64,000 bases of DNA, taken from a virus. Positions 1-64,000 of the stretch are shown here, in pieces. The number at the start of each line of letters is the position of its first letter. The first letter of the stretch is position 1. Made by a program: the position numbers and the translations under genes. Location: the IMG/VR virus record IMGVR_UViG_3300042197_000370. One strand, written 5' to 3'. Below the pieces are notes generated by a model. That model had not been told where the DNA came from. It saw only the letters and a list, made by a program, of their open reading frames with translations, and did not search any database.

Positions 1-278
1 CACCCAATCTTCATTAGTCTTTTAGCACCTCTTGGATCGGGCATTAGTTTATAAGGCCACATGAATACGCAAGTTACGCTATAGCGCCCAACGTCTGGAC
101 CCTGTACTAGTTCCCCTACTAACCAATTCTTAAAAGCATATAAGTCTGCTTCGTCTAATACACGCTCGAAATCTAGTATAGTAGACATTGACCCATCGCT
201 GGTCATGATACCCTTTATGGTATCGGTGATACTGACGAAATCAATATCATTAAAGAAATTATCTGCGACTTTTTTCAT
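1..278 (-). CDS. Conserved phage hypothetical protein, 5' part (runs off window start)
   Basis: Not in the ORF track. Manual translation from ATG at 278 gives MKKVADNFFNDIDFVSITDTIKGIMTSDGSMSTILDFERVLDEADLYAFKNWLVGELVQGPDVGRYSVTCVFMWPYKLMPDPRGAKRLMKIG with no stop; TAAATA lies 5 nt upstream. Confidence 0.8.
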   Translation of the reverse strand, partial: MKKVADNFFNDIDFVSITDTIKGIMTSDGSMSTILDFERVLDEADLYAFKNWLVGELVQGPDVGRYSVTCVFMWPYKLMPDPRGAKRLMKIG

Positions 279-394
279 AGTAGTATTTATCTTTTTAGGG
301 GCCTACGCTAGAAAGTTAAAAATCCGAGCTTAGTCTAATATTTATCTGATATTATTATTCTTAATGTATCTACATGCAACGTTATAACACCCCG

Positions 395-400
395 TAAATA
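395..400 (+). promoter_or_regulatory. T4-late-like promoter (TAAATA) upstream of phoH
   Basis: GTAAATA followed by the hairpin ATGAGGAT-atgtc-ATCCTCAT and the SD AGGAG. Confidence 0.55.
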
Positions 401-449
401 CGTATGAGGATATGTCATCCTCATATCAAGTAAAATAGGAGAGATTGAC

Positions 450-1232
450 TTGAGTAAAAGAAAGACTGGCGCACTCAGAAACAAGGATACCAGACATACA
501 CACTATAAGCAATTCGATGAAAGTCAAACATTCTACATGAAAGAATCTAAAACAATAGATTTCAACCAAGCACAAAAACAGGCCAAAACAAGACGGCCCA
601 TAGAACTGATTCCGCAATCAGTTAACCAAGAAAAATACATTCTCGCTCTCAATGACACAGAAAAAGATATTGTAATAGTATCAGGACCTGCGGGCACGGG
701 AAAGACTTATCTTGCTATGTTGGCTGCTATTAGGGCTATGCGTGAAAAACGCTGTGACCGTATTATCTTGACCAGACCTGCTGTAGCAGTTGATGATGAA
801 AAGCACGGATTCTTACCAGGTGGATTGAATGAAAAAATGGAACCGTGGGTTAGACCACTTATAGACATACTAAAGGAGTATTATAGTACAAAAGAAATTG
901 AATATATGCTCAATGAGCAAGTTATTGAAATAACTCCATTAGCGTTCTGTAGAGGACGCAACTTTAAACATAGTTGGATTATTTTAGATGAGGCGCAAAA
1001 CGCAACACCTACTCAACTAAAAATGTTGATGACTAGAATAGGCGTAGGCAGTAAAATTATTATTACAGGGGACGTAGAACAAACTGACAGAAGGACCCCA
1101 GAAAATGGCCTACTTGACCTAACTTCTAAGTTATCTAAAAATAAAGTACCGGGTATGATTGGTTGCGAGTTTGATATTACTGATATAAGGAGACATAAGA
1201 TTATAGAACACGTACTAAAACTATACTCATAA
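450..1232 (+). CDS. phoH: PhoH-like ATPase
   Basis: GPAGTGKT Walker A, IILTRPAV, GFLPG, RGRNF, DEAQN, GDVEQ motifs; TTG start with AGGAG SD. Confidence 0.95.
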   Translation: MSKRKTGALRNKDTRHTHYKQFDESQTFYMKESKTIDFNQAQKQAKTRRPIELIPQSVNQEKYILALNDTEKDIVIVSGPAGTGKTYLAMLAAIRAMREKRCDRIILTRPAVAVDDEKHGFLPGGLNEKMEPWVRPLIDILKEYYSTKEIEYMLNEQVIEITPLAFCRGRNFKHSWIILDEAQNATPTQLKMLMTRIGVGSKIIITGDVEQTDRRTPENGLLDLTSKLSKNKVPGMIGCEFDITDIRRHKIIEHVLKLYS

Positions 1233-1233
1233 A

Positions 1234-1255
1234 AAACGGGGCTTCGGCCCCGTTT
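1234..1255. terminator. Bidirectional intrinsic terminator
   Basis: AAACGGGGC-TTCG-GCCCCGTTT between convergent genes. Confidence 0.85.
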
Positions 1256-1529
1256 ACTTTGTCTCTCTCGCCTTAGCCTGAATAGGGCCTTCCTTTTCAA
1301 GTTGTTCTATTAGTTTAGGGTAAATCTTTTTATAATACTGATTCATTTTATCAAAGTCAGTATCATGCACTTTACCTTCAACTACGCACTTGACAATTTG
1401 TTTTGTTCCATAATCAACAATGATATTACAGGAAGCACTATCAGAATTTCTGACACGTTTGGCTGCTTTAACTTCTTCATTAATTTGCCCGCCGGGCTGT
1501 CTCAAAAAGGTAATCATTAAGTAACGCAT
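1254..1529 (-). CDS. Hypothetical protein
   Basis: 91-aa ORF in a tight operon after the clamp loader. Confidence 0.75.
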   Translation of the reverse strand: MRYLMITFLRQPGGQINEEVKAAKRVRNSDSASCNIIVDYGTKQIVKCVVEGKVHDTDFDKMNQYYKKIYPKLIEQLEKEGPIQAKARETK

Positions 1530-1547
1530 AGTTGCTTATTTATATGA

Positions 1548-2471
1548 TTAAGAGGTCAATTCAACTAAAGTTGCAGCCAAACAGATTTCGGGTATACCAA
1601 CCAATGGCAAGTTTGCAAGACCATTGCGAATATGAATAATGGCTGCGTCACGTGTTTGATTAGTCTTACCCCAAAGGTCTAGATTATCATACATCCATTT
1701 ATAGCAATCTTCAATGCGTGTAGGATATAGCGCAATAAATTGCATAAGTTGCTGACGACCTTCTAAGATTTTACCTTGCTTGAATAACTCAGTAGCAGAC
1801 AATAACAATTCATCCTCACTCAATCCTTCAGCATGGGGAGGTACAAGTTTACCTGTATTACTGTTTACTTGAAGTTGATTCAAACATTTTCGTAGATCAG
1901 GATACGTAGCACGTACATATGTGTCTAATACATCTAATTCAAACTCTATATTCTCAGTAACAAGAACAGTTGCCGCACGTGCAGTAAACTCTGTCAAATC
2001 AGTTTTAGCAATATGAAACTGATGGCATCGACTTTTCAATGCTGGAATAATCTTATGCTGATAATTACAGGTTAATATGTAACGAACAGTCATGTGATAT
2101 GCTTCCATATCATTACGTAATGCGGCCTGTGCAGGTTGTGTTAGATAATCTGCTTCATCCAACAATACGACTTTGAATTTACCAAAGGGCATTGTCTGAA
2201 CAAATCCATTAATCTTATCACGCAAGTTATCAATACCATTTTCACGTGATGCGTTAATTTCTAGTACATCAAAATCTTCAACACCTAATTCGTGAATCAA
2301 TACTTTAGCAAGTGTTGTTTTACCTGTACCCGGTTCACCACTGAGTAATAGATGTGGAATACTCCCATCTTTAACCCAACTGCCCACTTGCTCACGCTGT
2401 CTATCATCAACAAATACATACTCATCTACTGTACTAGGACGATATTTTTCTACCCAAAGTTTGTTAATCAT
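1548..2471 (-). CDS. Sliding-clamp loader AAA+ subunit (T4 gp44/RFC-like)
   Basis: LWVEKYRP, GEPGTGKTT, LDEADYL, SRC motifs. Confidence 0.94.
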   Translation of the reverse strand: MINKLWVEKYRPSTVDEYVFVDDRQREQVGSWVKDGSIPHLLLSGEPGTGKTTLAKVLIHELGVEDFDVLEINASRENGIDNLRDKINGFVQTMPFGKFKVVLLDEADYLTQPAQAALRNDMEAYHMTVRYILTCNYQHKIIPALKSRCHQFHIAKTDLTEFTARAATVLVTENIEFELDVLDTYVRATYPDLRKCLNQLQVNSNTGKLVPPHAEGLSEDELLLSATELFKQGKILEGRQQLMQFIALYPTRIEDCYKWMYDNLDLWGKTNQTRDAAIIHIRNGLANLPLVGIPEICLAATLVELTS

Positions 2472-3157
2472 TCTTTCTTTCCACCAAAAAGTTGTAGTAA
2501 CGACAAGAATATATTAATGAAATCTAGGTATAATGTCAATGCCCCTCGGATCTCTGCTATCCCAGAATTATCATACGTAACTTCTTCCCGAATTTTCTGC
2601 GTGTCATAGGCTGTGAGTCCAAGGAAGATGATGATTGCAAGGACACTGATGACCATAGCCATAAGACTACTACCAATAAAAATATTAATAATACTGGCAA
2701 TGATAATAGCAATAAGGCCAACAAACATAAACTTGCCAACACTATCCAAATCTTTCTTCGTAAAGTATCCATAAAAACTCATAACTCCAAATAATACAGC
2801 AGCACTCATAAACGCTGTAAAAATGCTACCCATTTGGTACACTACAAATATAGTAGCAAAACTTAAACCCATTAATGCGGCAAAGCCATGCAAACATGCT
2901 AATGCCATACCTTTTGTTGGGCTAGCGTTCAATAAAATTGAAACACCGATAATTGCTACTAAAGGCATAAAGATAGTTACCCACTTCATAAATCCTGTAA
3001 AAAAGAATTGCATGAGTTCGGGACTACTACCAACCATATAACTGACTACCATACTTACTAGTACCGCCAAACTCATGTTCTTATAAACACCTGCCATAGC
3101 GGTGTTTATTTCACTTGCACTTTTATATGTTGTACCAATACTTTCTGTATAAAACAT
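2468..3157 (-). CDS. Bax inhibitor-1/YccA family membrane protein
   Basis: About 7 hydrophobic helices, AYDTQKI and ALTLYLDFINIFLSLL signature. Confidence 0.92.
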   Translation of the reverse strand: MFYTESIGTTYKSASEINTAMAGVYKNMSLAVLVSMVVSYMVGSSPELMQFFFTGFMKWVTIFMPLVAIIGVSILLNASPTKGMALACLHGFAALMGLSFATIFVVYQMGSIFTAFMSAAVLFGVMSFYGYFTKKDLDSVGKFMFVGLIAIIIASIINIFIGSSLMAMVISVLAIIIFLGLTAYDTQKIREEVTYDNSGIAEIRGALTLYLDFINIFLSLLQLFGGKKE

Positions 3158-3159
3158 AA

Positions 3160-3462
3160 TTAACTCCTTAAATGTTCTAAAGTAATGATCTTACCAATCT
3201 CGTCACCTATGTCTTTATCATCAGTGATAATATGTAAGCCATTATTGTGTCGATCCTTATGCTTATCATAGGTTCTAGTTTCTATGATATGTCCACCGTT
3301 AGCACGATAGACAGTAAAACTCATTCCTGGACTATCAATACTATGACTAGCACGGACAAGTTGAGCCTTGTTTAGTCCAACCGTCGAATCTGCTTCAACC
3401 TCATGTCTATCATTCCATGCTTGCACGCACTTCTTTTTGAACCACTTATCAAACCATTTCAT
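3160..3462 (-). CDS. Hypothetical protein
   Basis: 100-aa ORF abutting neighbours. Confidence 0.7.
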   Translation of the reverse strand: MKWFDKWFKKKCVQAWNDRHEVEADSTVGLNKAQLVRASHSIDSPGMSFTVYRANGGHIIETRTYDKHKDRHNNGLHIITDDKDIGDEIGKIITLEHLRS

Positions 3463-3893
3463 TCTTTGTCTTCCATTTCTTCAGTTTTATAAATTTCTCC
3501 AGTTGGGTTGCCATCGTCATCTAAACGTTCAATGATCATATCACAATCAATAATCATTTCACAATCACTAAAAATCCAATCATGATCTTCTAAATCGTAA
3601 TATGAATTTTCTTCAAAAAATTCTTCTAACCATTTTTGGGTTTCTTCGGTACACTCATCGGTATAACGTTCTTCCCAACAACCGTCAGTTGTTTCGATCA
3701 TTTCTGATTCGTATTCACAGTTATACATGTCAACTCCAGGCTTGAGGTTGGGAGGATTATCATCGTCAGTTTCAACGTGAAACTCCCCCCAACGCCAACC
3801 TGTTTCAACGATAAGAATATTATCATCCTTAATAATTTCTTGACGCTCAATAATTGATTTTTTCCATGCGGGTTTTACAGACCAAGTTGCCAT
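3459..3893 (-). CDS. Acidic hypothetical protein
   Basis: 144-aa D/E/W-rich ORF with ATGA-type overlap. Confidence 0.75.
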   Translation of the reverse strand: MATWSVKPAWKKSIIERQEIIKDDNILIVETGWRWGEFHVETDDDNPPNLKPGVDMYNCEYESEMIETTDGCWEERYTDECTEETQKWLEEFFEENSYYDLEDHDWIFSDCEMIIDCDMIIERLDDDGNPTGEIYKTEEMEDKE

Positions 3894-3894
3894 T

Positions 3895-4260
3895 TTATAC
3901 CTTATCGCTCAAAGTTTCATCATAAACGGGTTCATCACTTACCATTAGTATATCATTTGTGTCTACTTTACGGATAATTTTCTCACCGGAGTCGTCAACA
4001 ATTTTAATGCCTCTAGTCCAGCGACCGTGTGAAATTAATATATATTGTCCTACTTGTATTTCTTGTTGCTTTGGGCCCACTGCATAAACTCTACCCCATC
4101 GCGGTCTAATGCCTGCCGATTTCATATCGTCATTTAACAACACAATACCACCGTGTGTGATTCTTTCATCAAATTGCATGTCAGAAACAATGACAGTATC
4201 ATTTAACGCGGTTAAACGTTTAATCTTGTGCCCTGCAAATGCTTTTGTTTTCTCTTCCAT
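3895..4260 (-). CDS. groES: GroES-like co-chaperonin (T4 gp31-like role)
   Basis: LTALNDTVIV, GGIVL, GRVYAVGP, IQVGQYIL, DILMV match the Cpn10 pattern. Confidence 0.88.
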   Translation of the reverse strand: MEEKTKAFAGHKIKRLTALNDTVIVSDMQFDERITHGGIVLLNDDMKSAGIRPRWGRVYAVGPKQQEIQVGQYILISHGRWTRGIKIVDDSGEKIIRKVDTNDILMVSDEPVYDETLSDKV

Positions 4261-4614
4261 TTATTTCTTTATTTCCTTTGCCTTAATCTGTTCAATTTCT
4301 AAATCATCATCGAAACTTTCTTCTAGTTCACGTTCTTGTTGTGTAAGTTCTTCATTAACTACGGGTCTGGTTACTCTGGGTTGAGTTGGAGGTTGTGCTA
4401 CTTTTGTTTTAGGTTGTGCGGTCTTATTCTTAACTGTGTTTGCGTATGCTTCGCCCACTTTCTGAGTTACAGGAGTAATTACACGCCCGTGACTATCAAT
4501 AGTATCACCACGTGCGTTTACCTTCATATTTCCTACTGCTCTTACCTTTTCGTTCTTAGCGGCTAGTACAGTCATATCTACTGTTCTGCCTAATGCTGTT
4601 CTATATTTTGCCAT
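4261..4614 (-). CDS. Hypothetical protein
   Basis: 117-aa ORF, AGGAG SD, basic N-terminus and acidic C-terminus. Confidence 0.75.
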   Translation of the reverse strand: MAKYRTALGRTVDMTVLAAKNEKVRAVGNMKVNARGDTIDSHGRVITPVTQKVGEAYANTVKNKTAQPKTKVAQPPTQPRVTRPVVNEELTQQERELEESFDDDLEIEQIKAKEIKK

Positions 4615-4624
4615 GTTTTTCTCC

Positions 4625-5131
4625 TTACTTTAGGAACTCTTCTATTGAGAGGTCATAATACAAACTATTTATACGGTGAACTCCAAGCAAAAACAATACA
4701 AAACTTGCTACGCTACTACCTCGACCTACGCCCCAAACTATGTTGTTTTGTCTCATGGTGTCTACCAAATACTTGAGGTATTTAAGTAATACAAACATAT
4801 CACGTTCTTGGAACATTAATAGTTCTTTTCCTGCACGTTGCAATTCTGCTTCTGTAGTACATTGATCTAATACAAATTGGGCAATATCCATATCCATATA
4901 TTCTTTTGGCATGAACCAATTGTTCCTGCACTTATCATCAAACTGTTCTACAGATATATTTTCTAGTTGATAATGTATGAGATTTGGGATGTTTTCTAAG
5001 TCTAGGTTGCGGTTAAATGTAATGGGATTTTCCACCAACACCGAATGTAACTGAAGATTAGGATTTTTAAAATAAAAATCACATAGATCCTGCTCTGAAT
5101 ATACTTGCTGACCAAATTTATCTGTTATCAT
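4625..5131 (-). CDS. dnaE: DNA polymerase III alpha-like fragment A (GRGS region)
   Basis: ELQRAGKEL...NNIVWGVGRGSSVASFVLFLLGVHRINSLYYDLSIEEFLK aligns by eye to DnaE ..[39 protein letters not shown]. Confidence 0.85.
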   Translation of the reverse strand: MITDKFGQQVYSEQDLCDFYFKNPNLQLHSVLVENPITFNRNLDLENIPNLIHYQLENISVEQFDDKCRNNWFMPKEYMDMDIAQFVLDQCTTEAELQRAGKELLMFQERDMFVLLKYLKYLVDTMRQNNIVWGVGRGSSVASFVLFLLGVHRINSLYYDLSIEEFLK

Positions 5132-5139
5132 GTACTAGC

Positions 5140-5168
5140 ATAATACATGAATATAGTGATAGTGTCAA
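5140..5168 (-). promoter_or_regulatory. sigma70-type promoter of DnaE fragment A
   Basis: TTGACA-N17-TATTAT, 8 nt from ATG. Confidence 0.75.
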
Positions 5169-5177
5169 GATAAATTT

Positions 5178-5765
5178 TTATTTTTCGGGCTCCAATACTA
5201 CCACTTTGTCTGAATTTTTAGACTTTTCTTTCCAAGTAAGACCTATCTCTGCCCATTCATCGTTAAATAGTTTAACTATCTTTTCTCTACGCTTTGGTGG
5301 TTTGGTAGTATCTTTCATTATAGTACATGGTTCATTCCACCAATGATTGCCATGGAATATGTTTTCTGCTATCTCTGGAACTACACTAAACCTAACCCCG
5401 TTACTTAACTTAGAACCCATTATTAGGTCAGTGATTGATAATCTACCTTCCATAATTGCGTTTAATTTTAATAACAATATCATAGACACTATTTGGTCAT
5501 ATGGTTCTTCGGGTGTCGTACAAACTTTAATCCCAGCCTTCTCATAATTTTCAATAACAGCAGTTTCCGATTGATGTACAAAAATGCTATTTTCTAACAC
5601 ATTACTTAAAAAGTATTCAGCCCTTTCCATCGCTACGTTCTGCTCTCGTATTGATTCTGTCTCAACTATCATTGATGCTGTTATATCATAAAAATTAATG
5701 TAAAACTTACCTTCAAAATGCGTAGCGCATTGGAAATAAAAATCTTTTTCTATTCTTGTACTCAT
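5178..5765 (-). CDS. Conserved hypothetical protein
   Basis: 195-aa ORF overlapping the upstream gene by 4 nt. Confidence 0.8.
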   Translation of the reverse strand: MSTRIEKDFYFQCATHFEGKFYINFYDITASMIVETESIREQNVAMERAEYFLSNVLENSIFVHQSETAVIENYEKAGIKVCTTPEEPYDQIVSMILLLKLNAIMEGRLSITDLIMGSKLSNGVRFSVVPEIAENIFHGNHWWNEPCTIMKDTTKPPKRREKIVKLFNDEWAEIGLTWKEKSKNSDKVVVLEPEK

Positions 5766-5995
5766 TTTTCTTTTTGAATATTAACCTGCGCATGGATGTT
5801 TTGTTTTTTCATCAGTTCATCCATTTTCTTATTATAGGCTGATTTGTAACTTTCTATAACCATATTTATCTGATGGATCATAGGCCCGTTACCCATGCGA
5901 TAGGCAAAGTTTAACTTCTTTGTCAAGTCGCCAATTTTTTCTTGTAGTTCTTCTAAGTTTTTATCTGATAAGTCGCTAATGAAAGGATGTTCCAT
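5762..5995 (-). CDS. Small coiled-coil hypothetical protein
   Basis: 77-aa helical ORF. Confidence 0.75.
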   Translation of the reverse strand: MEHPFISDLSDKNLEELQEKIGDLTKKLNFAYRMGNGPMIHQINMVIESYKSAYNKKMDELMKKQNIHAQVNIQKEK

Positions 5996-6001
5996 AAGTC
6001 T

Positions 6002-8224
6002 TTATAATGTGTACCATTGGCCTGTTCCGCCACCTGTAGTGCAGAAAAACTCTATACTAGTATTGGTAGCCAATGAATAGGCTGCATTTACGCCTAATGC
6101 ATTTATTTGCGCACCTGTTGCAGGGTATACGTTCAATGCATTTGCGCCTGCATTTCTAACAACTATTCTTAATCCTATAATTGCTGCAGGTAGAACAACA
6201 CCTGTACTTGCTGGGACAGTTGTTATAAGATTGATTGCATTTGCTAATTGTGTTCCTGTTGCCTGAGTAGTACCTGCGGCTGCTACAGTGTTAGCCACAC
6301 TAGAAACGAAATACACATTTGCTATAATGTTTGCATTTGAGAATATATTACCAGTAGCGTTTGCTAAACCACTAGAATATAAATTACCAACGTTTCCGTT
6401 ACCTGTAATAGTAGCGGATCCACCTGATAGTATTCCACCAGATACAGTTCCCGTTGCGTTTACAGAACCAACTGTAATTAGATTTCCAACTGTTGCATTA
6501 CCAGTTACAGTTAATAACCCGTTTGTAACTAAGTTGCCACCAACTACGTTACTAGTGGCTACTACTTGACCACTGGCTGATAAATTAACTACGTTAGCAT
6601 TGCCGCTTACAGATAAGTTACCAATCGTTGCTATATTTGCAACAGTTACGTTTGCACCTGTAATAGTACCTACTGCTGTTATTCCGCCAGGGGCAGACAA
6701 TAAACTAGTAGCACTATTAAATTCAAAGCCTGTGGTTGCACCAAATGCTCCTGCATTGTTATATTGAATCTGTGTGTTAGAACCTGCTACAACACCATTA
6801 CCACTACCTGCACCTGCCGACCATGCCAAATTACCAGTGCCGTCTGTAGTTAATACATAACCATTTGTACCACCACCAATTTTAACATTAGATACAGTGG
6901 CTGCATTTAATCCGTTTGGTATTAATGTACTAGGTACTAATGGTACTCTACGGAATATATCAGTACCGTCATAAACTGTCATATCAAACGCAGGAGGGCT
7001 ACCCGGTGTAAATGTCGCTACGTTTTCATATGTTGGTCCAGCAATTCCATTGTCTATAGTTTGGCTGAGTGTTATGTTAGAGCCTGCAACTGACTTGATG
7101 TAATATACACTATTTTCTGCAATGTTTGCATTGGCTGCACCGTTGCCAGTAAAGATTACTGGAAAGTTAACAGCAACGTTTGCGGTTGAAGAAGATAATG
7201 TAACGATGTTTGGTGCAGTAGTGCTGGCAACTAATTTAGGATATGAATTTGAATTATAATCATCTACTGCTACGTACATATAACGTACAGGATTTAGATA
7301 TAAATTACCTGTACTACCTGTTAAGTTTACGTTGCCGCTAGTATTAGCGTTAGCAGATATTGTAAAGTGTGTTGCGTTTGCAATATTACCTATGTAATAC
7401 GTAGCGCCGGTTGTAACATTAGATTCAAAACTAGTACCTGTAAACACTACAGGCATACCAGTATAAAGTGTAACAGTATTAGCCGTAACAAAGAAATCCG
7501 ATGAAGTTGAAGAGGTAATAGTTAATTCAGGTGCTGATAATGCATCAATACAAACAGTACCTACAGTATCACCCAATTGACCTGTTAGTGGGGGAGTTCT
7601 AGTTTGAATCTCAGTAGTTTGAAATGGTCTATTAAGAGGTGTGATTGATATTGTATTACCGCAATCTAATGTTTTCAATTGATAGTTCAATTGAGATACA
7701 CCATATGGTGCTGTAATCGTTGCTACATTAGATATATTACTATAGTTTTCAAGTAATGTTACACCAAAGTTATTGTTTGCTGAAACCACTTCTCCTGGAA
7801 ATGATATAACTGCTTCAGCATTACTAATACCCAATTTTAAAACAATTGAACTTTCTGTATTAACAGGAGCCCAACCACCAAATTGGAACGTAACGTTTCC
7901 TGCAACATTTCCATATTGCACATCGCCCAAACTAACATCAACTAAAACTGTGCCGCTTAATGCGTTACCTAAATTATATGTACTTGCTCTAAACGTTCTT
8001 GTTGTAGCATTGCTTATTAACGTGCCTGCCATGTCATTGTTTAACGTACTGTTATCCAATGCGGTTTTGAGAACGACCTTGTTCTGTAAATCCGTAATCT
8101 CTGATCCAGCAGTATTTAGGTTAGTTTTAATGGCGGCAAAGTTATCCCTAAAACCCTGAGAACTGTTGTTGATCCCGGGTACAGGATAATTTACGTCTAT
8201 TCCATTAGTGTTAATTGTACTCAT
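6002..8224 (-). CDS. Baseplate/tail-associated structural protein
   Basis: N-terminal YPVPGINNSSQGFRDNF..IK motif; G/N/T-rich beta repeats; C-terminal domain shared with the 11399-16132 fibre. Confidence 0.7.
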   Translation of the reverse strand: MSTINTNGIDVNYPVPGINNSSQGFRDNFAAIKTNLNTAGSEITDLQNKVVLKTALDNSTLNNDMAGTLISNATTRTFRASTYNLGNALSGTVLVDVSLGDVQYGNVAGNVTFQFGGWAPVNTESSIVLKLGISNAEAVISFPGEVVSANNNFGVTLLENYSNISNVATITAPYGVSQLNYQLKTLDCGNTISITPLNRPFQTTEIQTRTPPLTGQLGDTVGTVCIDALSAPELTITSSTSSDFFVTANTVTLYTGMPVVFTGTSFESNVTTGATYYIGNIANATHFTISANANTSGNVNLTGSTGNLYLNPVRYMYVAVDDYNSNSYPKLVASTTAPNIVTLSSSTANVAVNFPVIFTGNGAANANIAENSVYYIKSVAGSNITLSQTIDNGIAGPTYENVATFTPGSPPAFDMTVYDGTDIFRRVPLVPSTLIPNGLNAATVSNVKIGGGTNGYVLTTDGTGNLAWSAGAGSGNGVVAGSNTQIQYNNAGAFGATTGFEFNSATSLLSAPGGITAVGTITGANVTVANIATIGNLSVSGNANVVNLSASGQVVATSNVVGGNLVTNGLLTVTGNATVGNLITVGSVNATGTVSGGILSGGSATITGNGNVGNLYSSGLANATGNIFSNANIIANVYFVSSVANTVAAAGTTQATGTQLANAINLITTVPASTGVVLPAAIIGLRIVVRNAGANALNVYPATGAQINALGVNAAYSLATNTSIEFFCTTGGGTGQWYTL

Positions 8225-8244
8225 AATTCGTTTCCGTATAGTAT

Positions 8245-10764
8245 TTAGTATTGAGTTTCATCCGGTAAAATAGTTTTTCGTGGGAATAAAACATAAAAAT
8301 CTTTGCTGTCCAATGGGTTTGGTACAGGGCTTGCACTAGGTAATCCTGTCCATGCGGGAGGACTAACGTTCTTATCATAGTTATACGTAATGCTCTTATC
8401 TACACTAAATCTATCAATTTGGAAATTTATAGTATTCAACTTGTTCACATTACCTAACACGTTTTTCCAATTAGTTTCTATATTGCTCTTTACGATACTT
8501 GAGAAACCAGGCTTAGTATAGCAAATCACCCAACTAGGAGTAAAGCCTAATGTGTTACCATCAGCCTGCTGACTAGTCATCCATAATGGTAATAATCTAA
8601 AATTGTATTCTTGACCCAACACTTGACCAACACGATTTCTCATGTTTGGTAAACTGTTAGGATATAATATCCTAGCATAGCCCGGTGTTAAACTTGTATA
8701 GAATGTAGGGACACCCTGATAAGTCTCATAACTTGTGTATATATCAGTCACACTTGTATACCAAGGACCTTGATTCAAATCAATAAAACGTGGCCAATAT
8801 ATCTCTTCGCTTACACTCTGTCCTTTTGGATTAACAAGATTGTCAATAACTTTGCTATAAACAACTTCGTAAATAATTTCACCTTGTTCATTTCTAGCAA
8901 TAGCAGTTGCCAATTCTCCCAAAGTGATGTTTCTCCAATAATGATTCTTTGTTACTGATGAAACATATTCATCAAAATTACTTGCGTATATACCATATGC
9001 ATGTACATATGTTACATCTTGTGCTTTTCCAAAATAAGGATCATTTGGTCTATACAAATAATCAGTTGGAATTAATGTATCATTGTTTAACAATGTAGAT
9101 AATAACATTCTGTCCGATATACTAGGAGTACATTTGATGTATAGTGTATCGGTTGGCTGATTAAATTCTTGTGTGACAGTTAATGTAAAAGTCCTAGATG
9201 CATTTACAATTGAGAACTCAGGAGAGTATGCTTGAATAGTAAATGTAAATGTAGTTGATTCATTAGGATTTAAGAATGTACTTGTTGGTTGATATGCAGT
9301 TACACCTGTAATTTCACCGTTACTTAATAATGTAAGATTAGGTGGTAGTGTGCCTGATATTAATCTATAAGATAAACTTAGATCGGATGTTGCAACAACG
9401 CTCTTATTACTAATTGTTCCGTTGTATATTTGTCCTAAGTCGCTAGGAGTTATCCATTCTACTCTACCTATAACATCGTTAGATAATCTAAATGAGAATC
9501 TAAAATAAGGAGTTGATATAGATGGATTGCTTGCTTTTCTAGCGGCAACACTAAATGTATATTCACTAATGTTATCAGGTGCTATTACTGGAGTACCTGT
9601 TATCCAGCCTGTTCCTGAATCACCTGTTAATCCTAATGGTAAATCAGCAAACACGTATTCTAATGGACTATTATCAAAATCATATCCTAAAATTCTAAAA
9701 CTAAAATAGTTATCACTATCTAATTGACCTATGTAAGCATACTGTAATGGTGTATAGGTGTAACCATTACCATCTGGCGGCAACACATAGTATCCATAAT
9801 CTTGCTGGTCTTCTGTAATATTAAAAGTTTGTGGTCTAGTATTGTATACAGTTGGTATTCTATTGTTAGGAGGGTTACCAGGTCCACCTTGACTAATTGG
9901 AGTGTTTTGGTTTACTACGGTAATGTAGTAAGAACGTAAGTCACCGCCTAAAGGACTTTCTAACTTCAATGTAAAACTGTATGTTTTAATAGTAGGTTGA
10001 CCAATTGAAATCGTAGTCAGTGTTGCGGTCATTGAACCAACATTATCAAAGAGTGGAACAACAGGACCGCCAATAGTATTAGAGACTGTAAACTTACTTT
10101 CATCGATAATAGATTGTATATAATATGTTTCATTTGCGGTTAGTCCACCAAAACTTGTACCTGTAAATATTACTGGTCTACCTATTCTAAATCCGGTAGT
10201 GCTAAGACAAGTTATTGCATTGTTAGAAGCAGTAGTTGCACTAATAGTAGTAATAACAGTTGGCAAGTTAACATCAATGAATGGAGGTTCTGCATACCCT
10301 CTTATAAGACCATCGGCATTAATTTCTAAGCCAGGTGGCATTTCACCTTGAACCACTCTAATAAGTATAGGATTAGATGGAATAGGATTATTATATGCAA
10401 TGGGTAATTCAACCCAAGTACTGTCAGGAGTATTTAAAATACTACCAGCCAATGTAGTAAATTGCGGTACAGCAGAACCAGAAATACTCATTGAAAATGT
10501 TCTGTCTCTTATATTTGCATAGTTGTCTGTTGCTCTTACAACAAATGAATATGTTAAGTTATCAACTGTTTCTAATGACGGTGTACCTACTATCAATCCA
10601 TCTTCATCCATAGACACACCGTTTGGTAGTCTACCACTTATGATAGCATATGTTACACTAACTGCTGGCAATACCGCAGACGCACTTAATTGAAACGCCA
10701 TTGATATTAATGACGGATAGGTGCCTATTGATCCTGCTGAAGTATTCCATACTGGCTGTGCCAT
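8245..10764 (-). CDS. Baseplate wedge-like protein with Ig/cadherin-like (He_PIG-type) repeats
   Basis: Repeated LP(P/N)GL..G.I.G.P motifs (LPNGVSMDEDGLIVGTP, LPLGLTGDSGTGWITGTP, LPPNLTLLSNGEITG); position in the baseplate cluster. Confidence 0.7.
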   Translation of the reverse strand: MAQPVWNTSAGSIGTYPSLISMAFQLSASAVLPAVSVTYAIISGRLPNGVSMDEDGLIVGTPSLETVDNLTYSFVVRATDNYANIRDRTFSMSISGSAVPQFTTLAGSILNTPDSTWVELPIAYNNPIPSNPILIRVVQGEMPPGLEINADGLIRGYAEPPFIDVNLPTVITTISATTASNNAITCLSTTGFRIGRPVIFTGTSFGGLTANETYYIQSIIDESKFTVSNTIGGPVVPLFDNVGSMTATLTTISIGQPTIKTYSFTLKLESPLGGDLRSYYITVVNQNTPISQGGPGNPPNNRIPTVYNTRPQTFNITEDQQDYGYYVLPPDGNGYTYTPLQYAYIGQLDSDNYFSFRILGYDFDNSPLEYVFADLPLGLTGDSGTGWITGTPVIAPDNISEYTFSVAARKASNPSISTPYFRFSFRLSNDVIGRVEWITPSDLGQIYNGTISNKSVVATSDLSLSYRLISGTLPPNLTLLSNGEITGVTAYQPTSTFLNPNESTTFTFTIQAYSPEFSIVNASRTFTLTVTQEFNQPTDTLYIKCTPSISDRMLLSTLLNNDTLIPTDYLYRPNDPYFGKAQDVTYVHAYGIYASNFDEYVSSVTKNHYWRNITLGELATAIARNEQGEIIYEVVYSKVIDNLVNPKGQSVSEEIYWPRFIDLNQGPWYTSVTDIYTSYETYQGVPTFYTSLTPGYARILYPNSLPNMRNRVGQVLGQEYNFRLLPLWMTSQQADGNTLGFTPSWVICYTKPGFSSIVKSNIETNWKNVLGNVNKLNTINFQIDRFSVDKSITYNYDKNVSPPAWTGLPSASPVPNPLDSKDFYVLFPRKTILPDETQY

Positions 10765-10765
10765 A

Positions 10766-11389
10766 TTATTCCTTAAACGCTTCTAGCGCAATTTCGTAGT
10801 GATGCTTTCTATCTGCTAACCCAATAGTACCACCATTGATACGTCTGGTTAATCCCACAAAGTCATCTTTGTCACAATAGATGTTTAACTTGTTTACGTC
10901 CCAAAACCATCCTGCACTTGCTACTGCTCCTGCTGGTGTTTCTAAATAGGCTACAACTTCATCTAATGTCATATCAGATGCTTTAGCAAAACGTGTATAG
11001 TTATCACGACCTGTCAATTGAATTAACCCTCTACCTCTGAATTTGAAACCGTCACCTGATGCCTCATCACCATTCTTCATTCGATTAGCATAAACACGAT
11101 TTGCAATTTTCTCAGGTTGACGTTCATATTGTTTAGCGATTTCTTCGTTAGGAAAATACTTCTTAAAAGTATTCACTAATCCTTTAGCACCATAATTTAA
11201 ATTTTCTTTTACTGCGGTAAATCCACCACTCTCATGTGCGGTTTGTGCTAAGAATGCCGCAATACGTTTTGGGTTCTCAAACAAATCATAATGTTTGCCC
11301 ACTTCGTTGAATGAATCTACGTATGGTACTAAAACACTTTGTTTTGTTTTAGGGCATATCTTTTGTAAAAGTTCTAATGTAACAAACAT
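10766..11389 (-). CDS. Glycoside hydrolase family 19 lysozyme/endolysin
   Basis: RIAAFLAQTAHESGGF, FRGRGLIQLTGRDNY, TRRINGG. Confidence 0.93.
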   Translation of the reverse strand: MFVTLELLQKICPKTKQSVLVPYVDSFNEVGKHYDLFENPKRIAAFLAQTAHESGGFTAVKENLNYGAKGLVNTFKKYFPNEEIAKQYERQPEKIANRVYANRMKNGDEASGDGFKFRGRGLIQLTGRDNYTRFAKASDMTLDEVVAYLETPAGAVASAGWFWDVNKLNIYCDKDDFVGLTRRINGGTIGLADRKHHYEIALEAFKE

Positions 11390-11398
11390 TCTTTATCC

Positions 11399-14300
11399 TC
11401 ATGCATATGTTGCGCCAACTGTGTACCACTGAGTAGTAGTTGGTGCTATAAATTGTATTGTACCACCTGCTTGCTGTGTATATCCTGCATTGGCTGCAAG
11501 ACTGTTTATTGCGCCACCTGATGCTGGATAAACAAGCAGACTGTTTGCTGATGTGTTAGTAATTGTTACTACCATACCTGCTACTGCTGTTGGTAATACA
11601 ACACCTTGTCCACTTGATACGGTAGACACTATGTTCATCTCTTTGGTTATTGCCGTTGCAGTGCCTTGAGTTGATCCGGCTGCACTAATACCAGTACCAA
11701 CAGAACGAATATGATATGCTGTTGCAATTACATTTGCGCCACTAATATTACCGCTAGATGTTAAACTTGTTAATGTACCAACACTTGTAATATTGGGCTG
11801 TGCGGCTGTTGTTACTGTACCTGCAGTTGTTGCACTTGTTGCACTTGTTGCACTTGGAACCGTTCCGATTACATTAGCACCCGGAATAGATGTTAGACCA
11901 TTTGCATTACCAGTAAACACCCCTGTATTAGCAGTTATGTTTACACCGGTAATTGTTCCATTAACGCCTAAACCTGTTAATGTGCCCACTGATGTAATAT
12001 TAGGTTGTGCGGCTGTTGTTACAGTACCAGCAGTTGTTGCGCTAGTGGCTGCACCACTTAATGCACCGACGAATGTTGTTGCTGTAATAGAACCGTTGGC
12101 TGCGTTTGCGGCAAATACTGTATTACCAGATAGTGCTACGTTGCCAGTAACAACGTTACCCATCATTAGATAATATGTACCAGTACTTACTGTAGACACA
12201 CCATTAAAGTCACTAACATTTGCATATGAAACGTTTAAGTTAGCAACACGTGTAGTACTTGTTACTGTTATAGGAGCAGTACCGGTTGACACATTACTTG
12301 TCAATGTACTTGCTACAACTCCTGTAGTTGAATTTAAATTGCCGGCTGATACGTTTCCTGAAACGTTCAATGAACTTAATGTACCGACACTAGTGATATT
12401 TGGCTGGGCAGCAGTTGTTACAGTACCGGCTGTGGCTGCACTACCACTTACTGAACCAGTAATAGTAGCACTAACTGTTAAGCCGGTGAGTGTGCCAACA
12501 CTCGTAATATTAGGTTGAGCCGCAGTAGTTACTGTGCCGGCTGTTGTTGCGCTACCGGCGCTTGTTGCAAAGGTTGCGTTTGCTACTGTGCCAGTTACGT
12601 TTGCACCTGTTATTGCTGATAGTGCAGAGCCATTGCCACTAAAGAAGTTTGCACTTACTAAGTTACCACCTGCAATATTACCTGCGTTAATGTTACCATT
12701 AACAATTAATGATGTTAATGAACCAACACTTGTAATATTTGGTTGACTGTTATCTGTAACATGTCCTGCTAGTGTTGCACTATTTGCCGCACCGTATAAC
12801 GTACCAGTAAAGAAGTTAGCAACTACGCTATTACCTAAGTTTGCATTACCTGCACTTACGTTGCCTGTTATTGCTAGACTTGTTAATGTGCCTACCGATG
12901 TAATGTTTGGTTGTGCCGCAGTATAAACTGTACCGGCAACAACTGCGTTGTTTACTTGACTACTTACATTAGCACCATTAATGTTAGTTATATTATAACC
13001 ATTACCTGATATGTTACCGGTGTTAATATTACCACTGACAATCAAATTACCTAATGTGCCAACAGTCGTAATATTTGGTTGACTTGCTGTTGTTAATGTA
13101 CCTGTAATAAAGTTAGCACTTACAAGATTACCACCTGTTAAACTACCTGACCCAACTAATGTGACGTTATCAACTGTCAATGTGTTTGTTGAATCATTAT
13201 ATGCAAATGCAGCCTCACCAGTGTATACTGTTGAACTGTTATATTGAACTGCTCCATTTGGTCCGCCTGGTGGAGTACCTGCAAATGCTGTGAAACTTAG
13301 TCCACCGCTACCATTTGTAGTAAGAACTGTATTACTTGAACCACCTGTAATTCTTAAATTGCTTACAGAACCTAAACTTACATTGGCAGTATTTACAAAG
13401 TTAACTGTTGCTGATGTGTTGTTTACAGTCAGTCCACCAAAAACAGACAATAAATTACTTGTCTTATTAAATGTTAATCCTGATGTGCCACCAATTGATC
13501 CTGCATCATTAAACTGAACATCAGTATTACTGCCGGCTGCGGCTGCTGTGTCTGCGCCCCATGCTAAATTACCTGCACCGTCTGTTTTAATTGTATAACC
13601 AGATGTACCACCTGGTATTCTAAAGTTAGCAAGATTACTAATATATATGTTAGCACCAGTGAAACTTGCATTACCGGACACATCTAATACAGTTAGTGTA
13701 CCGACACTCGTTATATTTGACTGGCTTGCGGTTGTGACAGTACCCGCAGTATTTGCACTGCCGGCGCTTACTGCATATGTTGCATTTGCTACGGTACCAG
13801 TTACGTTGGCGCCTGCTAAACTTGTAAGTCCTGCACCATTGCCGGTAAAGACACCGGTGTTCGCATTAACGTTTGCGGCTGTGATTGTTCCATTAACACC
13901 TAAGCCAGTTAATGTGCCTAAACTTGTAACATTTGGTTGACTTGCTGTTGATAATGAACCTGCTAGTGTTGCACCGGTAACTGTACCAGTTGCAGTTAAA
14001 TTTCCTGTAGTTAATGTGTTTATATCTGTGCGATATGTTAAATCAACATCGGCTCTGACTGTTTGACCTGTTGTTCTATTTTCTACAAATGTGGGATAGA
14101 AAGTAGTAGTTAATCCATTAGTATTTAAAATATCAACAGTGTTTGCTACTGTTGCATTTGTAGCATTAGCAACTGTACCGGTTACATTAGCACCTGCTAT
14201 GTTTGTTAAGTTAGCACCACTACCAATAAAATAGTTCGCTACTACTGCATTACCTAAATTTGCATTGCCTGCGCTTATATTACCAGTTACGTTAGCAGTT

Positions 14301-16132
14301 CCAGTTATATTTGCACCAGTAGATGTAACTGTTAATACATTACTTGTACCAGCAACAGATATAGTCACGTTACTATTGGCATCTACAACAACATTACTAT
14401 TACCATTAACAATTGATGCGCCATTGGCTGTGTTAGAACCTGTAACAATTAATTGACCTCCTTGAGGATTGGTCAATATTAACGCTGAAGAGTTTGCTTG
14501 TAATGTGGCAGCACCTAAATAAATTGTGCTATTTGCTAAGTAAATGTCTCTAAATCTATTAGTGTTATTACCTAAATCATATGTAATATTTGCGTTAGGT
14601 GTAATATGACCACCAACAGTTAATCCAGTTAATGTGCCGACACTAGTAATGTTAGGCTGTGCATTTACGGTTACAGTGTTTGCGGTATCTGTGCTTACTG
14701 CATAAGTTGCATTTGCTACAGTACCAGTTACGTTAGCACCTGCAAGATTTGTTAGTCCCGAACCATTACCTGTAAAGACACCTGTATTTGCAGTAACGTT
14801 TGGCGCAGTAATGTTTCCACTTACGTTAAGACTTGTTAATGTACCAACACTTGTAATATTTGGTTGAGAATTTGTTGTCAATGAGCCTGCTAATAATGAG
14901 CCTTGAACAAGACCTGCGTTTGCATAAACGTTTCCAGCCGTTACATTACCGGTTGTCGCTAATGAAGTTAATGTACCAACACTTGTAATGTTGGGTTGTG
15001 CATTTGTTGTTAATGTACCTGTAATGTAATTTGCAGTAACTAAGTTACCTAAATTAGCATTGCCAGATGTAATATTTCCCGTAACATCTAAACTTGTTAA
15101 TGTGCCTAAACTTGTAATATTAGATTGTGCAGCCACAGTAACATTACCAGCATATGCCGCAAAGTTAGCATTAGCCGTAGTACCGGTTATGTTAGCACCT
15201 GGTATATTTGATAAGTTTGCACCACTACCAATAAAGTAATTCGCTACTACTGCATTACCTAAATTAGCATTACCACCTGTTATGTTACCTGTAACATCTA
15301 AACTTGTTAGTGTACCGACGCTAGTAATATTTGGTTGACCATTAGTAGTTAATGTGCCGGTTAATAAACTTGCACCAATTGTGCCGCTATTTGCATACAC
15401 ATTACCAGCAGTCACATTACTTGTGAATACCCCTGCTGCCGCTCCAATGTTCCCAATATTAGCATTACCTGTTACACTTAATGCGCCACCGGTTGTTAAA
15501 TTACCACCTGTAATGTTGCTTGTAGCAGTTATACTACCGCTTGTTGATAAATTACCAACTGTAGCAGTACCCTGTACTCCTAATGTTCCTGTAATATTTG
15601 CATTGATTGATACTGATAAATTACCTGCACTACTCAAATTACCTGCTGATAAATTGGCAGTTATAGTTGCATCGTTAGAGTTTAAATTACCTACATTAGC
15701 ATTATTAGTTACGAATAAGTTGTTAGATGATGTTAGAGCAATATTGGCATTGACATAGTTTGCAGTTAATGTTCCGTCGATAGTGATATCAGTAACGTTA
15801 GCAATACTTGTCGGTAAATCTATGGTGAGTACATCGCTTGAATTTGTTAGTGAAGCATATGTAGCAACGTTATTACCTACTCCGATACCAATGCCTAATG
15901 TACTAGTTTGTACTTGTACGCAAGCAATGTTGGCTGTAACAATAACGTTACCAGTTGGACTGTTTACAGTAATACCCGCGCCGGGAGTTTTATTAATAGA
16001 AGAAACTGCCTGATTACCCAAACCAGCAAATACTTCTGTAAAGTTTTCCTGTACTTTTTGAAACGCGGTTCTTATCGCATCTGCGCTTGGATCATCAGGG
16101 AAAGAACCAAAGTCAATATTTCGTTGTGCCAT
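11399..16132 (-). CDS. Long tail fibre/baseplate-attached fibre (1577 aa)
   Basis: N-terminal gp9/gp10-like anchor (PDDPSADAIRTAFQKVQENF); 14 QPNITSVGTL-type repeats. Confidence 0.85.
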   Translation of the reverse strand: MAQRNIDFGSFPDDPSADAIRTAFQKVQENFTEVFAGLGNQAVSSINKTPGAGITVNSPTGNVIVTANIACVQVQTSTLGIGIGVGNNVATYASLTNSSDVLTIDLPTSIANVTDITIDGTLTANYVNANIALTSSNNLFVTNNANVGNLNSNDATITANLSAGNLSSAGNLSVSINANITGTLGVQGTATVGNLSTSGSITATSNITGGNLTTGGALSVTGNANIGNIGAAAGVFTSNVTAGNVYANSGTIGASLLTGTLTTNGQPNITSVGTLTSLDVTGNITGGNANLGNAVVANYFIGSGANLSNIPGANITGTTANANFAAYAGNVTVAAQSNITSLGTLTSLDVTGNITSGNANLGNLVTANYITGTLTTNAQPNITSVGTLTSLATTGNVTAGNVYANAGLVQGSLLAGSLTTNSQPNITSVGTLTSLNVSGNITAPNVTANTGVFTGNGSGLTNLAGANVTGTVANATYAVSTDTANTVTVNAQPNITSVGTLTGLTVGGHITPNANITYDLGNNTNRFRDIYLANSTIYLGAATLQANSSALILTNPQGGQLIVTGSNTANGASIVNGNSNVVVDANSNVTISVAGTSNVLTVTSTGANITGTANVTGNISAGNANLGNAVVANYFIGSGANLTNIAGANVTGTVANATNATVANTVDILNTNGLTTTFYPTFVENRTTGQTVRADVDLTYRTDINTLTTGNLTATGTVTGATLAGSLSTASQPNVTSLGTLTGLGVNGTITAANVNANTGVFTGNGAGLTSLAGANVTGTVANATYAVSAGSANTAGTVTTASQSNITSVGTLTVLDVSGNASFTGANIYISNLANFRIPGGTSGYTIKTDGAGNLAWGADTAAAAGSNTDVQFNDAGSIGGTSGLTFNKTSNLLSVFGGLTVNNTSATVNFVNTANVSLGSVSNLRITGGSSNTVLTTNGSGGLSFTAFAGTPPGGPNGAVQYNSSTVYTGEAAFAYNDSTNTLTVDNVTLVGSGSLTGGNLVSANFITGTLTTASQPNITTVGTLGNLIVSGNINTGNISGNGYNITNINGANVSSQVNNAVVAGTVYTAAQPNITSVGTLTSLAITGNVSAGNANLGNSVVANFFTGTLYGAANSATLAGHVTDNSQPNITSVGSLTSLIVNGNINAGNIAGGNLVSANFFSGNGSALSAITGANVTGTVANATFATSAGSATTAGTVTTAAQPNITSVGTLTGLTVSATITGSVSGSAATAGTVTTAAQPNITSVGTLSSLNVSGNVSAGNLNSTTGVVASTLTSNVSTGTAPITVTSTTRVANLNVSYANVSDFNGVSTVSTGTYYLMMGNVVTGNVALSGNTVFAANAANGSITATTFVGALSGAATSATTAGTVTTAAQPNITSVGTLTGLGVNGTITGVNITANTGVFTGNANGLTSIPGANVIGTVPSATSATSATTAGTVTTAAQPNITSVGTLTSLTSSGNISGANVIATAYHIRSVGTGISAAGSTQGTATAITKEMNIVSTVSSGQGVVLPTAVAGMVVTITNTSANSLLVYPASGGAINSLAANAGYTQQAGGTIQFIAPTTTQWYTVGATYA
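11760..15350 (-). repeat. 14 dispersed coding repeats Q(P/S)N(I/V)T(S/T)(V/L)G(T/S)L
   Basis: Counted in the translation; DNA copies are diverged at synonymous sites. Confidence 0.9.
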
Positions 16133-16183
16133 GTCTAATCACCTTATTTTGTATTTATCGTATTTTTCATAAAGGCGTTAGCC

Positions 16184-16211
16184 AAAAAAATACCCGAGTT
16201 TCCTCGGGTAT
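16184..16211 (-). terminator. Intrinsic terminator
   Basis: TACCCGAG-gaaa-CTCGGGTA followed by T7 on the minus strand. Confidence 0.85.
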
Positions 16212-16232
16212 CTGAAAGGGTATAAAATGAAG

Positions 16233-18479
16233 TTATTTTATACCACTAAGTGCTTTCCATTCATCTAACGGATCAGCACCCTCTTTTATATTGGTTCGAG
16301 CCTCATCACCTGCAAGAACAGGAACTGTCTGTTGGCCAGTAGATTTCTTCTTGTTTAATCCACTTGATATGACATTCATCATAAAATCAATGTCTGCTTC
16401 GAATGTCTCTTCTCTAAACTCATCAAGCGACTGACCTGCATCATTTGCCCATTCATTTACAGTGGTTGTCTTATTTTGCTGGGCTCCGGCTGCTAAAGCC
16501 TTATCTTCTTCTGCTTCAGCATTCTCGTCTGCTGTAGTTTCTGCGGCACCACTATCTGGTGGATTTGCTTCTGCGACTTCACGCTTAGGAACCGTGCCTG
16601 CCAACTTTTGAAGTTCTTCCATGTCTGTTTCTGCAACTTGTTCAAGTCTTTGGTCATCTGTTTCTACTTCATCGACCATTTCTGCGCTTTCATCACATTC
16701 GCAGTCAGCACTTCCACATGCTTCGCATGGCTCATCATGACCATGATCTTCGTGTCCTTCTTTAGAACCCTCTTCACTTTCGTAATCATGGACTTCTGAA
16801 CCCTGCTCCATGCCGGCTATTTTCTTCATCAAGCCCATCATACCGTCATGATCACCAACAACTTTGATACCACCGTGATCTATACTTGAATCACCTTCGG
16901 GTGCGCCATAATTGCTTGCAGGACCACCGTCACCAAACAAACCTAAACCGGCTTGTTTAATGAAACTCAATAGTTGCTCTGCTTCACCATCTTGTGCTGA
17001 TACACTAACAGTGTCAGGCATACCTTGCTGACCCTTGCTAATAGATACGCTCATTCCTTCAGTAACTTCTTCACTCTCTGTTAAGAGTGCGTTAAGTTGA
17101 TTATCAAGTGCTTCAAATGCAAATGCACCCTCTTCTTCTAATGAACTAGTATCTGTAAATGTCTTACCACCTACAGTAAACTTTTCACCCTTTTCTGCTT
17201 TTGCTAATGCACCAGTAAATGCATTGCCTTCTTCCATGTCTGCTTCCATAGCAGGTTGTGCGGCTGCTTGCTGAGCCATACCACCTGTTGTTGCTGGTGG
17301 AGTTGCTGGTGCGCCAGGTACCCCTGTCTCACCTACTAAGCCCTGTACAGGCATAACACCGTAGCACTCATCAAGACCTTCTTTGAAGCCCTCATGATAG
17401 CAACGTGCTTCATCCATATCTTCGTAACGGCAATTGTAACCCTCTTTAGCGAGAGCGTGTGCCTTACCTAAAAGTCTTGCGGCTGTATGTTTATGCATGC
17501 TTTCGTTTACCTTCTTTTTCTTTTTATCGTCAGCAGCCTTTTTCATTGTTTCTTTCTTATTGCCATCTTTATCTAAATCGATATAATCTGGCTTTGCTGC
17601 CTCTTCTACTTTTTCCATGTCCTTAGTAACTTTCTTACCCATCTTTTCAGCCTTATGATCTTTCTTCATGGCTTTCTTATCTTCTTTGGCTTCGAAAGTT
17701 GATTGACTACGACCAGCACCTAAACCTGCTCCCATATCAACTTGGTCGCTAGGAATATCTGCTTCTTTCAGTTTACCTAATGTCTTAGCAAGTTGTGCTT
17801 GCTTTTCTGTCTTAGCAGGAAACTTATCTTTGTTTGCTAATACTTTGCTTGCAAATGCTGAAGTTGACATACCATGTGACTTTGCTTTCTTAGTGAAAGC
17901 ACCTGGATGCTTAACTGCTTTTTGAATCCACTTATCGCCACCTTCTTCTGCCATCTCTTCTTTACCAGTCATTGTGACTTCGCCTTTTGCTACTGAACCT
18001 TGCAATGCTTTAATTTTGTCAGCAGGACCTGTTGCTACAACCTTATTGCTTGCAGGGTCAACTAATTGAGTTGCACCTGGTAATGGCTTGACAGCAAGAG
18101 TTTGACCAGGAGCCGTAGCCTCTTCAATCATCTTCTTATCCATCATTTCAAACCAATCTTTGAGTGTGTGCTTCTTACCAGGAAGTTTATCAAGTTCTTT
18201 ACTCTTCTTTGGCTTATTACCAATCATAAAGTCTTGTAACTTCTTAGCGTTATCATATTTCTTAACTTCACCTGAATCATCTGCACCTTTCTTAGGACGA
18301 CCGCGACCTCGCTTTGCTGCTGGCTCTTTCTTATCGTCTTTCTTTTCTTCACCTTCTTCATCGGTATCGTACTTACGGCCATAACCACCTGGGTCAGCCT
18401 TGTGTACACGACCTTTATCAGTCTCTTTAGTTGCTTCTGAAAGAAGGCTTAGTTTCTCTAACATGTCTTTGAAATTCAT
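16233..18479 (-). CDS. K/E/D-rich internal head (scaffold-like) polyprotein
   Basis: Low complexity; many hydrophobic-x-E sites; AT-hook KRGRGRPKK; DLDKDG motif. Confidence 0.65.
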   Translation of the reverse strand: MNFKDMLEKLSLLSEATKETDKGRVHKADPGGYGRKYDTDEEGEEKKDDKKEPAAKRGRGRPKKGADDSGEVKKYDNAKKLQDFMIGNKPKKSKELDKLPGKKHTLKDWFEMMDKKMIEEATAPGQTLAVKPLPGATQLVDPASNKVVATGPADKIKALQGSVAKGEVTMTGKEEMAEEGGDKWIQKAVKHPGAFTKKAKSHGMSTSAFASKVLANKDKFPAKTEKQAQLAKTLGKLKEADIPSDQVDMGAGLGAGRSQSTFEAKEDKKAMKKDHKAEKMGKKVTKDMEKVEEAAKPDYIDLDKDGNKKETMKKAADDKKKKKVNESMHKHTAARLLGKAHALAKEGYNCRYEDMDEARCYHEGFKEGLDECYGVMPVQGLVGETGVPGAPATPPATTGGMAQQAAAQPAMEADMEEGNAFTGALAKAEKGEKFTVGGKTFTDTSSLEEEGAFAFEALDNQLNALLTESEEVTEGMSVSISKGQQGMPDTVSVSAQDGEAEQLLSFIKQAGLGLFGDGGPASNYGAPEGDSSIDHGGIKVVGDHDGMMGLMKKIAGMEQGSEVHDYESEEGSKEGHEDHGHDEPCEACGSADCECDESAEMVDEVETDDQRLEQVAETDMEELQKLAGTVPKREVAEANPPDSGAAETTADENAEAEEDKALAAGAQQNKTTTVNEWANDAGQSLDEFREETFEADIDFMMNVISSGLNKKKSTGQQTVPVLAGDEARTNIKEGADPLDEWKALSGIK

Positions 18480-18496
18480 TTTGTTGGTCCTCTAAA

Positions 18497-19117
18497 TTAA
18501 GCCATTGCGCCAGTCTTTGGCTTAGGCGGTCTTGAAATCTTACTCATTGGGCTATCAGGAAAAGTCTTGTCATCCAAATAAGGTTTAAATGGATCAAAAG
18601 CGTTAGGTGTTTTCTTAGCATCAAATTGCATTTTCATCTTACTATCTTTAGTTTGAGTCTTAATGCTCTTTAAATAACTATCACCATATGCCTTGCTTGC
18701 TTCTTTAGCACCTGCTTCCTGTTCTAACTTCTCATGTGTTAGTACAGGGCTATGTGACATTTGATTCTCATACCCTTCAACTTCTTTGTTAATGCTATCG
18801 TTATACTTGCTATCGATAACACGAACCATATCAACATTGTAGCCTAACAATTGTGCCATCTGCTGAATCATAGGTTCTGTTGCTGGATATCTGAAATTAG
18901 CCTTAATGATTGTAATTGGTTGATTTGAAACATTAGGGAAACCATATGGATCCTTTTGTATAGGAGTCGTTGTAGGCTCGCTAATGTCAATAGGGTCAAA
19001 TTTCTTCAAGTTGTACTTGAACATATCTAACCAATTCTTATCAACTTCACCAGCAATTTTAATGGTGTAGTTATAAGTCTTTATGCTTTCAGTAATGTAT
19101 TGTTTAAGGCTTTTCAT
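18497..19117 (-). CDS. Conserved virion/head-associated protein
   Basis: MKSLKQYITE N-terminus typical of prohead-protease substrates; own TAAATA at 19137-19142. Confidence 0.55.
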   Translation of the reverse strand: MKSLKQYITESIKTYNYTIKIAGEVDKNWLDMFKYNLKKFDPIDISEPTTTPIQKDPYGFPNVSNQPITIIKANFRYPATEPMIQQMAQLLGYNVDMVRVIDSKYNDSINKEVEGYENQMSHSPVLTHEKLEQEAGAKEASKAYGDSYLKSIKTQTKDSKMKMQFDAKKTPNAFDPFKPYLDDKTFPDSPMSKISRPPKPKTGAMA

Positions 19118-19145
19118 AATAGATTCCCGTGTCTAATATTTATCA

Positions 19146-19625
19146 TTATTCTTGATTTTTACCGTTCAGTATTTTAAGTAATTCGTTACGGTCTAGTGCT
19201 TGGCCAGCACCTAAGGGTACGTTTTCTACTTCTTTATCTTTGTCAGCAGACTTCGCATCTAATGCGGCCTTCTTTAATTGAAGTTCAATCATCTTTAACT
19301 TCTTGTTAAGTTTAGCAGTCTTTGCAGTAATAGCATGACCCAACATAGTTCCTGCTACTCCAAATATTTCAGCACTGAATCTGCTATCGACTTGCATGCC
19401 CAAATCCATTAGGTCTTTATAACTACTAGTTGCTAAGTCAGTTAGTGCATCCATTTCTGAATCTGCCGCATCTAATCCCTTTACTTGCGGTAATGCGTTT
19501 TCTATCTTCTCTAAACTATTCAATGCTTCTTTAGTAATACCCTCTACTAACGGAGCCTGTAACTCATTTACCGATTCGGTTTCTGTAGTTGGAAGGTCAA
19601 AAAGGTCTTGAAGTTTTTTAGTCAT
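19146..19625 (-). CDS. Helical protein, possible terminase small subunit
   Basis: All-helical with a C-terminal coiled coil; context only. Confidence 0.35.
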   Translation of the reverse strand: MTKKLQDLFDLPTTETESVNELQAPLVEGITKEALNSLEKIENALPQVKGLDAADSEMDALTDLATSSYKDLMDLGMQVDSRFSAEIFGVAGTMLGHAITAKTAKLNKKLKMIELQLKKAALDAKSADKDKEVENVPLGAGQALDRNELLKILNGKNQE

Positions 19626-19637
19626 ACCGTTATTTAG

Positions 19638-20075
19638 TTACCTTTTTTTACCTTGATAGAAAAGGTCATCTTCAGTTATAACTCTAAACGTGTATCCTTG
19701 ACTCTTGCAATATGCCATAGCAGCCGCCCATTTAGCATGATTAATTGCTACAACCATTCTATCTCTAGCACTTGCTACTCTGCTTTCTATAAGACTTTCT
19801 TTTTTAGGTTTAATTTCTACTACTTCTGCTATCTTCTTCCCAAACTTATTTTCGTATACAACGAAAAAGTCAGGGACATAATTTGTGACCTTACCTGTAA
19901 TTGGATGCTTGTAAGGTATACGCATTGCTTCGCTAGCCCAATATAATACGTTCTTATGTGAATCACAGAACGTCATAAATGTTAATTCCCAACCCGAACG
20001 GTACTTAGGATTATGTTTCCCTATGTACTTGTGTGGATTTTTGGGTGTATATAAACCCTGTGCCCATTTAGCCAT
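19638..20075 (-). CDS. Head completion nuclease (T4 gp4/TnsA-N-like)
   Basis: YRSGWE, YVPDFFV, VEIKPK PD-(D/E)xK motifs. Confidence 0.85.
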   Translation of the reverse strand: MAKWAQGLYTPKNPHKYIGKHNPKYRSGWELTFMTFCDSHKNVLYWASEAMRIPYKHPITGKVTNYVPDFFVVYENKFGKKIAEVVEIKPKKESLIESRVASARDRMVVAINHAKWAAAMAYCKSQGYTFRVITEDDLFYQGKKR

Positions 20076-20076
20076 T

Positions 20077-20439
20077 TCATAAAACTACGTTACGGGCTAC
20101 ACTTTGATTTGGCTTAGGAACTATTCCTATACCATATAGTGATGTTTTAGATTTAAATCCGTTTAGATAATAACAAAGAGTTTGATTCATTTCTAACTTA
20201 TTCTTAGAGCCTTGAACTGATTCTAATAGTGCAATGACTGGTACACCTGCTTCCTGTGCTACTCTAAAAAATACTGCTGTAAAATTTTCAGCAATGTTTT
20301 TAGTGTCGCATACACCTAAGAAGTATGAGTATACTAAATCAAACTCAGAAGCATTAACGCTTAAGTCTGTTGAATAGAATGAATCAAATATTCTTACGGT
20401 CTGATCCAAATCGGTTCTGTTGTCTATAATTTTTCCCAT
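20077..20439 (-). CDS. Conserved hypothetical protein in the tail cluster
   Basis: 120-aa ORF with TAAATA-N5-ATG. Confidence 0.75.
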   Translation of the reverse strand: MGKIIDNRTDLDQTVRIFDSFYSTDLSVNASEFDLVYSYFLGVCDTKNIAENFTAVFFRVAQEAGVPVIALLESVQGSKNKLEMNQTLCYYLNGFKSKTSLYGIGIVPKPNQSVARNVVL

Positions 20440-20458
20440 AACAATATTTATCTACTAA

Positions 20459-21685
20459 TTAAGCACCGGTTCCCGATTTAGGGGCAGTAGTTGTCATGTT
20501 ACCTGCGACAGGCTCTTTAGATATTGTTGTTGGTTTAGTTAATGCACCAACTGGCGGGGCGCCTGCTGTTCCTAATACGTTTGGTGTTGCACCTGGTATT
20601 GGGAAATTGAACATAGTGTTTCTTGTTGGTGATGTTAATGGAGATCCTTTTGGAATACCCCTTAGGTATTGAATAAAGATTTGCTCTAATTCAGTCTTAA
20701 CAGTTTGTTGTAATTTAACGTTTTTATTACCATAGTAAAGTCTAGACATGTTAATAACATCAACTAATGTTATTTGATTGTTTCTAGCCTTCTCAAGAAA
20801 ACCGCCAATTGCATCTAAGAGTCCGTTTGGACCAAATACGTTACTATTAGATCCTGGTCTTGATATAGGACTGAGTTTTCTGTCGTAGTTTTGCTCTAGA
20901 CCGAATCCCTTAACAATGTCGCTAGGTGAATTACCATCTAATGCGCCGTAGTTATATACTACAGTTTCATAATCTACACTCATTGTATTCTGCATGACAC
21001 CTGAATTTTCAGAATAGTTGTAGGTGTCATGTGAGAATGATGTTATAATAGGATTTATTAAAGTATATGCGGTGAACTTATGTTGATAAAAACCAAATAT
21101 GTTAATTGTTCTAAAGAACGCAGGTTTAGTGGGTGCTGCATTAGGTTTAGGTGCTCTTGTTTCACCTATATAACCCCAATCATCGTTACCACTAATTGAA
21201 TTAATATATTGTGTTCTTACATTGTATTGTGTATCACCACCTGTTACAGCACCACCTCTGACACCTCTGAATAAATCAACATCAGGCTTTGTACCATCTT
21301 TGTAATAATATGTATAATATGCTTCCCAAAGTTTTGTTATTGTACTTGCATTATCATCATGAAAATTAATACTAACAGGATCATACTTGATTTTAGTTTG
21401 TACAATGCGTTTACGATTATATTGATTGAGTTGTAGTGTGTTAAAATTATATGCTGGCAGTTTAACATCTTTGACTAATAAGCCAAAGTTGGTACCAGTA
21501 CCGAGGCCAACAGGATAAGCCTCGGTATTGATATCAAAATAAACGTGAAATAAAAACTTTAACTTAGGAGCATTCTGATATAGATTGGTCCTAAAAGTTT
21601 TACTTGCGTGGGTAAAGTCTCTAAGGTAATCGTTGCCGAAGAAACCTCCGGCAACGTCCCTAAGAAAGTTTGACAACTGCGCCAT
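20459..21685 (-). CDS. Tail-tube-like baseplate/tube initiator (gp48/gp54-like)
   Basis: PKLKFLFHVYF, VKDVKLP, NQYNRKRIVQTKIKYDPVSINFHDD tube-fold motifs next to the tail tube gene. Confidence 0.7.
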   Translation of the reverse strand: MAQLSNFLRDVAGGFFGNDYLRDFTHASKTFRTNLYQNAPKLKFLFHVYFDINTEAYPVGLGTGTNFGLLVKDVKLPAYNFNTLQLNQYNRKRIVQTKIKYDPVSINFHDDNASTITKLWEAYYTYYYKDGTKPDVDLFRGVRGGAVTGGDTQYNVRTQYINSISGNDDWGYIGETRAPKPNAAPTKPAFFRTINIFGFYQHKFTAYTLINPIITSFSHDTYNYSENSGVMQNTMSVDYETVVYNYGALDGNSPSDIVKGFGLEQNYDRKLSPISRPGSNSNVFGPNGLLDAIGGFLEKARNNQITLVDVINMSRLYYGNKNVKLQQTVKTELEQIFIQYLRGIPKGSPLTSPTRNTMFNFPIPGATPNVLGTAGAPPVGALTKPTTISKEPVAGNMTTTAPKSGTGA

Positions 21686-21704
21686 GTAATAATCCTAAAG
21701 ATTA

Positions 21705-22337
21705 TTACGCGCCAACGCCAGATGCCAAATCGCCTAATGTTCTTCCGATTGCGGAACCAACACCAGAGCCTAATGGAGCCTGAACAGCGTTGTCATAAGC
21801 AATGCTTAATGCGATTGTTACGGCATCATTTGTACCATAATTTAGAGTATTGTAGTTTGCACCCTTAAGGAAGCAACCATACAATTCCCAAGTCTCTAGT
21901 ACTCTTGGTGCGGCTGTACCATTACCACCATCAAGAATTTCGATGTTAGTTTGGAACTTATAATCATTACCTGCTGATGCAGATGCTTGTTCAACAAAGT
22001 CCAATTGCTTCTGTAATTGTTGACCAACAGCCTTTGAAACGGTGCCGCTTGCATCATCACGGATATTGATACTCATATCAGCCCATGTGTGCTTACCAGC
22101 AAGTTTAATTGTTGAGTTGTAAACTTGCAATGGAATTTCAGCAAACGTTAAGTTTGGACGTGAGCAATCAATTACTTGTTTAGTTAGTGCGAGGCCACCT
22201 GTAGCATCAACTCCGAAGTTACTGAAAATAACTCTAAAGCGATACTGTAGTTTTGGCATTAACAAGCCTTGGTTACCAGTTCCTCCATCGGAACCAGAAA
22301 CTGACATGTTGATTAGTGATTGTGAGGCTACTGCCAT
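21705..22337 (-). CDS. Tail tube protein (gp19-like)
   Basis: PKLQYRFRV, LAGKHTWADMSINIRDD, WELYGCF, IAYDNA; follows the sheath gene. Confidence 0.9.
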   Translation of the reverse strand: MAVASQSLINMSVSGSDGGTGNQGLLMPKLQYRFRVIFSNFGVDATGGLALTKQVIDCSRPNLTFAEIPLQVYNSTIKLAGKHTWADMSINIRDDASGTVSKAVGQQLQKQLDFVEQASASAGNDYKFQTNIEILDGGNGTAAPRVLETWELYGCFLKGANYNTLNYGTNDAVTIALSIAYDNAVQAPLGSGVGSAIGRTLGDLASGVGA

Positions 22338-22374
22338 TTTTTAATCTCCTGTTATCTTTTATTTATCTCATTTT

Positions 22375-22398
22375 GATTGGGTGCCGAAGCACCCAATC
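22375..22398. terminator. UUCG hairpin between sheath and tube (terminator or stabiliser)
   Basis: GATTGGGTGC-(TTCG on minus)-GCACCCAATC; no clear U-tract on the minus strand. Confidence 0.5.
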
Positions 22399-22409
22399 TA
22401 TCTTACTGC

Positions 22410-25400
22410 TTATAGTTCACCAGTGTTGAATATACGTACAGGGATGTAGATAAACTCAGCAGCCTTGACTGGTTCAAGCGCAACGTCAATCCACAATTCA
22501 TTACGATCTATTCTAGCAGGTGTGTTGTTTGAATCATCACATACTACTAGATAATCATAGATGCCTCGTTTTGCAACTAGATCCAAGAACAACGTATCAA
22601 CAACACCTGAAATTTCAGTTCTTGTTAATGCATCATTTGGTTCGAATACGAACGGTCTCGCCGCAATTGTCAACTGTCTACGTACATATGCTACAAGTCT
22701 TGCAACGTTAATTCTATCAAGTGCTGATAGACTATTGAAACTTGACTTGTTACCATAGTTCAACAATCCATTTCCTGTAAAAAATACAAGAGGATTGATG
22801 AAGTTTGTATACAATACATCACGTATACCTACTCTTGTGCGTGTTGTTACAAACTCGCCAGTAGCACTATCAACATAACCAATGTTAGTTGCATTATCAA
22901 TTAGACCACGGCGTGTGCCTGCTGGTGCTAACCAAGGATAAGCGATAGTGTCATTTCTCAGGAATGTTCTAATCATCATGTGTGATGGGGGAACTGCTAC
23001 TAGATTGCCATTAACTGGTTCTGGAGCAATACCACTTGGGTAGAACAATCCCATATAAGTGCTACGTGTTACGCAACCATCTTCACCTGTGCTTGTTGCA
23101 CCTGCAGCGTTAGTTGCCCATGCTTGAATTGCAGTAGCATTATCTGGGAGACGCATTGGTGTGTCACCGATAATGAATGCAGTGTCACCTCTATCAGCAT
23201 TCAATACAACCATGTTAGGTTGTAGTTCAGGATAGTTAGGTGTAGCCATCAAGTTGAAGAATTGATCCTCATCGCGGATATCTGTATTAGTATCAATTGC
23301 TACACGTAATGCTTGTACAACCATTGCTCTTTGAGCCTTGCGACCCATGAAAGGAGCACCGTTTGATTGCAAGCCACTTGCTGATACCCATGCATCTCTT
23401 TGTGTTGGAAGAGTTTCATCTGGGAATCTGTCATTGTTAAAGTAGTTTACGCTATACTGCTTAACATTGTAACCTGAACGTCTTGTATTGAACAACAAAA
23501 TACCTGTTGGGTATAGAGTTGGCTCAGGTGCATCTAAGTCTAAGTAATCGCTAGTTAATAAACTTACGATACTTGGAATTGGATCATCTGCTGGGTTAGT
23601 TGTGCCGTTTGGTGCCCAACGTGCATCAGCAAACAAGATACCACTTGAACCAATGTTATCAGTGTTATCAATTCTTACCCACTTGTCAGTGAGGTCTACA
23701 TTCTGCCAACGATAAATTAATGGATAATTTTCAAGGTCAGTTGTGTTGATCCAAAGATCACCATACGCAAGAGCAGTACCATCTGACTGAGTAGTTGGCT
23801 CACTTGCGCTTACAATTGGACCTGCTGGGTCAGTTGTATTTGGAATTGATGTTGATGGGAAACCATTAAAGTCATAACCAATGTTCTGATAACCATACCA
23901 GTCACCATTAAAGTTTACCATAATGTCTGCTTGGTTAACTACACTGTAGAACCAGTTAGTACCATTTGCAGGTGCTGCTACTGGAGCGCCTTCATTTGCT
24001 GTGTAGTCTAATGGGTACCAGTTACTTAACATTGTGGTGTATGGTATGCCAGCGCCTTGACCTGAAATGTATGACACTTCAAGTACTTGTCCACCTAAAC
24101 CAACTGCTGTTACAACTACTGTTAAGTTGTTGCCAGGAGTTGTACCTCCCATGTCTGCACCATTAAATGTTACTTCATCGCCTACTGCATAACCTGATCC
24201 GCCATTTGGAATGACAGTTGGGTTGACGCTATAAACTTGATGATCGTTAGTCACAGTAATCTGTAAACTTGTACCAACACCTGTTGTTGATGCTTGACTT
24301 GGTGTATAAGTGATCATAGACCATGGGCCGTATTTTACACCATATGGTGTGCTACCAGCAGTAAATCCTGCAGTGCTCATTAAACCACTTGAATTACCTT
24401 TGCTACCACCTGTTTGTATAATATCATTAATGATAATTACACCACCTTCAGTGTGACTAATTTGTAACGCACCTGAATCAGTTACGCTACATGTAGTGAA
24501 GGGCACACCTGCTGCTGACCATGCGGTAACGAAATCAGTAGCATCAGTGCTATCTGCTAAATTGAAAGTATATGTACTTGACAAAGCATTGCTGCCTGGT
24601 AATGATACTTGAATTAATGCAGTGTATGGGCCATTAGTGAAGTTAGGTGCAGTATTAGTACCTGTTACTACTGTTGGACCCTCTGCAATTCTTTCCCATA
24701 AGTAAACTGGGCCTTGATTATATTCACCATTAAAATTGTACTGTGCGTATATTGTGCCTGCAGGAATCGCTTCTCCGCCTGTTGCGTCTAATGATGCAAT
24801 AACTGCCCAATCACTCTGTGATAACGTAATTGTCTTTGGCAACCATGCTTTTGTTAAATCATTCCAAACAGACACTACTGGTAATAAACCACCGCCAGTG
24901 CTACCAACCTTAAACCAAACTGAACCAGTTGGTCTTGGGTAAGTTTGACTTGACTGCCATAATGGCTGCTGTGCTGAAGTACCATATGCGAATCCAGGCT
25001 GATAATATGTGCCTGCAGTTACGCCTAAGTCTGCTAACAATGTACCTGTACCACTGACTGTTAAGTAGTAAGGAATTGTTGGATCAATACCGCCGTCTCC
25101 TGCTGTCTGCTTACTGAAAAGATTCATTTTTCCTGATTGTACGGAAGCAGATAGATATGTCCAACCCAATGCGTTAATATCATTTACAAGAACTGACAAC
25201 ACGTTATTTGGTGAAGGCTGAACTGTAATAGTTGCATTGTTATCACCACTCATGTTGATAGTAATTGTATCACCAGGTGTTAATGTTGGGTTAGAATTAG
25301 TTGCTTGAACTGTTGGCCATGCACCTAACCATGAACCGCTTCCAACTGGAACCCAAGTATTGCTTGGTGTTTTATAGAAGAATTCAGTTGCCGTAACGTT

Positions 25401-25994
25401 TGATGGTCTTGCGGCGTCATTATACACTGTGTTAACAGCATAGTCACCGATCTGACCAAGTGATGCTACTGGAACACTACCTGCAATTAATGCTGAATCA
25501 CTAATTACGATAGGAGTTTGTACTACGAATTGACCTGTTGTTGCGTTGAATTCATAGATACCCCATGTAGATGTAGTAGTATCTAACCAATATGTTCCGT
25601 CTGTTGGATCACCTGTTGGGCGACCTGTAGAACCAACTAAACTTGCTAAGTCAATGTCTGCTCTCATTGTATATACAGTATTGGTTGCACCCAATGCTGA
25701 ATATGCGGCAAGCAAACCATACTCGTTCAATTCGTAGCCCTGAATAGGAGTACCATTTGAAGTTGTATAGAAGAAAGGATTACCATACAATGCAACCAAA
25801 TCACGCTGACTTGTAACTCTGTAGAGTTTATTAGCGTTAGCCGCAGTTGTACCTGGTGCTACTCTAGTGCTTGTAGGGTCTGCCTTATTCTGCGCTGTTG
25901 CTAACAGAATGAATGGAATTGAGTTTGTTGGCGCTGGAAGATATTGAGCTTGGTCAACGATTGTTACTTCTACGCCAGGAGATGCTAGTGCCAT
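22410..25994 (-). CDS. Tail sheath protein (gp18-like, 1194 aa with insertions)
   Basis: MALASPGVEVTIVD start; PWLAPAGTRRG, LDRINVARL, FVFEPND, PVKAAEFIYIP C-terminal motifs. Confidence 0.95.
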   Translation of the reverse strand: MALASPGVEVTIVDQAQYLPAPTNSIPFILLATAQNKADPTSTRVAPGTTAANANKLYRVTSQRDLVALYGNPFFYTTSNGTPIQGYELNEYGLLAAYSALGATNTVYTMRADIDLASLVGSTGRPTGDPTDGTYWLDTTTSTWGIYEFNATTGQFVVQTPIVISDSALIAGSVPVASLGQIGDYAVNTVYNDAARPSNVTATEFFYKTPSNTWVPVGSGSWLGAWPTVQATNSNPTLTPGDTITINMSGDNNATITVQPSPNNVLSVLVNDINALGWTYLSASVQSGKMNLFSKQTAGDGGIDPTIPYYLTVSGTGTLLADLGVTAGTYYQPGFAYGTSAQQPLWQSSQTYPRPTGSVWFKVGSTGGGLLPVVSVWNDLTKAWLPKTITLSQSDWAVIASLDATGGEAIPAGTIYAQYNFNGEYNQGPVYLWERIAEGPTVVTGTNTAPNFTNGPYTALIQVSLPGSNALSSTYTFNLADSTDATDFVTAWSAAGVPFTTCSVTDSGALQISHTEGGVIIINDIIQTGGSKGNSSGLMSTAGFTAGSTPYGVKYGPWSMITYTPSQASTTGVGTSLQITVTNDHQVYSVNPTVIPNGGSGYAVGDEVTFNGADMGGTTPGNNLTVVVTAVGLGGQVLEVSYISGQGAGIPYTTMLSNWYPLDYTANEGAPVAAPANGTNWFYSVVNQADIMVNFNGDWYGYQNIGYDFNGFPSTSIPNTTDPAGPIVSASEPTTQSDGTALAYGDLWINTTDLENYPLIYRWQNVDLTDKWVRIDNTDNIGSSGILFADARWAPNGTTNPADDPIPSIVSLLTSDYLDLDAPEPTLYPTGILLFNTRRSGYNVKQYSVNYFNNDRFPDETLPTQRDAWVSASGLQSNGAPFMGRKAQRAMVVQALRVAIDTNTDIRDEDQFFNLMATPNYPELQPNMVVLNADRGDTAFIIGDTPMRLPDNATAIQAWATNAAGATSTGEDGCVTRSTYMGLFYPSGIAPEPVNGNLVAVPPSHMMIRTFLRNDTIAYPWLAPAGTRRGLIDNATNIGYVDSATGEFVTTRTRVGIRDVLYTNFINPLVFFTGNGLLNYGNKSSFNSLSALDRINVARLVAYVRRQLTIAARPFVFEPNDALTRTEISGVVDTLFLDLVAKRGIYDYLVVCDDSNNTPARIDRNELWIDVALEPVKAAEFIYIPVRIFNTGEL

Positions 25995-26049
25995 GTTATG
26001 TTTCCTTTATTGTAAAATTATGAGGTTTACCACCTGTGTTACATATTAT

Positions 26050-26055
26050 TATTTA
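26050..26055 (-). promoter_or_regulatory. Late promoter TATAAATA of the sheath operon
   Basis: Full T4 consensus TATAAATA upstream of the sheath leader. Confidence 0.75.
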
Positions 26056-26110
26056 TAAAAATAACCAAAAAACTATGGATTACCATGCCTTCGAAGGTTA
26101 TAAATACTTC

Positions 26111-26464
26111 ATGTCTATTAAAAGACCTATATGCAAATCTTGTAATAAAAATCCATGTGCAATTAACTACGTCCGTGTAGGAATCACACATTATAGAAGT
26201 ATCTGCGACCAATGCGGAAGGAAGAAAACAAAACAAAAGCCCCGCATCTTCAACTGGGAAAAGGCGGGGTATAAGAAAAAACCCACATGTGATATATGTG
26301 GGTTTAAAAGTCTATATCCAACTCAGATGACAGTTTTCCATATAGACGGAAATCTGAAAAACGTTGAATATAGTAATCTACGTAGTATCTGTTTGAACTG
26401 CGTAGAGGTAGTGAAAAAGAGAGAAGTTACTTGGAAACGCGGGGATTTACAGGTTGATTATTGA
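26111..26464 (+). CDS. Zn-finger/HNH-like endonuclease-fold protein
   Basis: CxxC pairs, HIDGNLKN..NLRSICLNC; start moved to ATG 26111 because TATAAATA-N4-ATG precedes it. Confidence 0.75.
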   Translation: MSIKRPICKSCNKNPCAINYVRVGITHYRSICDQCGRKKTKQKPRIFNWEKAGYKKKPTCDICGFKSLYPTQMTVFHIDGNLKNVEYSNLRSICLNCVEVVKKREVTWKRGDLQVDY

Positions 26465-27079
26465 ATCAATCTTCCTGTGCAAATCATCAATAGTTCCGTT
26501 ATTATCAATATAATGGTCGTACTCTAATCCTACGCTACTATATTCACTAGCATGTACACTGTGCTGTTCTAAAGTTTCCATTGCACTTTTATAGCCGGGG
26601 CTGTAATATCCTTTAGAAAATTCTATGGCAGCATCGTACCATATAGGATTGCTACCCCTCAAAACTCTAATAGTGATTCCACCAGATCGTTTAATAGACT
26701 TCAATTCGTTAGGAAATCTACAGTCACTAATGACCACGTTGTTTCGTATTCCGCGCAACTGATGTTCTACACTAGCAATCCATATATCGTCATGGAACGC
26801 TCTACGACCTACTTCGGTACCCCATTGTTGCAACACCCATCGTGGTGTAAGATGTTTAATTCCCAATCGTTCTGACCACCAAGGGTCAACTTGATCGCGC
26901 CACTCTCGGCTATACCTAGAATTACCTTCTAATAATTCACGATCCCAATTAAAGATTGACGCAACTGCATCTTTGAGCGGTCCTGCATAACTCATTTTTT
27001 GGAACCCTTTGAATCTAATAAGATAGTCAGCAACCGTGTCCTTACCACTACCGATAAATCCTGAAATTCCTATGATCAT
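26447..27079 (-). CDS. Deoxynucleoside monophosphate kinase (T4 gp1-like)
   Basis: GFIGSGKDT, PRWVLQQWGTEVGR, ISDCRFPNE; upstream TTGCTT-N17-TATAAT. Confidence 0.93.
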   Translation of the reverse strand: MIIGISGFIGSGKDTVADYLIRFKGFQKMSYAGPLKDAVASIFNWDRELLEGNSRYSREWRDQVDPWWSERLGIKHLTPRWVLQQWGTEVGRRAFHDDIWIASVEHQLRGIRNNVVISDCRFPNELKSIKRSGGITIRVLRGSNPIWYDAAIEFSKGYYSPGYKSAMETLEQHSVHASEYSSVGLEYDHYIDNNGTIDDLHRKIDSIINL

Positions 27080-27138
27080 AATGTCTCCAGTTAATATTAC
27101 TATTATACTGGAATTTTAAAATAAAAGCAAGAAGTATT

Positions 27139-27924
27139 TTACCCTTGTACCCAAGTCAATGGTTGACTGTAATCTACATAACGTTTTAATTCGTCAATGA
27201 GTCTTTCCATATCTGCTTTAGATTCTGCTTTCATAGCGGCGCCGTTCAAACTTGTGCCGCCACTTGGACCCGCAATCGTTGCAAACTTTTCACGTGCTTC
27301 ACCAATAATACCTTTTAACACTGCAAATGTGTAATCGCCAATCCAAACACCTGCACCCGGATCTTGTAATAATTGCTCAACTGGTCTTTGAACGTCTGCC
27401 CAAATAAGAATGCGCTCACCACTTCCTTTGAAGTCACGCACAACTTTTAATACTTTTGTAACAGGGTTAAACGTATAAATCAAATATCCACCGAACATAC
27501 GTGCAGCCAATTCAACATAACCTGCATAGAAGTCATATGTTGCCATGCCACCTGTATAGTTATAGTTTAGCAAGTATGTGTTAAGAATAGCACTACTGAA
27601 TGGATCAAAACTAGTTGAACTTGGACCAGTTTCAAGACCTACTGTTCTACGAAATACACTACGGACATTGATAAACTCACTGGGTAATGTATAAGTGTCG
27701 ATATTCTTTTCAACGGTCATTAATGTGTAGGACTCTACCGTAGCATTTTGCGCACGTTGTCTATACACACGAATAGCATAATTAAATGCGGCTTCGTAAT
27801 GTTCCGGATCTAATTCAATGTCAATAATACCGTCACCTAGACGATATTTTAAATTGTCAAACAATCCTTGTTTGAGTTCAGTTAACGTTAAATTAGTGGG
27901 TGTTGATAAGATATCTGTTGGCAT
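27139..27924 (-). CDS. Neck protein (gp13-like)
   Basis: YRLGDGIIDIELDPEHY, GEAREKFATIAGPSGGTSLNG. Confidence 0.8.
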   Translation of the reverse strand: MPTDILSTPTNLTLTELKQGLFDNLKYRLGDGIIDIELDPEHYEAAFNYAIRVYRQRAQNATVESYTLMTVEKNIDTYTLPSEFINVRSVFRRTVGLETGPSSTSFDPFSSAILNTYLLNYNYTGGMATYDFYAGYVELAARMFGGYLIYTFNPVTKVLKVVRDFKGSGERILIWADVQRPVEQLLQDPGAGVWIGDYTFAVLKGIIGEAREKFATIAGPSGGTSLNGAAMKAESKADMERLIDELKRYVDYSQPLTWVQG

Positions 27925-27951
27925 AATATTTCCCGATATTATGCTTATTTA

Positions 27952-28401
27952 TCAGAGGTCTCCGGCTTTACGATTCTCACTATAGAATGCATCAAACTCT
28001 CCGCCCGGATATCGTGATTTAAGTTTGTTAACATTTTCAGCAATAACATCGTTTGGGTCTAACTGCAATGCACGACAAGCATTGATCCAGTACCACATAA
28101 TGTCGCCTAATTCACGTTTCATGTGGAATACGTTTTCTTCATTGAGTGGCTTGCCCTGAAAGAAAATCTTTTTAATGATTTCTTGGAACTCGCCACCCTC
28201 ACTACCCAATCCCAATCCAGCAGTTAGTAACAATGGCACATTGATGTTAGGACCATGCATGTACTCACCGTCGCTTCCATATGCCTCGTAATTTCCATCT
28301 AATCTGTCTAGTCTATTCATAAAACTAGTAAGGTCATTACTTTCCTTACTAGTGACGGCTTCTACGAATTCCTGATACTTGTGTAAATCTATCTGTTTCA
28401 T
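27952..28401 (-). CDS. mazG: MazG-like nucleoside triphosphate pyrophosphohydrolase
   Basis: GLGSEGGEF..IIKK, KRELGDIMWY, NVNKLKSRYP. Confidence 0.88.
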   Translation of the reverse strand: MKQIDLHKYQEFVEAVTSKESNDLTSFMNRLDRLDGNYEAYGSDGEYMHGPNINVPLLLTAGLGLGSEGGEFQEIIKKIFFQGKPLNEENVFHMKRELGDIMWYWINACRALQLDPNDVIAENVNKLKSRYPGGEFDAFYSENRKAGDL

Positions 28402-29153
28402 TGTGTCTCCATTATGTAATTGTAAAGTTCTTCAGCATAAAGTCTATGCGGTTCAACACCATGATGACCGTATATAGCCTTAGGATTTCTGTATGAGTTG
28501 TATTCAGAATCCTTATACTTTGTGTAAAAAGATTCTTTATTATTAAATACCTTATAATAATGTTTCTTATCTATAATATTAAAATAAGATTTCAAATATT
28601 TTTCGTTAGATTCTGAAAACATGTGCATTGTGTTTATCATTAGGTATTTCACACCCAAATGTTTTAAGAAAAATTGCATTTGTAATACAAGATTAACACT
28701 GTACAATTCAAAAAATTCTGTTCTCTTAATTATAAAGGATTGATAATCCTCTTGTATATCTTTTTCTCGCTCAGTGTAACCCTTAAATGAAAGATTAATG
28801 TGCAGAAAATTAGACATAGATGGTGATATCCAATCTGCAAATTTTCCAACAACCTTATTATACCACGTGGGGTATTGAAATGGTGCATCTACTCTAGTAG
28901 ATTCAGTCCATCCTATCAGTACAAACACTTCTTTATCTGTTATGTCATGATTTTGAAACCAATCGAGGACACTCCGAGCGATTGCGCCATTTGTGCTTCC
29001 ACCAATTGCTAAGTTGATAGGTCTATATCCTAACTTTTTTGCTAAGACATTTCCATAACTTAAACTACGATTCATCGCACTATCTAATTCACCATCAATT
29101 TCACTGCCGGCTGTATGACTACAGCCAGCAATTATCATTATTTTTTCTGACAT
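28398..29153 (-). CDS. SGNH-hydrolase-like protein (GCS variant)
   Basis: IAGCSHTAG block I, NLAIGGSTN block II, HHGVEPH C-terminal His; AT-rich. Confidence 0.65.
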   Translation of the reverse strand: MSEKIMIIAGCSHTAGSEIDGELDSAMNRSLSYGNVLAKKLGYRPINLAIGGSTNGAIARSVLDWFQNHDITDKEVFVLIGWTESTRVDAPFQYPTWYNKVVGKFADWISPSMSNFLHINLSFKGYTEREKDIQEDYQSFIIKRTEFFELYSVNLVLQMQFFLKHLGVKYLMINTMHMFSESNEKYLKSYFNIIDKKHYYKVFNNKESFYTKYKDSEYNSYRNPKAIYGHHGVEPHRLYAEELYNYIMETQ

Positions 29154-29360
29154 TAAAACGCCTTAAGAATAATCAGAATCCGTCATTTATATTTCACTCC
29201 TAATGTGTCACATATCGCCATATATAGTATGAGACATGTGCCAAAAACAATATATGTTACTAAAGCAGGTAATACCCATATAGGCCAAGTGACCACAATA
29301 ATACCTGCTAAGATTTTCTTTTTAGTATTATAATTCATTAGAATGCCTTTAAAATAATCA
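29151..29360 (-). repeat. 25-bp imperfect direct repeat (29151-29175 and 29336-29360)
   Basis: 21/25 identical; both copies read IILKAF*-ATG and all differences are synonymous. Confidence 0.8.
29183..29338 (-). CDS. 51-aa membrane micro-protein
   Basis: Not in the track. MNYNTKKKILAGIIVVTWPIWVLPALVTYIVFGTCLILYMAICDTLGVKYK, TAATG-coupled to the upstream gene. Confidence 0.7.
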   Translation of the reverse strand: MNYNTKKKILAGIIVVTWPIWVLPALVTYIVFGTCLILYMAICDTLGVKYK

Positions 29361-30543
29361 TACCTGCATTGAACCTACCATTAGGTGTAGTGCTTACAGC
29401 CTTGATATCCTTGAAGTACTTACGTGCCACAGGCTTACTTCCCATCAATTGCTTGATTTGTTCATTGGGCTTGCGTAGAGTTTTAACTTCACTTTGCTTT
29501 TGATCAAAGCCAAGCAATGTGTTACCCTTGACACCGAAAGACTTAGCGTATTCATCGGCAATGTAGTGATGCATCTTACGTTTGGCAGTATCATAAACCC
29601 ATGCTTCACTAGCACCATATAACTTAGTTGCAGGAAGTCCAACAAGATCCAACTTAGTTGCTTCATCCTTAAATACTTTGAGATACTTAAGTTTGCTAAC
29701 CTGCTTCTCTACACTAACAGGCTTCTTAGCACGTGGAGTTTTTGCAGACTTCTTGACACTTACGTAACCATTTAAGTCAGCAATGACCTTATCAATAAAC
29801 AACAGAATATTTTTGACTTGTGTTTTACTGAAACGTGCATATGCTTCGTTCAATTGTGCATCTTTACCTTTTTGCAATTCAAGGTATTCTTCTTGTCGTT
29901 TCTTCCAAGGCTCAATTAAAATATTGATATGCTGTGGTAAAACACTTTTCTTACTGAGTTCTTCCATAACACGGACGTTGAATTCTTTCTTTGCACCATC
30001 AAGGATATAGTCATCATAGATGCCTTCTAGTTCACCGCCTGCCTCACGTGCCCGATCTTTCATAATCTCTTGCACATTGGGTCGATTACTAACAACTGCT
30101 TCTTTCTTTGAGCCAGTCATACTATTTTTTGGATATAGTTCATTGGCTTTATTAATAAGACGTTGTGCCTCAGATAAAATCTGACTTTGCTCTTTTTCAT
30201 TAAGAATAAGACCCCGCAATGCCATACGTGCTACCCAACCATATGACATAACATATTCACTATCTGGAATCTTACCAATCTTTTTAACTAGATCACTTTT
30301 ACCCGATTGTTCCAAATAGTTAATCATAAACTCTTTGGCTTCTTTCTTACCATAGAATCGATTATACCAAGTCAATCCTGCCATTAATGCAATCTTGTGA
30401 TTTTCGGGCTGTTCTAGGAATTTGGGTTCAAATCCAAAATACTTAGTATCTGGATCCCTAGGATTCAAGTCTTTGGGCATAACAAAAGTTGGCTCAGTAG
30501 CAACAGTTTGGGCTTTCTTTACACGGGGCATGGAATTCTCCAA
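29338..30543 (-). CDS. Conserved large-phage hypothetical protein
   Basis: 401-aa lysine-rich ORF with SD and a sigma70 promoter. Confidence 0.8.
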   Translation of the reverse strand: MENSMPRVKKAQTVATEPTFVMPKDLNPRDPDTKYFGFEPKFLEQPENHKIALMAGLTWYNRFYGKKEAKEFMINYLEQSGKSDLVKKIGKIPDSEYVMSYGWVARMALRGLILNEKEQSQILSEAQRLINKANELYPKNSMTGSKKEAVVSNRPNVQEIMKDRAREAGGELEGIYDDYILDGAKKEFNVRVMEELSKKSVLPQHINILIEPWKKRQEEYLELQKGKDAQLNEAYARFSKTQVKNILLFIDKVIADLNGYVSVKKSAKTPRAKKPVSVEKQVSKLKYLKVFKDEATKLDLVGLPATKLYGASEAWVYDTAKRKMHHYIADEYAKSFGVKGNTLLGFDQKQSEVKTLRKPNEQIKQLMGSKPVARKYFKDIKAVSTTPNGRFNAGMIILKAF

Positions 30544-30561
30544 TAATCAATCATATTCAGT

Positions 30562-30590
30562 ATTATATAGTGTTTGGGCTTAAAAGTCAA
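30562..30590 (-). promoter_or_regulatory. sigma70-type promoter
   Basis: TTGACT-N17-TATAAT. Confidence 0.8.
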
Positions 30591-31276
30591 TAGATATGGG
30601 CAAGAATTTTAGAGTACCAAATTTGGTGTAATAAGCGCCCATTACTCGGTATTACTACATCATAGTTCATTTGGAAAAAATTTTGGGCATATTCAAATCC
30701 ATTAGGGGTTATGAATTTTTCGGTATCAAATTGGATAACTTTACGCAAGTTTTCATGCCTGTGTTTATAGCAGTTAAATCCTTTACTAGAAATAATAACA
30801 TCGGGGTCATAAAAGGTTTTGTATTTTGACATTGGAATATCAGCAGAGTTACCATTGTCTATTGATTCCCCGTACCTATAAGGATAAAATCTTTTATAAG
30901 CGATTGAATTTTCATCGGGAAAGGTGAAAACAACTATGTCCCTAAAACTCCAATTAGTGAATATGTCATATGGTGAATCAAATTGAATGAAATTATAGTA
31001 TTCTATTACATGTGAGCAGATAATTGGTATGCCGGGTTGGCTTTTGAGTTCCTCTAGAGAATTTGGATAAACAAAAGTCCTTAAATTTTCTAATGAACCA
31101 ACATGATGATTGAACGTTGCATAAGCATACTTTTCAAGTAAACCTTTCATATAATCATCTGCTTGTATTCTTTTTTGAAATCGATTATCTAACGATAACA
31201 AGTTAGCCAAATGGTTTCCTCCGCATCCCGGGGGAAATAAAAGGATCAATATACTATCAGAGTTATTCGGAATCAT
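30587..31276 (-). CDS. Possible sulfotransferase-fold (P-loop-like) protein
   Basis: N-terminal LLFPPGCGGNHLANLL resembles the 5'-PSB loop; later ICSH; AT-rich. Confidence 0.35.
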   Translation of the reverse strand: MIPNNSDSILILLFPPGCGGNHLANLLSLDNRFQKRIQADDYMKGLLEKYAYATFNHHVGSLENLRTFVYPNSLEELKSQPGIPIICSHVIEYYNFIQFDSPYDIFTNWSFRDIVVFTFPDENSIAYKRFYPYRYGESIDNGNSADIPMSKYKTFYDPDVIISSKGFNCYKHRHENLRKVIQFDTEKFITPNGFEYAQNFFQMNYDVVIPSNGRLLHQIWYSKILAHIY

Positions 31277-31281
31277 AGATA

Positions 31282-31296
31282 TATTTACGATAAATA
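31282..31296. promoter_or_regulatory. Back-to-back late promoters TATTTA-cga-TAAATA
   Basis: Each hexamer is exactly 5 nt from a divergent ATG (31276 and 31302). Confidence 0.8.
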
Positions 31297-31301
31297 CATG
31301 T

Positions 31302-33017
31302 ATGCCAAGATTATCCCTATACCGCCCAAATAAGACGAATGACTACAATTATCTAGACAAAACAGTGTCAGAAATGCTTACGGCTGGCGGCACGGATTTG
31401 TATATTCACAAGTATCTAGGACCTAATGCAAAGACTCCTAGTGTGGATTACACTCAACCTCAATATGATAAACTTGAGCCTACAAATATACAGGATTTGC
31501 TATTTTTAGAAAATAGAGATAGAGTATATGACCCAAACATATATCGTTTACGTGGGCATTACAATGTACAAAATTTAGACTTTGATTTAAGTCAGTTTGG
31601 ACTTTTCCTACAAAATGACATTATATTCATCACTGTTCATTACAACGATATGATTGATATCGTAGGACGTAAATTAATGGTAGGTGATGTTATTGAACTA
31701 CCTCACTTGCTAGATTACAATCCACTAAAGGAAACAATACCTGTTGCATTGAAACGTTTTATGCAGGTTACAGATGCGAACTATGCAAGTGAAGGTTTCA
31801 GTCAAACATGGTTCCCACATCTATGGCGTATCAAATGCGAACCATTAGTAGACAGTCAAGAATTTAGTCAAATACTTACTGAGCCAATCAATAAAGATAA
31901 TTATCTTGGTATATGGGATAAAGATAAAACATATCCCCCGGGTTATGTTATTTCGTTTGGTGATAAAAACTACGAATCAATAAAAGAAGTTCCTGCAGGA
32001 ATAAGTCCACCAAATGCAGAATACTGGAAACTTGATACTAATCAAGACCTTAAAGATATACTTGGTACATACAATAAGAATCTACAAATCAATGATGCTA
32101 ACCTTAAAGAAGCAAAACGCATTGTTCCAAAATCAGGTTACAGTCAAAACGATTTGTATATTGTACCTACATATGGTGCATATGAATCTGACGGTGTGTT
32201 GTCTAAGAAAGACGGACAGCCTGCGCCACCTTATAATATTGTAACTAGTTCTAAGGGCGCCCCAAGCACTACAACTGGTGCAGTTGTAATGATGCGCAAT
32301 CCTAAATACAAGAACCCTAGTTCAGGTATTAGAATTAGTAAACAAGCACTTAAGAGTATTTGGGATTTGACTGCGGATAGTGATCTATCTGAAAAGATTG
32401 ATAAGTTTGTACAAGCGCAACTAGAAACAGTAGAGTTGCCACCAGAAAGAACCGATACTGGTTCAGGTCCTGTTAGTGGAACCAAAGCACTTCTAGTGCA
32501 ATCGTTAGGTGTAATCACTGGTCCATATGGTACTGCTGACAACACATATGCAACCGCAGACCAAGACCCAACTCAACCCGGATTCACTGGAACAATCAGT
32601 ACTGAAATGGACTTTAGAGCAGACTGTGATCCAAGATTCCAATACATAACAAGATACACCCCGCAAACGTTTGGTTACATTGCTGGATATTTAACAGGCG
32701 ATGGTCAAGCACCTAATGGATTACCAACTGGTGCTGGTATTAGTTTCCCACAGAATCCTCAAGTAGGAGACTACTTCTTACGTATTGATTACTTCCCGCA
32801 AATATTATTCCGTTGGGACGGACAAATTTGGGTTAGAATTAGCGAAAACGTTAGAACAGACACTGGCTTCACAGTAGATGACAGATCATTGGTATCAGGA
32901 TTTGTTAATAACGAAAATCAAATCTATCTAAATAACACTAGTGAGTTTGTTCCTGAAGCACAACCGTTATCTAGTGTGTTACAACCTGCTCCCGATATCA
33001 TACCACCTGAACTATAA
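31302..33017 (+). CDS. Neck protein (gp14-like, extended)
   Basis: MPRLSLYRPNKTNDY, IQDLLFLENRDRVY, DLSQFGLFL, WFPHLWRIKC. Confidence 0.75.
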   Translation: MPRLSLYRPNKTNDYNYLDKTVSEMLTAGGTDLYIHKYLGPNAKTPSVDYTQPQYDKLEPTNIQDLLFLENRDRVYDPNIYRLRGHYNVQNLDFDLSQFGLFLQNDIIFITVHYNDMIDIVGRKLMVGDVIELPHLLDYNPLKETIPVALKRFMQVTDANYASEGFSQTWFPHLWRIKCEPLVDSQEFSQILTEPINKDNYLGIWDKDKTYPPGYVISFGDKNYESIKEVPAGISPPNAEYWKLDTNQDLKDILGTYNKNLQINDANLKEAKRIVPKSGYSQNDLYIVPTYGAYESDGVLSKKDGQPAPPYNIVTSSKGAPSTTTGAVVMMRNPKYKNPSSGIRISKQALKSIWDLTADSDLSEKIDKFVQAQLETVELPPERTDTGSGPVSGTKALLVQSLGVITGPYGTADNTYATADQDPTQPGFTGTISTEMDFRADCDPRFQYITRYTPQTFGYIAGYLTGDGQAPNGLPTGAGISFPQNPQVGDYFLRIDYFPQILFRWDGQIWVRISENVRTDTGFTVDDRSLVSGFVNNENQIYLNNTSEFVPEAQPLSSVLQPAPDIIPPEL

Positions 33018-33019
33018 AT

Positions 33020-34396
33020 ATGGCACAATTTTTTTACGACAATCAGATACGCAGATTTTTAATTCAATTTGCAAAAATATTCAGCAATTGGTATGTAACT
33101 AAGGGCAAAGACCCTAACGGCAATGATATATTAATTCGTGTTCCAGTAATGTATGGTGATAGCAGTAGACAAGCATCAACCATCATTGCTAATAATAGTG
33201 CAAGTAATTTACCAAGTGCGCCATTGATTACGTATTACATAACAGCACTAGAATACGACCAAAGACGTTTGCAGGATCCTACATTCGTAGAAAAACTACA
33301 AGTACGCCAACGTCAATATGACCCTGACACAGGAACATATGACACTACACAAAGTCAAGCATTTACGATTGAACGCTTGATGCCTGCACCGTATACGTTA
33401 AGAGTTACTGTAGACTTTTGGACTACGAACTATAATCAAAAATTAGAAATTATCGAACAGTTGGGTGCTATATTCAACCCAGCACTTGAAATACAAAGCA
33501 CAGATAACTTTATTGACTGGACTTCACTAAGTGTAGTATTCCAAGATGGACTGACATTTACTAGCAGAACTATCCCACAAGGTACAGGTAACCCAATCGA
33601 TGTTATGACATGGAAGTTCTATATGCCTATATGGATTAGTACTTCAGTCAAACTTAAGAAAATGGGCGTTATTCATAAAGTTATCGCTAGCATATTCAAA
33701 GGTAAAGCATACCAAGATATACAAGATGATGATTTATTATTAGGTACACGACAAAAGATTACTCCATTTGGATACAAAGTATTGTTGATAGGTAACACAT
33801 TACAGTTATTACCACAGAATGAAGCATTCTATCCACCTAATACTAATTTAGATAATCCTCCCCCACCCAACACAGATTTGTATTGGAGTAGTTTATTAAA
33901 CACGTATGGTAAAGTAAAGCCGGGAGTAAGTCAAATATGGTTGCAAAATCCATATATGGAAGATGATATCGTTGGTACTATAGTTCCTGATCCATTAGAT
34001 GACAGACTATTAATTTATAACATTGACCCTGATACACTTCCTCAAAACACTCTTTCGCCAGTTAACAGTGTTATAAACCCATTACTAACTGGACCTAATG
34101 CAGGTTTGCCGGGCCCAAATAACGGGGTAAGATATTTGTTAGTTGACAGAATAGGAACTGATGGTACTAATACAATTGCATGGGGTAACTTAGTTGCTAA
34201 TGCAAACGACATTGTAGAATACAATGGCAGCACTGGTCAGTGGGAAGTTTCTTTTGATAGTCAAGCATCTACAACTGTAGAATATGTCACGAATTTAACT
34301 ACCGGTATTCAATATCGCTATGTTAACACAGAAGGACAGTGGATGAAATCATACGAAGGTTGGTATGATCAGGGAGATTATTCTATAGTGATTTAA
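33020..34396 (+). CDS. Tail sheath stabiliser/terminator (gp15-like, extended)
   Basis: FFYDNQIRRFLIQF, RVPVMYGD, QKLEIIEQLGAIFNP. Confidence 0.82.
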   Translation: MAQFFYDNQIRRFLIQFAKIFSNWYVTKGKDPNGNDILIRVPVMYGDSSRQASTIIANNSASNLPSAPLITYYITALEYDQRRLQDPTFVEKLQVRQRQYDPDTGTYDTTQSQAFTIERLMPAPYTLRVTVDFWTTNYNQKLEIIEQLGAIFNPALEIQSTDNFIDWTSLSVVFQDGLTFTSRTIPQGTGNPIDVMTWKFYMPIWISTSVKLKKMGVIHKVIASIFKGKAYQDIQDDDLLLGTRQKITPFGYKVLLIGNTLQLLPQNEAFYPPNTNLDNPPPPNTDLYWSSLLNTYGKVKPGVSQIWLQNPYMEDDIVGTIVPDPLDDRLLIYNIDPDTLPQNTLSPVNSVINPLLTGPNAGLPGPNNGVRYLLVDRIGTDGTNTIAWGNLVANANDIVEYNGSTGQWEVSFDSQASTTVEYVTNLTTGIQYRYVNTEGQWMKSYEGWYDQGDYSIVI

Positions 34397-34414
34397 TTTA
34401 AGATAAATCATTAT

Positions 34415-34822
34415 ATGAATGTCGCCGCTGGTATTTTCTTTTATTGCAATACAACATGTAGATATTTGTATCTGTTACGTTCAGATAAAAATCCTACTTG
34501 GAGTATACCTGGCGGAAAACTAGAAAAAGATGAAACACTATTAGAAGGTCTTGAGCGTGAGTGCTTAGAAGAAATTTCACAGTGGGACAAAAATTGGAAA
34601 TTAATACCTATACAAAAATTCGTAAATGGTAATTTCACATATCATACATTTTTCTGTAGCGTCCATAAAGAATTCACACCCATACTAAATGATGAGCATT
34701 GCGGCTATGCGTGGGTAGCAGACGAACATTATCCTAAACCATTACATCCAGGATTATTTAGTACAATTAATTTTGATGTTGTTAGAGAAAAGATGAAGTC
34801 ACTAGTAGAAAAGCGGTCCTAA
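34415..34822 (+). CDS. NUDIX hydrolase
   Basis: GGKLEKDETLLEGLERECLEE Nudix box; LNDEHCGYAW. Confidence 0.92.
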   Translation: MNVAAGIFFYCNTTCRYLYLLRSDKNPTWSIPGGKLEKDETLLEGLERECLEEISQWDKNWKLIPIQKFVNGNFTYHTFFCSVHKEFTPILNDEHCGYAWVADEHYPKPLHPGLFSTINFDVVREKMKSLVEKRS

Positions 34823-34833
34823 GACCGCTTTTC
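34808..34833. terminator. Bidirectional intrinsic terminator
   Basis: GAAAAGCGGTC-ctaa-GACCGCTTTTC between convergent genes. Confidence 0.85.
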
Positions 34834-34837
34834 TGTT

Positions 34838-35146
34838 TTAGTTCATACCTAACATTTTGCCTATAGTTGGATAACCTAGTGCGCCAATAACTATACCAGC
34901 GCCCATAAGCATCCATCGCCACTTCTCTAATGCAGAGATTTTATTTGCCATCTTATTATGTGCTTCAACGTTTGAATTTTGAAACTCTCTAATAAGTGAA
35001 TGTGTGGCATCATTGTTTCTAGCCATGTCATCACGAATATCTTTTAATTCGGCCTTAACCTCATCAACCTTTTCGTCCAAATTCTTAAATTGAACTTGGA
35101 GTACGGCTACTTCAGTTTCGGTTTGTTTTAATGATACTTGTGCCAT
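34838..35146 (-). CDS. Coiled-coil protein with C-terminal TM helix (XhlA/holin-like)
   Basis: Heptad region then ISALEKWRWMLMGAGIVIGALG. Confidence 0.5.
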   Translation of the reverse strand: MAQVSLKQTETEVAVLQVQFKNLDEKVDEVKAELKDIRDDMARNNDATHSLIREFQNSNVEAHNKMANKISALEKWRWMLMGAGIVIGALGYPTIGKMLGMN

Positions 35147-35152
35147 GATCTA

Positions 35153-36160
35153 TTAAGCCTTATTGATAGTTACGATTGGGTATGGTTGACCACCGTATGT
35201 ATTGGCAGCATAAGCAGTATTGAACGTGCTGAATGCTGGTGAACTGTTATTGATATTATCAGTTAATGTTGCTGTTGTGCCAGATGTTGCTGTAAACAAT
35301 TCTGCGGTATGGTCACTTAGTGACTGTACAAGAACTGTGGCAGCGTTAGCATATGTTCCAATAATACTCATTGTGCCAGGATACAAGTTTGCATTTGCTA
35401 AGTTTGCTGTGAAGCACGGTCCAACTAAACCAGTAGTTGTTCCTTTTACCAAATACTTCTGTTTACCTTTTTGACGTACAATGTAACCTGCTTCGCTTTC
35501 TGCGAACACAAATCCTGATGCAGTTGCATTGGCTGCTGAATTTGCATCAAATGTAGCGAATGTAGCATTTGCGTTTGCAATGTCAGTGACATAACCTAAG
35601 AATACACCATCGATAGTTGAAACTGCCATACCGTCTGCTAATGTATTAGCAAAGTCGGTACCAACACCATCGATGTTCGGTGAACCAGTACCTACAGTAA
35701 TTGTACCTGTACCAGTTTGTGAAATTGCAACTTGGCAAAGAACTTGATTACCATAGATTGCTGTATTACCACCAACAACTGAGTATGTTGCTGTGTTGGT
35801 TGCAGGATAGCCTGCACCACTTAGTGGATTGTTGAAATATGCATCAACTGGCGCAACTGTTGCTGCGGTAGTTAATGGGCCTGCAGTAGTTAAGTTAACC
35901 TTTGCATACGTTGGGTTAGCATTCAATGGAGTTGCTGAAACAGTAAATGTACTGTTATTGCCTGCATTGAGTACTTCAAGAATCCAATACATTGTACCTG
36001 CAGTTAAACCACCTGCGGTAGTTGCTGGTACAAAAGGCATACCTGCAATGATACCTAAGTTGGTAAAGTTTGCGTTTGTTGTGACTACTTCTGTTGTGCC
36101 GTTAGTTGCAGTAATTGTAACTACTGCTTGGGCTTTTGCGATTTTTAATGGGCGTCCCAT
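35153..36160 (-). CDS. Virion structural protein
   Basis: MGRPLKIAK start, A/T/G-rich beta composition, strong SD. Confidence 0.7.
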   Translation of the reverse strand: MGRPLKIAKAQAVVTITATNGTTEVVTTNANFTNLGIIAGMPFVPATTAGGLTAGTMYWILEVLNAGNNSTFTVSATPLNANPTYAKVNLTTAGPLTTAATVAPVDAYFNNPLSGAGYPATNTATYSVVGGNTAIYGNQVLCQVAISQTGTGTITVGTGSPNIDGVGTDFANTLADGMAVSTIDGVFLGYVTDIANANATFATFDANSAANATASGFVFAESEAGYIVRQKGKQKYLVKGTTTGLVGPCFTANLANANLYPGTMSIIGTYANAATVLVQSLSDHTAELFTATSGTTATLTDNINNSSPAFSTFNTAYAANTYGGQPYPIVTINKA

Positions 36161-36166
36161 TTGTTT

Positions 36167-36237
36167 CTCCTATGTTATGTGGGTTCTAATCCACTACGCG
36201 GCGGGGACCGCATAAGACTCTCCCCATGAGAGTGCAT
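36167..36237 (-). promoter_or_regulatory. Structured 5' leader with 20-codon uORF
   Basis: GC-rich island with three hairpins between TAAATA (36242-36247) and the SD; uORF 36237-36175. Confidence 0.55.
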
Positions 36238-36241
36238 AATA

Positions 36242-36269
36242 TATTTATCGTTTTTGCAAAAAATAAATA
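36242..36269. promoter_or_regulatory. Divergent late promoter pair
   Basis: TATTTA ... TTTTTGCAAAAA ... TAAATA. Confidence 0.75.
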
Positions 36270-36274
36270 CCTAT

Positions 36275-37228
36275 ATGAAAGTCGAATTTTACGGGTCATT
36301 TTATACTGCTGAACCGCACATTATAGGCGAATCTGAGCAGAAATTTATAGAAAAACTGAAGCAAGAAATTCTTGCTACTAGCATGTATGAGTCCAATCTT
36401 ATAATAAATCTTACTTGGCTAGAACCAAACGATCCTAATTTAATACCTTGGCTTAATAGAAATGCTACACCTAAGTCTACTAAGTTATACGTAGTAGGAT
36501 TAGTTGACGGCATGCATTGGTTTACTCAAACTAAAACATTTCACGATTTACAAGAAATGAAATCTATAATAGAATTTATAGGATTTTCTCCAAACAATTG
36601 GAGAAGTTTTATACCTAGTTTAATGAATCAGTATTCTGTCGAAGAATTAGCATTAGATAACGATCCAACATACACGTATTTGGCCTACAACAGAAAGTCT
36701 AGACCACATAGATATACAATAACAAAACTGCTTATTGACAATAATCTTATTGATAGAGGATATATAACATTTCAAAAAGGTAATTTTGATATAATTGATC
36801 AGCGCACAGGAGAAACAGATCAACACTTACATACATCAGATTTGAGATATTCAAGACCTGAAGATTTGTTCACCTTAGGTAATATGAATATTTGGAAGAA
36901 AACATATTCTGTTTTAGTTTCTGAAACTGAAGTGACCGATCCATGGCAACTTAGTGAAAAGACTTGGAAGCCAATATTAGGATTGCGTCCGTACGTTCAT
37001 AATGGTAATGAGCAACTATATAAAATATTACATAAATTAAATCTATATACTCCTGCAGATTTATTTAAAAATTCACAATTAAACAAGGCTGATCCATTAA
37101 CTCTTATTGATCATTTTAAATGGCTAAATGAAAAAACACCACAAGAGTTATATGACTTGTGGTGTTCGCAGTACTTTATGTTAACGCACAATAGAAATAG
37201 ATTTTTAGAATTAAGCGGGCATTCCTAA
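36275..37228 (+). CDS. Putative glycosyltransferase (exostosin/GT-B-like)
   Basis: YLAYNRKSRPHR and VSETEV..LSEKTWKPI motifs; opposite strand to neighbours; start from TAAATA-N5-ATG. Confidence 0.45.
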   Translation: MKVEFYGSFYTAEPHIIGESEQKFIEKLKQEILATSMYESNLIINLTWLEPNDPNLIPWLNRNATPKSTKLYVVGLVDGMHWFTQTKTFHDLQEMKSIIEFIGFSPNNWRSFIPSLMNQYSVEELALDNDPTYTYLAYNRKSRPHRYTITKLLIDNNLIDRGYITFQKGNFDIIDQRTGETDQHLHTSDLRYSRPEDLFTLGNMNIWKKTYSVLVSETEVTDPWQLSEKTWKPILGLRPYVHNGNEQLYKILHKLNLYTPADLFKNSQLNKADPLTLIDHFKWLNEKTPQELYDLWCSQYFMLTHNRNRFLELSGHS

Positions 37229-37477
37229 ATCAGTTATTGAAAAGATACCGGTTCCGCTTACTGCAATATAAGCAATGTAATTACCTTCTCCTACAATAAA
37301 ACTATTGTTTACTGTATTTGCTGGAATAATTTCACATGCTGTCAAATTTGCAGTTACGCTAGCGTTACCAACTGCAACAGCGATAGCACTGCTGGTCGTT
37401 GATATACGAACTTTATCTGTTGTTGCTACCGCTGTTAATTGACTTGATCCACTGGGTGTATAAATTGCTGCTGCCAT
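37211..37477 (-). CDS. Small virion beta-protein
   Basis: 88 aa, A/T/V-rich, follows the fibre gene. Confidence 0.65.
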   Translation of the reverse strand: MAAAIYTPSGSSQLTAVATTDKVRISTTSSAIAVAVGNASVTANLTACEIIPANTVNNSFIVGEGNYIAYIAVSGTGIFSITDLGMPA

Positions 37478-37489
37478 GTTTTTATCCTA

Positions 37490-40400
37490 TTATAATCTTC
37501 CTACGGCTACTTCAATTACGCCGTCTATACCATCAAAATCTTGTAGTGCTTTTCCTATCACAGTACCAATATGAGGCGTTGTTGTAGGTCTAGCGTATCC
37601 ACCGCCGCCACTTATTAGCATATCACCTTTTCTAATCTTGCCGCGAACCTTACATGGTACACGACCCTGTAGTGCTATCGCTACTGGGAATTCACCAGGA
37701 CATTTTGCATTCATAGCATATGCAGGATCGGTTGAAACAACTCCTGCTACACGATTTGTAGCATCAGTTGCTAATGTTACTTCTTCACGACCGCCAAATT
37801 CTAGTACAGTGCCCGGACTATAATTCTCGTCAGCACTATAGTATTCTGCCAAGTCAGCATATGTTGCTTGCATTCTTGAACCACTAGTCAATGTCCAATT
37901 ACCAGTTAAATAACCTAAAGTTGTATTTGCGCCAGTTGTTATATTTGTAACTGTGAATGCACTATTACCTGTTACAGAAGTTGCACCACTAACTGTTAAA
38001 CCAGTTAATGTTCCAACTGAAGTAATATTAGGTTGTGCCGCAGTTGTTACAGTGCCAGCAGTTGTTGCTGTTCCTGCTGTAGTTGCTGAAGGTACAGTAC
38101 CTGTTACATTGGCTCCTGTCAATGCAGTCAATCCACTACCATTACCGGTAAATACGCCTGTGTTTGCTGTGATGTTTACACCAGTGATTGTACCATTTAC
38201 ACCTAAACTTGTTAGTGTGCCAACTGATGTAATGTTCGGTTGTGCTGCCGTTGTTACAGTACCGGCTGTTGTTGCACTTCCTGATACTGTGATAGTATAT
38301 GTTCCGCTTAGTCTTGCGCTAGGTACAGTACCAGTTGATAAATTACTTGCATTTAAATTAGTTAAGTTTGCGCCACTGCCTGCAAACAATGTAGAATTCA
38401 ATGTACCAGTTGTTTTATCAAATGTGAATACTCCATTACCTGCTAATGTTCCTGCATCATTGAACTGAACATATGTATTAAATCCTGCAGGTGTTACATT
38501 ACCTGCAACGTTTGCATAAGTGAACCCGCCACCAACTACTGCCGCCCAACCTGTTACTGCTGAACTAAATGTCAATGTTAATGCATTGGCATTTGTGTAA
38601 TTGATAACTGGATAATCGTAACGACCAACAAAACTATTACCTGTATTGTCGATTGGTTCTACTGTTACATACTGATTGTTTAAATTGTGTACTACAGTCC
38701 AAACAGTGCTTCCACTAGATTGTGTATGTAAATAATAGCCGCCTGTTGGATCAGTCCAACTTAATGTGCCTGACCCATTAGTCTTTAATATTTGATTTGC
38801 ACTACCGCCGGTAATTGTGACATTACCAATTGGTCCTAAATTACTTGTGCCAGAAACTCTTAGTGTACCAATGTTTGCATTGCCTGTAGTAATTAAATTA
38901 CCGCCCGTGATTGTACCTGTTGCTGTTACTGTTGCGGCAGAGACCTCATTAGATGTTACAAGATTGCCACCAGTAACATTACCAGTTGCTACTATCAATC
39001 CAGCAGTGCCTAAGTTTCCAACGTTAGCATTACCTGTTACGCTTAATGTACCAGTCAATACACCTGATGTTGCACCAATGTTACCAACATTAGCATTACC
39101 TGTAACACTAACGGTTCCTGTAAATACACCTGATGTTGCACCAATGTTACCAACATTAGCATTACCTGTTACGTTAGCAGTACCAGTAATATTTGCACCC
39201 GTGTTAGTTACAACAAGTACGTTTGCAACACCGTTTGATGATATGTTTACATTTGAATTTGCAGTAACAATAACACTACTGTTACCATTTACAATCGCTG
39301 CACCGTTGGCTGCACTTGTGCCACCAACAGTAAATGAGCCACCGGATGCGTTAGTAATTACTACGCCGGCTGGACTTGATGTGATAGTTGCATTACCTAA
39401 ATAAATTGTACTACCGGATAGATATAATGCATTCCATCTATTTGTTGTATTACCTAAATTGTATGTAACGTTAGCATTTGGATTTAAATTACCTGCAACT
39501 GTTACTTGTGTACCATTACCAAAACTTGTTAAGTTCGGTTGTGCATTACTTGCAGTAGTTAATGTTCCTGTTACAAAATTTGCAGTTGCTAAGTTACCTA
39601 AGTTTGCATTTAATGATGTGATGTTTCCAGTGAACACACCTACTGTTGCACCGACGTTTCCAAAGTTAGCATTTGCAGTAACAGACAAGTTACCAGTAAG
39701 TGCTAAGTTACTTGATAGTACATTAAATGACAACGCACTGTTGACACCTAATGCTTGATTACTTGTAGAAGTGCTTGATACAAATACAGGATAGAATGTA
39801 CCTGTTGTTTGCGCAGTTACTACGTTGAAATCACTCACGTTTGCATATGAAACGTTTAAGTTTGCTACACGGTCTGTACTTGATACTACTAAAGGTGCTC
39901 CTGATCCACTAGTAATGTTTGAAAAAATTCTTGTCGCTGTTATTACACCTGTGGCGTTTAAATTACCTACGTTAGCATTGCCGTTAACTGTAAGTATCTT
40001 AGGATTTGCTCCAGTATTATTATTCCATGTAAAATCTGCGTCAGCATCTAATAAGTTGCTGTTATTGAATTGTACTGTAGAGTTTGAACCGGCTGCGTTA
40101 GCGACACCGCTACCACCTACCGCACAAATAACTCTACCACCTGTAGCATACACATTACATGTACCACTAGCAGTAGTGAGTGTTAATTCAGTACCACCAG
40201 CAGTTAACGAAATTGTCATCTGCGTACCAGAAACAATATTCTTAACGTAGTATGTTTCACCAGCAATAATGCCACCAAACGTTGTTCCAATAAATTTAAT
40301 TGGATCGTTAGCAGTGAATGAACTAGTATCACCAACTGTTACATAATTGGTCGATGCAGTTGTATCGGTTACGCTAGTATATGCATATGCTGTGTAACCT

Positions 40401-41041
40401 GTACTATCTAATGCAGTTGTAAGGCTAGAGTCTGTAAATAACGCAAATGAATTAGAAGTTATAATATCAATATAGTAACTATTTCCATTTAATTCCGTCA
40501 TACCTAAAGCATCGGTTATAGTTATTTCTGCGCCTTCTATTAAAAAGTTATTCTCGGTGGTTGTTACTACTGTTAGGTTGCCAGGCGCACCGTTACCAAT
40601 AGTAACGTTTTCAATAAATGCGATAATAGTAGATTTAGGAGTCCAACTTAGATTACCGGTTCCATCAGTCTCTAATACATAACCAATTGAGCCGCCGGTA
40701 ATCTTAATATTAGATACATTACCTAATGTCAGTAAACCTCCTGCATTGCCACCACGATTGACCCAGTTATTACCATCAAAGGCAAGAACTTGACCATTAG
40801 ATCCGACCGCAGTATTTGATGTAATGCTTATGTCTAGATTTCCATAAGCACCATTAATCTGATTAAAATCGACTTCAGAATATGAAGTTAAAACTTCAAT
40901 ATTCTCTAACCCTTGTTCGGTTTTACCGATAAACAGGCGCTTTTCGTCAGATGCGAAACCGAATTCCGCTTCATCAAGTTGTGGAAGATCGACTAGATTG
41001 CCTGATCGTTGTTGGATTTTTGATATCTGTACTATAGCCAT
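37490..41041 (-). CDS. Tail fibre/spike (1183 aa) with Mtd-N-like start and peptidase-G2-like chaperone C-terminus
   Basis: MAIVQISKIQQRSG..LPQL..AEFG; C-terminal ADLAEYY..VAGVVSTDPAYAMN..ALQGRVPCKV..GDML..VIGKAL. Confidence 0.82.
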   Translation of the reverse strand: MAIVQISKIQQRSGNLVDLPQLDEAEFGFASDEKRLFIGKTEQGLENIEVLTSYSEVDFNQINGAYGNLDISITSNTAVGSNGQVLAFDGNNWVNRGGNAGGLLTLGNVSNIKITGGSIGYVLETDGTGNLSWTPKSTIIAFIENVTIGNGAPGNLTVVTTTENNFLIEGAEITITDALGMTELNGNSYYIDIITSNSFALFTDSSLTTALDSTGYTAYAYTSVTDTTASTNYVTVGDTSSFTANDPIKFIGTTFGGIIAGETYYVKNIVSGTQMTISLTAGGTELTLTTASGTCNVYATGGRVICAVGGSGVANAAGSNSTVQFNNSNLLDADADFTWNNNTGANPKILTVNGNANVGNLNATGVITATRIFSNITSGSGAPLVVSSTDRVANLNVSYANVSDFNVVTAQTTGTFYPVFVSSTSTSNQALGVNSALSFNVLSSNLALTGNLSVTANANFGNVGATVGVFTGNITSLNANLGNLATANFVTGTLTTASNAQPNLTSFGNGTQVTVAGNLNPNANVTYNLGNTTNRWNALYLSGSTIYLGNATITSSPAGVVITNASGGSFTVGGTSAANGAAIVNGNSSVIVTANSNVNISSNGVANVLVVTNTGANITGTANVTGNANVGNIGATSGVFTGTVSVTGNANVGNIGATSGVLTGTLSVTGNANVGNLGTAGLIVATGNVTGGNLVTSNEVSAATVTATGTITGGNLITTGNANIGTLRVSGTSNLGPIGNVTITGGSANQILKTNGSGTLSWTDPTGGYYLHTQSSGSTVWTVVHNLNNQYVTVEPIDNTGNSFVGRYDYPVINYTNANALTLTFSSAVTGWAAVVGGGFTYANVAGNVTPAGFNTYVQFNDAGTLAGNGVFTFDKTTGTLNSTLFAGSGANLTNLNASNLSTGTVPSARLSGTYTITVSGSATTAGTVTTAAQPNITSVGTLTSLGVNGTITGVNITANTGVFTGNGSGLTALTGANVTGTVPSATTAGTATTAGTVTTAAQPNITSVGTLTGLTVSGATSVTGNSAFTVTNITTGANTTLGYLTGNWTLTSGSRMQATYADLAEYYSADENYSPGTVLEFGGREEVTLATDATNRVAGVVSTDPAYAMNAKCPGEFPVAIALQGRVPCKVRGKIRKGDMLISGGGGYARPTTTPHIGTVIGKALQDFDGIDGVIEVAVGRL
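39025..39169 (-). repeat. 66-bp tandem coding repeat (~2.5 copies)
   Basis: Identical 47-nt blocks at 39057-39103 and 39123-39169 (VTGNANVGNIGATSGV). Confidence 0.9.
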
Positions 41042-41095
41042 AAGATGTAACTTTTAGAATATTACATCTATTTATGCTTTTTACAGATTAAAGGG

Positions 41096-41782
41096 TCATA
41101 CAAATTTGCTGTAGTATTGCTCTAGTCTTTGGTACCAAACTTTGGTCCAATGATCAAATTCTGATCCTTCGACAATAAACTCTTGGTATACATTATCTGC
41201 GGTACACATGAAAATAACGCCCTTACGTATATCAGTTTTATACATTTCGTTATGGGCCGCTGCATATGCGGCTAATTGAATGAAATAGTCATCAATCCAT
41301 TCTTTTTTCTTTAATTTGTTGCTTTGTTTATGGTCCATAATCGCAGGACTTCCGTCATGAACACCTACTAGATCAGTCGTTCCTGCATAGACCTCAGGGA
41401 AATATAGACTAACTTCTGTTCCCCAAAACTCATTACACTTACTAAGTCCCTGAGTAATGATGCTATGAGCCATTTGATGACTTTGTAGACTGTATGGATT
41501 ACTACCGGGTTCCCCCGTTGAGCCAGTCTTTACATAGTTTTCTAACCACTTGTGCATTCGTGTACCACGCCCTGCGGCTTCAGTAGTGATTGCTTGTGCC
41601 TGTTGTTCACCTACACGCTTACGCCATTCACGCAATGCTTGTTTCTTTTCTTCTGATTTAGTTGCATCAAGTATTGTTGTTACACTTGGTACTCTGAAAC
41701 CATCAGGAGTTACATATTTTCTAGAGCCGTCAATTGTTTCTTTTTTGAGTTCTAAGTAATTGAATTTATTAGGATTGTACAT
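41096..41782 (-). CDS. PD-(D/E)xK exonuclease (Cas4/MGME1-like)
   Basis: RVPSVTTIL, RGTRMH, YAGTTDLV, IMDHKQS, QLAAYA; start at MYNPNK. Confidence 0.88.
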   Translation of the reverse strand: MYNPNKFNYLELKKETIDGSRKYVTPDGFRVPSVTTILDATKSEEKKQALREWRKRVGEQQAQAITTEAAGRGTRMHKWLENYVKTGSTGEPGSNPYSLQSHQMAHSIITQGLSKCNEFWGTEVSLYFPEVYAGTTDLVGVHDGSPAIMDHKQSNKLKKKEWIDDYFIQLAAYAAAHNEMYKTDIRKGVIFMCTADNVYQEFIVEGSEFDHWTKVWYQRLEQYYSKFV

Positions 41783-42563
41783 TATTAATTTCTTTTTGAT
41801 ACCATAGATTATAAGACCATACATCATGCGTAGGTGAACTGTCTATGTTTTTCACATATGTTTTTAAGTCTACATAATCACATGTTACAGGAATTATTTT
41901 TTCGAATTTCTTTAACATTGTATCGTAACAATAATTTGCTACAATTTGTTGTGCCTCTAAGCCGTCATGATTACATTCTGTTAATGGAAAACCCTTAGTC
42001 AAATGATAAAAATCTTCAATTCTGTTTTCGTCATCATGGACAGCAGAAAATAAAGTAGGATAATTATTCTTTATCATGGTTAATGATTGCTGATGATCTA
42101 CCATATAACTAGTAGTGAAATAAGAAACATTATTTGCCTTAAACATATTAATGATTGATAACCAATGCATTAACTTACGGCGTTCCATAAAGTAAACACC
42201 ATTAGTATCAATGTGTTCATAGATTGCACGTTCAATTGGTTCGTCACCGTAACATGCTAATGTTCTAAAATCACCTACTGTTGTACCCTTGTATTCTGCC
42301 AAATATTCTTCTCTACGTAATGCTTGAGAAAACGCTACAATAAAAAAGGGTTTTGAGTTAGTTGTTTTATTAAGATAATAATATTCAGTTGCTCGTCTGT
42401 AGATTGAATCATTACCAGAACCCATTATTCCCAAATTAACAACAGGAACGTTAAGTTTTTGTGCTAGTAATGCTGGCCAACCCTGTGTTGTTGGATCTTC
42501 TAAACCTTGACAATATGTGTAACTGCAACCTATAGTAACTAAATGTGATATTTCTAATGCCAT
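41769..42563 (-). CDS. SGNH-hydrolase-like protein (GCS variant)
   Basis: TIGCSYTY, WPALLAQKL..VVNLGIMGSGN, HDGLEAQ; start at MALEIS. Confidence 0.7.
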   Translation of the reverse strand: MALEISHLVTIGCSYTYCQGLEDPTTQGWPALLAQKLNVPVVNLGIMGSGNDSIYRRATEYYYLNKTTNSKPFFIVAFSQALRREEYLAEYKGTTVGDFRTLACYGDEPIERAIYEHIDTNGVYFMERRKLMHWLSIINMFKANNVSYFTTSYMVDHQQSLTMIKNNYPTLFSAVHDDENRIEDFYHLTKGFPLTECNHDGLEAQQIVANYCYDTMLKKFEKIIPVTCDYVDLKTYVKNIDSSPTHDVWSYNLWYQKEINNVQS

Positions 42564-42564
42564 G

Positions 42565-42891
42565 TTATACTCTGAAACTTTCTCCGCATCCACAACGATC
42601 TTTTTCGTTTGGATTTAAAAATTCAAAACCTTCGTTAAGGCCTTTCTTTTGATAATCCATAGTACATCCGTTTAGATATGGCAGTGATCTACCATCTATC
42701 CAAACTTTTACACCGTATGATTCATGTACGAATTGGTCACGTGTAACAGGAGCAACATCAACATATTCTAATGTGTATGCTAGACCACTGCATCCAGTAG
42801 TCTTTACTCCAACACGTATCCCTAAACCCTTACCACGTTTATCTAATTGTTGTTGTATTTTGGTTGCAGCGGTTTCTGTAAGTGATATCAT
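42565..42891 (-). CDS. iscA: IscA/HesB A-type Fe-S carrier
   Basis: [30 protein letters not shown]. Confidence 0.95.
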
Positions 42892-42909
42892 ACAAATATT
42901 TATTTGATT

Positions 42910-42942
42910 GAATAGTGTAACACTATTCTTAGTGAAAGTCAA
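42910..42942 (-). promoter_or_regulatory. sigma70-type promoter with a 9-1-9 palindrome over the -10 box
   Basis: TTGACT-N17-TACACT; GAATAGTGT-A-ACACTATTC at 42910-42928. Confidence 0.6.
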
Positions 42943-42943
42943 A

Positions 42944-43273
42944 TTATTGGGTAGGCATTGCAGATTGTGCCATCTGCGCTACTACCTGTTTACTTTGGTC
43001 TTGTGGCATTTCAGTTGATGACGCCTGACCTTTAAACACAACCTTGTCACCTTGAATGTTAGATATAACATTTTTTAGTGGAGGTTGCTTAATCATATTA
43101 TACAAGTCTTTTGGATCAAGTATGATATCATATCTTTGAAAATAATCTAATAACTTATCCAATGACCAATTAGGTTGGATTTTACCGTTATCCAAATCCG
43201 TTTTTAATTGGTCAGTGGCTGCAACTATTTTTGTTGCTAGTGCGTTTTGTTCGTCAAATTCAAAGAGGCGCAT
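42944..43273 (-). CDS. Conserved head-associated hypothetical protein
   Basis: MRLFEF N-terminus (L-x-E site). Confidence 0.6.
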
Positions 43274-43276
43274 GAA

Positions 43277-44002
43277 TTACCTCTTTGCACGACCTACCCC
43301 GCCCATTGGTGCTGCCTCAGGTTCTTCTGCAGGGGCAGCGGCTGCACCTTCATCACCTGCCATTGGAGGTATTGCTGGTTCAACTTCAGTTGCACTTGCA
43401 TCTACTGAAACTTCTTCTTCACCTGGAGCAGGCATACCGCCGGCTGCCGCACCAAATGCATCAGCAGCAGGTGCACCACCTGTCAATGTATCTCTAGCAG
43501 CCTTCATCTGTGTGAATGCTTCTTTTAATGCGGCACTTAAAGCATCTAATTGACCAGATACTAACTCGTTATAACCTTGTGCCTCAGTAACACCAATCTC
43601 TGATTCAATGCTATCAACAAGAGCAGGAAGTTCTTTAACTTGCATTTGACCGATATCTTCAAGCATTTTCTGTACTGTGTCTACCATGTCTTGTGCGGCA
43701 AGAACAACTTGTGACTTTTCAACTTCTTCGTTCTCTACAACAATACGTGTAGGTGTTTTCATCAACTCTTGGAAGTGTTGACGTAATGCTTGTTCCATAA
43801 ACACTAACTTCATGTAAGGAGCACTACCTTGATTCTTATAAAAGTCAGGTGACTTCTGTGCTTCTTGCATTAGTGAAGAAACTCTATTAAGCATTGTTTT
43901 TGTTTTAATCTTATCTAACTTTGAGGTGTTAATACTCATCTCAAAGTTTTCTTTCAATGCTGTAGTAGCATAGTTCTTGTGTTCTAAATCTGTTAGTCTC
44001 AT
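43277..44002 (-). CDS. Conserved prohead core-like protein
   Basis: VVENEEVEKSQVVLAAQDMVD helical core; A/E/P-rich tail; TAAATA at 44029-44034. Confidence 0.55.
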   Translation of the reverse strand: MRLTDLEHKNYATTALKENFEMSINTSKLDKIKTKTMLNRVSSLMQEAQKSPDFYKNQGSAPYMKLVFMEQALRQHFQELMKTPTRIVVENEEVEKSQVVLAAQDMVDTVQKMLEDIGQMQVKELPALVDSIESEIGVTEAQGYNELVSGQLDALSAALKEAFTQMKAARDTLTGGAPAADAFGAAAGGMPAPGEEEVSVDASATEVEPAIPPMAGDEGAAAAPAEEPEAAPMGGVGRAKR

Positions 44003-44048
44003 AGTATGTTTTTCCAGTCCTGATATAGTATTTATCTAAATCCTATAA

Positions 44049-44522
44049 TTATTTAGGTTGTGTATTGGTGAACTTACTGCTCTGCCAATGTCTAGATATA
44101 TTTATATAGTTATTAATCTCATTAACCATTGCTGTTCTCTTACGCTTACCCTCTTGTAATTTGGCTAAAAAGATAAGTTTAGTATCATTATCCTTTGCTT
44201 TACCAAGCAATTTTTTCTGTTGGGCTATTATTAAGTCCAAACTGCTTATAAGCAAATCAAGTTCTTCAATACGTTTAGTTTCGGTAATCTTCTTGTACTT
44301 ATCGAATATGCACCATGTAAAAGCATTCTTTTTAGATGAGAATATATGCTCTTCCGTAACTGTTAATGGGATGACTTTAAAGACTCCTGAAGGATGTGGT
44401 TCAACCCGATATTTGTTAAAGAGTTCATAACTTCCGTCCTCGCAATCAACTATAAAAACTTCAGATAATTCTGAGTTTAGTTGTTTGGCTAAAAACTTCT
44501 CTATTTTCTTTTGGTCTATCAT
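44049..44522 (-). CDS. Hypothetical protein
   Basis: 157-aa ORF. Confidence 0.75.
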   Translation of the reverse strand: MIDQKKIEKFLAKQLNSELSEVFIVDCEDGSYELFNKYRVEPHPSGVFKVIPLTVTEEHIFSSKKNAFTWCIFDKYKKITETKRIEELDLLISSLDLIIAQQKKLLGKAKDNDTKLIFLAKLQEGKRKRTAMVNEINNYINISRHWQSSKFTNTQPK

Positions 44523-44968
44523 AATAGTTTAAAGTATATATTCCTTAATTCGGGTGACGTATCTAAAAATGTAGGGAGTTGACTCCATTCAGTGCCGCAT
44601 TTAATCATGGGTATACCTTCACAGTCATTATATAGTGCGCCCAATTCTTCTATACCATTTTCAAATACACTAGAATGCTGAACCTCAAACTCAAATTTCC
44701 ATGTGGGGTAGGTTTCATCTTCTTGCTGTTGATATAGAAAACCAAAGTTTTCAAATTCATCAAACCTAACATCTGTCCTAATCGGGGGTGATACTATTTC
44801 AGGCTGTGATCTTAATGATATGGCCTGTAATACTGTATCGAAATTCGATTGTGTGTTTCTATTATGCAACCACTGTTTAGGATCCGCATCTATAGGTGGT
44901 TTAGCCCTGTTAGGTACTCCAGTGTTTGTAATATCAAATAACGTATAACAGCATATTCTGTGGGGCAT
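44519..44968 (-). CDS. Conserved hypothetical protein
   Basis: 149-aa ORF with TAAATA-N4-ATG. Confidence 0.75.
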   Translation of the reverse strand: MPHRICCYTLFDITNTGVPNRAKPPIDADPKQWLHNRNTQSNFDTVLQAISLRSQPEIVSPPIRTDVRFDEFENFGFLYQQQEDETYPTWKFEFEVQHSSVFENGIEELGALYNDCEGIPMIKCGTEWSQLPTFLDTSPELRNIYFKLL

Positions 44969-44985
44969 GCTGTATTTAGAGAGGT

Positions 44986-45013
44986 AAAAAAACCCGAGAA
45001 TAAATCTCGGGTT
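44986..45013 (-). terminator. Intrinsic terminator
   Basis: AACCCGAGA-loop-TCTCGGGTT plus T-run on the minus strand. Confidence 0.85.
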
Positions 45014-45036
45014 CTTTATATCAACTCAAACTAAAA

Positions 45037-45408
45037 TTAGTTTGTGAATGTTGCTGTTGCGGTAACTGTTGATGAACCACCTGTTGCGGCGTCAACTGCG
45101 GCTTCAAGGCTAGCTGTAGTCCAACCACCTGTTGGATATACAGCAAGTGCCAATGTGTCAGTTGTTGTGTCAGTGAATTCATAGATATGAATTGTTGCTA
45201 ACTGCTCAACTGTTTGGATTACTTGTGAAGCAATAGTTGTATTTGCCGCAACGTCTGCTAACTCGATTGTGAAGAAATCAAGTTTTGGACCTTGAGGTTG
45301 AACTGTCAATGCTGAAGAAACAGCGTTAACGCCTGAGTTTGTGTAGTCAGGCTGGTCAAGCCACATAACTGGTTTTAAGTCACCATTAACTCTTGTAAAT
45401 TGTGCCAT
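45037..45408 (-). CDS. Small virion protein (possible capsid decoration)
   Basis: Own late promoter, SD and terminator, suggesting a highly expressed monocistron. Confidence 0.55.
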   Translation of the reverse strand: MAQFTRVNGDLKPVMWLDQPDYTNSGVNAVSSALTVQPQGPKLDFFTIELADVAANTTIASQVIQTVEQLATIHIYEFTDTTTDTLALAVYPTGGWTTASLEAAVDAATGGSSTVTATATFTN

Positions 45409-45491
45409 TTTATTTTTCCTTTAGTTAGTTTGAACCCCGTGAGGTTCATACTATTATTTATGCCTGATCCAAAAAAATGCTGGATTAGGTA

Positions 45492-46640
45492 TTAACGGCC
45501 GGCTAAATTTTGGCGACTAAAGCCCATACGATCTACAAATTTAAGACCCTGGGCAACGAATCCTTCTTGGGTTTCAGTACCGTCTTGTAAGTAACCCTTA
45601 ACAGGGCTAGACTTTGCAGCCTGATCTAACTGCTTTACAACATTCATTTTGAGATTGTAAATAGCGATCCATATAGTAAATGCCCCTAGTAACCCTTCAG
45701 CATTCTCAGCAAAGTGCTTATCTATCTTTGCTCTCATGCTATCTGTCATAGGTCTTGACGCAACATAATCTTTAAAGCCATCAAGTAAATTGCTTAGATC
45801 ACCTGACACTATACGCTTATTAATATATGTAGTGAATAGTTGATTAAACGTATTACGTGCCTGAGGGGCAGTAGTCATCAACTGCTGTACTGCTCCTCCG
45901 TATTGGTTGATTGCTTTTTTGACTTCGTTCACTAGACCTGCATCTAGTTTAAGTTTAGGAGTTATAGGCATCTTACTAGGAACTATAGCGATATTGCTAT
46001 TATTCTGTAACTTGCCTATAGTTCCGTTCAACGGAGTCGCTTGATCGGTTGAGGCAGCGTCAGCGGGTATGAATTGGTGTACTGCAATACCAGCAGTCTT
46101 ACCCTTCATTAATTTGCCAACTTCACTATTAGGATCCACTGTGTATGTTATACCGTTAGGGTTAGCCCTAAAGGTATATACACCGTCTTTTTCTTCTAAT
46201 GGTTGGCTAAACAATAAGTCGCCCCAATAGAATCCTTTACCTTTATCTGCCTTCTCAAGCCCAGGCCATATTTCAGCAATCAACTGGTGTAAACCTGTAC
46301 GGTCTACTCCACGTGCCTGATCGTATTGAATAAACTGTTCGGGACTAAACACTTGTCTGCCCGTACCGTCTTTCTTGTTAAACATATGTTTGTCCATGAT
46401 GGAAAACTTACCGTTTACCCCACGTCCAAATATCAATGCAGGATACCCGTCCCACTTAATAGTAACTGTATCAGGTGTCTTGACAGTTTTCTGTATTGCA
46501 TCTAACGCACGATTTGCACCCTGTAAGTCACCTAAGAACACCAAATCTTCAGGATGGTCTAGGTGACCCTTATCTTCAGTAACGATTTCTAGGGCACTAA
46601 TCTTACGTGCTAATGCTGATAGGCTTTCTGCTAAGTTCAT
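45492..46640 (-). CDS. Conserved protein with ligase-like KxDG motif (DUF6267-like)
   Basis: HLDHPED, TIKWDGYPA, YWGDLLF, EGFV, LKFVDR. Confidence 0.6.
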   Translation of the reverse strand: MNLAESLSALARKISALEIVTEDKGHLDHPEDLVFLGDLQGANRALDAIQKTVKTPDTVTIKWDGYPALIFGRGVNGKFSIMDKHMFNKKDGTGRQVFSPEQFIQYDQARGVDRTGLHQLIAEIWPGLEKADKGKGFYWGDLLFSQPLEEKDGVYTFRANPNGITYTVDPNSEVGKLMKGKTAGIAVHQFIPADAASTDQATPLNGTIGKLQNNSNIAIVPSKMPITPKLKLDAGLVNEVKKAINQYGGAVQQLMTTAPQARNTFNQLFTTYINKRIVSGDLSNLLDGFKDYVASRPMTDSMRAKIDKHFAENAEGLLGAFTIWIAIYNLKMNVVKQLDQAAKSSPVKGYLQDGTETQEGFVAQGLKFVDRMGFSRQNLAGR

Positions 46641-48034
46641 CTGAATCTACGAATTTTAGTTTTTGATTCTGCTACTTTCTTTGCAGGTTCTGCTGTAGCA
46701 GGTCTATCAACGAATCCGGGCTTTTCTGCTGGCGCCGCACTAGGTGCTTTAGCATCAAGTCCTTGTGTAGGAGTACCTGTTGTCAATTCTTTCATTGTTT
46801 CAGCATAGAGTTTAGCATCGACACCCTTAAGTCTAGTCATTGTACTCTTCACCAACTCAGCCATTTGATGACTATTCATAGCAGTTTGGGCTGGTTGGGC
46901 AGCCGCTTGTGACTGTGCAGCCTGTGCTGGTTCTGCAGCCTTTTCGGCGCCTGCTGTAGAGGCTGGATCTGCACCTTTACCTACAATATTTGCGGCGCCT
47001 GCAGGAACATTACCCTTAGACACTGCATAACTTACTTGTGCTAATTTTTCTAATGCTGCCTGACCTCTGTCTTTACCGTAAGTTGCTTGTACTGCATCAA
47101 TACCCTTATCAATAACTGCTTGATTGACAGTATAGTTGACACCCTTCATATACTGTGGGTACCATTGATTTTTTAAGTATTGTGAAATACTAATCTTACC
47201 AGTATCACCTGCTTCTAAAATGCTTTCGAAAATGTTATTAAGTTTTACATAACGTGATTCTACTATCATGTATTTCTTGCTAGTAGACTCTAACAACACT
47301 GATAATCCTAAATCAGTCCATGTCAAACCTGCACCTTCAATCAGCATATTCAAGTAATAAATCTTCCAACCTTCCTTCAATCCTGCTGGGTTCAAGTCAA
47401 GACGTTGACCTGCACGTAGTTTCTGAATTGCGGCAGTTGCAAAATTAGGATCAGCATTTTTCTTTAATACATATTCCGCAGTCTTTAATGCGTTACCCCA
47501 CTCAGGGTAATCTTTACGGTCTGCCATAAAGTTGACTAGTTCTTTAGTCAAAGCAATCTTTTGCGCCTTATCAGTTACCTGACTTAATTGCTGTGACACA
47601 CCCTTAACATAGTTGTTTAAATTCTGTGTAGACTGTTGCTGTTGCTTATACTTTCCAGTAGCCATGTTTGTGCCTGTTTTAGGCAATCCGCCGGCTGCAG
47701 GAGTAGTTGTTGCAGTAGGAGTAGTTGGTGCTGTAGGTGCTGTTGCACCGGGTACAGTTGGTTCGGGCTTTACCCCTGCTGGGTTAACTGGAGTAGCAGT
47801 TTTAGGTTTAGCATTTCTTAATTTGGGGTCTACTAAACCACCCTCAATAGATGTTTCTAGTGAAGATATCGCATCACCTACGAAATCCTTAATGAACATA
47901 TCCTGAGCCATTTGCTGTTGTACTGTTTTACCACCTGCTTGGCCGGTCATTTTCTTAAGAGCAGCGGAACCGTAGTCTCCGATTAAACTGCTTAGTCTAA
48001 GTTCTTCTAGTTTTTTAAATTCATCTAGTTTCAT
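46637..48034 (-). CDS. Internal head protein, A/P/T-rich linkers
   Basis: Several hydrophobic-x-E sites (LKE, LIE, LLE, IVE, IFE, ILE, VAE). Confidence 0.5.
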   Translation of the reverse strand: MKLDEFKKLEELRLSSLIGDYGSAALKKMTGQAGGKTVQQQMAQDMFIKDFVGDAISSLETSIEGGLVDPKLRNAKPKTATPVNPAGVKPEPTVPGATAPTAPTTPTATTTPAAGGLPKTGTNMATGKYKQQQQSTQNLNNYVKGVSQQLSQVTDKAQKIALTKELVNFMADRKDYPEWGNALKTAEYVLKKNADPNFATAAIQKLRAGQRLDLNPAGLKEGWKIYYLNMLIEGAGLTWTDLGLSVLLESTSKKYMIVESRYVKLNNIFESILEAGDTGKISISQYLKNQWYPQYMKGVNYTVNQAVIDKGIDAVQATYGKDRGQAALEKLAQVSYAVSKGNVPAGAANIVGKGADPASTAGAEKAAEPAQAAQSQAAAQPAQTAMNSHQMAELVKSTMTRLKGVDAKLYAETMKELTTGTPTQGLDAKAPSAAPAEKPGFVDRPATAEPAKKVAESKTKIRRFR

Positions 48035-48037
48035 GTG

Positions 48038-48271
48038 TTATTTCCTTAAGGATTTCGAAAATCTTTTTTGATCTTTACTTTTTATAGCACTAAGGAGTTT
48101 CTTTTCCAGCAGTTCCGCCTTTTCGGGGTCATATTTCCTATTGATTAATTCAATAAGATTAATGGCGCTGGTTATCACATTTAGAGCCCTGGATTCAATT
48201 ACGTGATTGAAATCTCGGTTAGCCCCAATGGATTCTAATTCTTCCAATAGGCTTCTTGTTTTCTTTTGCAT
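48038..48271 (-). CDS. Small conserved hypothetical protein
   Basis: 77 aa; TAAATA at 48291-48296. Confidence 0.75.
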   Translation of the reverse strand: MQKKTRSLLEELESIGANRDFNHVIESRALNVITSAINLIELINRKYDPEKAELLEKKLLSAIKSKDQKRFSKSLRK

Positions 48272-48314
48272 ATGTTTAAGATCCTATTAGTATTTAGTCA
48301 AAACGACAGCAATT

Positions 48315-49721
48315 CTATTTCTTTAGAGAATTTAATAATGACTTAAGTTTAGTACTTTGAATGTCGGCCACAACACGTTTTTCTTCTGGTTCTACGGTAT
48401 TTTGAATAGTATCATTAACTGTACTTGTAGCCTTAATTTTATTCATTATATCGTTGGCCGACGGCTGTGCGTGCCGTTGTCTTTCATGACCCTCAGGATC
48501 GGGGTCTGTAATACGTAGTGTTTCAGTGTTGAATTCCAATTCTATCTTCTGACCTACACCTGAACTACTACGTGTTTTCATTAATTGTAATTGATACTGG
48601 CCACGCTCACGCATGCTACGGCTAGTAAAAATACCAAAAACATTGTCCGCAGTATTAATCTTACTAATACCACCTGAGATATGACTGTGATCAAATTCGA
48701 TTTCTTCAACTGCTGATCTGTTAAGTTGACTTGCTGTGACGAATAAGACATTTAATTCCTTTGCTAGATTTCTAAGTTCTTCAGATACATACTTATCCTT
48801 TACGAACAAGTCGCTTGGACTTACTTTTGCGCTGACTGGCATGATCAAATCAAGATAATCGATACATAAGAAATCAATTTTCATTCCTGTTTGTATCTGC
48901 AATTCTTTACAGTATGCTCTAATATCATTAACTGTGCTTTGCGCAGGGAGATACTTAATACGTAACTTACCTGCTTTCTTAGCAACCATTTTAACTTTCA
49001 TTTCAACATTATCAATGTCTTTGAAAATTTCACGGCTACTAGTCTCAGTCATCATACTGTCAATACGCATACTACATAGACCTTCACTAAGTTCTAATGT
49101 GATGTATACACCACTTAGTCCTGCTTGTGCCCAATTGACTGCTAGATTCTGCATAAACAAACTTTTGCCTGATCCACTACCACCTGCAAAAATTTGTAGT
49201 TCTCCTCGATTGAAACCACCATATAGTTTTTGATCCATACTAGGCCAACCTGTACTGTTCTGTCCATTATTACTTTTTAGTGCCATAAGTCTTGCTCGTG
49301 GATCAGCAAAGTAATCAGTACCCATATCACGCTGTAGTGAAATCTGAACTGCGTCCTTAACCAGTTTCTCTACAGGGTCATACTCGCCCTTCTCAAGCAA
49401 ATCGGCTGCTTTAAGAATAGCCCTCTCAAGTTCTTGTCGTTTAGTGAATGCTTCAAATTCTTCTAAGAACCATTCATAATGTCCATCATCTAATTCTGCT
49501 ATAGTTTCTATTTCAATACCTGTAGTAGCCTTAATCTGTACAGGCTCAGGCATCACATTATATTTCTTACTATGCTCTGCTATAAATTCTGCAACTGGAC
49601 GCAATTTTCTATCAAAGTTCTGCGAGTTCATAATATTCATGACCCGAGTATATAATTCTGCGTTAGTTACCATCATGCGCAAAAACAATGTTTGCACATC
49701 TACATTAAACTCTTTTATCAA
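48315..49721 (-). CDS. DnaB-like replicative helicase (gp41-like)
   Basis: GGSGSGKS, ITLELSE, IDYLDL, TASQLNR, QLMKTR. Confidence 0.94.
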   Translation of the reverse strand: MIKEFNVDVQTLFLRMMVTNAELYTRVMNIMNSQNFDRKLRPVAEFIAEHSKKYNVMPEPVQIKATTGIEIETIAELDDGHYEWFLEEFEAFTKRQELERAILKAADLLEKGEYDPVEKLVKDAVQISLQRDMGTDYFADPRARLMALKSNNGQNSTGWPSMDQKLYGGFNRGELQIFAGGSGSGKSLFMQNLAVNWAQAGLSGVYITLELSEGLCSMRIDSMMTETSSREIFKDIDNVEMKVKMVAKKAGKLRIKYLPAQSTVNDIRAYCKELQIQTGMKIDFLCIDYLDLIMPVSAKVSPSDLFVKDKYVSEELRNLAKELNVLFVTASQLNRSAVEEIEFDHSHISGGISKINTADNVFGIFTSRSMRERGQYQLQLMKTRSSSGVGQKIELEFNTETLRITDPDPEGHERQRHAQPSANDIMNKIKATSTVNDTIQNTVEPEEKRVVADIQSTKLKSLLNSLKK

Positions 49722-50673
49722 GTTTCCTCCGTTGCATTTCTACTTTAATCTTACTATTTGTTGCGTTTTGTAATATACTTAGTAACGTAGGCAGTCGCCC
49801 GTATTTAACCACTGCATCGTTAACGTCTTTGCAATTATCCCAATTGGGTATACTAACATGAAAGCCCAATTCTAATGCTCTATCACATACTGTTAATCCT
49901 GTTTTATCTTGGTCAGGTACAAATATAATTTTACGATTTAATTTTTGTAACACCTCAACCTGATCATCATTTATTGTATTGTGTGTTAATGCGCAACAAT
50001 TTAAACTTAGTGCGTCAAATATGCCTTCTACTAAGATACACACTTCCCACTCAGGTCTTTGTAAATCATAACCAAATATATAACCGGGCTGTTGCTCGTT
50101 AATGAATTTAGGCTTACGATCATCTAAGTATCTGCTAGTATGTCCTACAATTTTATTTTCAAATGTGAAGGGTATGATAATTCTATTTGCTTGACGACCT
50201 TCAGCATCAGGTGTTACTAAGAAAGGATATTCGTTGTGCTTGATACCTCTCTTATTCAAATACTCTACAAATACATTGTGAACAGGATTAAATGGATCGA
50301 TGATTTCACCCTCAGGCAAATGCATCTCTTTAAATTTAACCTTAGACTTTTCTTTTTTAACTTTTACAAAGTCAAGCAAATCTTTATGTTGTAAACTTTC
50401 TAAGTTCCAACGATTAATTTGTTGCTCATCAATACCGCACCATTGTAAAAACTGTTTTGTGTTTCGTGTTATACTCTTGCCTAACATGAAGCCACATTTG
50501 AATCCACAGTTGAAACAATGAAAAGACCAATTTTCACCATCTTGCTTGATACCACCTCGTTGTCTTTTATCGGGTTTATGCCCACGATTGTGACAGCACG
50601 GCGCATTGAAACTATACCAACCACTTTGTGTATGTTTCTTTCTACCGGGGATAACTGTAAGGATATCAAGCAT
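49705..50673 (-). CDS. DNA primase (gp61-like)
   Basis: N-terminal Zn finger (CCH..HCFNC), TOPRIM VEGIFD and PDQD. Confidence 0.92.
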   Translation of the reverse strand: MLDILTVIPGRKKHTQSGWYSFNAPCCHNRGHKPDKRQRGGIKQDGENWSFHCFNCGFKCGFMLGKSITRNTKQFLQWCGIDEQQINRWNLESLQHKDLLDFVKVKKEKSKVKFKEMHLPEGEIIDPFNPVHNVFVEYLNKRGIKHNEYPFLVTPDAEGRQANRIIIPFTFENKIVGHTSRYLDDRKPKFINEQQPGYIFGYDLQRPEWEVCILVEGIFDALSLNCCALTHNTINDDQVEVLQKLNRKIIFVPDQDKTGLTVCDRALELGFHVSIPNWDNCKDVNDAVVKYGRLPTLLSILQNATNSKIKVEMQRRKLDKRV

Positions 50674-50679
50674 CATGTA

Positions 50680-50707
50680 ATTATAACATGATCCTGCGTA
50701 AAATCAA
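50680..50707 (-). promoter_or_regulatory. sigma70-type promoter of primase
   Basis: TTGATT-N16-TATAAT with TGn extension; 6 nt to ATG 50673. Confidence 0.65.
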
Positions 50708-50721
50708 CGTATGTTGGATAC

Positions 50722-51504
50722 TTATCTTGCCAAAATGTTAGTGACTGCGCCCGTGTTACTGGTGAACACCATACGCACAAATGGATGATACCCTCTAATA
50801 GTATATCCAAATGTATCAGTAACATTACTGTATGCAGTGGTAGTGATAGGATACCACTCACCACCTTGGTTATCTACGGATCCTTCAATAGTTACGTCAC
50901 CATTGAACTCTGTATAATGAGCCTGTAATGTTAATATTGGATTATCTGTGGTATTAATTATGCTACTATAATAGGTGTTAGCGTTTGGCAATACATTGCT
51001 AATACTATTGTTGGCATCCAAATTAGGGAAAGGTTGGCCAGTAGGAATAGTAACTGATTCGGATGGTACGAATGCAGGAAGAACACTATTAACGATATTC
51101 ATCTCACCACGTGCTCCTGCGTTTTGATCTACAAATACAGGATAGTCAAACTGCCCTACTGGAATCTCTAATGAATAATAGCATTTCTGTGCATCAATGT
51201 CCTCTAGGTCTGCGGCGTTCAATTGTAATACTGCTAGTCCATTAACAGGAAGGGTCAACGTAAGTGCTTTTCTTAGTAATACTTGAGTACCATTATAACT
51301 AATGATTCTACAGGTAATCTCTTTTCCTGTAATATCTACGGGTTTCTGCTCTTGGTTCAAAAACTGAAACTGGAGTTGGTTATCAACTCCCTTATGTAAG
51401 GTTAGGGGTTTGGCATAGACTGGCATATATTTCCTCGGCGAGTTACCTGAAAGTAGTACAACGATGTTACGTTGAAAATAATAGAATACTGATGTAGAGT
51501 ACAC
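50722..51504 (-). CDS. Virion/baseplate beta-sandwich protein
   Basis: LTLHKGVDNQLQFQFLNQEQKPVDITG BppU-like pattern; GTG start with SD; TAAATA at 51523-51528. Confidence 0.55.
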   Translation of the reverse strand: MYSTSVFYYFQRNIVVLLSGNSPRKYMPVYAKPLTLHKGVDNQLQFQFLNQEQKPVDITGKEITCRIISYNGTQVLLRKALTLTLPVNGLAVLQLNAADLEDIDAQKCYYSLEIPVGQFDYPVFVDQNAGARGEMNIVNSVLPAFVPSESVTIPTGQPFPNLDANNSISNVLPNANTYYSSIINTTDNPILTLQAHYTEFNGDVTIEGSVDNQGGEWYPITTTAYSNVTDTFGYTIRGYHPFVRMVFTSNTGAVTNILAR

Positions 51505-51596
51505 AAGTTGGCTCCTTACACATATTTATTCTATATTTTATTAAAATATTTGTTTCGGATAAGGGTGATTAAATAACAGCAGTAATTAAGAAAAAG

Positions 51597-51977
51597 ATGA
51601 TTTCACACGATTTTTTCAAAAAGTTAAGCGAGAACCACCCCTTTATAACAGTCTGTTCCTATGCCAGTCAAGATTATGTAGGTATTATACAGAATAGGGA
51701 CGATACTTGTACATCATTATACGACTATGGCGCAATCGTTGATAATGACTTAAAGACTAGATTCCTAGAACTAGGCGATACTTGGTGGTGGGAAAGCAAT
51801 AGACTAGTACCCATAAATTTATTCCTTAAGGAAGAATGGATGGTTTTTAAACCCTACCTAAGAACCTTCAATAATAAGAGTTTAGAGATAATACATGGAC
51901 CTGTGTGTAGTATGATGGAACTACATAAACGCAGGTCTAAACGTAGAAGCATAACGTTAGTAAAACGTATGCCTTAA
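51597..51977 (+). CDS. Conserved hypothetical protein
   Basis: 126 aa; TAAATA at 51570-51575. Confidence 0.75.
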   Translation: MISHDFFKKLSENHPFITVCSYASQDYVGIIQNRDDTCTSLYDYGAIVDNDLKTRFLELGDTWWWESNRLVPINLFLKEEWMVFKPYLRTFNNKSLEIIHGPVCSMMELHKRRSKRRSITLVKRMP

Positions 51978-52456
51978 CCCTTACGCTTGCGTCTTTCTTT
52001 CGCTAGTTGTAGTCCTAGTTTAGCAACTTTAGTATCAAAGCATATACCATTTAAATGGTCAAACTCATGTTGAAATACCCTCGAGGGTAAATCTCCTAAT
52101 TCTTGTTCGACTACATTCCCTGACAATTGCTGATACTTGACCTTAACTGTCTCTGGTCTTTTAACTGTTAACCAAAGTTTAGGGAAACTCAAACAACCCT
52201 CTTGGGCACGATTCTCCCCACTTGATTCTAGTATCTCTGGATTGATACAGACAATTAATTTCTCTTGGTTGCCCATAAGAAATATACGTTTCTTTACTCC
52301 ACATTGCGGTGCTGCCAATCCTATGCCACCGCTCTCAAACATTATCTTAGTCATAGCCTTGACTAACTCAGTGGGGTCTCCGTCTGTTTCAAAGTTCCAT
52401 GGTTCTGAAACTTCTCTTAACTGCGGATCATCTTCTTTAAGTAATTTGATTTCCAT
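51974..52456 (-). CDS. def: Peptide deformylase
   Basis: GGIGLAAPQ, EGCLS, QHEFDHLNG. Confidence 0.96.
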   Translation of the reverse strand: MEIKLLKEDDPQLREVSEPWNFETDGDPTELVKAMTKIMFESGGIGLAAPQCGVKKRIFLMGNQEKLIVCINPEILESSGENRAQEGCLSFPKLWLTVKRPETVKVKYQQLSGNVVEQELGDLPSRVFQHEFDHLNGICFDTKVAKLGLQLAKERRKRKG

Positions 52457-53027
52457 GTTCCCTCAACAAATTCATATGTACTACAACTAACTGTGCATAA
52501 GCAACAGCATGACTACGCTTAAAACTATAACCAGTGTGATCTTTGTCCCACACAGTTTGATTTATATCTTTATATGTTCTACCAATTAAATGTCTCTTTG
52601 CAGGTCTAATGACTGCAAGAAACATTGCCAATCTAGGTATACTATTAATAGACTCAGGCATCTTTAACAATGTATCATATTGATTACCTAAGTGTATCAA
52701 CTGTTCTACAATATTTCTATGATTCAACATAGTCCAGTCGGGTTCACGCATCAGTTCTATCAAATGCTCTTCACTACGAACCTGATTATAAATGTGAACG
52801 TTTAGTAAGTCTAATTTAAAATATCCACGATCCTCAGCAACTTCATAATGTAGTGCTGACATATTATTAATAGGATCATATGGAATTTCTGTAACATAGA
52901 TACCAGTGGGATGTTTGCGTATAGGGGTAATATTACGCATACTGGCAGGAATATGTTTTATCAATGATAAAACTTTATCTCTATCACCTACGTCAATATC
53001 AATATCACTTTGAAATTTCATAACCAC
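52437..53027 (-). CDS. dnaE: DNA polymerase III alpha-like fragment B (catalytic aspartates)
   Basis: SDIDID (PDFDVD), RKHPTGIY (KHAGGVV), GYFKLDLL (GLVKFDFL), LAVIRPA (ALFRPG), GYSFKRSHAVAY (GYGFNKSHSAAY). Confidence 0.88.
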   Translation of the reverse strand: MVMKFQSDIDIDVGDRDKVLSLIKHIPASMRNITPIRKHPTGIYVTEIPYDPINNMSALHYEVAEDRGYFKLDLLNVHIYNQVRSEEHLIELMREPDWTMLNHRNIVEQLIHLGNQYDTLLKMPESINSIPRLAMFLAVIRPAKRHLIGRTYKDINQTVWDKDHTGYSFKRSHAVAYAQLVVVHMNLLREHGNQIT

Positions 53028-53242
53028 GATAAACTAAACAATATTGCATCCTGTTCATTTTTAAATTCAAATCTATACTTGCCGGATATTGTTCTACCGC
53101 CCCAAAAACAACACCATATACCTTCTCTGTTATCTATAGCACTCCAGCGTTCACCAAATTTTTCTTCACACCATTTTATCTGCTGATAATGACCTGTGGT
53201 AGGTTTTGACGGACTTAATATAGTATACCAACCTTTCATCAA
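53018..53242 (-). CDS. Small Trp-rich paralogue family member
   Basis: WCEEKFG...FEFKNEQDAILFSLSW. Confidence 0.75.
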   Translation of the reverse strand: MMKGWYTILSPSKPTTGHYQQIKWCEEKFGERWSAIDNREGIWCCFWGGRTISGKYRFEFKNEQDAILFSLSWL

Positions 53243-53784
53243 ACCAATCCAAGTTTTTTATATGCTTGTTGTACTACGATTGCTTGCCTTTCCGCATCTT
53301 CGACGGCTTTGTGACTTGTGACATGTCCTCCGTCTTTGAGTTTAACTCCCGCAACTTCGTATAAAGTCCTAGTATCTCTAATAGTGTAAAAAGGCCAAGG
53401 AATAGGATTAGGCTTATCATTGAGTACCTGTCTAAAGGCTGTCTCAGCAACAACCACATCAAATGAAGCACCATTGCTCCAAACAGCACGGCGGTTCCAA
53501 CAAAACTTATAAAGGGTCTCCATGCACTCTCTAAATGATGTGCGTCCCCTGTCTCCCAATGCTTCTTCCAGTGCCTCAGGGCTCTGCTCAGACCACCAGC
53601 GTAAAGTATCATCGTTAATCACCCTATTGTATGTTTCAGTTTGCTCTTCAATGGTAGGACGCAATTCTAACTTCTGTATTACTCCAGTACCTTTAGGATC
53701 AAATCTTACTGCGCCTATAGTTAATATAACACAATACGGAGACGTATCTAATGTCTCCATGTCAATCATTATGTCATTCGCCAT
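53239..53784 (-). CDS. DEDDh 3'-5' exonuclease
   Basis: MIDMETL (ExoI), NGASFD (ExoII), HKAVEDA (ExoIII). Confidence 0.9.
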   Translation of the reverse strand: MANDIMIDMETLDTSPYCVILTIGAVRFDPKGTGVIQKLELRPTIEEQTETYNRVINDDTLRWWSEQSPEALEEALGDRGRTSFRECMETLYKFCWNRRAVWSNGASFDVVVAETAFRQVLNDKPNPIPWPFYTIRDTRTLYEVAGVKLKDGGHVTSHKAVEDAERQAIVVQQAYKKLGLV

Positions 53785-53785
53785 A

Positions 53786-54040
53786 TCAGTTTTGCCACAT
53801 TTCCCACATTGTAATTAATCTACTAGACCACAGTGTTATTTGAACGTGCTTTCTACCGCCCATAAAGTCCCATCCATCACCGCGATCACCAAAGTTTCTA
53901 CGACACCAACTAATAACTTCTTTAGGATCACCCTTTACAGTAAATGTTACACCGTTTGTATCACGTGGGTTTTTACGTATAACATCTACATATTCAATTA
54001 CGGGATGAAAGTTACCTAAACTAGGAAAATTATTTGCCAT
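53786..54040 (-). CDS. Small Trp-rich paralogue family member (divergent)
   Basis: EVISWCRRNFG..W..; start at MANNF. Confidence 0.7.
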   Translation of the reverse strand: MANNFPSLGNFHPVIEYVDVIRKNPRDTNGVTFTVKGDPKEVISWCRRNFGDRGDGWDFMGGRKHVQITLWSSRLITMWEMWQN

Positions 54041-56078
54041 TACTTGTCCATACATTATCTATTTTAGTTACTTCTTCAATTATACTTGAATCTAAATAAT
54101 TTAGCAAGAGTGCTGGGCGTGGCCGATCTAGTGGATTGGGCATACTGCTATGTAATAGCCTGCAATTATACATTAATACGCATCCTTTGGGTAAAGTAGG
54201 CTGTAACATATTCTTTAAGAACCATTCATTATAATGCCCACGGTAACACAAGTTGATATCATGGTCTATCTTTTGACTGTGTGGTGCAATACCTGTGCTA
54301 GCACTATTTCTATCCATATCATGTAATGCTACAATAACTTGTACACCTAATAAGTTTCTATCGTAATTCCACTTTCTAAAACGATGCGGGGTGTCTACAT
54401 GTGGGCTAAACCAAGTCGAGTGCGAATCTATTGTTACAATATCACTTGCATAAAATTTAGCAGTCGGCAAATATTGTCTAACATATGCACCTAAAATTTT
54501 ATCAACCTCTTGCACTTCAGGCCAATCCATAACTGTTTGACTCCACCAAACACTTATGTTAGGTAGATTTTTTATATCATTACGCTCTGCATACTTTTTA
54601 TCTCTACTACTAGCACGTACAGGATAGCATGTAGATAATTTAGATACTACTTTGTCAATAAGATCATTAGGTATAATATTATCTGTAATGACATAACCCG
54701 GACCGTCTACTAAATCATTGATTACATTTTCTTGTAATGAGCCCGGAACGTAATAGTCCCCCGGAATAATACCCGCCTCCCAAATCTTTTCTAGTTCATT
54801 ATGTAACTCAGGAATATAATCCTTAATGTGTCTGTTTCTAAATTTATCTGAATTAGTTATAAAATGTTTCCCCTGTGATAGATATGTTGAATCAATCAAT
54901 TGTGGTTCTTCTAACCAACGCATAACAATTTTAATAGATTCTATCAATCCATGATTGATAGTCTCATTAGGATGTTCAGACAAATAGTTGTCGATAAAGT
55001 TCAATAACTCTTGTCCCTTAACTAAGCCTTGTTTTCTATATTCGGGAGTTAACAAACTTACTAAGGCATACAAGGGATGTGACACACGATTTACAAAACA
55101 TCCATTGTCATGCGCTAATGTTCCATCTATTTTTTTATACTCTAATCCTAAGTGCAACCAAAATTCAAATAAATCCATACACTGTATTGCGTTAAACAAA
55201 CTAACTGTACAACTTAATCCTATACTGAATGTAGTTTTACTTGGGTCGTCCATACTTTCTTTCACCATAGAAAGAAAAGTTCTTAGATTGGATTCAATTT
55301 TTGACCACTTAAAAGGATATCTAATATACTCATTAGTTTTTTGGTACCCATCGATAGATACTGAAACATGGACTCTACCAAATTGTTTCCACAACTCAAC
55401 TAACTCATCAGTGATCCCAGTTAGATTAGTTACATAACTAAGTCTAATTTTTTTACTACGGCCCTTTTCTATTAAAAGTTTTAGAAACTCAATATGCTCT
55501 TCTGATATAGTAGGTTCACCGCCTATTAAACTAATAGCAGTTACATTAGGAAAATCTTCTACTAATTTTTTAGCAGTAGTATCATCGATGCAAATACGAT
55601 TAAATTTAAATTGTTGCTCGGGCTTAATAGCCCATATTTTATTCCACTCTTCAGTCCAAAAGTCACTTAAGTCTGAACTACATGTCATGCACTTACTATT
55701 GCATTTCGTACCAAATGTTAAATCTAAGTAACGTATATCCTTTGCGTCAACATGATCGACTACCGGAATAACATGCTCTTGCAATCCTTTATTCCATATG
55801 GTACGCATTGATCCAATACCATTTTCCTCTGCTTCCTTACAGTTACCGCATGCTTCAGGCCATTCACCGTTAATTAATTCTTGACGTAATTCTTTTAAAT
55901 TAGATGCATTAATTCTTATATGAGGGTCTGCACCTAATACACCGTGATCATAATGACCGTCTTTATACATCTTCCAATGATTGGTTCTAATACCACAACA
56001 AGGTATATACTCACCGTATGAGTTAATAGATGCTGATCCAAATGCTAAGGAACAGTATATAGGTTTTTTTACTTCCAT
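54030..56078 (-). CDS. Radical SAM (with Cys-rich auxiliary cluster region) fused to PhyH-type Fe(II)/2OG dioxygenase
   Basis: YC..PCC..CGNC, CNSKCMTC, GGEP; C-terminal PHVDTPH (HxD), LLHSS, RPALLLNY. Confidence 0.85.
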   Translation of the reverse strand: MEVKKPIYCSLAFGSASINSYGEYIPCCGIRTNHWKMYKDGHYDHGVLGADPHIRINASNLKELRQELINGEWPEACGNCKEAEENGIGSMRTIWNKGLQEHVIPVVDHVDAKDIRYLDLTFGTKCNSKCMTCSSDLSDFWTEEWNKIWAIKPEQQFKFNRICIDDTTAKKLVEDFPNVTAISLIGGEPTISEEHIEFLKLLIEKGRSKKIRLSYVTNLTGITDELVELWKQFGRVHVSVSIDGYQKTNEYIRYPFKWSKIESNLRTFLSMVKESMDDPSKTTFSIGLSCTVSLFNAIQCMDLFEFWLHLGLEYKKIDGTLAHDNGCFVNRVSHPLYALVSLLTPEYRKQGLVKGQELLNFIDNYLSEHPNETINHGLIESIKIVMRWLEEPQLIDSTYLSQGKHFITNSDKFRNRHIKDYIPELHNELEKIWEAGIIPGDYYVPGSLQENVINDLVDGPGYVITDNIIPNDLIDKVVSKLSTCYPVRASSRDKKYAERNDIKNLPNISVWWSQTVMDWPEVQEVDKILGAYVRQYLPTAKFYASDIVTIDSHSTWFSPHVDTPHRFRKWNYDRNLLGVQVIVALHDMDRNSASTGIAPHSQKIDHDINLCYRGHYNEWFLKNMLQPTLPKGCVLMYNCRLLHSSMPNPLDRPRPALLLNYLDSSIIEEVTKIDNVWTSNGK

Positions 56079-56452
56079 CTTAATTCAGTCCACATTTTTT
56101 CTGCTTCATCACGCAAGTATATATTCATCTTGTGATCTTCTGTATGCCAGCACCAAGCAGGATTTAACTTTATACCTTCTGGATCCATATCTTCCATGTA
56201 CAGATATTGCTCACGCTCTACACTCATTCCCCAAGTCTCTATACACCAATCACGTATTTCGTTGAATGCTTTAATTTTTGGCGCTTTGTGCAGTGATATG
56301 ACTTCAACCATATACTTGAAACTAGGGTAGCCAGTATAACGTGCATCCATCTTTACAAATTTAAATCTAACAGGACTATCTATCCTTAAAGGTTTAGACA
56401 TTATTCTTGACGCTGATAATATTCGTTTTTTCATCACTGTGTTTATTCCCAT
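56069..56452 (-). CDS. Small Trp-rich paralogue family member
   Basis: EIRDWCIETWG...IYLRDEAEKMWTELRW. Confidence 0.75.
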   Translation of the reverse strand: MGINTVMKKRILSASRIMSKPLRIDSPVRFKFVKMDARYTGYPSFKYMVEVISLHKAPKIKAFNEIRDWCIETWGMSVEREQYLYMEDMDPEGIKLNPAWCWHTEDHKMNIYLRDEAEKMWTELRWK

Positions 56453-56664
56453 TTTAATTTAAGCCATATAGCATATTTTTCATCTACAAAGTTAAGTCGC
56501 ACTTGTTTAGCAGTTAGCAAATTGTATTGATCATCATAAGTAGGTTGTTCATATGCAAATGTGTAGTCCGCATTTTTTACTAACTTCCACTCATCAATAA
56601 TCTTGAGTATATCATACATCTCATTGATATGTGATATCTCTATTACACATTCAGTCATTGCCAT
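56443..56664 (-). CDS. Small paralogue family member
   Basis: LNFVDEKYAIWLKLKW. Confidence 0.7.
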   Translation of the reverse strand: MAMTECVIEISHINEMYDILKIIDEWKLVKNADYTFAYEQPTYDDQYNLLTAKQVRLNFVDEKYAIWLKLKWE

Positions 56665-56888
56665 CTTAACTTAAACATGATACAATCACGTTCATATCTG
56701 AATTTTACTTCAGCATACGATTCATACCAACGCCAACGTGCATGGCGATAAGGCATGTCAACGTTGTCACGTAGCCAGTCAAGAATATCAAAATATTTCT
56801 CATGGTCATCATTTATCAAATCTACAACTACTAGATGCCAACTTGAATTATCCCAATACTCAAAATTTAATCTTTCAGTATGCTCCAT
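56655..56888 (-). CDS. Small paralogue family member
   Basis: ILDWLRDNV...VKFRYERDCIMFKLRW. Confidence 0.75.
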   Translation of the reverse strand: MEHTERLNFEYWDNSSWHLVVVDLINDDHEKYFDILDWLRDNVDMPYRHARWRWYESYAEVKFRYERDCIMFKLRWQ

Positions 56889-57217
56889 ACTAATTGTTTA
56901 TCCAAACACTCTGCTATTTTATCTGCTTCTTCTTTTGTTCTAGCGATCACACCTAATACAACATGACGCTTTTGTATTGCATCGGCTAAATAACCTTGAT
57001 AGTTCTGATAAAAATTAAGACTATCGATATACAATACATCCCAACCATCAAGACGTTGTATCATTAATCTAGCAATGTCTACATCACATTTTTCAAACAG
57101 AAATCGTATTAACTTATCAAATCCATCACGTGTATGTATAGGTGTAAACTTATCAGTTGGCCATGTTACTGTCCAACCTTTAGGTGTTTCTTGTATGATG
57201 AATGGACTTACTGACAT
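56867..57217 (-). CDS. Hypothetical protein
   Basis: 116-aa ORF in an overlapping operon. Confidence 0.7.
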   Translation of the reverse strand: MSVSPFIIQETPKGWTVTWPTDKFTPIHTRDGFDKLIRFLFEKCDVDIARLMIQRLDGWDVLYIDSLNFYQNYQGYLADAIQKRHVVLGVIARTKEEADKIAECLDKQLVWSILKD

Positions 57218-57417
57218 GCTAAACTAAAGAATATCGCATCACGTTCTTCTTTAAAGATAAACTCCATGTAATCTTCATTAGGATGCGTAATAAACTTGTC
57301 TCCCGGTAAACCAAATGTTTCTAGTGCATAGGCACATTTCTCGTCCCATCTGCTAATGGTATCACCATTCTTCCAATCTATTCTTACCGTATGTTTAAAT
57401 TCAGTATCCCGTTTCAC
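57208..57417 (-). CDS. Small paralogue family member
   Basis: ALETFG...FIFKEERDAIFFSL. Confidence 0.75.
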   Translation of the reverse strand: MKRDTEFKHTVRIDWKNGDTISRWDEKCAYALETFGLPGDKFITHPNEDYMEFIFKEERDAIFFSLACQ

Positions 57418-58129
57418 GTAATACTTCCTTAACTTGTTTTACAACTTCTGGGTTACGTTTGAATTTGACTGCCCACAATTCAGGATTAATATAATCAACT
57501 ATCATTTTCACCTGTGTCTCGTCTAGTTCATCTAAAAACTGTTTACCACTTTCACTCTGATATAGCATCCATGGACTAATTTTACCTGTAGTAATAGCAT
57601 AACAAATTCTATTACGATTACCATATCTTAAAATATCTTTAGTAGAAATTTTTTCAGTAGGTGACATATTTATTAGTGTTTCTAAACTACGTGCAATAGC
57701 ATCCATTGCATCTTCTTCACGTAGATAACTTACTAGGAACTTTGTATAGTTTGTATCACTATTCCAGTTATCAATCTTTATTTTATTGTTAAGCAACCAA
57801 TCAATATACCTGCTCACATTAACAACATTAACATCGGCACAATACGTACCAAATTTAACAAAGGCTATGTAATACGAACTTTTAATGAAGTCCGTATAAT
57901 CACGTTTCTTTTTTGTAGCAGTGTTCTTTGTATAGAACTGTAGCCATGATTGGAATCCTATACGATTGCCTTGCTTATCTTTATCCTGCCATCTACGTTT
58001 AGATTCACAGATATGATTAAAGACCGTGGACTCACGCAAGAATGTGCGTCCACAAAACTCGCAACCAAACTCTTTAGTTGCCGCTATCTTTTTCGTATTG
58101 TTCGATTTCACTATTGCTAACGATGCCAT
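57401..58129 (-). CDS. Zinc-finger protein
   Basis: FGCEFCGRTFLRESTVFNHIC C2H(C/H) finger. Confidence 0.75.
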   Translation of the reverse strand: MASLAIVKSNNTKKIAATKEFGCEFCGRTFLRESTVFNHICESKRRWQDKDKQGNRIGFQSWLQFYTKNTATKKKRDYTDFIKSSYYIAFVKFGTYCADVNVVNVSRYIDWLLNNKIKIDNWNSDTNYTKFLVSYLREEDAMDAIARSLETLINMSPTEKISTKDILRYGNRNRICYAITTGKISPWMLYQSESGKQFLDELDETQVKMIVDYINPELWAVKFKRNPEVVKQVKEVLRETGY

Positions 58130-58664
58130 TCAATATCTCAATCTCATCAAATTTTAAATTGGGGAATTTCTGTGCAAGATATACCTTGCGTGATTGTTCT
58201 TCGACAAAAGCCTGTGCTAACTCTTTGTGCGTATCCTCAGACTCTTTAGGATATATCTTACTGTAATATTCTTTAACGTCTTTAACTGTTGCCTTGTCTT
58301 TGAGTTTACTTACACGTTCTTTAATCTGAGGTATCCAAGGATGAAATTGTTTACCTTGTCCTAACCCAGCCGCACATAGCATCATCCATTGCAATTTAGG
58401 ATGATTGCCTACATTCTCATTGAACATATGCTTATTAGCAAACTCTTGGGTACTCAATAAATGAAACTGCTGTAACGCTGAACTTGATTTGACTGTGCTA
58501 GCATAGTGCAGTAACATCCATGGCACAAACTTCTTTTGTTGTTCGGGGGTAAGTCTATCATAGTACCCATAATCTTTATTATCGATTGCATTGATCGCCT
58601 CAAAGAGTGGAAAGTCTACATTCTGAAATTTTTCGTCTGCTGGAGTCGAAGTTTTCTTTGCCAT
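58074..58664 (-). CDS. Clamp-loader small subunit (gp62-like)
   Basis: LFEAINAIDNKD, FVPWMLLHYAS, NEFANKH-like QEFANKH, HPKLQW pattern. Confidence 0.65.
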   Translation of the reverse strand: MAKKTSTPADEKFQNVDFPLFEAINAIDNKDYGYYDRLTPEQQKKFVPWMLLHYASTVKSSSALQQFHLLSTQEFANKHMFNENVGNHPKLQWMMLCAAGLGQGKQFHPWIPQIKERVSKLKDKATVKDVKEYYSKIYPKESEDTHKELAQAFVEEQSRKVYLAQKFPNLKFDEIEILNGIVSNSEIEQYEKDSGN

Positions 58665-59164
58665 TAAAACACCTGACTATAATCTACGATTTCACAATTT
58701 CTACTAATCTCTTTTACAAAGTAAACACATCTGGGTTTAGGACCATCATCAATGGGTACTGCTAGAAATTGTCCGTTACGTAGTCGGGGCGCATACCAAG
58801 TAACGTCATGATAGATATCCATAATCTCAATAGGTAAGAAACTAGGATTAAAACTGCTTAACGGATTAAACTCAAATACACTAAAGCCTCTGTCGTTCAA
58901 ACTAGATAGTGGTAATGTTTCTAGGTCGCCGTGATCCTTTTCACCAATCAATACTTGCCAATCTACGGGCATCTTAATTGAACGATTACCTATTCTTAAT
59001 ACTAGTGCAGGGCTACTGAAACTCTCTAAAAAGATTAATGGAATATAATGATAATCTACATTCTGCGGATTACTGTTATCCATTATAGCGAAACGAAGGT
59101 CGTCAATTTCTTCTGGCAACGTTTCTAAATTATAGTGTATGTTTTCTAAGGTTAATATTCTCAT
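58664..59164 (-). CDS. Conserved protein, possible degenerate Hint fold
   Basis: LVLRIGNRSIKMPVDWQVL (block-B-like), IEIMDIYHDVTWY (block-F-like). Confidence 0.35.
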   Translation of the reverse strand: MRILTLENIHYNLETLPEEIDDLRFAIMDNSNPQNVDYHYIPLIFLESFSSPALVLRIGNRSIKMPVDWQVLIGEKDHGDLETLPLSSLNDRGFSVFEFNPLSSFNPSFLPIEIMDIYHDVTWYAPRLRNGQFLAVPIDDGPKPRCVYFVKEISRNCEIVDYSQVF

Positions 59165-59170
59165 TTGATT

Positions 59171-59199
59171 ATTCTATCATGTTTATTCTTAGTAGTCAA
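59171..59199 (-). promoter_or_regulatory. sigma70-type promoter
   Basis: TTGACT-N17-TAGAAT, 6 nt to ATG 59164. Confidence 0.75.
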
Positions 59200-60643
59200 G
59201 TTTTTCCAAACTAAATGGATAGTTTGCTTCCTTGTAATATGCTTTTCTTTGTGTTAAGTGTCGTTTGGCAAACTTGCAGTCACTAGTTATATCCCAAATC
59301 TCTACATGGTCCTTATCTTCAGCCTTTCTAATGCCTCGTCCAATACTTTGTATAACGCGGACAAAGCTCTTTCCGGGCTCAATAAGAACCAAATTAAAAA
59401 TCCTAGGGATATTAATACCCACACTGGCCACACCATAAGTCGCCACAATAATCTTGTTAGCACTAGTCTTAACTTCATCATATTCCTCTTTGCGTTCTGT
59501 CAATTTTGTTTCACCTGATATGAATACACTATCAGGTAGTCTATCAATTAGTTCTTTACCTGCGTTTACACGGTCTACTAGTACTAATGTATTACCACTA
59601 TCTTTAATCTTGTCAATCAACTGTGCAATTTTATCTAATCGTTTTTCATCTTCAAGCAAATGCTTAAGTTCACTTTGATAATTACTGAACTCTGCGCCGT
59701 CTTTTAACTGTACAATGTTCACGTGACATTGCGCCAATACACCCTTATCCTGTAACTCACTTGCACTTAACTTATTAATAACAGGACCTAAACTTACAAG
59801 TAGTGCAGTCTTTTCAAACTCTGCCTTAGGTATCGTTCCAGTAAGTCCCCATCGAATAGGTACATGACTGAATACCCCTGTCAACAATGTCTTAAGTGCA
59901 TCAGCCTTAGCCATATGGACCTCGTCAACAATCAAGCAAACTACGTTCTCAATAAATTCACCAATGGATACATCAGCATCACCTGACTTTGTATTCTTTA
60001 GCAAATTGTTAAGACTTTGCCATGTGCATATAGTGTGTGTCTTTCCAAATTCTTTGCGATCACCAAAGTACACACCTACATCTAAACCCATATTGATATA
60101 GTCTGCTTCTGTTTGTGTTACTAAACTTTTATTAGGCACAATGACAATACTACGCCCATAATACTCAATGCTTTTTGATAGTGCCGCAGTCATAATAGTC
60201 TTACCTGCGCCTGTAGCAACTTCTTGTAACGATTGTGGATTGGCTAAAAAGTTGTTAACAATCTCTACTTGATAGTCACGTAACATGATTGGCTTACCTG
60301 CCATTACATGATCCTTAGGCCAAGTTTTATCTGCAAATGAATCCTCGGACACCTGAGCGAAATTGAATGTTGTTTGGTACTCTCGCATATCATGCAATGA
60401 TATGTCATAATCGTATTGCTCTAATATGGGTACGATATCAGTAAGTAAATTAATATAACTGCTACCACCTAAACTAAAGAAACTTACCTTGCCGTTCCAA
60501 CGACCTAACTTGACGCTAGGTAAATATCTTGCACCGGGCACATCATATTCAAATTTCTTCATGCATGCTCTACGTGCATCAAGTTCTAGACCCTCAATTT
60601 TTACATTGACTTCATCTTTAATTATTATTTTTGCTTCTCTCAT
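59189..60643 (-). CDS. uvsW: UvsW-like SF2 DNA helicase
   Basis: LRDYQ, ATGAGKT, DEVH, GLTGT, QSIGRGIR. Confidence 0.92.
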   Translation of the reverse strand: MREAKIIIKDEVNVKIEGLELDARRACMKKFEYDVPGARYLPSVKLGRWNGKVSFFSLGGSSYINLLTDIVPILEQYDYDISLHDMREYQTTFNFAQVSEDSFADKTWPKDHVMAGKPIMLRDYQVEIVNNFLANPQSLQEVATGAGKTIMTAALSKSIEYYGRSIVIVPNKSLVTQTEADYINMGLDVGVYFGDRKEFGKTHTICTWQSLNNLLKNTKSGDADVSIGEFIENVVCLIVDEVHMAKADALKTLLTGVFSHVPIRWGLTGTIPKAEFEKTALLVSLGPVINKLSASELQDKGVLAQCHVNIVQLKDGAEFSNYQSELKHLLEDEKRLDKIAQLIDKIKDSGNTLVLVDRVNAGKELIDRLPDSVFISGETKLTERKEEYDEVKTSANKIIVATYGVASVGINIPRIFNLVLIEPGKSFVRVIQSIGRGIRKAEDKDHVEIWDITSDCKFAKRHLTQRKAYYKEANYPFSLEKLDY

Positions 60644-61653
60644 TTTACGTTTACCGGCCTTGAAATTTGTAATTTAATATATTTGGATAGTCGTTTACCT
60701 TTGTGGTGAGGTAGGTAATCTGTGGTATCTGTTAATTTTAGCATCACGGGATTTATTGCATCATCGTCAGTGTAAAATTTAGGATTAGTACTGACTGATA
60801 TATTTAGCGACTCAATCATGCTTGTTATCTCTCTTCGGGTATTTGCACCGCTAAGTCCACGCCCAAAATATACCATGTCTACATCAAGTTCCTTTAACCA
60901 TACTAGAACTGTGGATAGGTTATCCAAATCAATAACAGTATTGAATTCAGATGCAAATATCTTTTTAGGATCATCACATGTTATAGACTTATCAATCGTA
61001 ATACCATATTGCGATAAGTTAAATAATGTTTTAGGATTGTCATCAAAGTTTAAATCCTTTATATGATCGTATAGATATTGATTGATGGCTCCAACATAAT
61101 AATTACCATTGGATTTTAAATATGTGGGCTTCCACACATCTGCCTCATAAGGTACTACTTGATTTAGTAACTCTATTACCTCAATACTGTAAGTTGTTGA
61201 TTTAAAATATTTAGGCAATATAGTATTAGCAATCTTTAATGCATATGTGCTAAGTGGTGCTATATATTTTTTGTCATTCCTATTCCATTCGAATGAATTG
61301 TTTTCCATACTACGGAAATCAGAAATGAAATGTTTATTGAATGGAACCTTAAGCACTAAATTATTGCCCAATAAGAACACTTGTGCTCCTGTAAATTCGG
61401 GTGTGCTTTCTACGACAGGAGTGGTCCATGGAAGAGATTTTAACTCTTCTTTATCGAACCCCACTTTGCTAAACTGTTTGGAATACTTACTGATTAATTT
61501 TTCAAACAATGCTTTTTGGTTTGTTGTTATTCTATGAAACTTAGCAATCAAGTATTCCAAATTGTGTAGGAACTTTTGATCATAGGTGCTTAGTTTAATT
61601 TCATGGTTCAAAAAATAATGTAGTAGATGTTCTTTGGACGCTAATTTCAACAT
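60640..61653 (-). CDS. Conserved protein with possible HARP-like domain
   Basis: LKVPFNKHFISDFR..FEWNRNDKKY; start moved to ATG 61653 (promoter TTGCTT-N17-TATTAT lies 6 nt upstream). Confidence 0.55.
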   Translation of the reverse strand: MLKLASKEHLLHYFLNHEIKLSTYDQKFLHNLEYLIAKFHRITTNQKALFEKLISKYSKQFSKVGFDKEELKSLPWTTPVVESTPEFTGAQVFLLGNNLVLKVPFNKHFISDFRSMENNSFEWNRNDKKYIAPLSTYALKIANTILPKYFKSTTYSIEVIELLNQVVPYEADVWKPTYLKSNGNYYVGAINQYLYDHIKDLNFDDNPKTLFNLSQYGITIDKSITCDDPKKIFASEFNTVIDLDNLSTVLVWLKELDVDMVYFGRGLSGANTRREITSMIESLNISVSTNPKFYTDDDAINPVMLKLTDTTDYLPHHKGKRLSKYIKLQISRPVNVK

Positions 61654-61700
61654 CCTATAATAATAACAATTATCAGTAAGAAAAGCAAGTATAAAGGCAA

Positions 61701-61726
61701 AAAAAGGGGACCGAAGTCCCCTTTTT
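61701..61726. terminator. Intrinsic terminator (bidirectional form)
   Basis: AAAAAGGGGAC-CGAA-GTCCCCTTTTT. Confidence 0.9.
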
Positions 61727-61743
61727 GTTGATTGAATCAACTG

Positions 61744-62781
61744 TTAGCGTTGACGCATAACAGTATTCTCAGCAAGCATCTTCCAGTTAGATTCGGACAC
61801 TTTGACAAGGTCCGCAATCTTGAGGGCCATACGCAATGACAACTCACGCAACTTTGCCTTCTTGTCCCACATGAAGTTCAATACATCATTAGCCTGCTCT
61901 TCAGTGAAATCATAGTCCTTGAACAGACCACCTGTATCAGTACTGTCACGATGGACCTGCTTGATACGCAACATCTTGTCACGCTCACTATCAACAGTAA
62001 GGTCCAAAAAGTGACAACGTGACTGCAACGCCTCAAGATGGTCTTGCATCTTCTTAGACTTGACGTTCTCAAACTTCAAGTTAGTAATAAAGATAGCACT
62101 ACCCTTGAATTCGAAACTGTCAGGGATGCCTTCACGGCGAAGCAAACTAGAATCACTATTCCAGCAAATCTTGCGGCGCTTGCCACTGTCAAGTGCGGCC
62201 TTGAGAATGTTCAATGATAACTCATCACCAAAAACGCTGTCGCAGTCATCGAACACTAGCACGTTCTTAGCATCACTATACTTGTACAATTGAGCATAGA
62301 GGCCCAGTGCAGTCATAGCACCCTTGACAATTTCATAGCGAATACGCTTGCCAGCAATCTTGTCAAACATCACTGCCTTTTCTAATTGCTGTTCGACACC
62401 AAATGACTTGCCGACACCCGGGGGACCTGACACAATCATTGCGCGGATATCACCGTTGATACATGCGCGGCTCATTTCATCAAGAATCGCAAAACGTGTG
62501 CCAATGCGATCCATAGCCTGCTCATCAGTTTCCTGTACTGCCGGCGCTTTCTTAAATTCTACTGTCTGTGACAAAACGGGTTCCCCTTCTTTAAATTCAA
62601 TATCGTTAATACTATCCACCTTGACCTTCACCACATCAATAGCGATGGGAAATTGGCCCTCGTTTTTAACTGTAACATAGTTACCTTTTTTACCTGTCTG
62701 AAAACCCTTAACAAGAGTGAAAGACTGGTTCACAACTGGCTTGTTGCGATACTCACCAAATTTAACAAGAATCGTTGACAT
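61744..62781 (-). CDS. P-loop/AAA ATPase
   Basis: SGPPGVGKS, LVFDDCD, FITN, SRC; start at MSTILV. Confidence 0.85.
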   Translation of the reverse strand: MSTILVKFGEYRNKPVVNQSFTLVKGFQTGKKGNYVTVKNEGQFPIAIDVVKVKVDSINDIEFKEGEPVLSQTVEFKKAPAVQETDEQAMDRIGTRFAILDEMSRACINGDIRAMIVSGPPGVGKSFGVEQQLEKAVMFDKIAGKRIRYEIVKGAMTALGLYAQLYKYSDAKNVLVFDDCDSVFGDELSLNILKAALDSGKRRKICWNSDSSLLRREGIPDSFEFKGSAIFITNLKFENVKSKKMQDHLEALQSRCHFLDLTVDSERDKMLRIKQVHRDSTDTGGLFKDYDFTEEQANDVLNFMWDKKAKLRELSLRMALKIADLVKVSESNWKMLAENTVMRQR

Positions 62782-62816
62782 GTAATTAGTCCTGTGTTTC
62801 AGTTTCAATACTACGT

Positions 62817-62845
62817 ATTATATAGCCAATCCGATTTATTGTCAA
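62817..62845 (-). promoter_or_regulatory. Early promoter P1
   Basis: TTGACA-ataaatcggattggcta-TATAAT. Confidence 0.9.
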
Positions 62846-63015
62846 GCCGGGGCAAACATTTTTGCGCCCTCGGCCATAATGACACGGTACGCTTCCATAG
62901 TTTTTATGGGCTGAGCCAATGGGTTCTTTTGAATGAATTGCATGGTTTCCAAGAAACCCAAACCCAAAAATTCTGCTTCTTTTCCAATCACTTTAATCGC
63001 TGTTTCGATCTTCAT
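62842..63015 (-). CDS. 57-aa early protein
   Basis: Not in the track. MKIETAIKVIGKEAEFLGLGFLETMQFIQKNPLAQPIKTMEAYRVIMAEGAKMFAPA; GGAG SD. Confidence 0.8.
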   Translation of the reverse strand: MKIETAIKVIGKEAEFLGLGFLETMQFIQKNPLAQPIKTMEAYRVIMAEGAKMFAPA

Positions 63016-63048
63016 TTTTTGCTCCGTTTCTCAACTGTCAATACATGT

Positions 63049-63077
63049 ATTATACGCCCAAATCGATTTATTGTCAA
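63049..63077 (-). promoter_or_regulatory. Early promoter P2
   Basis: TTGACA-ataaatcgatttgggcg-TATAAT. Confidence 0.9.
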
Positions 63078-63108
63078 GCCTTTTTCCATAGAAAAAAGCC
63101 TATATAAA

Positions 63109-63318
63109 TCAACGACTTAGCGCGGCGAACACTTGGTCCTTGAGAGCAGAGGCCTCGTCATGGGGTACATAAAAATCCGTAGTAGGATCATAGTACTTAC
63201 CCTCTTTCACATCGTAGTAGAGGACCCTACCGCTGGGGTAGAAAAAGGGACCTTCCAATCCCTTCCGAGGTTGCCATTTACGTTCCAACTCTGAGAGAAC
63301 CCTGTAGCCCATAATCAA
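63109..63318 (-). CDS. Small early hypothetical protein
   Basis: GLEGPFFY..GRVLYYDVKEGKYYDP. Confidence 0.8.
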   Translation of the reverse strand: MIMGYRVLSELERKWQPRKGLEGPFFYPSGRVLYYDVKEGKYYDPTTDFYVPHDEASALKDQVFAALSR

Positions 63319-63782
63319 GCCGCCTTATTCAGATAAGTTTCCACATCCTTACTATCAACAACGTCACCGTTGCGCATAGTATAGGTCACAACATAATTCT
63401 CACGGTCACCGCCCATGAGCATGTCATACCCTTCGGTCTTGCTAGCAACCTCGGCCCGCATGAAACTATACTCATCGTTAACTACAGTACGGCGTGCGAC
63501 CCAACGACCTTGTTCCCAGTACAGGTTGAACGGGGTCTCCCAAGGTTCAGCCACGACAACATCATCATCGAGGAACGCCCAATTCTGAACATACTCCTCG
63601 AACATAGGGCTAAACGATTCGATGAGGGCTGTGAGGGTGGGGATACCCGTGTCCTTGATTTTGAGGACTTGCTCGACCGTCAAGTTAGGGACGATATAAG
63701 TCTCACCGCCCTTAAACTTCCAGTAGGGGTTAGTAGCATCACCGTAGTTTTCGCGGATTTGAGTGTTGATAACGATTTTCAT
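63315..63782 (-). CDS. Early hypothetical protein
   Basis: MKIVINTQIRENYG..YWKFKGG; GGAG SD. Confidence 0.8.
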   Translation of the reverse strand: MKIVINTQIRENYGDATNPYWKFKGGETYIVPNLTVEQVLKIKDTGIPTLTALIESFSPMFEEYVQNWAFLDDDVVVAEPWETPFNLYWEQGRWVARRTVVNDEYSFMRAEVASKTEGYDMLMGGDRENYVVTYTMRNGDVVDSKDVETYLNKAA

Positions 63783-63814
63783 ATCTGCTCCGTTGTTTGA
63801 CTGTCTAAGCCTCT

Positions 63815-63843
63815 ATTATATGCCCAAATCGATTATTTGTCAA
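63815..63843 (-). promoter_or_regulatory. Early promoter P3
   Basis: TTGACA-aataatcgatttgggca-TATAAT. Confidence 0.9.
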
Positions 63844-64000
63844 CCGATCACTATTACACGGGGTTCGGTTTCACGATCCATGAAATGATTGCCCTGCAGG
63901 GGAGCGGTGAAGAAATCTACGGGCTTTGAACGGCGATCATTCTCACCGCACCAAACCCGCTTGATAAACTCTGCACGGAACGTGCCGTCCATCTTGCTGA
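63840..64000 (-). CDS. Early hypothetical protein, 3' part
   Basis: Open frame ..SKMDGTFRAEFIKRVWCGENDRRSKPVDFFTAPLQGNHFMDRETEPRVIVIG* entering from the window end. Confidence 0.65.
   Translation of the reverse strand, partial: SKMDGTFRAEFIKRVWCGENDRRSKPVDFFTAPLQGNHFMDRETEPRVIVIG

Follow-up and report, generated by a model that had tools for sequence, protein, structure and literature searches.

Two distant open reading frames (ORFs) of a viral genome are, in all likelihood, best explained as the two subunits of a split minimal DNA polymerase III alpha, which belongs to the core genes of the group 2.2 jumbo phages. We analysed a stretch of 64,000 nt (IMG/VR record IMGVR_UViG_3300042197_000370), hereafter the window, in which one ORF (half A) corresponds to the N-terminal and the other (half B) to the C-terminal portion of this polymerase's catalytic core. 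The identification of the pair with the split minimal Pol III alpha of the group 2.2 (Rak2/121Q/PA5oct/Atu_ph07-like) phages is close to certain. A and B would probably form an obligate assembly, and we lean slightly towards DNA-templated DNA synthesis as its predicted activity.

Sequence and structure of the two halves

Half A ends in ...GVGRGSSVASFVLFLLGVHRINSLYYDLSIEEFLK-stop, with a GVGRGS motif at residues 134-139 and EEFLK immediately before the stop codon. In the Pfam scan it matched the Pol III alpha NTPase domain PF07733 with an E-value of 1e-9 (38.9 bits, the Pfam cut-off being 23.9; positions 17-94 of 260), and among the PHROGs it matched phrog_11127 (E 4e-39). Its alignment to residues 377-454 of Taq Pol III alpha is gapless. 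GVGRGS is invariant in 24 diverse rows of the A alignment, with identity down to 27%, and every stand-alone A in these rows terminates at EF[LIF][KR]. Half A carries the strand-GS loop-helix element of a palm of the Pol-beta-type nucleotidyltransferase kind, the element that holds the triphosphate in polymerases of the C family. At the position aligned to Taq R452, the Arg of ERFL, half A has Glu165; if R452 contacts the incoming dNTP, as we take it to do, the nucleotide pocket of the pair would be unlike that of DnaE.

For half B the frame is open already from GTG 53027, and we considered ATG 53021 as the likely start, since there it forms an ATGA overlap with the stop of the upstream ORF; gene calls on identical metagenome contigs also give a protein of 194 aa. 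The protein begins five residues ahead of DxD and carries the motifs DIDID (D6, D8, D10), KHPTG, KLDLL (K69/D71), IRP (R139-P140) and FKRSHA (K168/H171). It holds the palm strands that come next, with the full set of three metal-binding Asp plus the associated Lys, and a shortened finger region in which RP and KxSHA are kept. Across 82 B clusters (29-59% identical to the B of the window) there is no variation at D6, D8, K69, D71, R139 and P140, and KxSHA is invariant or nearly so. The initial annotation, which was made from the sequence alone, had taken GRGS to bind the phosphates of the incoming nucleotide and the three Asp to be catalytic, and had named a lack of their conservation as counter-evidence; they are invariant in the homologue alignments.

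When half B was used as a single sequence against the PDB sequences, no polymerase was matched, and DnaE was found by a profile only, all of the nine profile matches being Pol III alpha (E 2e-5). The profile, built on 82 diverse homologues, maps the B motifs to E. coli DnaE 399-417, 539-641 and 740-769, and among the PHROGs B matched phrog_11778 (E 4e-56). An AlphaFold2 model of B reached a pLDDT of 94.9. Foldseek alone placed Pol III alpha at an E-value of just ~1e-2, hence a second look with VIA-align was needed, which gave Z values of 6.3-9.8 to 12 C-family polymerases and of 3.8 to the next fold. In these superpositions 181-190 of the 194 residues are aligned to DnaE and PolC, covering E. 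coli 397-781. Within this span, ~35 residues of B replace E. coli 418-538 and ~12 replace E. coli 642-739; the C-terminus lies ~25 residues past KxSHA, near position ~781 of 1160.

Compared with DnaE and PolC (E. coli 2HNH/5FKU, Taq 2HPI/3E0D, Geobacillus PolC 3F2B), the pair shares the GS motif, the DxD and a third Asp with a Lys ahead of it, as well as RP and KSHA in the fingers, all collinear. It differs in being made of two chains of 362 aa in total instead of one chain of 1160-1440 aa, and it lacks the PHP domain, the thumb, the clamp-binding motif, and the OB and tau-binding regions. B has lost ~190 of the 384 residues of the DnaE stretch that it covers, the fingers are short by ~100 residues, and the Arg of ERFL has become Glu.

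Junction, natural fusions and distribution

The junction between the halves is collinear with DnaE and complete: A ends near E. coli 393, past the invariant GVGRGS, B starts near 397, and no DnaE segment is missing between them. Half A resembles DnaE through to its final residue. PHP (PF02811), finger (PF17657), OB and intein/Hint families gave no Pfam match with E<=1 in either half, and neither did a clamp-binding motif or a tau-binding C-terminus. Three independent metagenomic proteins of 375-376 aa consist of A, an 11-residue linker and B, and in the fused proteins the PF07733 match spans the A/B junction. They form one small metagenomic clade (SH-aLRT 100) nested inside the stand-alone B proteins, and they suggest that the C-terminus of A and the N-terminus of B are close together in the assembled enzyme. 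A model of one fused protein (P0289) was unusable (pLDDT 48.3), because MAFFT placed A homologues on the B half when both groups were aligned together and the alignment consequently had depth for the N half only. We also considered A as the adjacent upstream gene of the stand-alone B proteins closest to the fusions, and rejected this, since the ORF of 200 aa that precedes B in the locus concerned (L047) shows no relationship to A.

These results bear out what had been proposed for the two ORFs, namely that they are abutting halves of a miniaturised C-family core, and that no frameshift, insertion or intein explains the split. An intact dnaE elsewhere in the genome had been named as evidence that would count against the proposal; in the complete relative Paride, no intact dnaE and no PHP or finger family was found, and there was a single PF07733 match.

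Each half matches 96 phage records, and metagenomic homologues number in the thousands per half. Every cross-checked phage record has both halves on the same strand, including three outside the 40 listed for A; co-occurrence, which had been left as a point to survey, is found in every relative checked. Both genes are under strong purifying selection, with dN/dS values of 0.05 for A and 0.01-0.14 for B, which together with the number of homologues puts the pair far beyond chance. The distance between A and B in relatives is 30-44 kb, 71 kb, 116 kb, 182 kb or about 245 kb, and B is upstream of A in every lineage checked except for two alphaproteobacterial phages. In the latter, the halves are too distant for an upstream or downstream assignment. 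Among the matches listed, the best cultured relatives are PA5oct-like, Atu_ph07, SCTP-2 and 121Q-like phages (38-51% identity), in accordance with the mention in the initial annotation of similar fragments in other jumbo myoviruses. There was no near-DNA match to the window among deposited phages. Its own contig is 184 kb long and fits a group 2.2 (T4-like-core) jumbo myovirus by best matches, shared gene order and T4-like genes.

Whether a family B polymerase (PolB) is also encoded had been raised as a question, and one was found in 6 of 6 relatives, namely Paride and five A-carrying IMG/VR contigs. It lies ~30-35 kb downstream of A, and the gene order B, then A, then PolB is conserved in relatives. 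The equivalent spot is beyond the left end of the window, and no family B polymerase was found among the 15 window ORFs that were Pfam-scanned, a set that includes ten of the longest and leaves out the 740-aa ORF 6002-8224.

In section 3.4.1 and Fig. 3b of Iyer et al. 2021 (Iyer, Anantharaman, Krishnan, Burroughs and Aravind; Viruses 13:63, PMC7824862), a split minimal Pol III alpha is described from sequence as an N-terminal NTP-binding and a C-terminal Mg2+- and template-binding protein, encoded by distant genes, without other Pol III domains and with a family B polymerase in the same genomes. The pair matches this published family, the window likewise having a stand-alone GS-part protein and a stand-alone Mg2+/finger-part protein from distant genes. 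It differs from the other members in that the phage is uncultured and that the B operon adds an Rv2179c-like exonuclease and a peptide deformylase. The natural fusions and the conserved B-A-PolB order are not mentioned in that section and figure of Iyer et al. 2021 (PMC7824862). A jumbo-phage DNA polymerase made of separately encoded proteins is also described for chimalliviruses (bioRxiv 2026, PMC13648687); that split enzyme differs from the window pair in being a family B polymerase, not family C, in coming from the nucleus-forming group 1 and in serving its phage as the main replicase.

Genomic neighbourhood of the two genes

In the direction of transcription B precedes A by 47.3 kb, both being on the minus strand, which agrees with the inverted order reported initially. 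The features considered are collected in Table 1. Half A sits in a structural-gene region and half B in a replication region. The window also has T4 gp15-like, tail sheath and UvsW-like genes.

Table 1. Coordinates of the two halves and of neighbouring genes in the window
Feature	Coordinates	Strand	Size or Pfam match	Position
GroES/Cpn10-like co-chaperonin	3895..4260	minus	PF00166, E 8e-6	two genes downstream of A
Half A of the split minimal Pol III alpha (N-terminal, NTP-binding)	4625..5131	minus	168 aa	
DnaB-like replicative helicase	48315..49721	minus	PF03796, E 6e-22	
DnaG-type primase (Toprim)	49705..50676	minus	PF13155, E 5e-7	
Peptide deformylase	51974..52456	minus	PF01327, E 8e-41	overlaps B 3' end by 20 nt
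Half B, C-terminal metal- and template-binding half	52437..53021	minus	194 aa from ATG 53021	
74-aa ORF	53018..53242	minus		translationally coupled to B via ATGA overlap
Stand-alone DEDDh exonuclease (Rv2179c-like)	53239..53784	minus	PF16473, E 1e-31	two genes upstream of B

The order A, small ORF, chaperonin is also present in PA5oct (EST35_0288 to EST35_0290). On the side of B, PA5oct, Paride, XaC1, Phosso and the Vibrio phage have in common the succession of B, an antisense ORF, a structural protein, primase and DnaB, and phages of Pseudomonas, Xanthomonas, Vibrio and Sinorhizobium all keep B next to primase and DnaB. The 74-aa ORF, a weak paralogue of ORF 53786-54055, has a counterpart preceding B in two other loci (L042 and L045), and there the DEDDh exonuclease also adjoins B. 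PA5oct, XaC1, Phosso and Vibrio phage 2.275.O all lack a peptide deformylase gene at the corresponding place.

Primase, helicase and exonuclease near B had all been recognised beforehand, and Pfam confirmed them. As regards the exonuclease, its presence beside B stands, but the suggestion that it is a partner of the pair does not: it is missing from 4 of 5 relatives, and in Phosso the distance to B exceeds 100 kb. We had considered it as a dedicated proofreader, and rejected it as a general partner; it is a lineage-specific neighbour.

Alternative explanations and proposed role

Our literature searches returned no bench characterisation of the split Pol III alpha family and no direct evidence of A-B binding or polymerisation, and the pair could be explained in other ways. 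The least probable are two that we regard as having almost no chance of being correct. One takes the ORFs for decaying remnants of a captured bacterial dnaE broken by rearrangement, as their small size and scattered position might suggest; it is already contradicted by the conservation data, since the frames are intact with the low dN/dS values given above, the catalytic residues are invariant over hundreds of 50%-identity clusters and the neighbourhoods of both halves are conserved in phages of four bacterial orders. The other supposes a split intein that links the two proteins covalently once they are made, or a joining of their transcripts. The classic polymerase gene split into two distant genes, the cyanobacterial dnaE-n/dnaE-c, is a precedent, its full-size enzyme being restored by protein trans-splicing via a split intein. 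The window pair is likewise a C-family polymerase from two distant genes, but the cyanobacterial break is elsewhere, whereas here it falls inside the catalytic palm, with no Hint or intein family match and a miniature product. Moreover, there is no space for an N-intein of ~100 aa or a C-intein of ~35 aa, because A is DnaE-like to its end and B starts just before DxD.

It is very improbable, too, that B alone is a self-sufficient minimal polymerase with A separate or merely accessory. B does have the three catalytic Asp and a confident fold on its own (AlphaFold2), and the two genes, separated by 30 kb to over 200 kb, are not transcribed together as neighbours; against this, B is without the fold-defining GS phosphate-binding element, which is the only recognisable thing that A provides, the end of A and the start of B are adjacent DnaE positions, the fusions keep the DnaE order and both halves accompany each other throughout. 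A more serious contender, albeit an unlikely one, is a composite Pol-beta-fold nucleotidyltransferase that is not a DNA-templated DNA polymerase and acts in terminal transfer or end modification, RNA tailing or repair, or nucleotide-signal synthesis. The loss of the thumb and of much of the fingers, the Glu in place of the ERFL Arg, and a complete family B replicase already encoded by relatives speak for it, as do the CCA-adding enzymes, MenT toxins and terminal uridylyl transferases that appear far down the Foldseek list. The conservation of the DnaE-specific RP and KxSHA in B, the restriction of full-length structural matches of B to C-family polymerases and the conserved position of B beside primase and DnaB speak against it.

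In the split-polymerase explanation that we prefer, A and B would associate non-covalently and the active site would be formed only across their interface. The product may be a small, non-proofreading, poorly processive, template-directed polymerase, in which a DnaE-like grip on the primer-template is doubtful given the absent thumb and truncated fingers. Alongside the family B replicase, it might serve in primer extension at the primase-helicase or in gap filling and repair. A bolder version, which we consider possible at best, makes the mini Pol III an essential second replicative polymerase instead of an accessory for repair: the halves would meet, take an RNA primer from the adjacent primase-helicase, extend it shortly and pass it to PolB. 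Such a hand-off would parallel that from DnaE to PolC (or from Pol alpha to Pol delta), here with a two-chain enzyme of 41 kDa. We also considered a late switch-on of the enzyme through differently timed expression of A and B, and rejected it as unsupported by the RNA-seq data of PA5oct; in the corresponding paper, middle and late regions can hardly be told apart, and structural and DNA-metabolism genes rise together.

If active, the pair would be much smaller than any other C-family polymerase known so far and a rare case of an enzyme with its Pol-beta-type catalytic sheet shared by two polypeptides, and the natural fusions offer a single-chain construct for biochemistry. In the window, names can now be given to two "hypothetical" genes, whose presence places the phage in group 2.2 of the jumbo phages. 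Beyond this phage, the two genes belong to the core of a very large and globally distributed set of giant phages, where they would act beside a complete family B replicase.

The two halves and their junction

Both ORFs were confirmed to lie on the minus strand, as the initial annotation had described. Half A, the N-terminal, NTP-binding half of a split minimal Pol III alpha, ends in ...GVGRGSSVASFVLFLLGVHRINSLYYDLSIEEFLK, and its TAA stop is followed by the GGAG ribosome-binding site of the next gene. In the Pfam scan, the Pol III alpha NTPase domain (PF07733) matched A with 38.9 bits (E 1e-9; curated Pfam cut-off 23.9 bits), residues 90-167 corresponding to profile positions 17-94, and PHROG 11127, "DNA polymerase", was matched at E 4e-39. 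A could be aligned without gaps to residues 377-454 of Taq and 349-392 of E. coli Pol III alpha; in these alignments its GRGS is the GS phosphate-binding motif and its C-terminal EEFL is FERFL, with Glu165 replacing the Arg of ERFL (Taq R452). The first ~70 residues of A are variable and without any match. In an alignment of 24 rows, with identity down to 27%, W72, P75, D82, R99, E103, G134-V-G-R-G-S139, S143, H152 and F166 were invariant, and every stand-alone A stopped at EF[LIF][KR].

The reading frame of half B, the C-terminal, metal- and template-binding half, is also open from a GTG at 53027. We counted its residues from the ATG at 53021, because this ATG forms an ATGA overlap with the stop codon of the preceding 74-aa ORF and the gene calls of identical metagenome contigs give a protein of 194 aa starting with MKFQSDIDID. 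B had no Pfam family in the scan and matched PHROG 11778 at E 4e-56; homologues in 386 clusters at 50% identity were found among 1.84 billion representatives. In the 82 full-length representatives aligned (29-59% identical to B), D6, D8, K69, D71, R139 and P140 were invariant, and D10, H37, G40, K142, K168 and H171 were conserved in more than 90%.

The B profile matched nine PDB sequences, all of them Pol III alpha (best E 2e-5). Precisely, B 4-20 corresponds to E. coli DnaE 399-417 (MPDFDVDF), B 55-140 to 539-641, with K69/D71 as K553/D555 and IRP as FRP, and B 152-180 to 740-769 (FNKSHSAAYA). The AlphaFold2 model of B was confident (pLDDT 94.9, pTM 0.88), and its top Foldseek match was Pol III alpha, but weakly. 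With VIA-align, twelve DnaE and PolC chains gave Z of 9.8-6.3 against 3.8 for the best unrelated fold, and 181-190 of the 194 residues were aligned to E. coli 397-781, Taq 458-841 and PolC 968-1296. From the profile, the model and these alignments, therefore, B comprises the part of the palm that begins with the DxD strand, together with a finger core; unlike DnaE, it has neither the thumb nor the ~100-residue finger insert.

On E. coli numbering A ends at ~393 and B starts at ~397, so that the halves abut, as had been proposed, with no segment missing between them. The absence of an intein also held: no intein family in Pfam matched A or B, and there is too little room for one at either junction end. 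Judging from the alignments and the established knowledge of the fold, the split would fall within the Pol-beta-type catalytic fold, and would separate the GS element and its helix from the strand with the first two carboxylates.

Co-occurrence and natural fusions

A and B each matched 96 deposited phage records. In Vibrio phage 2.275.O, XaC1 and Phosso, which were listed for B and absent from the 40 records listed for A, A was found by profile. Among the B representatives there was also a metagenomic protein of 375 aa (P0289) consisting of A (residues 8-180), an 11-residue linker and B (190-371), with PF07733 spanning the junction; two further A-linker-B proteins, from other samples, were 78-81% identical to it. 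The three fusions formed a single clade (SH-aLRT 100) in the B-half tree; it lay within a stand-alone B clade of 12 rows (99), itself nested among further stand-alone B clades, and the fusion is secondary given any root outside the small clade. For one close stand-alone relative the context could be read, and there B was preceded by a gene other than A. The fusion restores the DnaE order with a short linker, which argues for A and B acting as a single module, with neighbouring free ends.

Genome arrangement and neighbours

Features of the window at and around the two halves
Feature	Coordinates	Strand	Remarks
ORF A	4625-5131	-	168 aa
Tail sheath protein	22410-25994	-	1194 aa, only C-terminal sheath domain recognised
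T4 gp15-like tail sheath stabiliser	33020-34396	+	
Antisense ORF	51597-51977	+	126 aa, without family
Peptide deformylase	51974-52456	-	PF01327, E 8e-41
ORF B	52437-53021	-	194 aa from ATG
Small ORF	53018-53242	-	no Pfam family
Rv2179c-like DEDDh exonuclease	53239-53784		two genes upstream of B
Small ORF	53786-54055	-	no Pfam family
682-aa protein	54030-56078	-	radical SAM domain (122-267), PhyH-type 2-oxoglutarate dioxygenase domain (557-654)

A and B were on the same strand in all the phages compared. B is upstream of A by 47.3 kb in the window. The corresponding distance is 30-31 kb in the Vibrio phage and 121Q-like phages, 33.5 kb in XaC1 and 43.7 kb in PA5oct-like phages, and it reaches 71 kb in one 215-kb IMG/VR contig and 116 kb in SCTP-2; the two halves of the alphaproteobacterial phages are separated by 182 kb (Atu_ph07) and ~245 kb (Phosso). 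In PA5oct, A is EST35_0288 and B is EST35_0220. The conserved neighbourhood of B is helicase ... B, antisense small ORF, structural protein, primase and DnaB, and that of A is A, a small ORF and a Cpn10-like chaperonin. The genes of the tail sheath protein, which is unusually long, and of the gp15-like protein belong to the structural block separating B from A.

The antisense ORF, opposed to its surrounding operon just 3' of B, has the same place in PA5oct, Paride, XaC1, Phosso, Vibrio phage 2.275.O and a related 333-kb contig (L045). The peptide deformylase gene, between this ORF and B and overlapping the 3' end of B by 20 nt, has no counterpart at that position in the cultured phages and, compared with them, is an insertion.

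The exonuclease, which the initial annotation had raised as a possible partner, is also two genes 5' of B in the 333-kb contig; it is missing from four of five relatives, and in Phosso it and B are over 100 kb apart. It is a lineage-specific neighbour of B and no fixed proofreading partner. The two small ORFs on either side of its gene are weakly paralogous (30% identity over 37 residues, pairwise E 2e-5) and have a common W-C-x3-F-G-[DE]-R...W motif; the one at 53018-53242 is coupled to B through the ATGA overlap. At the site of the 682-aa protein, L045 has a separate 230-aa PhyH protein.

The co-occurrence of a family B DNA polymerase (PolB) had also been raised. Paride and each of the five IMG/VR contigs carrying A encode one, ~30-35 kb downstream of A; in the window's phage its expected position is past the left end of the window. 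No PolB was found among the 15 window ORFs scanned with Pfam, a set without the 740-aa ORF 6002-8224. PolB is a single frame of 904-910 aa in three contigs (G003, G004, G007), and is spread over two open frames in Paride (825 + 379 aa; L039-L041, record 88.9-92.7 kb) and in G005 (L095/L098) and G006 (L094/L097), with 563 + 373 aa in both contigs; the two frames are probably separated by an intervening element, for example an intron, a homing endonuclease or an intein. Paride had no PHP or finger family and a single PF07733 match.

Proposed role of the pair

Between them the two chains hold all the catalytic elements of the palm, and both are strongly constrained (dN/dS 0.05 for A, 0.01-0.14 for B). 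The observation of the initial annotation is confirmed, and its reading of the two ORFs as the parts of a reduced Pol III alpha is supported. The chains would associate non-covalently to form a composite active site, and the pair would extend a primer by template-directed, distributive synthesis without proofreading. Primer extension with hand-off to PolB is an attractive role because of the fixed place beside primase and DnaB, and gap filling or repair is just as possible. With the thumb absent and the ERFL position altered, the pair could conceivably be a nucleotidyltransferase other than a polymerase.

Iyer et al. 2021 (PMC7824862) describe the A-B pair in group 2.2 jumbo phages, and report that the module accompanies PolB and may serve one strand or repair. 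No bench test of the family was found in the literature. The split minimal Pol III alpha has been known since 2021, and the pair in the window is a new uncultured member; the present analysis adds two small points, the naturally occurring fusions and the conserved order of B, then A, then PolB.
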